Source: Malacoraja senta
Taxonomy: Eukaryota
Length of the DNA stretch: 64,000 nucleotides
Assembly: GCA_038087875.1 (NCBI GenBank)
Contig: CM075992.1
Location: 9,984,001-10,048,000, forward strand
Direction: 5' to 3'
Position numbers and translations under genes: made by a program. This document shows, in pieces, positions 1-64,000 of this stretch. Positions within the stretch are counted from its first letter, which is position 1. The number at the start of each line of letters is the position of its first letter. The notes beneath the pieces are model-generated. The model was not told the origin of the DNA. It saw only the letters and a program-made list of their open reading frames with translations, and made no database searches.

Positions 1-889
1 TACAATTCTTGTTATGTTAACAAGCCTTTGTTTGCATTGTGGGTGTTCATGCCACTTTCTTATTAAAGTCAGAATATAGTTTACCTTTCCCAAGCAAAGT
101 CCTCACAAGCACATGCACGATCAATGTGACTCAAAGCATTGAATAGTTTCAGAATTTGGAAAGACAATTTGGCTGATATTTGAATGACAAATCATTTTGC
201 ATTACAATCTCCTCTAACAGGCTGTTCGCGATCTGGAGATGAGTGAGTAGGTAATGTAACCAGGTATTGTACCAAGGGTTAGTATGAAGTGAGTTCTAAA
301 AAACACTGATCTATATCTAAACAAACAAATGTTATTTTAAACATCTTTTGATTCACGTACTACAAATGTTAATAGATTTTGAATTCTTCCTTGGCTACCT
401 GTTTAATCTACCTGTTTAATTATAGGATTAATTTGAGCATTAATAGCATATTTTTCAAATTATTGCAAATGTTGCAGGATATGAGATTCCACTTAACCTT
501 TTGTTTTTGCTCTGTTAGGTTTGTCCCCATGTCTGCAGTTGCACTGTTTGCATCATCTTTATCCTTTTGCCCATTATAAACTATCACAAAGAGTTTTAAA
601 CGGAATGTGCAATAGCGTCTGCTCTTAAAATGTTACAAAAATAGTTGCTGTGCTGTGTCGCTTTGGAGACAGTGAAAGATCTTTTAAAATCTAGAAATCT
701 AATAATTTGTTCAGTTAGCCAGTGATGACATCCGCGTTTACAGTGGGGTTGTTGGACTTGGTCTAAGGTAAGTGCATTTTTATTCAATGAAAATTGCAAA
801 TTGAATTTTTTTGAGGTCTTTGGAAAGATGATTGCTATAAATAATTTCTGCTTTCACAACATAGTCAGAAATCTAATAGTGGATCCACA

Positions 890-1072
890 CCATTTTCACA
901 CCTTGCCCTTCCATATCTCTCATTTCCCTCTCCCCTGACAGTCTGCAGAAGGGCTCGATCTGAAACGTCACCCATTCCTTCTATCCAGAGATGCTGCCTG
1001 TCCCGCTGAGTTACTTCAGCATTTTGTGTCTATCTTTGGTGTAAACCAGCATCTGCAGTTCCTTCGTACACA
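890..1072 (+). mobile_element. Penelope terminal-repeat (pLTR) fragment with degenerate hammerhead motif
   Basis: Contains gtctgcagaagggctcgatctgaaacgtcacccattcc…gagatgctgcc…cagcatctgcagttcc, the same sequence that terminates the GIY-YIG-coding elements elsewhere in the window. Confidence 0.75.
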
Positions 1073-1095
1073 CTTCTGGTGCATTTTAATTCAGT

Positions 1096-1412
1096 TTCGA
1101 GATACAGCATGGAAACAGGCCCTTCGGCCTACCGAGTCAATGCCGAGCATTGATTATCCATTCACACTAATTCTATGTAATCCCACTATCGCAAACACTC
1201 GCAAAACACAAGGAACAATTTTCAGAGGGCCAATGAACCTACAAATCCGCACGACTTTGGGATGTGGGAGGAAACTGGGGCATTCGGAAGAAACCTACGC
1301 AGTCACAGAGGGAACGTTAAAACTCCACACAGACAGCACTCGAGGTCAGAATGGAACCCGGGTCTCTGGTGTTGTGAGGTAGTGCACTACCAGCTGTGCT
1401 ACAGTGCTGCCC
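1096..1412 (-). mobile_element. tRNA-derived V-SINE (HE1-like)
   Basis: On the - strand it has A/B-box-like head, V-domain-like core and a gggccgaagggcctgtttcc-type tail shared with CR1/HER1. Confidence 0.75.
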
Positions 1413-2399
1413 TAATCAATAATTTGTACAGATGGAACACTCAGATGCACAGCTTCACATGATGCTATTCACTTATTACAAAATAATTTGAATACATAAG
1501 AATTTCATTGTTCTGTTTCGGGACATATGACATTAAAAACATTCTTGGCGCTTGAAAAGATAGCTGCAATCTTTAGGTAGTATTTGTTCCATTTACAGAT
1601 TTTACAGATTATATTATAAACTTTGCCATTCATTACTCTAAAAATCTATGTCATGGATATTTAAATTAAACGTTGGACACAAGTAAGATTGCAGTGTTTT
1701 AGAACAGAACTTCTCCACAAAAATATAAACTGCATCTGGCCGAATTCTAATGGCTGTTGTAGGTAAACAATTCAAGTACTCATATAAATGTATGCCCACA
1801 CTGTCTGCATGCACATAAGCCAACCCTGTGATCTGATTTTTTTAAATGTCTCCCAAATGATTCTGTGAAATGTTGTGGTCTCTAGTTAGCTCATCCTAAA
1901 AGGCTCGAGTTATCCCCATTTTCAAACTTGACACATTGTAAGTCAGTTTTAATGTGACTGCAACTTGTAGCTGTCTGCTAATTAGGAGGACCTGCCATTG
2001 CATTTTCATTATAGATTCAAGTTATCGTGATAAGGGATTGATTTAAGACCTGACAATAAATTAAGCTAATTTATCTTAAACGAAAGCCACATAAATCAAG
2101 CATGTTGATGAAAACAAAATAGTTAGATTCAAGATGGTCTATTATCTTTCAATAGATTTGCTTGATGACAAGTGACTGTTGGCAGTATGATTATTAAATT
2201 AAAAACTATAGCTGTCATCCTTTAATTCATGGCCAACAACACAAAATGCTGTAGGAAAGAACTGCAGATGCTGGTTTAAATTGAAGATAAACACAAAATG
2301 CTGGAGTAACTCAGCAGGACAGGCAGCATCTCTGGAGAGAAGGAATGGGTGACATCTCTGGAGAGAAGGAATGGGTGACGAGACCCGAAATGTCACCCA

Positions 2400-3856
2400 T
2401 CTATACTATTAGTAAAACTCATCTTGACCACTTCTGGTCTGCGTTGTTTTTAAATTTCCACAAAAACGGTACCGTATATCGCTAGGATATTTCGCCACCT
2501 TACTCACCGTTCTCCTCTGCTCCAAGCGCACCAAGTTCTGTTCCGATCAGTGGAATATTACAAAGGTTATGATGGTTTAAAATATCGTGAGATCAGCAGA
2601 TTCGTCTTCTTGCCTGTCAGTCATCATGAAGGTACCGACCCTTCCGGGGGCGAGGAGAATAAAGCCCCAGAGGCCGGGCGTGTGTCAGTCAGCCCTGAAG
2701 CCGTGAGTGAGAGTTGAGTCCGGAACTGTGAGTCCACAAGCCGTGAGTGAGTGAACTGTGAGTCCACAAGCCGTGAGTGAGTGAACTGTGAGTCCACAAG
2801 CCGTGAGTCAGTGAAGTGTGAGTCCACAAGCCGTGAGCAAGTGAACTGTGAATCCACAAGCTGTGAGTTAGTGAAATGTGAGTCCACAAGCTGTGAGTGA
2901 GTGAACTGTGAGTCCACAAGCCGTGGCTGAGTGAACTGTGAGTCCACAAGCCGTGGCTGAGTGAACTGTGAGTCCACAAGCCGTGGCTGAGTGAACTGTG
3001 AGTCAACAAGCCGTGGCTGACTGAACAGTGTCCACAAGCCGTGGCTGAGTGAACTGCGAGTCCACAAGCCGTGGCTGAGTGAACTGCGAGTCCACAAGCC
3101 GTGGCTGAGTGAACTGTGTGTCCACAAGCCGTGGCTGAGTGAACGGTGAGTCCACAAGCCGTGGCTGAGTGAACTGTGAGTCCAGGAGGCTCACCACCTC
3201 CGCCCACACACCCCCACCTCCCTCCCTCGCACACATCCCCCCCCCCCCCCTCAGCGACTGGCCTCGGCAGCGGCAGGCCACGGCAGCGCTCCCCCCCCAA
3301 CCAGCCCCTGCCTGAAGCTGTGCCCCTTCCCAGGCTGCAGGACACTCCCCCCACCGGCCCCTGACAGCCCCCGCCTGAAGCCGACCCCCTCCCCCAGCTG
3401 CAGAACGCAACAAGAGATGCAACAAGAAAGAATGGACTGAATACATCTCCTTAACGTTTAAATTGTTGTTAAATTTTAAGAGTTATTCACATTTGAAGCT
3501 TTAATAAATCCCTTTTCCACTTGCTGTGCCCGTCAGCTGCACCTGCGCAGTAATACCTGCATGTCTATGTCACAATGGGAACCCAATGGGAGGGAATGGC
3601 TGCGGGGCCAGGGAGCCGCTAAGAGTGGATGGGGGGGGATGAAGTGAGTGCGTTGGGGGGGGGGAAAGGGCAAGGGGCGGAGTGTGGAAGAGGGGGGATC
3701 AGGGGCGTCACAACAGGAACCCGTCAGCTGCGCCTGCGCAGTTGGGGGCTATGCGTGAGTGGTGGAATATTGGAATTGGTGGAGAGGTGGAATATTGCGT
3801 TGGGGGACCAGGCCTCCCATGTGAGAATGGGACCCAACGGGTCCCACTTATTCTAG
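2400..3856 (+). mobile_element. Non-autonomous Helitron inserted in a Penelope pLTR
   Basis: Starts TCTATAC after an A. Ends with hairpin gtgagaatGGGACCC-aac-GGGTCCCactta then CTAG. No TSD. The host repeat resumes (gtcaccca|…ttcttctctccagagatg). Confidence 0.85.
2700..3184. repeat. 30-bp minisatellite inside the Helitron (about 16 units)
   Basis: Tandem unit gtgaactgtgagtccacaagccgtg(gct/agt)ga. It explains the repetitive ORFs at 2624-3446. Confidence 0.95.
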
Positions 3857-4176
3857 ATTCTTCTCTCCAGAGATGATGCCTGTCCAGCTGAGTTACTCCA
3901 ATAATAAATGGTGTGTACTTGTGCTTATGAGAAATAATGAATAAAATGAAACAATGTTCAAGATGTAAAGACCACATTCCAATTCGTATTTAAATGCAGT
4001 TAATTAACTTTTCAGTTTCACATCATGATTAATTGGACAGCAGGAATTTCACCTTTGCGTATTTGATCGGATTGTAGGGCTATGTTGTTGCAACAAATAG
4101 TTTTACAACGAGGATTATACCTTGAGATTGAATTATGTGTGTCTAAGAATGACATTTTTGTTCTTTACTCATGCAG

Positions 4177-4261
4177 ATGTGATAGCAGAGAGAACGGTCG
4201 TTGATGGCTCTGCCTTGCCTCCAGTTGAAGCAGGTGAAAATATGCAGGACATGCCACATAA
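4177..4261 (+). CDS. ZNF653: ZNF653 internal coding exon (linker region upstream of the zinc fingers)
   Basis: Acceptor ttctttactcatgcag and donor AA|gtgagt. The 85 nt are open (xVIAERTVVDGSALPPVEAGENMQDMPHK), and the phase-2 end joins exon 19022 in frame (AA|A = Lys). The sequence is non-repetitive; its protein similarity cannot be recognised directly. Confidence 0.72.
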
Positions 4262-4817
4262 GTGAGTGTTAAGTTAATGCTTTGGTGATTAGGGCATTAG
4301 GTTTTCTTCTTGTATTATATTCCCAAAGAATCTCACGTTTCAACAAGCCTATGTTTTTAAAGTACCTATTGTATATTTACCTTGACTGATAAGGCAAAGT
4401 AGACAGCAATGACAATTATTAGTACTGTCGGGATCAACAATTCAGAAATATATGTTTATATTCAGGAATATATATTGCATCTTTTGCAATAGACATGTGG
4501 TTGACCACAATGCCCTATGCCAAATATGATGCCAAATGTAGATATTTGTACTGGGTTAGCAAGAGGGGTTTGTTGGCTTTAGATTTCAAGTGTCTGGGAC
4601 AACTGTGTGGTTTCCGTATCTAATTTCTTCAGTGATTTATCCTCGCATTAGATTTGCCCTGGTAGAATTGTCTGAGTCTTATTGAGTCTTGTATGTAGCA
4701 AGTGATGCTCGGGCAAGCGTGAAATAGCTCTGAGGACGTAACCCATGAATAGATTATTGACATTAAGCAATTGCAGTATGGTGAACAAAACAATTAAAAG
4801 CAGGGTTTTTTTTCAAT

Positions 4818-7800
4818 GGAAGACAAAAATACTGGAGAAACTCAGCGGGTGAGGCAGCATCTATGGATCGAAGGAAATATGCAATGTTTCGGGTCGAAAC
4901 CCTTCTTCAGACTGATGTGAGGGTGGGGGGGGGAGGGGGAGAAGAAAGGAAGAGGTGGAGCCAGTGGGCGGAGGGAGAGCTGAGAAGGGGAGGAAAAAGA
5001 AGGGCCTACCTGAAATCAGAGAAGTCAATGTTCATACCGCTGGGGTGCAAACTGCCCAAGCGAAATATGAGATGCTGTTCCTCCAATTTACGGTGGTCCT
5101 CACTCTGGCCATGGAGGAGGCCCAGGACAGAAAGGTTGGATTCGGAAGGGGAGTTGAAGTGCTGAGCCACCGGGAGATCAGTTTGCTTATTGCGAACCGT
5201 GCGGAGGTGTTCGGCGAAGCGATCGCCAAGCCTGCGCTTGGTCTCACCAATGTAGAGCAGCTGACATCTAGAGCAGCGGATGCAATAGATGAGGTTGGAG
5301 GAGGTGCAGGTGAACCTCTGCCGCACCTGGAAAGACTGCCTGGGTCCTTGAATGGAGTCAAGGGGGGAGAAAAAGCGACAAGTTAGTATTTCATGCAGTT
5401 GCAAGGGAAAGTGCCCGGAGAGGGGGTGGTTCGGGTGGGAAGGGACAAATTGACCAGGGAGTTCCGGAGGGAGCGGTCTCCGCGGAAAGAAGACAGGGGA
5501 GCAGATGGGAAGATGTGGCAAGTGCTGGGATCACATTGGAGGTGGCAAAAATGTCAGAGAATTATTTGTTGTATGTGACGGCTGGTAGGGTGGAAGGTGA
5601 CGACAAGGGGGACTCTGCCCTTTTGTTGCGAGTGGGGGTATGGGGAGTGAGAGCAGAGTCACCGGGTATAGAAGAGACCCATGTGAGAGCCTCATCTATA
5701 GTAGAAGAGGGGAACCCCTGTTCCCTGAAGAATGAGGACATCTCCGATGCCCTGGTGTGGAACACCTCATTCTGGGTGCAGATGCAGCGTAGACGGAGGA
5801 ATTAGGAGTAGGGGATGGAGTCCTTAGAGGAAGCAGAGTGGGGAGAAGTGTAATCCAGATAGCCATGGGAGTCAGTGGGTCAGTAGTATTATCACCTGCG
5901 ATGGAGATAGTGAGGTCAAGAAATGGTGGGGAAATGTCGGAAATGGTCCAGGTGTATTTGAATGCCGGATGGAAGTTAATGGTGAAATGGATGAAGTCAG
6001 TGAGTTGTGTGCGGGTGCAGGAGGTAGCACCAATGCAGTCGTCGATGTAGTGGAGGTAGATTTCGGGGATAGGGCCACGGTACGCCTCGAACAAGGATTG
6101 TTCGACGTACCCAACAAAGAGGTGGGCATAGCTGGGGCCCATGCGCGTGCCCATAGCTACGCCTTGTATTTGGAGGAAATGGGAGGAGTCAAATGAAAAG
6201 TTATTAAGGGTAAGGACCAGCTCCGCTAGGCGGAGGAGAGTATCAGTAGACGGGGTTTGGTTGGTTCTACGGTCAAGGAAGAAACGGAGGGCTTTGAGAC
6301 CCTCCTGGTGGAGGATGGAGGTGTAGAGTGACTGGACATCCATGCTGAAGATGAGGGAATGGGGGCCTGGAAAACGGAAGACCTGGAGTAGATGAAGAGC
6401 GTGGGAGGTGTCTTGAACATAGGTAGGGAGGGATTTAACCAGGGGGGATAGGATGGAGTCGAGGTATGTGGAAATTAGTTCGGTAGGACACGAACAGGCA
6501 GAAACAATGGGTCTGCAAGGACAGTCAGGTTTGTGGATTTTGAGAAGAAGGTAAAATCGGGCCGTGCGGGGCTGGGGAACGATGCGATGAGGTTGGAGGC
6601 TTGGGAGGGCAGGGAGCCGGAGTTGATGAAGTCAGTGATGGTGCTAGAGATAGTGGCCTGGTTCTCGTCTGCGGGGTCATGGTGCACGGATAAGTAGGAG
6701 GAGGTGTCTGATAGTTGGCGCTTGAGTTGGCGGGATGTCAGCGTGCCAGACTACCACGGCACCTCCCTTGTCGGCAGGTTTGATCACCCAGTCTGGGTTG
6801 TTGCAGAGTGAGTGGGGGGCTGTACGTTTGGGGGGGGAGAGGTTAGAGTGAGACAGGGGAGTGGAGAAGTTGAGACGGTTGATGTCCCGCCGGCAGTTTA
6901 AAATAAAATGGTCTAATGGTAGATGGCCATAAAGTGGAGTCCAATAGGAGGGGGTCCGTTGGAGACGGGAGAAGGCATCATCACTGGGGGGCGAGGACTC
7001 CTTCCCATGGAAGAACGCTTTGAGGTGGAGGAAAGGGAAGAAGAGCTCCACTGTGGCGGGCGCGGAGCTCATTGAGGTGGGGACGTAGGGGAAGAAAGGT
7101 GAGGCCTCTGCTGTGGACAGACCATTCGGTATCAGAGAGGGGGAGTTCAGGGGAGATGATGAACACACAGCAAAGATGGGGGTTGGGGCCGGAGGAAGGC
7201 AGGTGAGTGGACTGAGGTCGAGGCGATGTCTGGTGGGGGGGGGGGGTGGTGGGTGGTCAGGGAGGAAGGGGGTATGAGGACTATAGTGTGGGTGGGGAAG
7301 AGCTGGGGTCACATGGTATGAGGGGGAAGGGGAAGACCCCGTGGAACAACCACTGAGGTTCCCTGGGCTAGGGTGACTAGCACTAAGACCCAGCACAGTC
7401 AGAGCCCGTGATGTTAGAGTCTGCAGCGTGGAGACTTCAGGCCCGGTGCTGAGCCTAGGACTCGGGTAAGGCGACGGCTGCGGCCTTCTGGAGAGCGGTG
7501 GAGTGGCGAGGATTGGGAGAGTTGATGGTGGAGGCCCACGGGGAGTGTAGTCCGGGTCAGCGGGTGAAGCGTAGGACGTCCCGGTCAGCGGATGGTCGGT
7601 GAGGCGGCGAGATCCGGCGGTCCCGGTGAGGCGGCGAGGTTCGGCGGTACCGGTGAGGTGGCTATGTTCGGCGGTCCCAGTGAGGCGGCTATGTTCGGCG
7701 GCCCCGGTGTGGCGGCGAGGTTCGGAGGTCTCGGTGAGGTGGCTATATTCGGTGGTCCCAGTGAGGCGGCGAGATTCGGCGGTCACGTTATTGGTGGCGA

Positions 7801-9100
7801 TAGTCGGAGGAATCGGGGAGGTAGCGAGGGTCGGCATAATCGGTGAGGGGGCGATAGTCAGAGTTATCGGTGAGGCAGCGAAGATCGGCGTCATCGGTGG
7901 GCAGGTGAAGGTCGGCGGCAGCATTGACGTGGAGGTCGGTGTCCTCGGTGGTCCGGGCCTGAGGTCGGTCAGGGAGGCGGTGAGTGCTGGTGCTGCTCCT
8001 CGTGGCCAAGATTGCGTCGTGGGGCTCGGGCAGGCGGCGCGGGCCAGAGTTGGGGCCCGGGGCCTGCTGGTGGTCGAGTCGCAGAGTGTTGGTGGCAGGA
8101 GCGGCCAGGAGGCGGGCGAGTTTCAGGTCCTTGGTGTTAAGGTGGGCCAGGAATCGTTGATTGAAGATGTGGATCTTCCGTAGGATGAAGTAGAGTTGGG
8201 GTCTGTTGCAGGTCTGGGTGAGTGAGGCCTGAAGTTCCGGGAGAGTCAAAGCGAGGTCCTTCTGGTGTCAGCGCATCACAGCCAGAGTAGATCTCAGTGC
8301 CCGAAAGGAAAATTGCCGTGTATGGCGGCAGATAGCCCGTCGGTATCTATACTTCAGGTTGGGTCCGAACTGGGAGGTAGGGAACTGGAGCAGGAAGCCA
8401 TGAGGTACAAGATGGAGGCACAGGCATGTCCCGAGAAATCGAACGTGGCTGTGGTATCGGGTCTGGGTTAGGATGTGGTCGTAGAGTTGGAGGGAAGGGG
8501 GAATCACAGAGGGTGGGCAGTGAGAGAGGAGGTTGTGAAACTGTCTTCGGAGGGAGGAGGAGAACTTCTTCCAAGCTGGCATACCGTGAGGAGATTTCGC
8601 AGTGGAGTCGACAAAATGTTTAAGAAGGAACTGCAGATGCTGGAAAATCGAAGGTAGACAAAAATGCTGGAGAAACTCAGCGGGTGAGGCAGCATCTATG
8701 GAGCGAAGGGAATAGGCAACGTTTCGGGTCAAATCCCTTCTTCAGACTGATGTGAGGGGGGGTGGGGCGGGAAGAAGAAAGGAAGAGGTAGAGCCAGTGG
8801 GCTGAGGGAGAGCTGAGAAGGGTAGGAGAAAGAAGGGACTACCTGAAATTAAAGAAGTCAATGTTCATACCGCTGGGGTGCAAACTGCCCAAGCGAAATA
8901 TGAGATGCTGTTCCTCCAATTTACGGTGGTCCTCACTCTGGCCATGGAGGAGGCCCAGGACAGATAGGTTGGATTCGGAATGGGAGGGGGAGTTGAAATG
9001 CTGAGTCACCGGGTGATCAGGTTGGTTATTGCGAACCGAGCGGAGGTATTCGGCGAAGCGATCGCCAAGACTACGCTTGGTCTCACCGATGTAGAGGATC
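4818..9100 (-). mobile_element. Near full-length Penelope-like element (RT plus GIY-YIG endonuclease), frameshifted, with tandem pLTR structure
   Basis: ORF pieces: N-terminus (8268-8732), Pro-rich region (6677-7924), RT with QGVAMGTRMGPSYA and YIDD (5696-6343), and GIY-YIG NLIYCIRC…LYIGETKR (5006-5521). The endonuclease 3' part and terminal repeat are duplicated at 8617-9100. Confidence 0.93.
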
Positions 9101-9259
9101 ACCCATGTAGAATCTTTTTTTTTTTCAATGATTCATTAGTTCATCTAAAATGGGATTGCTCAAAATGGTTGGAAAATGTATAATTTTTTGGCTAAAGTAC
9201 AGCTTTGTTTAATCAGGCCTGGTTACACAGGCTGATTATTTACAAAGACAGACTGATGG

Positions 9260-9775
9260 TTTGTGCAGGAAAGAACTGCAGATGCTGGTTTAAATCAAAG
9301 GTAGACACAAAATGCTGGAGTAACTCAGCGGGAATGGGTGACATTTTGGGTCGAGACCCTTCTTCAGACTGATGTCAAGGGAAGGTGCGGGACATAGATG
9401 GAATGTAATCAGAGACAGTAAGACTGGTGGGAGAACTGGGAATGGGATGGAGAGAGAGAGGGAAAGCAAGGGCTATTTGAAGTAAGAGACGTCAATATTC
9501 ATACCGCTGGGGTGTAAGCTACCCAAGCGAAATATGAGGTGCTGGTCCTCCAATTTGTGCTGGGTCTCACTCTGACAATGGAGGAGGCCCAGGACAGAAA
9601 GGTCAGATTGGGAATGGGAGGGGAGTTAAAGTGCTGAGCAACTGGGAGATCAGATAGGTTAAGGCGGACTGAGCGGAGGTGTTCAGCGAAACGATTGCCG
9701 AGCCTGCGCTTGGTCTCGCCGATGTTCAGGAGTTGACACCTGGAACAACGGATACAGTAGATGAGGTTGGAGACC
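9260..9775 (-). mobile_element. Penelope 3' fragment (GIY-YIG plus pLTR)
   Basis: Encodes SNLIYCIRCSRCQLLNIGETKRRLG and carries the terminal repeat. Confidence 0.85.
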
Positions 9776-9784
9776 GATGTTTTA

Positions 9785-10090
9785 AGGGCCTGTCCCACTG
9801 TACGAGCTAATTCAAGAGTTCTCCCGAGTTTCCCCTGAATCGAACTCGGAGAATTACGGTAATAGCCGCTCGTAGGTACTCGGGGCTCTCGTGGACATTT
9901 TTCACACTGTTGAAAAAACTTCACGAGCTTACTGCGTTTCCAAAGTACCTGCTGTTAGCGTTACGAGCTGCTAAGAGACGTCCCGAGCTCCGACGTACCC
10001 GCTACGTACATTCTACGTACTTACCACGAGTTTGATTTTTTAAAAACTCGGTAGAACCCTTGGGTAAACTCGTATAATGGGACAGGCCCT
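9785..10090. mobile_element. PIF/Harbinger-type MITE
   Basis: TIRs AGGGCCTGTCCCA…TGGGACAGGCCCT with longer imperfect inverted arms. TTA TSD at 9782-9784 and 10091-10093. Confidence 0.88.
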
Positions 10091-10344
10091 TTATCGCTTA
10101 TGGGAAAGAAAATTGACGTCTAACATCCAGTTACAGATTTTTCATTTCAGCTTGGAAGTGGCAGGCAAAAAGGAAAGTTTTTTTTCTCCCTACAATTATA
10201 ACAATTTGATGAATGACAGGCTGAAGCCCATGTGGCTTCTGATCTGACCTCGGTCCTCCTTTGGTTGTATGCCCCCTCTCCCATATTTCACCCCCCTGAT
10301 TTCATCCATTTACTTCATACATTTCACTCACGGGCTTTCCCTTA

Positions 10345-10562
10345 GGGCTGGCACAATGGCATACCAGTAGAGCTGTTGCCTTACAGCACCAGAGTCTCGG
10401 CTTCAATCCTGACTACGGGTGCTGTCTGTACGGAGTTTGTACGTTTTCATGTAACCATGTCGGTTTCCTCCAGGGGGCTCTGGTTTCGTTCAACAATCCA
10501 GAAACATGCAGATTTGAAGTTTAATTGGCTTCAGTAAAAATTGTAAATTGTCCCTAGTATGT
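10345..10562 (+). mobile_element. V-SINE (HE1-like), 3'-truncated
   Basis: Head ggctggcacaatggc…tagagctgttgccttacagc…ggcttcaatcctgact followed by the V-domain. Confidence 0.75.
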
Positions 10563-10894
10563 ACGATTTAACTTCAGATGAAATTTCTTTGGAAAAATCT
10601 CTTAATAATCCAGACAGATAAGAAGTAATTTATTTAGTTTAGATTTGTGACCTTTATCCGTCCATACTAACCAAGATGCCCCATGAGCTAGTCCAATTTG
10701 TCCGTGTTTGGCACTATCGCTCTAAACCTTTCCTATCCATGTACTTGTCAAAATGTATTTTAAATGCTCTTCTCGTACCTTCCAAAGCAGCCCTACCATG
10801 AGGAACCTTATCAAAGGTCCATAGAGACAACATCCATAGAGACAACATCCACTACCTTGCCCTCATCAACCATTTTCAGTTACTTCTTCAAAAG

Positions 10895-12410
10895 CGGGGC
10901 CCGCCGACCCTCACCGGCCATCCGCTGACCGGGACTTCCGACGCTTCGCCCACTGACCCGGACTCCACTCCCCGCGGGCCTCTACCAGTGGCTCTACCGA
11001 CCCTTGCCACTCAACCGCCCACCAGCAGGCCGCAGCCATTGCCTTACCTGAGTCCTTGGCTCAGCTCCGGGCCTGGGCCCCAGCTATGCCTGCCTCTTTG
11101 TAGGGTACATCGAACATTCCTTGTTCGAAGCGTCCCGTGGCCCTATCCCCGAACTCTACCTCCGCTATATTGATGACTGCATTGGTGCTACCTCCTGCAC
11201 CCATGCAGAACTCACTGACTTCCATTTCACCACTAACTTTCATCCGGCACTCAAATTCACCTGGACCATTTCCGACATCTCCCTACCGTTTCTAGACCTC
11301 ACTATCTCCATCGCAGGTAACAGACTACTGACTGACATCTACTACAAACCCACTGACTCCCATGGCTATCTGGACTGCACTTCTTCCCACCCTGCTTCCT
11401 ATAAGAACTCTATCCCCTACTCCCAATTCCTCTGTCTACGCCGCATCTGCACCCAGGATGAGGTGTTCCAAACCAGGGCATCGGAGATGTCCTCATTCTT
11501 TAGGGAACGGGGGTTCCCCTCTTCGACTATAGATGAGGCTCTCACCAGGGTCTCTTCTATATCCCGTAGTTCCGCTCTCACTTCCCATCCCCCCCACTCA
11601 TAACAAGGAGAGAGTCCCCCTTTCCTCACCTTTCCACCCTACCAGCCGTCACATACAACAGATAATCCTCTGACATTATCGCCACCTCCACCGGGATCCC
11701 ACCACTGGTCACATCTTCCCATCTCCTCCCCTTTCGGCTTTCCGCAGAGACCGTTCCCTCGGTAACTCCCTGGTCAATTTGTCCCTTCCCACCCAAACCA
11801 CCCCCTCCCCTGGTATTTTTCCTTGCAACCGCAGGAAATGCTACACTTTAAATGCTACGCTTTACCTCCTCCCTTGACTCCATCTAAGGACCCAAGCAGT
11901 CTTTCCAGGTGAGGCAGAGGTTCACCTGCACCTCCTCCAACCTCATCTATTGCGTCCGCTGCTCTAGGTGTCAACTGCTCTACATCGGTGAGACCAAGCG
12001 CAGGCTTGGCTATCGCTTCGCCCACCACTTCCGCACAGTTCGCATTAACCAACCTGATCTCCCGGTGGCTCAGCACTTTTTCCTTTCCCCCTCCCATTCC
12101 GAATCCGACCTATGTGTCCTGGGCCTCTTCCATGGCCAGATTGAGTCCCACTATAAATTAGAGGAGCAGCACCCCATATTTCGCTTTTACACCCCAGCGG
12201 TATGAACATTGACTTCTCCAATTTCAGGTAGTCCTTGCTTTCTCCCACCTTCCCCTCCCCTTCCCAGCTCTCCCACAGCCCACTGTCTCCGCCTCTTCCT
12301 TTCTTGTTCCTCCCCCCCCCCCCACCCCCACATCAGTCTGAAGAAGGGTCTCTACCCGAAACGTCACCTATTCCTTCGCTCCATAGATGCTGCCTCGCCC
12401 GCTGAGTTCC
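10895..12410 (+). mobile_element. Penelope element, internally deleted (RT C-half, GIY-YIG, pLTR)
   Basis: ORFs 11121-11603 (YIDDCIG) and 11909-12205 (GIY-YIG). Terminal repeat carries CTGAAGA…GAAACGTC. Confidence 0.9.
12336..12368 (+). ncRNA. Minimal type I hammerhead ribozyme motif in Penelope pLTR
   Basis: GT-CTGAAGA-A-GGGT-ctct-ACCC-GAAA-CGTC-AC: conserved core, stem II, palindromic ACGT stem III and GUC triplet. Stem I is only about 2 bp. Confidence 0.65.
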
Positions 12411-13455
12411 TCAAGACCACTGAGATCTCTTCTTGGCAGGGGTGACCTGTACAAAAGGGACAGGTTGCACCTTAATTGGAGGGGGACTGACATTCTGGCA
12501 GGCAGGTTGGCTTGTGCTACACGTGTAAGTTTAAACTAAACAGTGGGGGGGGGGGGTTGGGGTCAACAATGTGCAAGCATATGCGTGCAGTTAGCGGGAA
12601 AGAGAGTGTAGGATAGGTCACGTTTAAACTAATAGGGCAGGGGTATGGGAACCAGTGCAAGGAGACAGGGCCATAAAAGGAGGACAGAAGGAAAAGGTAG
12701 AAGGGAGAAAAGAAAAACAAACCTGAAAGCCTTGTGCCTTAACGCGAGGAGCATTCGCAATAAGGTGGATGAATTGAATGCGCAGCTAGTACTTAACGGA
12801 TATGATATATTTGGGAATTACGGAGACATGGCTCCAGGGTGACCAAGGCTGGGAGCTAAACGTGCTGGGGTATTCAATATTCAGGAAGGATAGACAGAAA
12901 GGAAGAGGAGGTGGGGTGGCATTGCTGATTAAAGAGGAGATTAATGCAATAGTAAGGAGAGACATTAGCTTAGATGCTTTAGAATCTGTATGGGTAGAAC
13001 TAGCCAAGGGCAGAAAACGCTTGTTGGAGTTGTATACAGACCACCAAGCAGCAGTAGGGAGGTTGGGGATTGCATTAAGTAGGAAATTAGGGATGCGTGT
13101 AGCAAAGATACAGCAGTTATCATGGGTGACTTTAATCTACATATAGATTGGGTCAACCAAACTGGTAACAGCACTGAGGAGGATTTCCTGGAATGTATAC
13201 GGGGTGGGTTTTTAAACCAATATGTAGAGGACTTGACTAGAGGGCAGGCCATCCTAGACTGGGTATTGTGTAATGAGGAAGGATTAGTTAGCGATCTTGT
13301 TGTGCAATGCCTCTTGGGCAACAGTGACCATAATATGGTGCAATTCTGCATTAGGATGGAGAGTGACATGGTTAATTGAGAGAGTAGTGCCCTGAAATTA
13401 AAGAAAGGAGACTTTGAAGGTATGAGACGGGAATTGGCCAGGATAGACGGGCAAA

Positions 13456-14070
13456 TCTATACATAACTAAAGCTCTCTTGTTATCTTCTGGTTGCGCGGT
13501 CATTCTATTTTTGCAAAAACGTTACGCGATAGCGTTACGATTTTTCGCCAGCTTACCGTTCTCCGGTGCTGCGATTGCACCAAGTTTCGTTCCAATCGGT
13601 GGGCTAATGTAAACGTTAGCGAGGATTAAAAATAATAAAATCCGCGCGTGCGCAGATCGATCTCTCCTGCCGTTCAGCACTGCGTGGATTGGTCTTTTCT
13701 CCTGTCACTCCGCGGTACGGTCCACCCTTTCCTGCGTCATCGCTTCTTTACTGGAGCTGTGGCTGGCCGGCGGAGATTTCCAACCGGACACAATTTTCGG
13801 AGAAAACAGCCTGGCCCGGCGTGGGAAATGTCGCCAAACGGAAAGCGGAGAACCTGATCCCGGTGAAGGAGAACGACCAGCGGTCCAGCGACCAGCGACC
13901 GCTGTGAGTCCGCTCCAGCCCCTTCCCCTCTGGTCCCCCTCGCTGCCCCCTGCCCCCCTCCCCCGTGATAGCCCCCACAACCCCCATCTTTACTCTGAGC
14001 TTTCTCCCTCCTGCCCCCGCAACCCCCCTGCCCCCGCAACCCCCCTGCCCATATACCACCCGGGGGAGGG
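13456..14070 (+). mobile_element. Non-autonomous Helitron 5' fragment nested in CR1
   Basis: Begins A|TCTATACATAACTAAAGCTCTCTTG, similar to the starts at 2400 and 43290. No 3' hairpin or CTAG was found. Confidence 0.7.
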
Positions 14071-15515
14071 AGGAACTGATGCAATGGCAAGGATTTAAAG
14101 TTCGCATAGATGAACCCCAAAAATTGTTCATCCCTGTCTGGCGAAAAAATAAAACTAGAAGGCGGCTCAACCATGGCTAACAAGGGAAATGAAGGATTGT
14201 GTTAAAACCAAGGAAGAGGCATATAAAATGGCCAGAGGAAGCAGCAAGCTGAAGGACTGGGAGAAATTTAAAATTCAACAGAGCAGGACAAAGGGGTTAA
14301 TTAAGAGGGGGTGGGGGGGAGAGCATGAACGAAAGCTTGTGGGGAATATAAAACTGACTGTAAAAGCATCTTGAGATATGTAAAAAGGAAAAGATTAGTG
14401 GAGACATATGTAGGTCCCTTGCAATCAGAGACAGGTACATTTATAATGGGAACAGGGAAATGGCAGAACAGTTAAACGAGTACTTTGTTTGTGCTTTCCT
14501 TAGTGAAGACAGAACCAATCTCCCAGAAATACTAGGGGACTGAGGAACTAGTGGGAGGGAGGAACTGAAGGGAATTCGCATTAGTCAGGAAATGATGTTA
14601 GGTAAACTGTTGAAACAGAAGGCAGATAAATCCACAGGGCCTGATGGTCTGCAGCCCAGAACTACTCAAGGAGGTGGCCCTGGATATTGTGCATGCATTG
14701 GCGATCATTTTCCAATGTTCTATAGACTGGATCAGTTCCTGTGGCAGGGTAGCAAATGTAACTACACTTTTTAAGAAAGGAGGGAGAGAGAAAATGGGGA
14801 ATTATAGACCAGTTAGCCTTACATCGGTAGTGGGGAAGATGCTTGAGTCAATTAGTAAAGATGTAATAGCAGCGCATTTGGAAAGCAGTGGCAGGATCGG
14901 TCAAAGTCAGCATGGATTTATGAAGGTGAAATCATGCTTGAATAATCTTCTGGACTTTTTTGAGGATGTAACAAGTAGGATGGATAAGGAAGAGCCAGTG
15001 GATGTGGTGTATCTGGACTTTCAAAAAGCCTTTGACAAGGTCCCGCACAAGAGATTAGTGTGCAAAATTTGAGCACATGGTATTGGGGACAGGTTATTGA
15101 CATGGATAGAGAACTGGTTGGCAGACAGGAAGCAAAGATTAGAAATTAACGGGTCCTTTTCAGAATGGCAAGCAGTGAATAGTGGGGTGCCGCAAGGCTC
15201 GGTGCCGGGACCCCAGTTATTTACAATATATATTAACGATTTATACGAGGGAATTAAATGTGAACATCTCCAAGTTTGCGGATGACACAAAGCTGGATAG
15301 CAGTGTGAGCCGCGAGGAGGATTTAATGATGCTGCAGGGTGACTTGGATAGGTTGGGTGAGTGAACAAATGCATGGCAGATGCAGTATAATGTGGATAAA
15401 TGTGAGATTATCCACTTTGCTGGCAAAAACAGGAAGGCAGATTATTATCTGAATGGTGTCAGATTAGGAAAAGGGGAGATGCAATGAGACCTGGGTGTGC
15501 TTATACATCAGTCAC

Positions 15516-16462
15516 GTCTGCCTCTGCTTCTGCTTGTTTACTGCACAATCGCCAACAGCTGGGCTATCTCGTGCAGGCTACGCTAGCATGGCCACTGGTT
15601 GCAAAAGGGTTATTTATATTTTTATGTGGGCAAGTTTGGTGAGATGATCCATGTCCAAGTTGTCGAGCTGTGACTTGAAGAGCGACAAGGTTGGTGCACA
15701 CCTGGTGGTGTCAGGAAGGATGTTCCACTCTGGGATAGTCCATGGATATAGTGACTGTAGATAGCTATTATTGTTTGCTCTAATTATGGTATAAATAAAT
15801 TGACCTGAGGACTGTTTTGTAGATTTCTGGGTATTGGATTGAATGAGGTGAGATATGTTACTGGTGATGATGCCATGAGTCTCCTTGTAGACAGTACATA
15901 ATCGGGCTTTGGTGCGTCTTGACTCTAGCGGCTGCCAGCCAAGGCGATTTAACATATCGGCAACACCCGACTGTCTTGAGCAGCCGTTAATATCAAACCG
16001 GGCTGCACGCCGCTGAACCTTGTCAAGGGTGTCAATGTTATTTTTCTGGTCAGGGCCCAACATTGTGTGGTAATATTCCAACAGTGGGCGGAGAAGTGCT
16101 TTGTACGCTACCTCCTTTGTCAGTTTGTCACAGCTGGATACGTTTCTCTGGAGAATGCCCAAAGTTCCGTTTGCTTTGTGTCAATCTGGTTCATGTGTCT
16201 GTTCCAGGCAAGGCCAGATGTGAGTTCAACTCCCAGGTATGGGTGGTGATCAACTTCTTTAAGCAGGCTGTCTCCCATCTTGTACCGGTTCATGATCGGC
16301 TTGGCTTTATGAGTAACTCTCATGGAAAAGCATGTGGTGTGATTGAAATCCATTTGCCAAATGGTTTCCCAATTGCAAAGATGGTTTATGTCATTTTAAA
16401 GAACCTTGGCATCTTCAGCAGATTTGATTTCTCGATACACAATGCAGTCGTCTGCAAATAAG
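15516..16462 (-). mobile_element. 5'-truncated divergent LINE (CR1/L2 group, Crack/Daphne-like) nested in CR1
   Basis: - strand reads LFADDCI at the 5' end, then YLGV, AYKALLRPLLEY, DKVQRRAARF, LGWQPLESRR, TIPEWNILP, and a (GCAGAA)-like tail. The host CR1 resumes cagtcac|tgaaag. Confidence 0.8.
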
Positions 16463-17122
16463 TGAAAGTAAGCATGCAGGTGCAGCAGCAGTGAAGAAAG
16501 CTAATGGCATGTTGGCCTTCATTGCGAAAGGATTTGAGTTTAGGAGCAAGGAGGTCCTCCTGCAATAGCATAGGGCCCTGGTGAGACCGCACCTGGAGCA
16601 TTGTGTGCAATTTTGGTCTTTTCATTTGAGGATGGACATTATTGCTATTGAGGGAGTGCAGCGTAGGTTCACCAGGTTAATTCCTGGGATTGCGGGACTG
16701 ACGTATGATGAAAGAATGGGTCGACTGGGCTTGTATTCACTGGAAATTAGAAGGATGAGAGGTGAACTTATAGAAACATATAACATTCTTAAGGGATTGG
16801 ACAGGCTAGATGCAGGAAAAATGTTCCCGATGTTGGGGGAGTCCAGAGCCAGGGGTCACAGTTTAAAAAATAAGGGGAAGGCCATTTAGGACTGAAATGA
16901 GGAAAAACTTTTTCACCCAGAGAGTTGTGATTCTGTGGAATTCTCTGCCATAGAAGGCAGTGGAGTCCAATTCACTTGATGTTTTCAAGAGAGAGTTAGA
17001 TTGAGGTCTTGGGGCTAACAAGGGGTATGGGGAAAAAGCAGGAACGGGGTACTGATTTTAGATAATCAGCCATGATCATATTGAAGGCCCTCCTGCACCT
17101 AATTTTCTTTGTTGCTATGTTT

Positions 17123-17790
17123 TCATCTCTGTGTGGAGACGCATGAGATGGGCAAAGTCCTCAATGAGTATTTTTCCATTTTTAACACGGAGAAAGACAT
17201 GAAGACTGGGGAATTGGGACAGTTAGTGGAGATGTCTCGAGGATGGTTGAGGAGGTGCTGGGCATCTTGAGGCGTATGAAGTGCCTTGCTGAAGTCCGTG
17301 TAGACCATGTCTACAGCTTTGCCTTCATAAAGAGAGGCACAACATTAGTCACCCTCCAGTTGTCCGACACCTGATCCGTCCTGAACTGAATTCATATATC
17401 TGAGCCAGGGCACCCGCAATTTCTTCTCTTGCTTCTGACACTTCCTTGGATATATCTGATTAGGCCCATGAGATTTATCTGCCTTCATATGCCTCACGGC
17501 GTCCATCACATCCTTGACCGGAATATGGACTGTCCTCAAGACGTCACCATTAACTGTCCCAAATTCCCTCACCTTCATGTTGTTCTCTACGGGGAAAATA
17601 GAGAAATATGCATAGATGAGCTTGCCCATCTCCTGCATGTAAATGACCGCTATGGTTTATGAGGGGCCCTCTTCTCTTTCTTGTTACCCTCTCCCCTTCA
17701 TCTATTGCAATGTTGGACTTGGCATCATGTTTGGCACAGATATTATGGGCCGAAGGGCCTGTTGCTATGCCTGTTCTATGTTCTCTAACC
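17123..17790. mobile_element. Rearranged old CR1 fragments in both orientations
   Basis: VYTDFSKA and KADKSHGPNQIYPR fragments, plus a gggccgaagggcctgtt tail. Confidence 0.7.
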
Positions 17791-18195
17791 ACGATTGGAG
17801 GGAATTTTCTGCTGATTCATATGGTGTTTACAATGACATAGTACAAAATAAGTCATTGGCAAAACTTTTCCCATTCGTTCAATGCGTTCTTACAGAGTGT
17901 CCATGTTTTGCCTTTGTACATGACGTGGGTAAAATAGCTTTTAGAAGGCCATGGGTGACGGAAATTGTAACTCCGACTCCACCCAATGGTAGAAATAAGC
18001 AACTGCAGGAGGAACCATATACCTAAATTAAAGAATAGGATGACAAAGCATTTATAGCAGGTAATAGGTTATTCTTTGTTCTTCACACGGACCTTTCCTC
18101 CCTGTCATCTCAACCTCCCTGTCATCTCAACGCCTTATCCTTCTTTTACTTTCACTTTCATGTGTTTGTTTGGCTCTCTGTTAAATGATCTCATT

Positions 18196-18545
18196 ATAAT
18201 AATAATAATAATAATAATAATGGATGGGATTTATATAGCGCCTTTCTAATACTCAAGGCGCTTTACATCGCATTATTCATTCACTCCTCAGTCACACTCG
18301 GTGGTGGTGAGCTACGTCTGTAGCCACAGCTGCCCTGGGGCAGACTGACGGAAGCGTGGCTGCTAATCTGCGCCTACGGCCCCTCCGACCACCACCAATC
18401 ACTCACACACATTCACACGCAGGCAAAGGTGGGTGAAGTGTCTTGCCCAAGGACACAACGACAGTATGCACTCCAAGCGGGATTCGAACCGGCTACCTTC
18501 CGGTTGCCAGCTGAACACTTAGCCCATTGTGCCATCTGTCGTCCC
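18196..18545 (-). mobile_element. tRNA-derived CORE-SINE with L2-like tail and (ATT)n end
   Basis: - strand: A box TGGCACAATGG, B box GGTTCGAATCC, CORE-like gtgtccttgggcaagacacttcaccc, tail gtaaagcgccttgag…aaaggcgctatataaat, then (ATT)n. Confidence 0.82.
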
Positions 18546-19021
18546 TATAGACATTGATTATAGACATTCCATGGTTTGACATTCTAACTAAGCAAACAGA
18601 TTTCTCCTGAGCTTCATTTATTAATGGCTCTCTTGCACTTATGGACCAGGTTCTCTCTTGTAAAGTCTCCATATCTTAGATGTTCTTCTTTGCACGTAAG
18701 GTTGATTGATCACTGACGTCCCTGACAGCCATTTGCAGATTAGTTGTCCATGAGGCACATTATTTCAAAGCATTATTGTAGTTTTGTCCCACTGTTCACA
18801 TGCATTTCCAAACCGAAGACACCAGTAGCAGGCAAGGTAAACCTTAGTTAAGGTCAACTGGAACACTATGCTGAGGTCCAACTGATAAGTTTAACTCTTA
18901 GTCATTCCTGGGATTTTTCTGATCTCTCTGTAGTTAAGCCTATCGTTATAACTTGTAGATGTCCAAATGAGTTTTGTTGGTAGGTATATTGACACAGTCT
19001 AATCTTTGCACCCTCTTTCAG

Positions 19022-19133
19022 ACCAAAGAGGAAAAAACGGGGTCATGTTATTGATGCTGACGGGATGTTTCAGCTGTTTCATTGTCCGCATGAAGGATGC
19101 AACCAGGTGTACATCACGTTAAATAGCTTCCAG
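19022..19133 (+). CDS. ZNF653: ZNF653 exon: basic NLS-like stretch and start of zinc finger 1
   Basis: Acceptor ccctctttcag. Translates PKRKKRGHVIDADGMFQLFHCPHEGCNQVYITLNSFQ, resembling recalled human ZNF653 (…FHCPYEGCSQVYVALSSFQ). Ends at CAG|gcaagt, a GC donor. Confidence 0.93.
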
Positions 19134-19260
19134 GCAAGTAATGACCCTTGCAAATAGCTCTAACTTGTTTAAAAGTCATAAGCTTGTCATGAATTCGAGA
19201 GGAGGGTAAGAAAGACACCATTAATTCAAGAGGCAAATGTATTTAAATGTCATTCTTTTA

Positions 19261-19560
19261 GGGACGGTACTGAGGCTCAGCGGTAGAGTTGCTGCCTTAC
19301 AGCGCTAGAGTCCCAGGTTCGATCCTGACTACGGGTGTTTGTACGGAGTTTGTACGTTCTCCTGTGACCTACATGGGTATTCTCCAGGATCTCCAGTTTC
19401 CTCCCACACTCCAAAGCCATACAATTTTGTAGGTTAATTGGCATAATTATAAATTGTCAGTAGTGTGTGCAGGATAGCATTGGTGTGTGGATATCGCTGG
19501 TCGGCATGGACTCGGTGGGCCGAAGGGCCTGTTTCCACGCTGTACCTCAAACTAAAAACT
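19261..19560 (+). mobile_element. V-SINE (HE1-like), full length
   Basis: ggctcagcggtagagttgctgccttacagc…ggttcgatcctgact, V-domain, and tail gggccgaagggcctgtttcc. Confidence 0.85.
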
Positions 19561-20609
19561 AAAAAAAAAATGTACTGTGACCAGAAAAATGAATGTCTTA
19601 GTTACTGCAGGTGTACAGGCACATTAACAATAATTTATATACAATATACAATAATTTATCAATTACACTAGGTAATCATACCATCATAATACAACACGAA
19701 GTACGTAATATAATCCATAGTCCACAGTAGTTTGTTGCAGTTGTGCTTAGTGTCGTGCAGGGTGGATAAAGAGCCTGATGGTTGATGGGGTAAAGGCCAT
19801 TCTTGAACCTGGTTTTGGGCTGATGCGCCTTCTTCCCGATGGTAGCAGCAAGGTGACAGCATGGCCAAGTTGATGTGAGTCTTATTGATATTAGTTGCCT
19901 TCTTGATGCAGTACCTCCTGTAGATCTCTTGAATGGTGGGAAGATCAATACCTGATGATTGGGCAAGGTTCTGTAGCTCCTTCATTCTTGGATGTTTTGA
20001 GTTAGCGAACCAGGCCTGTGTTGCCACTAGTCAGTATGCCCTCCTTGATTTTATTGTATGGCTGTATGCAAAAACAAATTTCATACCTCGGTCTGACAAT
20101 AAAGTGCCATCGTATCATATCGTATACTGTAAAAGTTCAATAGAGTATTTAGCGAAACGGCAAATAAATGTCAGATGCTGATAGGCTTTCTTAACATTGA
20201 ATCTGCGCTTGGGCCAAGATAGATCTTCAGAGGTATGCATGCCCAGTAACTTGAGCTGTTTACTCTCTCCACCGCAGTCTTGCTAATAAAGCCAGGTTCA
20301 TGGATTGTTGTCTCCCTTTCTGAAGTCAATAATCCGCTCCATGATCTTGCTGATGTTAAGACCAAAATTGTTGTTCTGGCACTATTCAATCCGATATACT
20401 GCCATGGAGTCATACATCACCTAAACAGGCTCTTCAACAAGCTGACCATGATTGTGTTTGTGGATTTTAGCTCTGCATTCAACACCATTGTGCCAGAGCT
20501 ACTACACTCCAAACTCTCCCAGTTGACTGTGCCTGAACCCCTCTGTCAGTGGATCATCAACTTCCTGATAGACAGGAAGCAGCATGAGAGGTTGGGAAAG
20601 CACATCTCA

Positions 20610-21720
20610 TAGAAGCATAGAAAATAGGTGCGGGAGGAGGCCACTTGGCTCTTCGAGCCAGCACCACCATTCATTGTGATCATGGCTGATCATCCACAAT
20701 CAGTAACCCATGCCTGCCTTCACCCCATATCCCTTGATTCCGCTAGCCCCTGGAGCTCTATCTAACTCTGTTAAATTTATCCAGTGAATTGGCCTCTACT
20801 GCCTTCTGTGGCAGAGAATTCCACAAATTCACAACTCTCTGGGTGAATTTTTTTTCCTCATCTCAGTTTTAAATGGCCTCACCCTTATTAGAAAAACATA
20901 GAAAATATAGAAACATAGAAAATAGGTGCAGGAGGAAGACTGTGGCCCCTGGTTCTGGACTCCCCCAACATTGGGAACATTTTTCCTGCATCGAGCTTGT
21001 CCAGTCCTTTTATAATTTTATATGTTTCTATGATCCCCTCTCATCCATCTAAATTCCAGTTTTTCCAATCTTTCCTCATATGACAGTCCCGCCATCCCAG
21101 GGATTAACCTCGTGAACCTACGCTATACTGCCTCAATAGCAAGGATGTCCTTCCTCAAATTAGGAGACCAAAACTGCACACAATACTCCAGATGTGGTCT
21201 CACCAGGGCCCTGTACAACTGCAGAAGGACCTCTTTACATCAAATCATCTCGTTATGAAGGATACATGCCATTAGCTTTCTTCACTGCCTGCTGTACCTA
21301 CATGTTTACTTTCAGTGACTGGTGTGCAAGGACACGCAGGTCTCGTTGCACTTCCCTTTTTCCTAATCTGACACCATTGAGATAATTATCTTCCTCCTTG
21401 TTCTTGCCACCAAAGTGGATAACTTCACATTTATCTACTGCATCTGCCATGCATCTGCCCACTCACTCAACCTGTCTCAAGTCACCCTGCAACCTCCGAG
21501 CATCCTCTTTGCAGTTCACACTGCCACCCAGCTTTGCGTCATCTGCAAATTTGTGAGTGTTACTTTTAATCCCATCATCTAAATCATTAATATATATTGT
21601 AAATAGGTGCGGCCCCAGCGCTGAGCCTTGCGGCACTCCACTCGCCACTGCCTGCCATTCTGACAGGGACCCTACTCTTGTTCCTACTCTTTGTTTCCTG
21701 TCTGCTAACCAATTCTCTAT
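20610..21720 (-). mobile_element. CR1/HER1 3' fragment nested in Rex1
   Basis: GVPQGS…KFADD on the - strand and an atagaaa tail. Confidence 0.88.
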
Positions 21721-21872
21721 CCCGGACCCACAGACCCTCAGCATAGGAGCACCGCAAGGCTGCGTACTCTCGACCTCTCCTCTACTCTCTCTACACCAAC
21801 GACTACACCTCCACAGACTCTTCTGTCAAGCTTCTCGAGTTTGTGGACGGCGCAACCCTGATTGGACTGAAC

Positions 21873-23695
21873 GTGTAAGAAAGAACTGCAGATGCTGGTT
21901 TAAATCGAAGGTAGACACAAAATGCTGGAGTAACTCAGTGGGCGAGGCAGATCTCTGGACAGAAGGAATGGGCGATATTTCGGGTTGGACCCTTTCTCCA
22001 GCATTCCGTGTCTACCCTCGACTCAAACCAGCATCTACAGTTCCTTCCTATACATGGATTAAACTCGATCTGCCAATATCTGTAACTCATCTATTTCCCG
22101 CTCTACACTTTGCCAGCCTTCTTCATTGACCACAACTCCACCAATTTTCGTGTCATCTTCAAACTTCGTAACCAACCCATCTACATTTAATTCTTCACTG
22201 ACCACAACTCCACCAACGTAGCTATGGGCCCTGGCTATGCCCGTCTCTTTGTAATGTACGTCGAACAATCACTGTTCCAGGCGTACACTGGCCCTATCCC
22301 CGAAATCTCCCTCCGCTTCATTGACGACTGCATTGGTGCTACCTCCTTCACCCATGCAGACCTCACTGACTTCCATCAATTTCACCACTAATTTCCATCC
22401 TGCACTCAAATTCACTTGGACCATCTCTGACATCTCCCTCCGTTTCTAGATCTCACCGTCTCCATCACAGGAAACAGACTATTGACTGACATCTACTGCA
22501 AACCTACCGACTCCTGTAGCTATCTTGACTACACTTCTTCCCACCCTGCTTCCTGTAACGACTCTATCCCCAAATCCCAATTCCTCCGTGTACTCCATAT
22601 CTGCTCCCAGGATGAGATGTTCCATACCAGGGCATCGGAGATGTCCTCATTCTTTAGGAAATGGGGGTTCCCCTCTTCCATTATAGATGAGGCTCTCACT
22701 AGGGCCTCCTCGATATCCCGCAGCTCCGGTCTTACTCCCCCTCCCCCCATTCGTAACAAGGACAGAGACCCCTTTGTCTTCACCTTCCACCCCATCAGCC
22801 GTCGCATACAGCATATAATCCTCCAACAGGATCCCACTACTGGCCACATCTTCCCATCTCTACACCTTTCTGCTTTCCGCAGAGACCGTTCCCTCCGAAA
22901 CTCCCTGGTCAATTTGTCCCTTCCCACCCAAACCACACCCTCCGCAGGCACTTTCCCCTGCAACTGCAGGAGATGCAACACCTGTCCCTTTACCTCCCCC
23001 CTCGACTCCTTCCAAAGACCCAAACAGTATTTCCAGATGAGGCAGAGGTTCACTTGCACCTCCTCCAACCTCATCTACTGTATCCGCTATTGCAGGTATC
23101 AACTTCTCTACATCGGCGAGACCAAGCGCAGCTCGGCGATCGTTTCACTGAACACCTCCACTCAGTCCGTCTTAACCGATCTGATCTCCCGGTGGCTCAG
23201 CACTTCAACTAACCCTCCCATTCCCAATCTGACCTTTCTGTCCTGGGCCTCCTCCATTGTCAGAGTGAGGCCCAGTGCAAATTGGAGGAATAGCACCTCA
23301 TATTTTGCTAGGGTAGTTTGAAATTGACTTCTCTAACTTCAGACAGCCCCTGGTTTATCTCTCCATCCCCTTCCCCTCCTCAGTTTTCCCACTAGTCTTA
23401 CTGTCTCCGACTACATTCTATCTTTGTCCAGCCCCCTCCCCTGACATCAATCTGAGGAAGGGTCTCGACCCGAAGCGTCGCCCATTCCTTGTCTCCAGAG
23501 ATGCTGCCTGTCCCGCTGAGTTACTCCAGCGTTTTGTGTCTACCTTTAATTTAGACCAGCATTTGCTGGAGAGAAGGAATGGGTGACGTTTTGGGTCAAG
23601 AAGGGTCTGAAGAAGCATCTCGACCCGAAATGTCGCCCATTCCTTCTCTCCAGAGATGCTGCCTCACTGCTGAGTTACTCCAACATTTTGTGTCT
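21873..23695 (+). mobile_element. Penelope element with inverted pLTR pieces, nested in Rex1
   Basis: ORF 22482-23321 (RT C-terminus to GIY-YIG). Terminal repeats occur in both orientations at 21873-22052 and 23330-23695. Confidence 0.88.
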
Positions 23696-24274
23696 GCCTG
23701 ATTGGACTGATCCAGGATGGGGAGGAATCTGTCTACAGACAGGAAGTGACACAGCTGGCGTCCTGGTGCCATCGCAACAACCTGGAGCTCAATGCTCTTA
23801 AGACGGTGGAATTGATTGTAGACTTTAGGAGCGCTCCCCCACTCACCATCAACAACATCACAGTCACGTCTGTGGAGTAATTTGTTCCTTGGAACCATCA
23901 TCTCTAGTATAAATAAATGGGAGGCCATCATACACTCCACAGTCAAAAAGGCCCTACAAAGAATGTACTTCCTGCAGCAGCTGAGAAAACACAATCTGAC
24001 ACAGGCAATAACGGTCCAGTTTTATACTGCCATCGTAGAGTCTGTCCTCATGGTCTCCATCATGGTCTGGTTTGGCTCAGCCACCGAGCAAGACATCCGG
24101 AGTCTGCACCGCATCATTCGATCAGCCGAGAAGGTTGTTGGCTGCAACCTTCCCTCCATTGACGAACTGTACACTGCAAGGGCCAGGAAGAGAGGGGTAA
24201 GATCATCTCCGACCCCTCTCACCTTGGCCATTAACTCTTTGAAGCACTTCCCTCTAGAAAGTGAGGACAAAACC

Positions 24275-25390
24275 GCCATAGAAACATAGAGAATAGGTGC
24301 AGGAGGAGGCCATTTGGCCCTTCGAGCCAGCACCACCATTCATCGCGATCATTGCTTATCGTCCCCAATCAATAACCCGTGCCTGCCTTCTCCCCATATC
24401 CCTTGATTCCACTAGCTCCTAGAGCTCTATCTAACTCGCTCTTAAATCCATCCAGTGATTTGGCCTCCACTGCCCTCTGTGGCAGGGAATTCCACAAATT
24501 CACAACTCTCTGGGTGAAAAGGTTTTTTCTCACCTCAGTCTTAAATGGCCTCCCCTTTATTCTAAGACTGTGGCCCCTGGTTCTGGACTCGCCCAACATT
24601 GGGAACATTTTTCCTGCATCTAGCTTGTCCAGTCCTTTTATAATGTTATATGTTTCTATAAGATATCCCCTCATCCTTCTAAACTCCATCCTTCTAAGCC
24701 TAGTCTTTTCAATCTTTCCTCAAATGACAGTCCCGCCATCCCTGGGATCAATCTCGTGAACCTACGCTGCCTCAATCACAAAGATGTCCTTCCTCAAATT
24801 AGGAGACCAAAACTGTACGCAATACTCCAGATGTGGTCTTACCAGAGCCCTATACAACTGCAGAAGAACCTCTCTACTCCTGTACTGAAATCCTCTTGTT
24901 ATGAAGGCCAACATTCCATTAGCTTTCTTCACTGCCTGCTGTACCTGCACGTCAACATTCAGTGACCGGTGTACATGGACACTCAGGTCTCGCTGTACCT
25001 CACCCATACCTAACCTAACCCCATTGAGATAATAATCTTCCCCCTTGTTTTTACCACCAAAGTGGATAACCTCACATTTATCTATATTATACTGCATGTG
25101 CCACGCATCTGCCCACTCACTCAATCTGTCCAGGTCACCCTGCAACCTCTTAACATCCTCTTCACAGTTCACACTGCTACCCAGCTCTGTGTCATCCACA
25201 AACTTGCTAGTGTTGCTCCTAATTCCCCCTTCCAAATCATTAATATGTATGGTAAACAGTTGCAGCCCCAACACCGAGCCTTGCGGCACTCCACTCGCCA
25301 CTGCCTGCCATTCTGAAAAGGACCCGTTCACTCCTACTTTTTGCTTCCTGTCTGCTCACCAATTTTCTATCCACGTCAACACCCTACCCC
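24275..25390 (-). mobile_element. CR1/HER1 3' fragment nested in Rex1
   Basis: ORFs 24762-25331 and 24369-24689 encode the CR1 RT C-terminus. Confidence 0.9.
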
Positions 25391-26574
25391 CACAGCCAGA
25401 CATAAAAACAGCTTTTTAGCACGAGCAGTAGCTGTACTCAACAGCCAAATGTCTGTAGCCTCCATGTGCTCTGGTATTTTATTTCATTGTTCAGATGTTT
25501 AAATTATAATGTTTTATTTTTAATTGTCTACTGTATATCGTGTTGTTACTTGCGAGCAAAGCATCAAGGCAAATTCTTTGTATACATATTTGGCTAATAC
25601 CATTTATTCAATTCAATTCAATACCCCATTTAAGCAAGTCCCATTTGGCCCAGATCCCTCGAAACATTTCCTATCCATGTACCTGTCTGAGTGCCTTTTA
25701 AATGCTGTTATAGTACCTTCCTCAACCACTATCTCTATAAGATCACCGCTTGGCCTCCTGTGCCCCAAAGAATAAAGTTCTAGTCTGCTCAATATCTCCA
25801 TACAGTTCAGCCCTCGAATCCTGGCAACATCCTCGTAAATCTGCTCTGCACTCTTTCCAGCTTAATAACATCCTTCCGATACCCTTACTGATGCAGGCCA
25901 ATGTGCCAAAAGCCTTCTTCACCACCCTACCAACCTGTAACTCCACTTTCAAGGAACTGTGTACATGTTCTCCTCGACCCCTCTGCTCTGCAGATCTCCC
26001 CAAGGCCTTACCATTTATATGAAGGTCTTGCCCTGGTTTGACTTCCCAATACGCAACATCTCACACTTTTCTGAAACTCCATTTGTGTTTCCTCAGTCCA
26101 TTTGCCCAGCTGATCAAGGTCCTGCAGTAATTTTTGATAATCATTTGTCCTCTCCCCACTATCCTTTTCACACAAGGCAGATGAGGCAGCTTTGATGTTA
26201 AAGATAGCCTGGTAAGGTGACACAAGTAACACATTTTGTGATATTGGTAAAATTTTAGTTGTTTCATTCAATTTGTGTATATGATCACAATGCTGAAAGA
26301 CTAATGAATATCCATGTATAAAATCTGATGACTGAACCTCTATTTTCCATGAATGGTATTCAGCAGTGTGGTTAACTGATAAACTGGATTAATTAAAAAA
26401 AAATACCCACAATTAAATTTCAGCATTTTAAATAATGTAACAAAATGGGAACTTGGTTGTCAAAGCAATTTTAATTACCTTAATTTAAATAAAGTAATAA
26501 TGAATTAGTCTCTGAATTCCTGCAAAGACAAAATTTCTAGACCCCAAATTTTTCAAATATATTACTTCAACTTA

Positions 26575-28490
26575 ATTGTAAGCGATTTTGGGCACCATAT
26601 CTGAGGAAGTCGAAGGTGTGCTGGTTCTAGAGAGGGTCCAGAAGAGGTTTACAAGAATAATCCCAGGAATGAATAGGTTAACCTATGATGAGCTTGTATC
26701 GGCACTGGGCCTGTAGTCACTGGAATTTAGAAGAATGAGGGGGGGGGGACCTCATTGAAACATACAGAATAGTGAAAGGCTTGGATAGACTTTATGTGGA
26801 GAGGATGCTTACAAGAGGGGGAGAGTCTAGAACTAGAGGTCACAGCCTCAGAATTAAAGGACGTTCTTTCAGGAAGGAGATGAAGAATTTCTTTAGTCAG
26901 AGAGTGGTGAATCTGGAATTCAGAAGGCTATTGAGGCCATGTCAGTGAATATTTTTAAGGCAGAGATAGATAGATTCTTGATTAGTTCAGGTGTCAGAGG
27001 TTATGGGGAGAAGGCAGGAGAATTGGTTAGGAGGGAGAGATACAGTCCCATAATGTTTGGAAGACCCATCATTTGTTTATTTGCCTCTGTACTGCACAAT
27101 TTGAGATTTATAATATATAAAAAAATCACATGTGGTTAAAGTGCACATTGTCAGATTTTATTAAAGGCCATTTTTATACATTTTGGTTTCACCATGTAGA
27201 AATTACAGCAGTGTTTATACATAGTTCCCCCCCCCCTCCCAAATGTTTGGAACATCATTAAGAATAAAGAGCACTGGTGAGCTTACTAATCGCAAAGGGA
27301 CTGGCAAGCCAAGGAAGACCTCCACAGCTGATGACAGAATAATTCTCTCGATGATAAAGAAAAATCCGCAAGCACCTGTCCGACAGATCAGAAATACTCT
27401 TCAGGAGTAGATTTGTCAATGATCACTGTCTGCAGAAGACTTCATGAACAGAAATACAAAGGCTACACTGCAAGATGCAAACTACTGGTTAGCTCCAAAA
27501 ACAGGATGGCCAGGTTACAGTTTGCCAAGAAGTACTTAAAAGAGCAACCACCGTTCTAGAAAAAGGTCTTGTGGACAAATGAGATGAAGATTAACTGATA
27601 TCCGAGTGATGCCAAGAGCAAAGTAAGGAGGAGAGAAGGAACTGCCCAAGATCCAAAGCATACCACCTCATCTGTGAAACACGGTGGTGGGGGTGTTATG
27701 GCCTAGGTATGTATTACTGCTGAAGGTACTGGCTCACTTACCTTCATTGATGAAGTATCTGCTGATGGATGTAGCATAATGAATTCTGAAGTGTATGGAC
27801 ACATCCTATCTGCTCAAGTTCAAACAAATGCCTCAAAACTCATTGGCCGGCGGTTCATTCTACAGCAAGACAATGATCCCAAACATACTGCTAAAGCAAC
27901 AAAGGAGTTTTTCAAAGCAAATTCTTGAGTGGCCAAGTCAATCACCTGATCTGAACCCAATTGAGCATACCTTTTATATGCTGAAGAGAAAACTGAAGGG
28001 GACTAGCCCCCAAAACAAGCATAAGCTAAAGATGGCTGCAATACAGAGCCTGGCAGAGCATCACCAGAGAAGACACCCAGCAACTGGTGATGTCCATGAA
28101 TCGCAGACTTCAAGCAGTCTTTGCATGCAAAGGATATGCAACAAAATACTAAACATGACTACTTTCATTTACATGACATTGTTGTGTCCCAAACATTCTG
28201 GTGCCCTGATATGGGGGGGAACTATGCATAAACACTGCTGTAATTTCTACATGGTGAAACCAAAATGTATAAAAATGGCCCTTATTAAAATCTGACAATG
28301 TACACTTTAACCACATGTGATTTTTTTTCTATTACAAATCTCAAATTGTGGAGTACAGAGGCAAAAAAAATAAATGATGTGTCTTTGTCCCAAACATTAT
28401 GGAGGGCACTGTAGATCAGCTATGATTGAATGGCAGAGTAAATTTGATGGGCCGAATTGCCTAAGTCTACTCCTATTCATTATGACCTTA
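26575..28490 (+). mobile_element. CR1 3' fragment interrupted by Tc1
   Basis: CR1 tail gagggagagata|gatcagctatgattgaatggc is continuous across the Tc1 TA site. Confidence 0.8.
27043..28411 (+). mobile_element. Tc1-family DNA transposon (IR/DR type), decayed transposase
   Basis: TA|CAGT…ACTG|TA with inverted repeats of about 200 bp. Transposase remnants [29 protein letters not shown]. Confidence 0.93.
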
Positions 28491-28568
28491 TAACCTAAAC
28501 TAAGTATTTTTACATTGGAATTTATACAAACATGTCTATTTCTGTCTTTCTTCTTACAATCTGATTAG

Positions 28569-30272
28569 TTTAGTTTAGAAATACAGCATGGAACATTTTG
28601 GCCCACTGAGTCCATGCAGACCATCGATCACCCATACACACGAGGGACAATTTACAGAAGCCAGTTAACCTACAGATCTGTATGTCTTTAGAATGTGGGA
28701 GAAAACCGGAACACCCAGAGAAACCTACGTTGTCACAGGGAGAATATGCAAACACCACACAGCACCCGAGGTTGACAAATCAGATTCTTTTAAGTCAATC
28801 TAGTTCAAGAAAACATGACTCAAACACTTCTCAGCTTAATATTTCTTTATTACAGCTCTGCGATAATTCTCTGAACCCTCCAGCACAGAGCCAACAGCTC
28901 CGGGGCAGGTCAAGAGAACTCTCTCTCTGGTACAAAATCAAGGCATTATATAGGTATTAGACAATCATGGTACAGAGGGTGTGGCAAACTATTAACCAAT
29001 CATTACGGTTTACCATACATTAGCTTATTTGCATTAACCAATCAACTGAGTCCTTCCAGTGATTTACAACAGTGGTAGTTACATGACTCTCCCCTTTCTG
29101 GCCTCTATTTACAACCCTTGTTTGCCTCGTGGTTTTTACCTTCTTTGTTTTAGAATCATTTCATTTCAACAAAGTGAAACCACAGAAAAGTGGGCTCAAA
29201 TCTCAGAGACCACCCCTCAAAATATAAGAGACACATATAATACAGCGATCATACAATACATACAAACAAAACACATGTTCCCTATTCTCGGAAAGAAAGT
29301 TATTTCTAAAACTACAGATCTAAAAAAGGTCTAATGTTAACAATCCTAATTAAAACACAATACACTTCACAAATGGTTTCACTACAAATTACACAGTTAA
29401 ATACAATTATCTATGTATTACAAACATTAAATATATAAGTTTTCCCCATTATTACAAACTACACAGATCTGCAAGTTGATTCCAATCACACACCTCCCAA
29501 CTCCAAGCACACAGGGGGCATATAATTGTCACACTTGATTAAAGATAAGTGTTTCTTGCCAAGCTAAGATACAGCTTCATGTTTACATTCCCTTTCCTCT
29601 CCTGCTATCTCTAGGGGATGGAATTCCAATCTCATCTGTAGGGCCTCTTTACGACTCCTCACTGATAGCATTACAGAGCAAAGTCGCCTTCTCAGTTTTC
29701 AATAAACATAAGAAGTCCCACTTATACAAAGGTCACATAACCATCACCTTAACACCTTTCCCCTTCAAGCGACCTTACTCCCTTGCACACATGTCTTATC
29801 CCTTATCTCAACATAAGTATAATTCAACTTAGCCAAAGACTGAATCACAGAATCTATTATCTTTCCAGCCTTGATGTCTTGGATTCAGTATAAACAGTCA
29901 TAAACCCTAAGCCCCTTATGCTACACCAGAGCTCAGGAATGTCATAAAGAAAGAGCAAATGGCCTGTGACCAAATGGCCTATGACCTCAGAAAGGGGCCC
30001 CACTGTAAACTACTTTTTGAATACAAGATTATACAAGATACAACTTCTTGCAACTTTGTAATTGCTTCAGAGCAATAAACAAGGCTACGCATGTTTAGAT
30101 TAGCATTTTCATGTTTTGATAAACCATCTCTCCCCTGTGTGTGAAGGTCCCTGTACTCTGCTTCTACAGGACCATGTGTTTTTGTTCTATTATATAATAT
30201 TTCCTCAAGGTGAGGATCGAACCCAGGACTCTGACGCCGTAAGGGAACAAATCTGCCACTGTGCCGCCTTGC
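28569..30272 (-). mobile_element. V-SINE split by the solo LTR
   Basis: SINE halves 28569-28772 and 30208-30272 join as acagcacccgaggt|gaggatcgaaccc. Confidence 0.8.
28773..30207 (-). mobile_element. Solo LTR, 1435 bp
   Basis: TG…CA termini and AGGT TSD (28769-28772, 30208-30211). On the - strand, two CCAAT elements and an octamer precede TATAA (about 28946-28950), and AATAAA follows (about 28845). Confidence 0.82.
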
Positions 30273-31194
30273 CATCTAAATTCATCAAGACTAAAGTACT
30301 AATAATTTGAAGTACAGCTGAACAGGAACTCCATATTTCCCATCATCTGTGCTGTAAGCAAAGGGGAATAACGTAGCATTGAATGTGTCAAAGCACGTTG
30401 AATAGAGATGCTTGTTTAGGGCTGCATAGCGCCAATATTCCATGCAAAAAAATTACCACAAATAATAATGACATGACAGGCCTGTTACGTCTATAGAAGT
30501 GTCCTGACCCAAATCATTGTCCGTCCATTCCTTCCACATACCTGACCTGCTGAGTTCCTCACTACACTGCTTTTGTTTCAGGATTCCAGCATCTTCAGCT
30601 TTGTGTGTCTCCAGCTTCTTAATTTGTTTATAATAATATATCAATACCACAAAACCCATTGCACTGAGGTTTCATGTAAATAGTTGTGCGAGGCTTGACT
30701 GTTGAATAGATAAGTAATTTCAATTTGATTAAATAGTCCTGCTATTAATGATGTTGTCGATCTGCTTATGCTCCTGCCAATACGTTATTGGGAAGATTTA
30801 CACTTTATCCATTTGAATGTGCCAGTATGTTTCTTATCTCAAATTTCTCCTACTGCTCTCATGGTAATGATGGATCTGATAGACTTCAAACAATATCCCT
30901 CAGCTCATCTTTTCATGATATCCAACATTTACAAAGCAGATGTCGGCCACAGTTTCAAAAAAGGCAATCAGTAATGTTGCTGCTACTGTTAATCCTCATT
31001 TGAGGAAGATATGATCCAGTTTTTTCATCAATTAGAAAATAACATTTCAGCAATAGATCTGTAGACCAAAGATATCATTCCCAGGGAATATAAGTGGAAT
31101 TTATTGGGACAGAATTGCACATTGGTTTTACCAAGTCAGCTACATCCTTACTTGGATACTCTTGAATAGCAGAACTGAATTTGATTTTTTTTTG

Positions 31195-32145
31195 TTTAGT
31201 TTGGAGAAACAGCGTAGAAACAAGCCTTTCGGCCCACCGAGTCCGCACCAACTAGCAATCCCCGCACATTAACACTATCCTACACACACTAGGGACAATT
31301 TACATGTATACCAACCCAATCTACAAACCTGTACATCTTTGGATTGTGGGAGGAAACTGAAGATCTCGGAGAAAACCCACGTGTTCACGGGGAGAAGGTA
31401 CCAACTCTGTACAGACAGTACCTGTAGTTGAGATCGAACCCTGGTCTCTGGTGCTGTAAGCACTGTAAAGGGCCTGTCCCACAGGCAATTTTTTACGGCG
31501 ACTTCCGGCGACTGTCACAGTCGTAGCAGGTCGCCGAAAAAGCGGCGACTGGACACCCCATGCCAATGTCTACGACCATCTACCACCTAGTCGACATCAA
31601 GCTACGGCAAGCTACCGACAACCGGCTACCCAATCGTTGCAACTTAGGACGTCCACCTACGATCACACCTACGACAACCTACGATCACACAGGTGACAAC
31701 CTATGACAACCGAAGTAAACCTTCGTTCACCCTCGACAAGCTACGACAAGCAATGACCCTGTCGGCGACAACTGAAGACATTTGAAGACAATTCAGTCGC
31801 CGGTACGTGTCGCCGGTTGACGTAGATAGCCGCCAATGGAATTCACCGAAGTCAGCAACCGGCGAGAACCAACGTCACCTGGCGACATCCTACGACAGCA
31901 CATACGACAGGAGAAGACAAGCTACGTCAAGCCCACAGTCGCCGAAGAGTTTTGAACATTTCAAAATCCAGCGGCGACCAGAAAAACATTACGACTCTTT
32001 ACGCGACTTGAGGAGACTACTCATGATCATACAGGCGTCACCCTGCAACTATGTGAAAACAGCCTAGTCGGCTGTCGTCGCCGAAAAAATCGCCTAAGTG
32101 GGACAGGGGCATAAGGCAGCAATTCTACCGCTGCGCCACTGTCGC
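31195..32145 (-). mobile_element. V-SINE interrupted by a Harbinger MITE
   Basis: SINE sequence gcactgtaa|ggcagcaattct is continuous across the insertion. Confidence 0.8.
31469..32111. mobile_element. PIF/Harbinger-type MITE
   Basis: AGGGCCTGTCCCAC…GTGGGACAGGGGCA with TAA TSD. The interior is rich in cgac repeats. Confidence 0.85.
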
Positions 32146-32344
32146 CACTGATTAATTGATAAAATTACACATTTGCTTGCAATTGTCCCCTGTCATTGGT
32201 TCATTTTAACAAATAGATAAAAAGGATTTGTGTTCACTACTGCCACGGGTATGTAAAGAACTGTAGTGTCACAATCTAGCAAATGTTTGTGTGAAACAAA
32301 ACTGTTCCCTCATTTCATTTACAAAAACTTTTATTTCTGTCCAG

Positions 32345-32459
32345 AATCACGTCAACCTGGTGCACAGAAAGGGGAAAACGAAGGTCTGCTCACACCCAGG
32401 TTGTGGGAAGAGGTTTTATTTATCAAATCACCTGCGTAGACACATGATCATTCACTCAG
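32345..32459 (+). CDS. ZNF653: ZNF653 exon: end of ZF1 and ZF2
   Basis: Acceptor tttctgtccag, donor G|gtaggt. Encodes NHVNLVHRKGKTKVCSHPGCGKRFYLSNHLRRHMIIHS(G). Phase 0 to phase 1 fits both neighbours. Confidence 0.96.
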
Positions 32460-32708
32460 GTAGGTCTCAGACTAAATTCTACTGCCATGTGAAGGAATTT
32501 CTGCCATCGTTTTTAATGCAGAAATTTTGAATTTGGTCTGTTGTTAGAGAGGTGGAAACTATGAAAATTAATTCTTTAAGCTTCTTTTGAATATTGCAAA
32601 TCAGGAATGTGGAAGGTTTAGTGATGTGTAGGAAGGAACTGGAGATGCTGGTTAAAACTGAAGATAGACACAAATTGCAGCTAGTGATCAGAGTGGTGAC
32701 AAGACTAA

Positions 32709-32740
32709 GTCTGAAGACGGGTCTCTCCCCGAAACGTCAC
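32709..32740 (+). ncRNA. Minimal hammerhead motif in Penelope pLTR
   Basis: GT-CTGAAGA-C-GGG-tctctc-CCC-GAAA-CGTC-AC. Confidence 0.55.
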
Positions 32741-32994
32741 CCATTCCTTCTATCCAGTGATGCTGCGTGTCCCGCTGAGTTACTCCAGCATTTTGTGTCT
32801 ATCGAAGGTTTCGTGATCTCTGGTCACCAGCTACAGGCTCTTTCTAATTGATAAAAATATTTTTTCTATGTGCTTATTGCACATCAAGCCATTTTGAATC
32901 TGACTGCATCTTTTCATCCAGGTAGGTGAATTAGTTCCTTGTGCATTTTACTGGTGTTGATATCTTTAAATAGGTGTTGACTTATTAATGATAC

Positions 32995-35725
32995 ATAGAA
33001 ACATAGAAACATAGAAAATAGGTGCAGGAGTAGGCCATTCGGCCCTTCGAGCCTGCACCGCCATTCAATATGATCATGGCTGATCATCCAACTCAGTATC
33101 CGCTACCTGCTTTCTCTCCATACCCCCTGATCCCTTTAGCCACAAGGGCCACATCTAACTCCCTCTTAAATATAGCCAATGAACTGGCCTCAACTACCTT
33201 CTGTGGCAGAGAATTCCAGAGATTCACCACTCTCTGTGTGAAAAATGTTTTCCTCATCTCGGTCCTAAAAGATTTCCCCCTTATCCTTAAACTGTGCCCC
33301 CTTGTTCTGGACTTCCCCAAATCTTCCTGCATCTAGCCTGTAAAACCCCTCAAGAATTTTGTACGTTTCTATAAGATCCCCCCTCAACCTTCTAAATTCT
33401 AGCGAGTACAAACCGAGTCTATCCAGTCTTTCTTCATATGAAAGTCCTCACATCCCAGGAATCAGTCTGGTGAACCTTCTCTGTACTCCCTCTATGGCAA
33501 GAATGTCTTTCCTCAGATTAGGAGACCAAAACTGTACGCAATACTCCAGGTGTGGTCTCACCAAGACCCTGTACAACTGCAGTAGAACCTCCCTGCTCCT
33601 ATACTCAAATCCTTTTACTATGAATGCTGACATACCATTCGCCTTCTTCACTGCCTGCTGCACCTGCATGCCTACTTTTAATGACTGGTGCACCATGACA
33701 CCCAGGTCTCGTTGCATCTCCCCTTTTCCTAATCGGCCACCATTCAGATAATAATCTACTTTCTTGTTTTTGCCACCAAAGTGGATAACCTCACATTTAT
33801 CCACATTATACTGCATCTGCCATGCATTTGCCCACTCACCCAGCCAATCCAAGTCACCTTGCAGCCTCCGAGCATCCTCCTCACAGCTAACACTGCCCCC
33901 CAGCTTCGTGTCATCCGCAAACTTGGAGATGTTGCATTCAATTCCCTCGTCCAAATCATTAATATATATCGTAAATAGCTGGGGTCCCAGCACTGAGCCT
34001 TGCGGTACCCCACTAGTCACTGCCTGCCATTGTGAAAAGGACCCGTTTACTCCTACTCTTTGCTTCCTGTCTGCCAGCCAGTTCTCTATCCACATCAATA
34101 CTGAACCCCCAATACCGTGTGCTTTAAGTTTGTATACTAATCTCTTATGTGGGACCTTGTCGAAAGCCTTCTGAAAGTCCAGATATAACACATCCACTGG
34201 TTCTCCCTTATACACTCTACTAGTTACATCCTCGAAAAATTCTATAAGATTCGTCAGACATGATTTACCTTACATAAATCCATGTTGACATTGTCCAATG
34301 ATTTCACCACTTTCCAAATGTGCTGCTATCCCATCTTTAATAACTGATTCTAGCAGTTTCCCCACTACCGACATTAGACTAACTGGTCTGTAATTCCCCG
34401 TTTTCTCTCTCCCTCCCTTTTTAAAAAGTGGGGTTACATTAGCTACCCTCCAATCCTCAGGAACTACTCCAGAATCTAAAGAGTTTTGAAAAATTATCAC
34501 TAATGCATCCACTATTTCTGGGGCTACTTCCTTAAGTACTCTGGGATGCAGCCTATCTGGCCCTGGGGATTTATCGGCCTTTAATCCATTCAATTTACCT
34601 AACACCACTTCCCGGCTAACCTGGATTTCACTCAGTTCCTCCATCTCATTTGACTCCCGGTCTCCTGCTATTTCCGGCAGATTATTTATGTCTTTCTTAG
34701 TGAAGACAGAACCAAAGTAGTTATTCAATTGGTCTGCCATGTCCTTGTTCCCCATGATCAATTCACCTGTTTCTGACTGCAAGGGACCTACATTTGTTTT
34801 AACTAATCTTTTTCTCTTCACATATCTATAAAAGCTTTTGCAGACAGTTTTTATGTTCCCTGCCAGTTTTCTTTCATAATCTATTTTCCCTTTCCTAATT
34901 AAGCCCTTTGTCCTCCTCTGCTGGACTCTGAATTTCTCCTAGTCCTCTGGTAGGCTGCTTTTTCTGGCTAATTTGTACGCTTCATCTTTTGTTTTGATAC
35001 TATCCCTGATTTCCCTTGTTATCCATGGATGCACTACCTTCCCTGATTTATTTTTTTGCCAAACTGGGATGAACAATTGTTGTAGTTCATCCATGCAGTC
35101 TTTAAATGCCTTCCATTGCATATCTACCATCAACTCATTAAGAATCAATTGCCAGTCTATCTTGGCCAATTCACTTCTCATACCCTCAAAGTTACCTTTC
35201 TTTAAGTTCAGGACCCTTGTTTCTGAATTAACAATGTCACTCTCCATCTTAATGAAGAACTCAACCATATTATGGTCACTCTTGCCCAAGGGGCCATGCA
35301 CACCAAGACTGCTAACTAACCCTTCCTCATTACTCAATACCCAATCTAGAATAGCCTGCTCTCTCGTTGGTTCCTCTACATGTTGGTTTAGAAAAATATC
35401 CCGCATACATTCCAAGAAATCCTCTTCCTCAGCACCCTTGCCAATTTGATTCACCCAATCTATATGTAGATTGAAGTCACCCATTATAACTGTTTTACCT
35501 TTGTTGCACGCATTTCTAATTTCCTGTTTGATGCCATCCCCAACTCCACTACTACTGTTAGGTGGCCTGTACACAACTCCCACTAGCGTTTTCTGCCTCT
35601 TAGTGTTTCGCAGCTCTACCCATATCGATTCCACATCCTCCAAGCTAATGTCCTTCCTTTCTATTGAGTTAATCTGCTCTCTAACCAGCAACGCTACCCC
35701 ACCTCCTTTCCCTTTCTGTCTATCC
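32995..35725 (-). mobile_element. CR1/HER1 LINE ORF2, near complete with few stops (young)
   Basis: Long ORFs 34939-35691, 34270-34821, 33448-34215 and 33093-33332, plus an (atagaaac)n tail. Confidence 0.95.
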
Positions 35726-36494
35726 AGTCCAAACTAGTTCAGCACAAGTGCATATCTAGATGAATTTCTCATTTCCTTAGGAAATTTGCTGAGAAAATTT
35801 CTCAGCTGCCTGACGAAATGGCCGTGACCATAAAATTGTATCCTTTCTGTTGTGTAAGTGCAGACGTACAGGGCTGAAGTTGTCTTCATTGGGGAGGTTC
35901 AGGTGGTAACATGATCCGGTTGTTGAATTAATGAAGTGGCTGCGATTTTTCAACTTAATGTATGATTGTGGGATTGAGAAGCATACAATTTAATTTATAA
36001 ACTGTGGAGTACAAAGATTAAGTTGATTTGTGCACTACACCATTATTGGGAGGAAATGATCTAGTTTTTTGACATCTTAACCTTTGTTTAGTTTCACCTC
36101 CTGAGCATTCCAAAATACTGCTAAGCTATGACGTGACAAGATTTAAAATGCTGTGTTTTCTTGGCAAGCATTCAGCCCAAGGGTTAAAACCGTGATAAGC
36201 TCAGACAACTGTTTGCCCCTGTATTTCTCACGGGGTCACTTGTTTTGTTTCAAGCAACGGTTGAGGTGGATTTCAGAATAAATCTAGGAGCAAGTCTGTA
36301 TGGCACTCTGACTCTAACTGTTGAGTGATTAGTAAGTGGTATCCGAGGACAGAAAGCACACATTTTTGGCTTGAATATTTTACTTCGGAGGATAGCATAG
36401 GGCCCTTTTCTGTTCAAATTATACTTACTGACACAATTTATCGTAATTAAACCCCTCATTCTTTCCATACATAAGCTATCCAAGTGGAAAATAA

Positions 36495-37185
36495 AATGCT
36501 GTTCCTCCAGTTTGCGTGTGGCCTCATGCTGGCAACGGAGGACACCCAGGACAGAAAAATATCAGTAGACTCAGCGACCATTGGATCTCCCGGTTGCTAA
36601 TCATTTTAACTCCTCTGACCTTTCTGTCTTGGGCCTCGTCTAATGAGGCCATACACAAACTGGAAGAACAGCATCTCATATTCCATTTGGGTGGCTTACA
36701 ACCCAATGGTATGAACATTGAATTTTCCAATTTTAGGCAACCAATTTCAAACCTGCCCCGCACCCCCTTCTTCCCCCCCTCCCCCTTCTTCCACCACCTC
36801 CCCTCCCCCAAACACCCTTCCCTGTGACCCGCCTGGGTGCACCCCCATTTCTCCCGTCCATTCCTTCCACCGATATTCCTTCCTCTGGCTTCACAATTCA
36901 CACTTCTATCCTAATCGCAGACCTTTTGTCTTGTCATCTCTGGCCTTTGTCCAACCATGTTGCCTATCAAAACCCCCTTTAGCTGTACCCACCTATCACT
37001 TTCCATGCTTTGTTCTGCCCCTCGTCTCTTCCAGGTTCCCACTCCATCATAATCGTTGCAGAAGAATTTAATGGTTCTATCTGGGACAAATAACAATAAA
37101 ATACTCTTGACTCGAGATATCACCTATCCATGTTCACCAGGGATGCTGCCTGACCCACTGAGTTACTCCAGCATTTTGTCTCTTT
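36495..37185. mobile_element. Penelope 3' fragment with inverted piece
   Basis: Encodes KLEEQHLIFHLGGLQPNGMNIEFSNFR and carries the pLTR. Confidence 0.75.
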
Positions 37186-37831
37186 TAAAGCTTATGGAAC
37201 TGTGATCACTATCCCCAAATGGCTCTTCCACTGAAACACCAGTCACCTGACCAAGCTCATTTCCGAATACCAGGTCCAGTATGGTCCGTCTACGAGTTGG
37301 ACTGTCCACATACTGTTTTAGGAAACCCTCTTAGATACACCTAACAATTCCTGCCTCGTTCCTGCCTCATTTTATATAAATAAGTCTCAGTCAATTGTGG
37401 TGATGTCTCTACCAACTCCAGTCCTTTCTGCGATGTCTGTGCACCTCTGCCAAACTGCATCAAAGTTCACAGCAATATAATCCTAAATCTGAACTGTAAT
37501 AAGACAATGCCGTATTCTAAAGTTTAAGTAATCAGATGAACTGACCCATCTCTCGGTCTGAAGGAGGGTATCGACCCCGAAACATCAACTATTCCTTCGC
37601 TCCATAGTGGTGCCTTACCCACTGAGTTTCTCCAGCATTTTTGTCTACCTTCCATCTCTCATCTGAGCTCACAGGAGAAAACAGGCTCCTAGACAAACTA
37701 TCAGCAACAGCTATACATCAGCAGGAGCCAGTGCTTTGGAACATGGGTTCTTAAGGGTATAGATGGCAAACTGGTATTGGTTTACAATTGTGTAAACCTG
37801 TGTACTGAGATACAATGTGAAACGTCATTCT

Positions 37832-38135
37832 AGGTGGCACGGTGGCGCAGAGGTAGAGGTGCTGTCTTACAGTGCAAGAGTCCCAGGTTCGATCCTGACT
37901 ACGGGTGATGTCTGTACGGAGTTTGTACATTCTCCATGACCATGTGGGTTTTCTCCCGGGTGCTCCGGTTTCCTCCCACACTCCAAAGACGTACAAGTTT
38001 GTAGGCTAATTGGCTTCTATAAAATTGTAAGTTGTCCCTAAAGTGTTGGATAGTGCTCGTGTACGAGGTGATCGCTGGTCGGCACGGGCCCGGTGGGCCG
38101 AGGGGCCTGTTTCCAGGCTGTATCTCTAAAGTCTA
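37832..38135 (+). mobile_element. V-SINE (HE1-like), full length
   Basis: ggtggcacggtggcgcag…ggttcgatcctgact, V-domain, and CR1-type tail. Confidence 0.88.
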
Positions 38136-39016
38136 AAGCATGCTATCCAGATAAATCATACCACACATGAATACAATCAAACCATAGACAAGTACAGCAA
38201 CTGGTGCTTCGTCACGAGAAATCGTGCAGATTATATTGTTACACCTGCAGATAACGTCCAGATAAAAAAGTGCAAGATCTGCAACGAGGTAGATTGGGAG
38301 ATGGGAATTGCATTCTTACGAAAGGTCCATTCAGTGGTCTGATAACAATGAGATAAGTTAACACATTTTTCATAGCATGCTATGAATTGCGAATTGACGT
38401 GGCTCAGATTTTACCGGCAAATGTCAGTTTTTAATAGAGCTGCTTACCCATCTAACAGGAAGCAAGTCTGAGGGTCGACAGTCTTAGAAAGTACCTAACA
38501 TAACATATGCTTTATAATGTCTAACCTGTCAATTGTGGGAGTCAAGTGGTAAAAGTATATCTTGCTGAACCACCCCACCATATATCCTGGGGAGCATTCA
38601 TGGCCTCTAAATTTCAAAAGTGTTTCTAGGGCTGGGAATTAAAATAAAGGGCAGTTGGGTTCGATTTTGTAAAAAAAAAAGATTAATATTTTTAATTATG
38701 TGCTTTGGTATTTTTGGCTATTTTATGAATAATTCAAAGCATTACTTGTTTACTTCAGTTGCTGTTGCTAAATGTCAGAGATATTTAAAAACTATGAAAT
38801 GATGTATGGAGCGGTGTATATTGGTGGGCGGCACAGGTGTCTTGTCTGCGGAGTTTGCATGTTCTCCCTATGACCACGTGGGTTTTCTCTGGGTGCTCCG
38901 GTTTCCTCACATACTCCAAAGACGTGCTTGTTCGTAGGTTAATTGGATTTGGTAAAATAGTAAATTATCCCTAATATAAAGGATAGCGTCAGTTATGTAC
39001 AGGGTGATTGCTGGTC

Positions 39017-40615
39017 AATAGACAATAGGTGCAGGAGTAGGCCATTCGGCCCCTCTAGCCAGCACTGCCATTCAATGTGATCATAGCTGATCATCCACAA
39101 TCAGTACCCCGTTCCTGCCTTCTCCCCATATCCCTTGACCAGGTTCTTTAAAAGCTCTATCTTTAAAAGCTCTGTCACTTGAAAGCATCCAGAGAACCAG
39201 CCTCCACTGCCCTCTGAGGCAGAGAATTTCACCGACTCACAACTCTCTGTGTGAAAAACGTTTTCCTCATCTCTGTTCTAAATGGCTTACCCCTTATTCT
39301 TAAACTGTGGCCCCTGGTTCTGGACTCCCCCAACATCGGGAACATGTTTCCTGCCTCTAGCATGTCCAAACCCTTAATAATCTTATATGTTTCAATAAGA
39401 TCCCATCTCATCCTTCTAAATTCCAGATACAAGCCCAGCCGCTCCATTCTATCAACATATGACAGTCCCGCCATCCCGGGAATTAACCTGGTGAACCTAC
39501 GCTGCACTCCCTCAATAGCAAGAATGTCCTTCCTCAAATTGGGAGACCAAAACTGCACACAATACTCCAGGTGTGGTCTCACTAAGGCCCAGTACAACTG
39601 CAGAAGGACCTCTTTGCTCCTATACTGAACTCCTCTTGTTATGAAGGCCAACATGCCATTTGCTTTCCTTACTGCCTGCTGTACCTGCATGCTTACTTTA
39701 ATTGACTGATGAACAAGGACCCCCAGATCCCGTTGTACTTCCCCTTTTCCCAACTTGACTCCATTTGGATAATAATTTGCCTGGATGTTTTTGCCACCAA
39801 AGTGGATAACCTCACATTTATCTACATTAAACTGCATCCGCCATGCATCTGCCCACTCACTCAACCTGTCCAAGTCACCCTGCATCCTCATAGCATCCTC
39901 TTCACAGTTCACACTGCCACCCAGCTTTGTGTCATCTACAAATTTGCTAATAATACTTTTAATCCCTTCATCTAAATCATTGATATATATTGTAAATAGC
40001 AGCCGTCCCAGCACCGAGCCTTGCGGTACCCCACTAGTCACTGCCTTCCATTCTGAAAGGGACCCGTTAATCCCTATTCTTTGCCAACCAATTTTCTACC
40101 ATGTCAGCACCATACTTCTAATACCATGTGCCCTAATTTTGCCCACAAATCTCCGATGTGAGGCCTTATCGAATGCTTTCTGAAAGTCCAGGTACACTGC
40201 ATCTACTGGCTCACCCTTGTCTATTTTCCTAGTTACATCCTCAAAAAATTCCATAATATTAGTCAAGCATGATTCCCCTTCGTAGTTCCATGCTAACTCG
40301 ACCGATTCTGCTACTGCTATCCAAATGTGCCGCTATTTCATCTTTTATAATTGACTCCAGCATCTTCCCCACCAACCGATGTCAGGCTAACTGGTCTATA
40401 ATTCCTTTCTTAAAAAGTGGGTTAATGTTAGCTACCCTCCAATCCACAGGAACTGATCCTGAATCTTTAGAACATTGGAAAATGATCACCAATGCATCTA
40501 CAATTTCTAGAGCCACTTCCTTAAGTACCCTGGGATGCAGACCATCAGGCCCTGGGGATTTATCAGTCTTCAGTCCCATCAATCTACCCAACACCATTTC
40601 CTGCCTAATGTGGAT
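39017..40615 (-). mobile_element. CR1/HER1 RT fragment inserted in a V-SINE
   Basis: ORF 39229-40041 encodes the RT C-half. SINE sequence lies on both sides (38823-39017 and 40620-40680). Confidence 0.92.
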
Positions 40616-41193
40616 TAATGTGGTCGGCACGGACTTAGTGACCGAAGGGGTTGTTTCCACGCAATATCTTTAAAGTCCAAAAGTAAAGCCTTAAAACTCT
40701 CATTGGTGGCAAATCAGAGGGACAGCTTGCTGTCGAAGCTCTTGCCAAGATCTTTTCAGAAACAAAGTCTTGCTGCTATTCAGGCTGCAGAGTGGATACT
40801 GCACATCTGCATCTGCTGAGTGAGGGCATGAGGCAATGAGACTGGTCCAGTAAGATATGGCACAGTAGATATGTTGCAGCAAATAAAACAACTGCAGATG
40901 TTGAAAATCTGAAATAAAATTGGAAAATGCTGCCAATACTTCACATGCTCGGCAGCATCTGGCGAAAAAGAGACAGAGTTGGCCTTTCAGATGACGGGGT
41001 CAAAGCCCCCGACATCTGAACTGATTTGTATTCTTTTATTTTTAGTTGGATGTTGTGAGGCTGTAGTTAGGTCCTGGGTTGAAAAAGAAAGCATCTGATG
41101 TGTTGGCTTTTAACCTCATGCTGATTCAATGAAATGTTCCATTCAATGAATGGAAAATATCTGATTCTAATTCCATAATTTCCTTTCATCTAG

Positions 41194-41293
41194 GAGTGCG
41201 AGATTTTATTTGTGAAACTTGTGGGAAATCATTCAAAAGGAAGAATCATCTTGAAGTTCATCGAAGGACACACACTGGGGAAACACCACTCCA
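41194..41293 (+). CDS. ZNF653: ZNF653 exon: ZF3 and TGETP linker
   Basis: Acceptor tcctttcatctag, donor CA|gtaagt. Encodes (G)VRDFICETCGKSFKRKNHLEVHRRTHTGETPL(Q), 100 nt, phase 1 to phase 2. Confidence 0.96.
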
Positions 41294-41484
41294 GTAAGTT
41301 TATTGTTCAAATGGGAAAGCAGATGAGTCATGTGCTTGTAGATTTATTCATGTGCCCTTTATTTGCCCGTAACGCATCACTTATAATCATAGAGTTACAA
41401 CATGGAAAGATTTGGAGGTCCAATTTGCCTATGCCGACCCAGTTGCCCCATCGACACTAGTCCCAGCTGCCTGTGTTTGGCCCA

Positions 41485-43996
41485 TCTATCTATATACTAG
41501 ACTAAGTGGGACCCGTTGGGTCCCATTGTCACGCGGGAGGCCTGGTCACCCAATGCAATATTCCACCACTCACGCATAGCCCCCAACTGCGCAGGCGCGG
41601 CTGACGGGTTCCCGTTGTGACGCCCCCGATCTCCCCTCCTCAACTCACCCCCCCACTCTGCCCCTTGCCCTTCCCCCCTCACGCACTCACTCCATCCCCC
41701 CCCCCCCCCATCAACTCTCAGTAGCTCTCCGGCGGCGCAGTCATTCCCGCCCATAGGGTTCCCATTGTGACGTAGAACACGCAGGTCTTACTGCGCAGGC
41801 GCAGCTGTCAGGCACGGCAAGTGGAAAAGGGATTTATTAAAGCTTAAAATGTGAATCTCTTAAAATATAACAACAATTTAAACGTTAAAGACAAGATTTA
41901 TTCAGTCCTTTCTTGTTGCGTCTCTTGTTGCGTTCTGCAGCCGGGGTAGGGGAATGGCTTCAGGCGGGGGCTTTCGGGGGCCGGTGGGGGAAGCGTCCTG
42001 CAGCCGGGGGAGGGGTATGGCTTCAGGCGGGTCCTGTCAGGGGCCGGTGGGGAGCGCAGCCGTGGCCTACTGCTCCCGCTCCCCACCGGCTTCAGGCGGG
42101 GACTGGTGGGGAGCATCCTGCAGCCTGGGACGGGGACGGCTCCCAGTCCCGGCCTCATGCAGCGGCTCCCGGCCCCGGCTCCGGCCTCACTCAGCGGCTC
42201 CCAGTTCATCGTCGTGATCGACGCAGACGCAGCCGTCACTCGCTCTCCACACTCTGCTCACTCCGCTCCTTCAGCTTTATTCTCCTCACCGCCAGTGATT
42301 GACAGCGGGTGCCGGAAGGGGCGTCGCCATCACGGCGAATGACAGTAAATAAAACCAATCTGCTGACAGAAGAGGAGACCAATCTGCACATACGTGGTTT
42401 TTACGATTTTTAAACCGTAATAACTTTTGTAATATTCCACCGATCGGTGCAAAACTTGGTGTACTTGCAGCACAGGAGAATGACGAGTAAGGTGGTGAAC
42501 AATTGTAGCGCTATCGGGTACTGTTCTTCCATCTGTGCAGGCAGTTAGCAGCTATGACATCACAATGGGATCTCATTTACATAAACTGTCCGTCAACAGT
42601 GTTCCACCCAGTGTAATGAGAGATTTGTTACATTATTGGAAGGAGAGGGAGGCAGTGGGGGAAGGGAGGAGGAGAAATGTTATTTACACAATGTGTTTAG
42701 TGGAGGAGTGGGAGAGGTGAGGAGTGGGGGAGCAGGGAGATAGAGGAAGAGGAGGGGGGTAAGGATGGGAGAGGGGTTATGGAGGGAGGGACAGAGTGAC
42801 ACGGTAGGGGAGAGGAGAGGAGAGGGAGGGAGATGTGATGGAGGGAGGGGAGGAGCAGACGGGAGAGAAGAGGGAGGGGAGGGAGAGTTGGGGGATGAGG
42901 GGAACTGAGCCGCGCCTGCGCAGTTGGGGGCTATGGTGAGTGGTGGAAAATTGCGTTGAGTGAACAGGTTGCGTTGGGGGAACGGGTGAGTGGTGGAAAC
43001 ATGTTGTGTTGGGGGAACGGATGAGTAGTGGAATATAGCGTTGGTGTAATAGGGCCCAATGGGTTAGGGGGGTAGGGAGGGGAGAGGGGTTATGGAGGGA
43101 GGGATGGAATGACAGGATAGGGAGTGACTGAGGGTAGGTGAAAGGAGAGGGAGGGTGTGGAGAAGAGGAGGGGGAGTGAGTGTTGAGGGATGAGGGGAAA
43201 TGAGTAGCGCCTGCGCAGTTGGGGGCTATGGGTGAGTGGTGGAATATTACGTTGGGGGAACGGAGCCCAATGGAACCCACTTGGTCTAGTATATTACTAA
43301 AACTCATCTTGTTTATCTGTCTGCGTGCCCATGTGATCCAGGAACTACGGCAAAACAGTATACGATAGCGCTACAATTTTTGGATCACCTTACTCTCAAT
43401 TGTCCTGTGGTGTGTTTTTAATCAAGTTTCATTCAGATTGATGTTATATTTTACAAGTTATTCCCATTTTCAACTTTACAACACCCCACTTTGAGAAAAA
43501 TCAATTGAAGTTGCAGTGGAAGTTAGCAGCTATGACATCACCATGGGATCTTATTTATATAAACTGCCCGTCAGCAGTGCTCCACCCGACAATGACATCA
43601 CAATGGGATCTCATTTACATTTTTTTTTAAACTTCCACCTCACAATGATATCAAGGGGGGTAGTGAGGGGAGAGGAGTTATGAGGGGAGAGAGGGAATGA
43701 CTGAAGGTAGAGAGTGACTGAGGGTAGGGGAAAGGAGAGGGAGGGAGTGGAGAAGGGGAGGAGGAAAGGGGAGAGAAGAGGGAGGGTGAAGAGGAGGGGA
43801 GGGAGTGTTGGGGATGAGGAAATGAGCCACGCCTGTGCAGTTTAGGGCTATGGGTGAGTGGTGGAATATTTGTGTTGAGGGAATGGGTTGCATTGGGCAA
43901 GAGGTGAATACTGGAAACAGGTTGTGTTGGGGGAATGGGTGAGTGGTGGAATATTGCGTTGGGGCAAAGGGGCCCAATGAGTCCCACTTGGTCTAG
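41485..43996. mobile_element. Composite non-autonomous Helitron (one inverted unit plus two direct units)
   Basis: A|TCTAT start and CTAG|T end. Hairpin/CTAG ends at 41497 (-), 43289 (+) and 43996 (+). The host repeat joins as tttggccca|tatcgctctaaacc. Confidence 0.82.
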
Positions 43997-44643
43997 TATC
44001 GCTCTAAACCTTTTGTATCCACATACCTGCCCAAATGCCTTTTAAATGTTGTTATAGTTCCTGGCTTCACTAGCTTCTCTGGCAGCTTGATCCATATACT
44101 CAACATGCTCTCTGTGAAACAGAGTTCGTCAGAGCAGATTCCTATTAAATCTTTCCTCTCTCACCTTAACTCTATGTCCCTTGGATCTTGATTCACCTAC
44201 TCTGTGTAAAATACTCAGCATCATCCCTATATATTCCCCTCATGATCTTAAACACTTCTATAAGATTACCCCTCAGGCCCCTGCACGTCATGGAGCCTAC
44301 CCTAACCAACCTGTACCTTTAGCTCAGGACCTCAATCCTGGCAATATCTTTGTAAATCTTCTCTGCACTCATTTAAGCTTAACAACATCTTTCCTATAGC
44401 AGGGTGATCAAAATTGATCAAATGTGGCCACACCAACGTCTTGTGCAAATGTAACTTAACATCCCTACCTCCATACTCAATACCCTGAGCTACCCTCTCC
44501 ATCCATCCCTCTCCATCCCTCCCTCTCCATCCCTCCCCCACTCAAGTCATGCTTTTCATTCTCACCTGGCAAACAGCTAACCATGGCCTGTTTCCTTTAT
44601 CATTGTTACTTTTCTGCATGTCTTTCATTCATTTGTTCTATAT

Positions 44644-45501
44644 TGCCCCTGTCCCACTTAGGAAACCTGAACGGAAACTTCTGGAGACCTTGCTCCCCAC
44701 CCAAGGTTTCTGTGAGGTTCCCGGAGTTTCCCGGAGGTTCAGGTCACTCTCCCTGATGGTGGAAAGTGGTTTCCGCGTAGTCGAGGCTTCTATGTTCCTG
44801 CGATTATTTCAAAAAAATCAAAACCGGCCTCGACTAAAAATAGGTTGCCGTTTGGTGGAAGCCAGTGGAGTGGGGTCGCTATTTACTTACAGGCAGTCGA
44901 AGGCAATCTCCTTTGCTGACCGGCCATTTTGATTGGCTCATTGGAGTTTTCAGCAAAGATCCTGTCGGATCTTAGGTTTTCAAGACCTAGAAGATCTGCC
45001 GGAAGATAAAATGCCCGCTAATTTTATTAAACTTCTTAAAACTGTCTCCACTCCTTCTCCCCGCTGTTCTCCCCCCTTCTCTCCCCTTCTCTCCCCTTCT
45101 CTCTCCCCCTCTCTTCCCCTTCTCTCTCCCTTTCTCTGTCCTTCTCTCCCCTTCTTTCCCCTTCTCTCCCTCCCTCCCGCACTCTCTAAAGGACTTACTG
45201 TGCTCTGTGGCAGCCGTTTACCTTCCTCTTCATCGCGCAGACAGCGCTCCTCCGCTGTCCCTGGCCCCCACCTTCGCGATGTGTTTGTGTGTGTGTGCGT
45301 GTGTGTGCGGTCGGTAGCAAAGATCCTATAGGATCTTTGATCAGTAGATGCAGCTCACGCTTCGGTCGAGGCTTTCCAGGCAAGTGAACAAAACCTCTGG
45401 AGACTCATGGAGCGTGCCCCGGAACCCAAGGGTTCCGTGCTTGGGTGGGGCGCAAGGTCTCCAGAGGTTTCCGTTCAGGTTTCCTAAGTGGGACAGGGGC
45501 A
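44644..45501. mobile_element. PIF/Harbinger-type MITE in a Penelope pLTR
   Basis: Long TIR TGCCCCTGTCCCACTTAGGAAACCTGAACGGAAAC at both ends. Flanks TAT/TAA give an imperfect 3-bp TSD. Contains internal CT-rich and (GT)n tracts. Confidence 0.85.
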
Positions 45502-46704
45502 TAACTCTCTACATCGTCGTCTATATCTCTCGTTTCACTTTCCCGTGACTTTCAGTGTGAAAAAGGGTCTCAACCCCAAATGTCACCCATTCCTTTTCTC
45601 CAGTGATGTTGCCTGTCCCGCTGAGTTAATCCAGCATTGAGTGTCTATCTAGAGCCTGCATTAGCACATGGGTTTCCGCCAGGTTCTCCACTTTACTCCC
45701 ACATTCCAAACATTGATGATAATCGTTAATTGGTTATCGCTAACTAGCAGTTGGCGTAATTAGCAAAGGAATCAAAAGGGACTGATAGAATGTGACATAA
45801 AATAATTTGCATGGCTAAAAGTAATTGTGGGGAGCAGAGTGGACTGATAACCTTTTTCTATTGGCAACTTCCATGGATGCATTTGGGCAAAAGACCACCT
45901 GGGTTCTCTTAGGTAACAGAAAAAATGCTTGCAATAATGGACGGGAACGCTTTCATTTTGCATCACAATACACATGGAGTGATGGAGTGATACACTGTGG
46001 AAACAGGCCCTTCGGCCCAACTTGCCCACACCAGCCAACATGTCCCAGCTACACTAGTCCTGCCTCCCAGCTTTTTGTCCATATCCTTCCAAACCTGTCC
46101 TATCCATGTACCTGTCTCACTGTTTGTTAAACATTGAGATCGTCCCAGCCTCAACTACCTCCTCTGGCAGCTTGTTCCGTACACCCACCACACATTGTGT
46201 GAAAAAAAGTTACCCCTCAGATTCCTATTAAATCTTTTTCCCTTCACCTTAAACCAATGTCATAGAGTCATGCAGTGTGGAAACTGGCCCATCTTGCCCA
46301 CGTCAACCAAGGTGCTCATATACACTAGTTCTACCTGCATGCATTTGACTCATATCCATCTAAACTACCCTATGCATGTACCTGTCCAAATATTTTTAAA
46401 ACTTTATGATAATACCTGCTTCCACTAATGGTAATTTCTTTCAAGATGGTGTAAGTGCTTAACGATTGTATACATTTCAATCATTGGGGTAAATTTCTGA
46501 ATCATAATCAACCATTGTGTTTTGTGTAAGCTGAAAAAGAAAGGAGTTTGTGTATTGGTAATATTTCACACGTGATCTAAGCTTCTGTTGGTTAAGTTGT
46601 GCAACAGTGAAGTAGGTGGAAAATATGGATAAAAAGGAACTGGGGATGATGGTTTACCAAATGCATGGGCAGAACAATGGTAAATAGGTAGCACCCTGGC
46701 ACCT

Positions 46705-47005
46705 GGCCGGCACAGTGCCGCTGCCTCACAGTGCCAGAGGACCAGATTTGAAGCTGACCTCGGATCCACTGTCTGTGCGGAGTTTGCATGTTCTCCCTCT
46801 GACCGTATGGTTTCCCTCCAGATGCTCTGCTTTCTCCTTCATCCCAAAGACCAAAGGTTTGTAAGTTAATTGACTCTGTAAATTGCCCTTAGTGTGTAGG
46901 TAATGGATGCAAAAGTGGGATTACATATAGTTAGTGTGAACCAGTGATTGATGGTCAGTGTGACACGGTGGGTCAAAGGGCTGCATCTCTAAACTAAACC
47001 AAAAC
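46705..47005 (+). mobile_element. V-SINE (older copy)
   Basis: Degenerate tRNA head, V-domain and tail. Confidence 0.7.
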
Positions 47006-47549
47006 TGCACTCTGTCGGCCAAGGCCTACTGGATCTCTCGTTTGATGCTAACCGTTTAAACTGTCCTTCACATTCCCATATCGAATTTTCCATCCTGGGT
47101 CTCCTCCATTGCCAGTGAGGCCACAAGCAAACTGGTGGAACAGGACCTTGTGTTCTGTTTGTGTTGGTTACAACCTAACGGTATGAACATTGAATTATCC
47201 AATTTTAGGTAACTACGTTAACGCCCCCCCATCATCCCCCACCTGAATGTGTGCCCATTTCACCCCTTCCCTTCCACCCATATACCTGTGACTGTAGAAT
47301 TCATATTTCTTCTATCCTTATCTCACACCTTTTGGCTTTTCAACTCTGGCCTTTGTCCAACCGTCTGCCTATCAACAGCCCCCCTCACTTGTATCCACCT
47401 ATAACTCGTCAGGCTTTGCCCTGCCCCTCCTCCTTTCCAGCTTTCTTCCCTCCCCTCCCCTCACCACAACCAGTCTAAACAATCACCCCATCACCTATAA
47501 GAATCACTTATCCATGTTCTCAAGAGATGCTGCCTGATCCACTGATTTA

Positions 47550-48189
47550 GAGGCCTGTCTCACGGGTTTGCGGTCATTGGCGGTGAAACAGGAAGTTTCT
47601 ACCGCTCGTGGACCGCCAGAGACTGCGGGGTCGGTCCAACGCACACCGCCGGGGCCGTGCGATGTAGGTCCCAACACCGCACGGTGCTCACAAAAAAACG
47701 ACAATATCGAAAAAACGTTTCCTACCGCACAGCCGCCGCCAGTGAGGCACGAGAGCGGCACGGGCACCGCCACAGCCGCCGCCAGTGCGGCACGAGCGCC
47801 GTTAGTCCAACTTTCACCGCCACAGCTGCCGCCAGTGAGGCACGTGTGCGTCACGGGCACCGCCACAGCGCCGCGATCACCACCAGCACCGCCACAGCCC
47901 CGCGAACCGAAATGACATCATCGCGTAGCGCGTCGCGTTGCGCGATGACGTCAACGCGTAGCGCGTCGCGTTGCGCGATGTCGTCATCACCCGACGCCGC
48001 AAGCTCGTGGAACCGGCCGGTTGGAGGTCACTCGGCCCCCGCGCAGCATCCGTGCGGCGCTCCCGCAGCATAGGCGGGGCGCTCTCGCGGTTGCCGTGCG
48101 GTCCCCTCTTCCGGCGACGCCGCGCGGTCCCCTCTTCCGGCGACGCCGCACTTCACCGCCAATGACCGCAAACCCGTGAGACAGAGCCT
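47550..48189. mobile_element. CpG-rich PIF/Harbinger-type MITE
   Basis: Inverted arms ctgtctcacgggtttgcggtcattggcggtgaa with TTA TSD. It interrupts pLTR ccactga-tta-ctccagc. Confidence 0.85.
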
Positions 48190-48626
48190 TTACTCCAGCA
48201 CTTTGTATCTTTTTGTATGAGAAAATATGCCAACTTTCCAATTATCTTTGATACCGTTGTCCTGGAGCCCAAATAAAAAATAATTTAAAATTAGATAGAA
48301 GACAGAAAATTGGCATGGCTATTGGCAATTGGCTATTGGCTATTGTAATTTTCTGCTTCAAACTGCTTTTTGCAGATAATGTAGCTAAAGAAGAGAATGT
48401 AGCGTGACAATGTTGTTGGATGTTCTCGAATTATTATTGTGGAGCCTGCTGGAAAACATTGTGTCCTATTAATAACTGATACCCTGAGGTTTTTCTGTGT
48501 GGGCAACTCATTGTATTTGAAAGAGCTCAGTGTACTAGTAATCTTGACAAACTGGATTGTCCTTGTTAAAAATGTAATTGCTGCTGAATTAGAGAGAGTT
48601 GAACATGTTAAACTTGTCATAGAACT

Positions 48627-51136
48627 CAACGATCACACTAATACTTAAAAAAGACAAAGATATAGAAGAACCGGGTTCATATAGAGCTATAGCATTGTTA
48701 AATACAGATCAAAAAATATTAGCGAAAACATTAGCTAGAAAATTAAGTAAATATATTAGTAAATTAATAAACCCAGATCAAACGGGGTTTATCCCTAAGA
48801 GATATTCATCTAATAATATGAGACGTCTACTCAATATAATGCACTCACACAAAATTGAAGAACAAGAATTATCAATTATTTCGCTGGACGCTGAAAAAGC
48901 ATTTGACCAAGTAGAATGGAATTATATGGATAAAGTATTACAAAAATTCCAACTGGGAGAGAATTTTATTTTATGGATTAAATTATTATATAATAAACCT
49001 ACAGCTAGAATACCAACTAATAACATATTATCCTCGAAATTTCAACTATCAAGGGGAAACAGACAAGGACCACCACAGTTGTTTGCTCTCATAATTGAAC
49101 CTTTAGCAGAAAAAATTAGAACACATCCAGATATCCATGGGTATAATACTAAATACTCAAATAATAAAATATCTTTATATGCGGATTATATATTATTGTA
49201 CATTACAAAACCTCAAATTACTATACCAAACATACTAAATCTAATTGAGGACTTTGGATCCTTTTCTGGATACAGAATAAATTGGAATAAAAGTGAAATT
49301 ATGTCAATAAAACCGAAAGACTCAACACATCTTTTAAAATTCCCTTTTAAAATAGCTACAGAAAAATTTAAATACTTTATTGAAATCACCAGAACATATC
49401 AAGGCATGTTCAAAGCAAATTATGATCCTCTACTTAATAAATTAAATACATTAATTAAATTTTGGAAAACGCTTCCGATGTCTTTAACAAGGCCGAATAA
49501 ATGCAATAAAAATGATCTTCTTACCACAAATTTGATACCTATTTCAATCGATTCCTATAAACCTACCAAAGAAGTTTAAAAAAAAATTGGACTCAGACAT
49601 TATTAATTTTATATGGGATTATAAATCCCATAGAATACAAAGAACACACTTGAACAAAGCTAAAGTATTCGGGGGCTTAGCACTCCCTAACTTCATGTAT
49701 TATTATTGGTCAGTAAATATTAAAAATATGATCCAACTGATGGACAACTCTGCCCAGCAAGTGGACTGGATTGTAATGGAGAGAGAGGACAGCTCCTCTG
49801 GTAATATTGGAGCAATCTTCCTCTCACCAATGAAACTGAATAACATAAATTATAACAAAAACCCAATTATACATAGTACAATCAGAACTTGGAAACAAAT
49901 AAAACAAAATTTAAAATTAAGAAATCTATCGCTTTTATCTCCAATAGTTAATAACCCTTCGTTTGATCCCTCTATTACAGACAAATCTTTTACACAATGG
50001 GATAGACTAGGAATTAAAACGTTCGGTGACTTGTATGAAACTGGAAAATTACTATCATTCCAACAATTACAAATAAAATATAAACTGGGACATAATCAAT
50101 ATTTTAAATATTTTCAAATATGTGACTATTTGAAAAAATATACAAAAGATCATTATAATATCCCAGCAGATGTATTGGATGAAGCAATGCAGATAAAAGC
50201 TGAATCAGCAAACTTAATATCATATTTGTATAATATTATCTTAAATGTAGAAATACCATCTACGGAAGGTATTAGAAGAGACTGGGAACAAGAATTAGCT
50301 ATTAAAATCTCAAAGGAAAGGTGGAATGAACATTTATTAAACGTGCATAAATGTTCGATTAATGTAAGCCACACTTTAATACAATTTAAAATTTTACATA
50401 GATTATATTATTCAAAAACTAAAATTAATAAAATGTTCCCCAATGTATCATCCATTTGTGATAAATGTCAATCTCAAGAAGCTACTTATAGCGCACTCAT
50501 TTGTTTTTTGTACAAAAATTCAAAAATTTTGGATTTAAATTTTTGAAATCTTTACAAAATTATTTAAAATGAAACTGATACCAAAAGCAGAATGGATTAT
50601 CTTCGGAACAACGGAAGATAGTCCTGAACTAAATGTGTTTCAAAAGAAATTAATAGATTACGGGTTAATAACTGGAAAAAAATTAATCCTAAAATTCTGG
50701 AAAAACGCTCCAATACCAACTATAAACATGTGGATTTCAAATATGTTTGAAACATTACACCTAGAAGAGATAAGACTCCTCCTGGCAGGCAAACCAGATC
50801 ACTTCCACCTGACGTGGTCTGCATTTATAGAATTATTACAAGTATAGGGTGCAAAAGTAATTTAAAAAAAAACTGAGGTCAGGTAAAGGGGGATGAAAGC
50901 TGGAGAGTTGGTATATCCCATTTGCGTGATGCTTATAACAAAGTATTTGTTTTTCTCTTTTTTCCTCTTTCTCTTTTTTTTCTTCTTTAGGGTCTATCTC
51001 TTAATCCTTTCTTTTTAATTTCTTTTCTACAGGTTCTTTTCATCTCTGTTCTTTCTTGTTGTCACGTTTTTACACCTTCACTATTTTCCTTCACTTTCTC
51101 TTTTTTCTTAAAAAAATAAAAATAATAATTAAAAAA
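48627..51136 (+). mobile_element. 5'-truncated L1-clade LINE (ORF2 RT to C-terminus, 3' UTR, A-rich tail)
   Basis: ORFs 48695-49579 (DQTGFI, SLDAEKAFD, YAD), 49587-50546 (GGLALPN) and 50569-50847. 17-bp TSD aaacttgtcatagaact (48610-48626, 51137-51153) at a tt|aaa site. Confidence 0.93.
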
Positions 51137-51203
51137 AAACTTGTCATAGAACTGGAGAAGGTAAATAAGTCAGCCCAGGTCCGTTTCTGGTCATTGTTGC
51201 AGC

Positions 51204-51363
51204 ACAAAATTCAGCAGGGACACAAAAGAAGAAATTAAGGAAATAGCCCTCCCATTTTGCACAATGCGACAAGATTACCTCACCAGAGGTAATCTTGTCG
51301 CATTGTGCAAAATGGGAGGGCTATTTCCTTAATTTCTTCTTTTGTGTCCCTGCTGAATTTTGT
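51204..51363. repeat. Perfect inverted repeat, 78-bp arms, 4-nt spacer
   Basis: 51204-51281 is the exact reverse complement of 51286-51363; the loop is ACCA. Confidence 0.95.
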
Positions 51364-52067
51364 TGCCCCCCCTTTTTGGGTTGATTCTCCAGAGTTGGAG
51401 AAAAGGGAGTAAATGGGATCAGCTTGGTGTGTGTGCCAGCCAGGAGTGTTATAACTGGTGGTGGAGGTGTTCTTGGACTGCAAAGGTAAGTCAGCCAACG
51501 AACCCTGTTCACATATGGGAACTAACCATATCTCACAAAAGACTGATTTCTGGGGAAATTTGAAATGGATGGTTTAGTGGTTTATGTAAAGATATTGAAA
51601 TAAATTGGAAAAGAAAAATAAATACATGGGTTAAATAATGTGGGGGGTGAGCTGATGAGTGCATGTTTCAAACCAGTGAAATGTGAAAATGTAAGTCATA
51701 TTTATCTAGTTCCTTTTCCAGCCTCAAAAAGAATTATGCTTGAAGTTTACTCTCTGTACATAAGGCATTACATAAGTTTACATAAGGCAACGTGGTATCA
51801 ATATGGGAGCGGTCAGATTGCACAAATAGTGGGGTGATGGTGACCAGGCAATAGTTGATGATGGGACACAAGCTTACAGCAGCATTGGGGCTGAAGGGCC
51901 CTTTTACTGGAACAACAAAAGAGGGAAAGGACAGGCCCATAAACTAGACGTGGCAGGAGCACTCAGTCTTGTACAGGCAATGTCTGGATTACTGGGAGCA
52001 AGAAGGGCAGAATGGCCAGGGGGAAATGGGGAATAGATTTATTAAATATGACGAAGTTCCAGGGTTA

Positions 52068-52696
52068 TAGACAATAGACAATAGGTGTAGGAGTAGGCCA
52101 TTCAGCCCTTCGAGCCAGCACCGCCATTCAATGTGATCATGGCTGATCAACCCCAATCAATACCCCGTTCCTGCCTTCTCCCCATATCCCCTGACTCCGC
52201 TATCTTTAAGAGCCCTGTCTAGCTCTCTCTTGAAAGTATCCAGAGAACCGGCCTCCAGCGCCCTCTGAGGAAGAGAATTCCACAAACTCACAACTCTCTG
52301 TGAGAAAAAGTGTTTCCTCGTCTCCGTTCTAAATGGCTTACCCCTTATTCTTAAACTGTGGCCCCTGGTTCTGGACTCTCCCAACATCGAGCACATGTTT
52401 CCTGCCTCTAGCGTGTCCAAACCCTTAATAATCGTAATTGTTTCAATAAGATCCCCTCACATCCATCTAAACTCCAGAGTATACAAGCCCAGCCGCTCCA
52501 TTCTCTCAGCATATGACAGTCCCGCCATCCCTGGAATTAACATTGTAAACCTACGCTGCACTCCCTCAATAGCAAGAATGTCCTTCCTCATATTAGGGGA
52601 CCAAAACTGCACTCAATACTCCAGGTGTGGTCTCACTAGGGCTCTGTACAACTGCAGAAGGACCTCTTTGCTCCTATACTCAACTCCTCTTGTTAT
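52068..52696 (-). mobile_element. CR1/HER1 3' fragment
   Basis: ORF 52157-52420 and an (aatagac)n tail. Confidence 0.9.
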
Positions 52697-52744
52697 ATCA
52701 TGAGACAGAATTGCAGGAACTAGGATTGGATTTCAGGGAAAATG

Positions 52745-53650
52745 TGTAGGAAGGAATCACGGTTGTTAGTTTTCATCAAAGATAAACATAAAAAGCTGGA
52801 GTAACTCAGTGGTCAGGCAGCATCTCTGGAGAAAAGGAGTAGGGACAGATGTTACATCTCCTGCCGTTGCAGACTCATCCCTTCCCGCCCAAAACCACCA
52901 CCTCCCCAGGTACCATCCCCTGGAACCGCAGATGCAACACCTTATTCGTCCTTATTCGTCCTCCTCGACTCTGTCCAGGGACCCCAACAGCCCTTGCAGG
53001 TGAGGCAGAAGTTCATTTGCACCTCTTCCAACCTCATCTCCTGTATCTGCTGTTCCAAGTGTGGTCTCCTACATATTGGGGAGGCCAAGCGATCGCCTCT
53101 AAACACCTAAACACCACTGAACAGTCCGCCTTAGCCAACAGGTTAACCTATTAGTCTGTCAGTTGCCAAACAGTTTAACTCCCCTTCCTATTCCCACACC
53201 GACCTTTCTGTCCTGGGCCTCCTCCATTGTCAGAGTGAGGCCCAGTGCAAATTGGAGGAACAGCATCTCATAAATCGCTTGGGCAGCTTACACCCTAGTG
53301 GTATGAACATTGACTTCTCTAACTTTAAGTAACCCTTGCATCCGCTCTCTCTCTCCGTCTCTCCCCCACCCCAGTCGTCGTACTAGTTTGACTGTCGTCC
53401 TGTTGAGTTTCAATGTTTATATAGCTCGTTGTCACCTTCCCCACAGCCAATAATCGACCTTTCCTTGATCATAGTTGCTTTTTGCTGATCTTTCATTAAT
53501 TTGTTCTATGTTTGTTCTTTATCTCACATCTCCCTCTCTCCTGACTCTTAGTCTGAAGAAGGGCCTCGACCCGAAACGTCACTTATACCTTTTCTCCAGA
53601 GATGCTGCCTGACCCACTGAGTTACTCCAGCTTTTTGTGTCTATCTTTGG
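52745..53650 (+). mobile_element. Penelope 3' fragment with inverted 5' pLTR
   Basis: Inverted pLTR at 52745-52840, GIY-YIG remnant, and pLTR with CTGAAGA…GAAACGTC at 53553-53580. Confidence 0.85.
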
Positions 53651-53969
53651 ATTTCAGGGAAGGTGGGTGATCTGATTTGATTGAGGTTTTGGTGCGGAGG
53701 GAGAAAACATTTCCACTGCTTGGGGGATCGAGAATAGGGGAGGAGGGATTGAGGTACATGGTCTAAAAATTAGAGCTAGTCCTTACGGGAGTAAAATGTG
53801 GAAACACCTGCACAGTAAAAAATAGGTAATAATTGGAACTCTTTGAAAAACACCTGTTAATCTGTATTAGGTCTACCATTAGGGATATCAAAAAAGTGAT
53901 CTGAGGTTTAATTTCTTCCCACTCTAGTGAGTATTTTGGGATAACAGGTTGCTCTGCAAGGGAAGGGAA

Positions 53970-54285
53970 ATAGACACAAAATGCTGGAGTAACTTAGCGG
54001 GTCAGGCAGCATCTCTGGAGAAAAGGAATAGGTGACGTTTCAGGTGGAGACCCTTTATCAGACTGAGAGTCAGGGAGCAGAACACTTGAGGAATGGGAAG
54101 GTACAGAACAAAGCAGAGCCTGCATCGAAGACTCAGGAAAGATGGAGCCCACAATGGTCCACTGTTGGCTGGGGATGAGGTGAAGGAATACAAACGTTGA
54201 AATTAACAAGGGGACTAGGGTGGGGGAGGGACGGCGTGAGGGCGAATACAAGGGTCACTTGAAGCTCGAGAAATCAATATTCATG
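53970..54285 (-). mobile_element. Penelope pLTR fragment
   Basis: Same terminal repeat, with a mutated hammerhead core. Confidence 0.75.
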
Positions 54286-54404
54286 AATGGTAACTTGGTT
54301 GCATTGAACTAAGTTAGCTTTTCCACCGACAATTACTGATGAGCCTGTACTGAATTAAAGATCAGAATTTGAACAATGCCAAGCATGAATGAGGTTAATT
54401 CGTT

Positions 54405-54686
54405 TAGAGATAGTGTGGAACCAGGCCCTTCGGTCCACCAAGTCCTGGAACCAGGCCCTTCAGTCCACCAAGTCCTGTGCTGACCAGCGATCCTTACACT
54501 AACCTACACACACTAGGGACAATTATATCGTCAATTAATTTACAAACTTGAACGTGGGAAGAAACTGAAGCATCCAGAGAAAACCCACGCAAATCACTGG
54601 GAGAACGTACAAACTCCGAACACACAGCACCCATAGTCAGGATGGGTGCTGTAAGGCAGCAACTCTACCGCTGCACCACCATGCCG
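54405..54686 (-). mobile_element. V-SINE with internal 30-bp tandem duplication
   Basis: SINE motifs on the - strand; ggaaccaggcccttc(g/a)gtccaccaagtcct occurs twice. Confidence 0.78.
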
Positions 54687-54727
54687 TCTTTAAATATTTA
54701 TTGGGCTTTTCTCCTTTTTGTTTGCAG

Positions 54728-54905
54728 GTGTGAAATCTGTGGATATCAGTGTCGACAGAGAGCTTCACTAAACTGGCACATGAAGAAACACGACACGGAA
54801 ATACAGTACAACTTCACCTGTGAATACTGTGGCAAGAAGTTTGAAAAAATGGACAGTGTCAAGTTTCACAAGTTAAAAAGTCACCCTGAGTGTCAGACCA
54901 TGTGA
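54728..54905 (+). CDS. ZNF653: ZNF653 terminal coding exon: ZF4 and ZF5, stop
   Basis: Acceptor ctcctttttgtttgcag. Encodes CEICGYQCRQRASLNWHMKKHDTEIQYNFTCEYCGKKFEKMDSVKFHKLKSHPECQTM*, with TGA at 54903-54905. Matches the recalled C-terminus of ZNF653 (ZFP91/ZNF692/ZNF276 family). Confidence 0.96.
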
Positions 54906-57030
54906 CTTGACATTGCTGGACTTGTACTGTTGTAGCAAGAGGCATATGCACGAACCCTCCTCGACAAGGCGTAACATTTGTGCAAGCACTGTTTATTCAA
55001 ACATAAAATTCTATATTTTCAGCTTCTCTATATTAAATATTTTCAAATTGTTGCGGGTTGAGTGGGGTTTGTGGTGCGGGGGAGTTTGGGGGAAATGCAA
55101 TGAGTTTACTTGAATCCTGGGCCAATGCAATGGCTGGTGCCTGAGTGGAGGCCACTCTGTACTGCAACTCTTCTGACCACTTGAAGAGACTTCTTGTTTA
55201 ATCAGATCTGCAACATGCCTGGCTTTAAAGCTGATCGCAGCCGGCAGGTGAGCAAAGAAGCATGTTTAAAATCAAAATAGCCTATGACTGAGTGAAATGG
55301 AGCACGTGGATAATCGCACATTAAGGCAAACATACAGAGCACATGTTAAGGGAATTGTTTCATGTCAAGGCTGTTTTCATCAGAACTGGAAAAAGTTGGA
55401 GGTAAAATAATTCAATGATCCTTTCATTTGTACTCTTGGCCACGTGTAGTTTTTGTGGACAACTGTTGTTCTGCTCTAGTTCATACTGCAGTTACTCGTA
55501 CATGAACCATGATGGTGATGGTGAGTCAGGCTCTTCACCACACAGGCATTTGGATCAGTTGGAGTGTGCCGGATAGTGCCTTTGCAATGATCTATACATT
55601 ATAGAAAATGGAATCCAACTTGGTTCATGCTACTCGAACAAGTGTCTGGGTGATTGTTGGACAGCGTGTACTCAGTGAGTCAAAGGTCCTGTTTCAAAGC
55701 TGTATCTCTAAACAAATCTAAACTAAATAACAAATTGAATGTGTTATTATGTAAATGGTGATTATTACCAAAGTACTGTGTTGGTACATGTGAAATCATG
55801 AAATGCTGAACTAGGGTGCAGAATCCTGGATAGAGTTTACAACTTCACAAGTTCAAGGCAGACCCAGGCACATGTAAGTAGATTTTGGTCTGCAAAATAT
55901 TCCATTCAGTGACATGTAAGCAAAGTCTTTCACTTTGCTGTGTTAACTGTTCTCAATGCAGATTGGCAGTGAGATGCACTTTGCATCAGGTTTTCCAGAT
56001 AAAATAAGGCAAAACCTGCTTTGGTTCTTGATCCAGATAATACTCTCACTGGAAGTTTGCGAGCGAATGGTGTGTGCTGGAACAAGCTTCCTCTCCCATG
56101 TGAATATTGATTGAACTGACAAAAGAATGAGTCAAAACGGGTATAGACTGCCAACAGACTAATTCATCATTATGACCTGGTACCAAGAAAATAGAAAATA
56201 TTGGCAGAAGGAGGAGAAAACATTTGTGTAATCTGTTGCTGCTCTTCACAGTAACCAGCAAAAGGTTTCATGAATTAACAAAAATCCTTCAATATACACG
56301 TAGATGAGACTACTGAATTAATGAGCTTGAACTGCACATTAAGTTAAATGTTTAAACATTGGCAATTTCCAGATTAAGTCTGTTACTTAGATAGTTCTGG
56401 TCTTCAGTGTGGACTAGACAGTCAGGCAAGCTGTGCATGGTGTTCTGAGTTCACTGTGCAGCAGATCGCACCAAAGGTTTTGGTTCTTGCAAAAGGGCAA
56501 AAGCAAAACCTTGGCGAATGAACAAGGTGCCTGAGATTAGTGCTTCTCAGCAGGATCTGGCTTGTGGGGCAGGAGTTATGGCACTTTTCAAAGGACCACG
56601 AGTGTCGATGGGACACGTTGGTTGGTGTGGGCTAGTTGGGCCAAAGGGCCTGTTTCGACAGTCTATGACCCCACCTAATTGTGCATTATCTGATACATCT
56701 AAAGTACAACACTTCTCTCTATCCTCCCGTCACACAGTGCTGGTGCATGAGCATTTTCTGTACGCCTTTGAGGTCTTGCTATTGTTAAGATGATGTCATC
56801 ACCAAAAGGACGGTTTACAAGCTTAACCAGTACGATGACAATGTTTGAATGTACATTGAGAATTTTTATTTTATGATGTTTTACGTTAGTAAATGTCAAA
56901 TTATTTTATTGTATATTTTGACTATTATTTTTGCATCAATGTTGCCAAGAGTAATATTTGCATGGTGTTGCAAGTTGAACCCAAATCTCAGTCTGTGGTC
57001 CATCTATAAAGGGTAATATGTGACATTGAT
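54906..57030 (+). other. ZNF653: Probable ZNF653 3' UTR (end uncertain)
   Basis: Mostly unique, AT/U-rich sequence after the stop codon. No clear AATAAA was seen; variant signals occur near 55032 (ATTAAA) and 57005 (TATAAA). Confidence 0.35.
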
Positions 57031-58358
57031 ATGATGACAGTTGAATCAGGCAGGAGCTGTGGACTTTCCGAGACATTTGTCCCAACCCCATGATCTGTTT
57101 CCTCTTTCTACTATATCTGCAAATAGGTGGATGATGGATGTTCAAGCTGTCCTCTTGCCCTGCGAAGATGGCCGTGAGTGGTCTCACAATTGTGGGGTCC
57201 CTTGGAATATTTTCCACATGTAAAAGTTACTTTCATAAGTTTATGTGATAGAAGCAGAATTAGGCCATTCAGCCCATCATCTACTCAGCCATTCAATCAT
57301 GGTTCATCTACCTATCGCTCCTAACACCATTCTCCTGCCTTAGAAACATGGAAAATAGGTGCAGGAGGAGGCCATTTGGCCTTTATTGTGATCATGGCTG
57401 ATCATCCACAATCAGTAACCCGTGCCTGCCTCCTCCCAATATCCCTCGATTCCGCTAGTCCCTAGAGCTCTATCTAACTCTTTTAAATTCATCCAGTAAA
57501 TTAGCCTCTACTGCCTTCTGTGGCAGAGAATTGCACGTTCACAACTCTCTGGGTGAAAAAGTTTCTTCTCATCTTGGTTTTAAATGGCCTCCCCTTTATC
57601 CTTCTCCCCATAACCCCTGACACCCTCCAGTACAATGCTGGACTTTCCAGGTCCTAGATTTCTTCTGATACAGTGCATTCAGAAAGTATTCAGACACCTT
57701 CACTTTTTCCATATTTTGTTACGTATTATTTAAAAATGGGTTAAATTCTTTTTTTTTTATCATCAATCTACACACAATACCCCATAATAAAAAAGCGAAA
57801 ACAGGTGTTTAGAAATTTTTGCGATGTAATTAAAAAGAAATAATGGAAATATCGCATTTACATAAGTATTCAGACCCTTTACTCAGTACTTTGTTGAGGC
57901 ACCTTTGGCAGCGATTACAGCCTCATGTCTTCTTGGGTATGACGCTGCAAGCTTGGCACACCTGTATTTGGGTAATTTCTCCCATTCTTCTCTGCAGTTC
58001 CTCTCAAGCTCTGTCAGGTTGGATGGGGAGCGTCGATGCACAGCTATTTTCAGGTCCCTCCAGAGTTGTTCGATCGGGTTCAAGTCCAGGCTCTGGCTGG
58101 GACCTTCACAGACTTGTCACAAAGCCACTCCTGCGTTGTCTTGGCTGTGTGCTTAGGGTCGTTGTCCTGTTGGAAGGTCCAGAACGCACTGGAGCAGGTT
58201 CTCATCAAGGATCTCTCTGTACTTTGCTCCGTTCATGTTTCCCTCAATCCTGACTACTCTCCCAGTTCCTGCCGCTGAAAAACATCCCCACAGCGTGATG
58301 CTGCCACCACCAGGCTTCACCGTAGGTATGGTATTGGCCAGGTGATGAGCGGTGCCTG

Positions 58359-59660
58359 GTCAGCATGGATTTATGAAAGGTAAATCATGTCTGACAAATC
58401 TTATAGAATTTTTCGAGGATGTAACTAGTAGAGTGGATAAGGGAGAACCAGTGGATGTGTTATATCTGGACTTTCAGAAGGCTTTCGACAAGGTCCCACA
58501 TAAGAGATTAATATACAAACTTAAAGCACACGGTATTGGGGGTTCAGTATTGATGTGGATAGAGAACTGGCTGGCAGACAGGAAGCAAAGAGTAGGAGTA
58601 AACGGGTCCTTTTCAGAATGGCAGGCAGTGACTAGTGGGGTACCGCAAGGCTCAGTGCTGGGACCCCAGCTATTTACAATATATATTAATGATTTGGACG
58701 AGGGAATTGAATGCAACACCTCCAAGTTTGCGGATGACACGAAGCTGGGGGGCAGTGTTAGCTGTTAGGAGGATGCTAGGAGGCTGCAAGATGACTTGGA
58801 TAGGTTGGGTGAGTGGGCAAATGCATGGCAGATGCAGTATAATGTGGATAAATGTGAGGTTATCCACTTTGGTGGCAAAAACAGGAAAGTAGACTATTAC
58901 CTGAATGGTGGCCGATTAGGAAAAGGGGAGATGCAACGAGACCTGGGTGTCATGGTACACCAGTCATTGAAAGTAGGCATGCAGGTGCAGCAGGCAGTGA
59001 AGAAAGCGAATGGTATGTTAGCATTCATAGCAAAAGGATTTGAGTATAGGAGCAGGGAGGTTCTACTGCAGTTGTACAGGGTCTTGGTGAGACCACACCT
59101 GGAGTATTGCGTACAGTTTTGGTCTCCTAATCTGAGGAAGGACATTCTTGCCATTGAGGGAGTACAGAGAAGGTTCACCAGATGGATTCCTGGGATGTCA
59201 GGGCTTTCATATGAAGAAAGACGGGATAGACTCGGCTTGTACTCGCTAGAATTTAGAAGATTGAGGGGGGGATCTTATAGAAACTTACAAAATTCTTAAG
59301 GGGTTGACCAGGCTAGATGCAGGATGATTGTTCCGGATGTTGGGGAAATCCAGAACAAGGGGTCACAGTTTAAGGATAAAGGGGAAATCTTTTAGGGCTG
59401 AGATGAGAAAAACATTTTTTACACAGAGAGTGGTGAATCTCTGGAATTCTCTGCCACAGAATGTAGTTGAGTTCATTGGCTATATTTAAGAGGGAGTTAG
59501 ATGTGGCCCTTGTGGCTAAATGGATCAGCGGGTATGGAAAGAAAGCAGGTACAGGATACTGAGTTGCATGATCAGCCATGATCATATTGAATGGCGGTGC
59601 AGGCTCGAAGGACCGTATGGCCTACTCCTGCACCTATTTTCTATGCTATATTTCTATGTT
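58359..59660 (+). mobile_element. CR1/HER1 3' fragment nested in Tc1
   Basis: ORFs 58352-58768 and 58796-59299, nearly identical to the copy at 32995-34270. Confidence 0.93.
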
Positions 59661-60184
59661 TCCTCCAGGCTTGGCATTCAGGCCAAAGAGTTCAATCTTG
59701 ATTTCATCAGTCCAGAGAATCTTGTTTCTCATGGTCTGAGAGTCCTCTAGGTGACTTTTGGCAAACTCCCAAGTGGGCTGTCATGTGCCTTTTATTGAGG
59801 AGAGGCTTCTGTCTGGCCACTCTACCATAAAGGCCTGATTGGGGGAGTGCTGCAGATATAATTGTCCTTCTGGAAGTTTCTCCCATCTCCACAGAGGAAC
59901 ACTGGAGCTCTGTCAGTGACCATCGGGTTCTTGGTCACCTCCCTGACCAAGGCCCTACCCCCCCACTTGCTCAGTTGGGCCGGGTGGCCAGCAGTACGAA
60001 GAGTCCTTGTGGTTCCAAAGTTCTTCCATTTAAGAATGACGGAGGCCACTGTGCTCTTCGGGACCTGCAATGCTGCATAGATTGTTTTATACCCTTCCCC
60101 AGATCTTGTCTCGGAAGTCTAAGGACAATTCCTTCGTCTTCATGGCTTGGTTTTTGCTCTGACATGCACTGTCTAATTCTTATA

Positions 60185-61089
60185 GGTCGGTGGGGGCGCT
60201 GCGAGCCGGCAGCCCTGCCAGCAACGTGTTAGTTTTTTCTACTCTTTTTATTTATTAAGTGTGTCTCAATGTGTGTTTTTAATGTTTCTCTGTGTGTCCT
60301 GTGTGGGGGTGCAAGGGGGAAACCGCTTTGGTCGCCTCCTCCATGGAGAGGCGACTTTTTCCATGTCGCCTCCCCCGTGGCCTAACATCGAGGATCGGTG
60401 CGGCCTTTCCTGGAGAAGCGCCTGAGGCTTCAGCCACGGGTGCAGCGTGGACTCTCGTCGCGGAGCGGGCGAACCCTCGCCGGAGGGGAGCGCTCCATTC
60501 GCTGGCCCGCGGCAGCCTGAAGCCGCGGTCTGCGGAGCTCCATCTGGCGCTGCATCCGGAGCCTGGGATCCCTCGTTGGGGACCCCGGTGGAGAAAAGCT
60601 CCGACCGCCAGCCCGCGGCCTACTCTAACCGCGGGTGCGGCGGGGACTTACCATCCGGAGAGGGGTCCCTCGCCGGGGATCCCTGGAGAGGAGCTCCGAC
60701 CGCCGGCCCTGCGGTCTGCGGTGCTTCTGGCTGCGGCGCGGCGGGGACATTAGATCTTCCACCGCCGGCCTACGGCCTACACCAACTTGAAGCCGCGGTC
60801 TCCGGTGGGTAAGCACCGATTCAGGATTTACCTGGACATATCTTGTCTGCACATCTGGATGGCCGCAGCGGCGACTGAGGAGGGTTGTGGTCCCGACCAC
60901 AGGGGAAAATGGAGGAGGACTGACCAAATTGTTGTGCCTTCCACCACAGTGATGAAATCTGTGGTGTGATGGTTGTGTTAAATTTTTATTGTGTATTGTG
61001 TGTTCTTTTTTTATTGTACTGCTGCTGGCAAATTCATTTCACTGCACTGTATGCAAGTGACGAATAAAACTTGACTTAACTTGACTTGA
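60185..61089 (+). mobile_element. Non-autonomous CpG-rich retroelement with LINE-type (CTTGA)n tail, nested in Tc1
   Basis: TATA TSD (60181-60184, 61090-61093). The 3' end is AATAAAA followed by cttgacttaacttgacttga. No recognisable coding domain. Confidence 0.7.
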
Positions 61090-62627
61090 TATAGACAGGT
61101 GTGTGCCTTTCCAAATCATGTCCAATCAATTTAATTTACCACTGGTGGACTCCAATCAAGTTGCAGAAACTTCCCAAGGATAATCAATGGAAAAAATATG
61201 AATGCTTATGTAAATGTGATATTTCAGTTATTTCTTTTTAATTACTTTGCAAACATTTCTAAACACCTGTTTTTACTTGTGTGTAGATTGATGATAAAAA
61301 AATTTAATTTAATCCATTTTAAAATAAGGCAGTAACGTAACAAAATGTGGAAAAAGGGGTCTAAATACTTTCTGAATGCACTGTAATTGTTCCAATTTCC
61401 AGAATTGGCTCACATTAGTAAGCAGTCTTGAGATGGGTCCCCACCCTTTTTCTCCAGAGATGCTGCCCGACTTACCGAGCCATTCCAGCACCGCGTGTCT
61501 TGTTCATTCATCAACCAAGGCAGAGAGTGGTAGTGGAGCCATGAGTATGGAACCAGACAGTGGGAAAATGTCCTAAACTCTGGTGTATGGATCTTCCCTT
61601 TCCCACACAGTTCTCCTCCTTCCCGACCCATCCCCACTCCTCCCCCGTCCACTCCCGTATATCCTTCCCTTCCCAGCATTCTCTCCCAACTCCGCACGGC
61701 AGTTTTAGGAGAATGCTTTTCTAATTTGAAATGCATTTATCCTTTCTCCTATTACCTATTAACTCATCCGAAGAAAATCAATTGAAGTTCTGAAATGCTC
61801 CGTGTTCTGTTAATAATGTACTATTACGCTTCGTAATTTAGTTGCTTTAACTAGATTATTTTATTTGCACAAATTTCACTCAGAAGTAGTGATTTGAAAT
61901 ATGTGTTGAAATCTGTAAACTTTAATTATATCAGCTGAAGAATCACCCCTTAGAAAAATACCCAAAGTAGATTTGTACAGTTTTTACGGTCTTTTGGATG
62001 TGATGCACCTTATGTCTAAAACTGCCACATGCAATGACATTGCAGGTAGCTGATTGGAGTGGGACCCATGCATGATTCATTTGTGATGGCCATTTTAAGC
62101 TACTGATTCACAGGGGCTGTTAGACGATGTCTTCAAAGTTTAGTAGTTGCATTTCATAAATGGTAGGGAGCAGAATTAGGCCATTAAGCCCTTCAAGTCT
62201 ATTCAGTCATTCAATCACTGCTGATCTGTCTCTCCCCCCTAACCCCATTATCCTGCCTTCTCCCCATAACCTCTGACACCCGTACTAATCAAGAATCTAT
62301 CTATCTCTGCCTTAAAAATATCCATTGACTCAGCCTTCACAGCCTTCTGTGGCAATGAATTCCACATGCATTCCTGCAGTGAGCATTCATAAGAGCCATT
62401 TGTAAAACTAAACACTGCGAAAAAGAAATCTTAGACATTAATGTTGGTTTAACTTCAGGACCTCTATGCGTCTGCAAAGATCAGCATTTATTTCCCATCT
62501 CTACTTGCACATGACGTTAGGATTAAGCTACCTTCTTGAGCTGCTGCAGTCCTTTTGGTGAAGGTGCTTCCACAGTGCTATTGGGAATGGAGTTCCAGGA
62601 TTTAGACTCAACCATGATGAAAGACTG

Positions 62628-64000
62628 GTGTGCAAGGAGGAACGGCAAATGATGATTTAAACCAAAGACAGACACGAAAAGCTGGAGTAACGCAGCAGGT
62701 GAGGCACCCATCTCTGGAGAAAAGGAATAGCTGCCGTTTCGGGTTGAGACCGTTATTCAGACTGAAGCCAGTGGAAAGGGAAATAGATATAGACGATAAA
62801 TAGGATAAATGATTGGCAAAAAGCAACGGTAATCAAGGAAAGGTAGAGGCAACAAGAGTCCTTGTTGGATGTGGGATAGGTGATAATGAGTTATGCAAAC
62901 AGATTCGACAGGGTGACAGTAAAACTAGTACAACGAATAGGGTGAGGGGGGGATGGAGAGCAGATACAAGGGTTACTCGAAGTTAGAGAAATAATAATCA
63001 TACCGCTGGGTTGTAAGCTGCCCAAGCGAAGTATGAGGTGATCTTCCTCCAATTTGTATTTGGCCTCACTCTGACTATGGAGAAGGGCCAGGACAGAAAG
63101 GTCAGTGTGGGATTGGGAAGGGGAGTTAAACTGTTTGGCAACTGGGACATCACATAGGCCTAGGCAGACTGAGTGAAAGTGTTAAGCGAAACGATCGCAT
63201 AGTCTGCACTTGGTCTCGCCAATATATAAGAATCCACACATTGAACAACGGAAACAGAAGATGACGTTACAAGGAGGAGATGCAAGTGAACTTCCGCCTC
63301 ACCTGAAAGAAACATGGAAACATAGGTGCAGGAGTAGGCCATTCGGATCATTGAGCCAGCACAGCCATTCAATATAATCATGGCTGATCATCTAAAATCA
63401 GTACTGCTTTTTCCCCATATCCCTTTATTCCTTTAGCACAAAGAGCTAAATCTAACTAACTATTGGACACATCCAGTGATTGGCTCCCAATGCCTTCTGT
63501 GTTAGAGAATTCCACAGATGCACAACTCTGGGTGAAGAGGTTTTTCCTCATCTCAGTCCTAAATGGCCTTTTTCTTAAACTGATCCCTGGTTCTGGACTT
63601 CCCCCAACACCAGGTACATTTTTCCTGCATCTAGTCTGTCGAATCCTTTAGGAATTGTATGATCCCCTCTCATCCTTCTAAATTCCAGTGAATACAAGCT
63701 CAATTGACCCATTCTTTCATCATATGTCATTCCCGCCATCCCGGGAATTCAACCTACGCTGCACTCCCTCAATAGCAAGAAACCCTTCCTCAATTTAGGA
63801 GACCAAAATTGAACACAATACTCCAGGTGCGGTCTCACAAAGGCTCTGTACAACTGCTGTAGGATTTTGCTCCTAAACTTAAATCCTCTCGCAATGAAGG
63901 CTAACATGCCATTAGCTTTCTTCACTGCCTGCTGTACCTGCATGCTTAAAGGACCTGGATGGAGTCGAGGGAGGAGATATCGGGACAGGTGTTGCATCTC
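62628..64000 (-). mobile_element. Penelope fragment interrupted by a CR1 fragment (63305-63947)
   Basis: pLTR and GIY-YIG remnant at 62628-63305, resuming after 63947. CR1 RT C-terminus lies in between. Confidence 0.82.

What the first reader, a model, noticed from the sequence alone, without database searches (positions are those of the whole stretch)
941..62762. About a dozen minimal hammerhead-ribozyme motifs dispersed by Penelope terminal repeats
Seen: the motif GT-CTGAAGA-N-[stem II]-GAAA-CGTC recurs at about 941(+), 4882-4912(-), 8718-8747(-), 9340-9369(-), 12336-12368(+), 23451(+), 32709-32740(+), 37558(+), 45555(+), 53551-53583(+), 54033-54063(-) and 62734-62762(-). Copies at 12338, 32711, 53553 and 8718 keep the CUGANGA/GAAA core and the ACGU palindrome; most others are mutated. 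Established: Penelope-like elements carry minimal type I hammerheads thought to cleave as dimers. Inference: these skate-type copies have an extra base after A9 and a very short stem I (2-3 bp), so they may be a distinct variant. Short non-coding pLTR-only copies may behave like retrozymes.
Basis: partly seen in the sequence, partly recalled or inferred. Interest (0 to 1): 0.72.

Follow-up and report, generated by a model that had tools for sequence, protein, structure and literature searches.

The report
Skate Penelope stubs carrying minimal hammerheads
These motifs are real but mostly decayed copies of a tiny, predicted self-cutting RNA already known from Penelope-like jumping genes, sitting at the ends of broken insertions in a skate gene's introns; they are not a new variant, although their shortest copies likely mark where the element's RNA starts.

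Summary
Observation confirmed: all 12 motifs are present, plus two more. They are the minimal type I hammerhead in the terminal repeat (pLTR) of Neptune-type Penelope-like elements. One near-full element (4813-9111, RT plus GIY-YIG) has one at each end, and 8 of the 12 still follow the end of the ORF. The 'distinct variant' claim fails. The base after A9 and a 2-3 bp stem I are the published consensus (PMC4209133, text and supplement), and all 37 structural hits in related loci have the extra base. Stems covary across families, but within the window the core is no better kept than the 3' flank (p=0.53). Only 1 of 14 copies is intact. The retrozyme idea is unsupported: no tandem units, and copies span the cut site. 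A side result is that stubs begin at the ribozyme's 5' edge, behind initiator- and TATA-like motifs, so the RNA likely starts there. The scan reported this family and that reading before on other shark and skate DNA. Cleavage was not tested. Verdict: new member of a known kind, low interest.

The parts
4813..9111 (-). Near-full Neptune-type Penelope-like element in partial tandem: 5'-truncated ORF end + pLTR (9111-8613), broken ORF (first ATG 8582, RT about 6631-5900, Cys linker, GIY-YIG 5383-5009), 3' pLTR (5008-4813)
   Evidence: Pfam RVT_1 E 2.7e-6 and GIY-YIG E 9.3e-5; self-map; terminal repeats 420 of 458 identical; RT 83% to a Leucoraja protein
8715..8748 (-). Minimal hammerhead of the upstream pLTR (C3=8745, predicted cut 8718|8717, GUU); core intact, stem II 3 of 4 pairs
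4880..4913 (-). Minimal hammerhead of the downstream pLTR (C3=4910); palindrome mutated to ACAU
9262..9772 (-). 5'-truncated copy of another subfamily with long tail; hammerhead C3=9367, G12 mutated, 27-nt deletion downstream
10895..12415 (+). 5'-truncated copy (RT part, GIY-YIG, spacer) ending in the only fully intact hammerhead, 12335-12368, predicted cut 12365|12366
21868..23700 (.). Complex insertion: inverted pLTR (22002-21868, -), truncated ORF + pLTR (22224-23568, +, hammerhead C3=23452), short inverted piece (23600-23557), further stub (C3=23607, +); all hammerheads mutated
905..1075 (+). Stub: about 35 nt of spacer, mutated hammerhead (C3=943), long tail
32623..32803 (.). Inverted tail piece (32678-32623, -) plus a stub that starts at the A three bases before C3 (32708, +); core intact, stem II 3 of 4
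37555..37651 (+). 97-nt stub starting at the hammerhead's 5' edge with G at position -3, flanked by a 9-nt direct repeat (37546-37554 and 37652-37660); core mutated
45515..45650 (+). Stub with about 40 nt of spacer and a mutated hammerhead (C3 position 45557)
52741..53650 (.). Inverted pLTR piece (52843-52741, -) next to GIY-YIG end, 220-nt spacer and hammerhead (C3=53553, +; core intact, stem II 3 of 4, stem I 3 bp)
53966..54285 (-). Last codons of the ORF, 200-nt spacer and hammerhead (C3=54061; G8 mutated)
62626..63310 (-). 5'-truncated copy with GIY-YIG end, spacer, mutated hammerhead (C3=62760) and long tail; outside the host gene
36584..37184 (+). Fifth subfamily (long spacer), with the 5' half of the hammerhead missing; a second such copy lies at 47055-47549
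4170..54902 (+). Host gene ZNF653: last five coding exons at about 4170, 19020, 32340, 41184 and 54728; 13 of 14 core-bearing copies lie in its introns (8 sense, 5 antisense)

Best explanation
The motifs are minimal type I hammerheads in the terminal repeats of at least five subfamilies of Neptune-type Penelope-like retrotransposons, left as mostly mutated, 5'-truncated insertions in a skate gene's introns; in the active element they likely cut weakly, as dimers or with help from the element's protein. Shown: each ribozyme lies 95-270 nt after the GIY-YIG stop, and copies end about 65 or 100 nt beyond the predicted cut site. Inferred: these two ends are the two internal start points of reverse transcription described for the anole element, so the template was uncut RNA. 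Inferred: a pLTR promoter starts transcription at or near the A three bases before C3. That would cap stem I at 2-3 bp, and reverse transcription of this short leader would run off the RNA's 5' end to give stubs of about 95-135 nt. Longer copies would come from read-through RNA that includes a downstream pLTR. Inferred: the single intronic copies have no close intact partner and decay neutrally.
For: A near-full element has a hammerhead at each end. Eight of 12 listed copies follow ORF-end sequence. In related loci, 29 of 68 with at least 150 nt after the GIY-YIG have the core on the sense strand, against 1 of 68 on the antisense strand. Across 17 chosen sequences, 88.9% of cells pair (shuffled 73.8%, 0 of 500 reach it), 7 of 9 pairs change on both sides, and slid controls pair at most 47%. 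Depth steps up at two 3' ends, near 8617 and 8655, in three runs, matching the tail and uncut-template results of PMC11167929. For a start at -3: 29 contigs of run X16 end at 8748 with heterogeneous flanks; DNA joints use 8748 (to 8617 in 2 and 8 contigs; to 8704 with one extra G in element sense). Window stubs 32708 and 37555 start at -3, the latter inside a 9-nt direct repeat. An initiator match is seen in 8 of 10 copies with native upstream sequence, and TATAWA at -45..-30 in 26 of 33 related hits against 27 of 1620 control windows. For decay: core 143/154 against 3' flank 659/725, p=0.53, and 1 of 14 copies intact.
Against: Cleavage was not assayed. The one-site hammerhead dimer of copy 12338 scores -9.0 kcal/mol against -16.4 for the best dimer fold. 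No RNA end was observed: all 8 run slots laid were contigs and table 6 was empty. The initiator match is partly forced by the ribozyme's own GUCU. The TATA signal comes from one coral-type family (26 of 28 hits; 0 of 5 other families), and the three copies of the subfamily of the near-full element have no TATA-like word. Loose ends at 53550 are confounded by a private substitution at 53549 and by subfamily divergence. The covariation set was hand-picked and its members are related.
Confidence: 0.75

Rival explanations
1. The ORF-to-ribozyme spacer is a retained spliceosomal intron whose acceptor AG sits at the ribozyme's stem I, as in D. virilis Penelope; the conserved YAG before the core is a splice site rather than a transcription start.
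For: In five subfamilies the spacer starts with GT at the last codon and stop (degraded in the two copies of one subfamily), is pyrimidine-rich, ends YAG|TCTGA and varies from about 95 to 270 nt. PMC4209133 reports the D. virilis intron ending at helix I; PMC2377424 describes that 75-bp intron (passages).
Against: No joint skipping the spacer appears among the listed rows (15 of 180; 15 of 610; the tables are cut). Listed RNA-run contigs read from the ORF end into the spacer. Boundaries fall at the A of AG, not after the G. Coral-type relatives have neither the GT nor the AG. The GT can follow from a Lys/Arg codon plus a stop.
Confidence: 0.15
2. The short pLTR-only copies are a non-autonomous retrozyme: tandem units are transcribed, cut by hammerhead dimers, circularised and re-inserted by the Penelope enzyme.
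For: Head-to-tail joints of 132 nt occur in DNA contigs and of 92 and 100 nt in single contigs of two RNA runs. Preprint 10.64898/2026.07.22.740005 reports non-LTR retrozymes in one chondrichthyan and derives retrozymes from pLTRs.
Against: No hammerhead-bearing tandem array in the window. The joints lie at the ribozyme's 5' edge and the tail end, not at the cut site, and the same type exists in DNA. Stubs belong to several subfamilies shared with ORF-bearing copies. Retrozymes of PMC7229834 are 150-450 bp tandem repeats, mostly with canonical hammerheads (passages).
Confidence: 0.07
3. The motif is kept as a folded protein-binding or promoter signal and no longer cleaves in this lineage.
For: Stem I has 2 bp and the dimer fold is disfavoured. 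Hammerhead mutants of the anole element insert normally in vitro, and no RNA-seq reads ended at its cut site (PMC11167929). Naiad elements spread without hammerheads (PMC8557442 passages).
Against: Catalytic positions are shared by distant families while the stems vary with compensation. The anole ribozyme does cleave with protein present, with C3G/G8C rescue.
Confidence: 0.2

Closest known systems
[quoted passage not shown]
   Same: CUGANGA plus one extra base, G10.1-C11.1, GAAA, 4-nt palindrome with no helix III loop, NUH, 2-3 bp helix I, located in the pLTR, mostly dispersed single copies. The Acropora Neptune example printed there matches the family retrieved.
   Different: Own stem sequences (GGGU/ACCC with a YYCG loop; GU/AC stem I). 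No shark or skate entry was found in the searchable supplement (0 hits for Leucoraja, Callorhinchus, shark, skate).
Neptune clade of EN+ Penelope-like elements (PMC8557442, passages read)
   Same: RT, then a Cys-rich linker (C..RCNTC in ORF 22431-23321), then a C-terminal GIY-YIG; partial tandems, adjacent inverted copies, 30-40 bp tail
   Different: No tree was built. The paper gives the same linker to Nematis, so the clade rests on the linker plus the match to the Acropora Neptune hammerhead.
PAc, Poseidon element of Anolis carolinensis (PMC11167929, parts 1-2 of 4 read)
   Same: Hammerhead in the pLTR, two genomic 3' ends defining a tail, copies extending past the cut site
   Different: In PAc the ORF starts inside the ribozyme; here the first ATG lies about 135 nt downstream of the cut site. 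Different clade.
Non-LTR retrozymes (PMC7229834 passages; bioRxiv 10.64898/2026.07.22.740005, parts 1-3 of 5 read)
   Same: Type I hammerhead, non-coding short copies, origin from pLTRs proposed
   Different: Defined by tandem repeats with a hammerhead in each unit and by circular RNA; neither was seen in this window.

Membership tests
EN+ Penelope-like element | Single ORF with RT and C-terminal GIY-YIG | tested here: met
   RVT_1 and GIY-YIG in this order on one strand; the ORF is broken by stops and frameshifts
EN+ Penelope-like element | Partial-tandem pLTRs, inverted adjacent copies, tail extension | tested here: met
   Terminal repeats 420/458 identical; inversions at 21.9, 23.6, 32.6 and 52.8 kb; two 3' ends
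Neptune clade | Cys-rich linker between RT and EN | tested here: met
   Seen in ORF 22431-23321 and in relatives; also shared by Nematis
Neptune clade | Placement in an RT phylogeny | not tested
   No labelled reference set was fetched
PLE minimal hammerhead | CUGANGA-H, G-C closed helix II, GAAA, palindromic helix III, NUH | tested here: met
   Complete in copy 12338 and in the majority state of 14 copies; agrees with the published consensus
PLE minimal hammerhead | Compensatory changes in the helices | tested here: met
   7 of 9 pairs change on both sides across 17 sequences from skate and related families; not demonstrable within the window copies alone
PLE minimal hammerhead | Self-cleavage as dimer or with protein | not testable with these tools
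   Only contigs were available; folding does not favour the active dimer
Rfam hammerhead families | Match to a covariance model | tested here: not met
   No hammerhead family among 10 matches at E<=5
Non-LTR retrozyme | Tandem repeat with a complete hammerhead in at least two consecutive units | tested here: not met
   0 of 45 tandem-repeat rows overlap a hammerhead core; rare head-to-tail joints occur elsewhere in related genomes
Non-LTR retrozyme | Circular RNA joined at the cut site | tested here: inconclusive
   No listed joint closes at the NUH site, but the tables are cut and the data are contigs

The most novel reading that the evidence does not exclude
In skate Neptune elements the hammerhead is the first 35 bases of the capped transcript. 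The start site itself limits stem I to 2-3 bp, cleavage would decap the RNA rather than release a monomer, and the abundant 95-135 nt stubs are run-off copies that record the start site (extra G) and, more rarely, the cut site in the genome.
Probability: 0.4. Interest if true: 0.5.

Novelty: new member of a known kind. Interest (0 to 1): 0.25.

Why it matters
What has value is the size of the record. More than 100,000 contigs per DNA run match one 561-bp pLTR region, so skate genomes hold a large fossil sample of where Penelope reverse transcription starts and stops. If transcripts start at the ribozyme, the open question of what PLE hammerheads do becomes testable with CAGE and cyclic-phosphate sequencing.

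Tried and rejected
Own genome: none held, so no genome-wide count or end histogram. Rfam: no hammerhead match; the miRNA-like hits are fold-backs. Viral contigs: three scans gave no relative. Genome contigs gave one locus, L081. Run search: no RNA holder listed on record. Three of the guessed RNA runs (X17, X20, X23) have contigs that begin at the ZNF653 exon edge 54728, which fits spliced RNA, but contigs cannot show RNA ends. Summed contig depth was not used as copy number or expression. Selection on single copies: rejected (p=0.53; non-CpG p=0.50). Loss of sense-strand copies from the host gene: not seen (8 sense, 5 antisense). In-frame read-through across the ribozyme after splicing: open by eye in one subfamily, closed in that of the near-full element, so dropped. 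Lunse et al. 2017 on dimer cleavage is not held; it is cited only through the review PMC6765202 (passages), and its variant list may bear on novelty. Sequence look-up in earlier findings returned nothing. Six literature searches listed no paper devoted to skate or shark PLE hammerheads or to a start site at the ribozyme; subscription papers and Repbase/Dfam entries were not searched.
Full report
Observation. All 12 sites carry the motif at the stated places. A 23-base pattern with up to three mismatches matches 10 times against 0 in 100 shuffles. Two more core-bearing copies (23607+, 22001-) and about ten partial pieces exist. The 14 core-bearing copies are 81% identical on average (range 70-92%). 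Only 12338(+) has the whole core, four stem II pairs, ACGU and GUC; 8745, 32711 and 53553 have lost one stem II pair. Rfam does not detect them.

Setting. The window lies in ZNF653 of a skate-like ray. The last exon is 98% identical to the Leucoraja protein, and five exons map on the + strand between 4170 and 54902. Thirteen of the 14 copies are intronic, 8 sense and 5 antisense. No genome was held.

The carrier. Positions 9111 to 4813 (-) hold a near-full Penelope-like element: a truncated ORF end and pLTR, a broken ORF with RT and GIY-YIG, and a second pLTR. The repeats are 420 of 458 identical, and each holds one hammerhead. The RT's closest named relatives are from Leucoraja (83%), Mobula (74%) and Amblyraja (71%). 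[quoted passage not shown] Eight of the 12 listed copies still follow ORF-end sequence. Their spacers fall into at least five subfamilies of about 95-270 nt. Inverted pLTR pieces abut copies at 21.9, 23.6, 32.6 and 52.8 kb, the usual Penelope pattern.

Is the fold real? An alignment of nuclease domains retrieved the best 80 of 467 related metagenome stretches and one genome locus. Thirteen of these 81 had under 150 nt downstream and were left out. Of the other 68, 29 have the core on the sense strand, mostly about 105 nt after the ORF, against 1 on the antisense strand. A structural scan gave 37 hits in the 81 loci, 3 in the window and 0 in 10 shuffles of the window; all 37 have an extra base after A9, although the scan tried the form without it first. 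Most loci are one coral-type family, so independent families number about six. I aligned 9 of the 14 window copies with 8 of the 37 hits, chosen for a 12-nt stem II and family spread. On that set 88.9% of cells pair, 7 of 9 pairs change on both sides, no shuffle of 500 reaches this, and slid partners pair at most 47%. The third stem I pair fails in 9 of 17. Within the window the core is no better kept than the flank (143/154 against 659/725, p=0.53), as expected for copies decaying after insertion.

Is it a variant? No. PMC4209133 names the base between positions 9 and 10.1 as a conserved trait and reports a 2-bp helix I in D. virilis. Its supplement gives the consensus NNN CUGANGAH, a 3-bp helix I in Acropora, fugu and coelacanth, and 2 bp in Oikopleura. 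The Acropora Neptune motif there has the same dimensions as the skate one apart from a third stem I pair. No shark or skate entry was found in the searchable supplement files; one file could not be searched.

Is it a retrozyme? Not on this evidence. No tandem array includes a hammerhead. Copies begin before and end 65 or 100 nt after the cut site, and contig depth in three runs steps at the same two 3' ends. This fits the anole element, where the tail lies between two internal reverse-transcription starts and uncut RNA is the main template (PMC11167929). Head-to-tail joints of 92-132 nt occur in a few contigs of both DNA and guessed-RNA runs, but at the ribozyme's 5' edge and not at the cut.

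Where does the RNA start? In one search, 29 contigs of one run end at 8748, the A three bases before C3, with unrelated flanks. DNA joints use the same base, one with a single extra G in element sense. One joint row starts at 8717, the base after the predicted cut; that is a single weak hint. In the window, stub 32708 starts at that A, and stub 37555-37651 starts at -3 with G inside a 9-nt direct repeat. Eight of 10 copies with native upstream sequence match the initiator pattern YYANWYY (recalled consensus; background 1.2%). Coral-type relatives have TATAWA about 37 nt before C3 (26 of 33 hits against 27 of 1620 controls, all from that family). Six of the 10 skate copies have a TATA-like word at -28 to -32, defined after the fact. 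I first noted the spacer as a possible intron: GT at the stop, a pyrimidine tract and YAG at stem I. But no skipping joint was among the listed rows (15 of 180 and 15 of 610), and the relatives lack both sites. The start-site reading is therefore preferred, at moderate confidence. Earlier scan notes on other shark and skate DNA give the same reading; they are unchecked and are not counted as support.

Mechanism. Shown: position, fold, decay and two 3' ends. Inferred: a pLTR promoter fires at the ribozyme; the protein primes reverse transcription 65 or 100 nt past the cut site; short leaders give stubs and read-through RNA gives longer copies. Cleavage needs two ribozymes paired through ACGU, and folding disfavours this state (-9.0 against -16.4 kcal/mol). 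That agrees with the weak dimer activity reported and the protein dependence in the anole element. No cleavage or RNA end was observed here.

Verdict. Interest 0.25; the start-site reading has probability 0.4 and would merit 0.5.

Noticed in passing
window 51232-51335: Near-perfect 104-nt fold-back (arms about 33 nt), scored as miRNA-like by Rfam below threshold; probably a miniature inverted-repeat transposon.
   Followed up: no
window 7575-7920: Two 27-bp tandem repeats inside the Penelope ORF's N-terminal half, in frame as 9-residue repeats; this part is missing in the copy at 10895-12415.
   Followed up: no
window 33010-35733, 58349-59645, 39016-40095, 24284-25392 and others: Many fragments of an APE-type LINE (RVT_1 and Exo_endo_phos hits); 33378-34289 and 58359-59270 are 97% complementary, suggesting recent activity.
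   Followed up: no
window 48623-50847 (+): RT and C-terminal part of a different, AT-rich non-LTR element (RVT_1 E 1e-29), inserted in a ZNF653 intron.
   Followed up: no
window 27783-28295 (+): DDE_3 transposase fragment (Tc1/mariner type).
   Followed up: no
window 32678-32830: About 15-20 nt of the sequence downstream of the stub recur inverted between the stub and its inverted tail piece, like a target sequence copied in reverse.
   Followed up: partly
window 8718-8717 and 23479-23480: The cut-site triplet and next base vary by subfamily (GUC|A, GUC|G, GUU|G), keeping the first stem I pair as U-A or U-G.
   Followed up: partly
L012:1322, L043:1990, L078:1530, L077:1948: Related families carry CCGANGA (U4 to C) as a shared trait; L029 and L081 swap the palindrome to AUAU.
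   Followed up: partly
window 54576-54699: A very high-copy short repeat ends about 30 nt before the last ZNF653 exon (deep contig cover in four runs).
   Followed up: no
window 2723-3184: 30-bp minisatellite, 15.5 copies.
   Followed up: no
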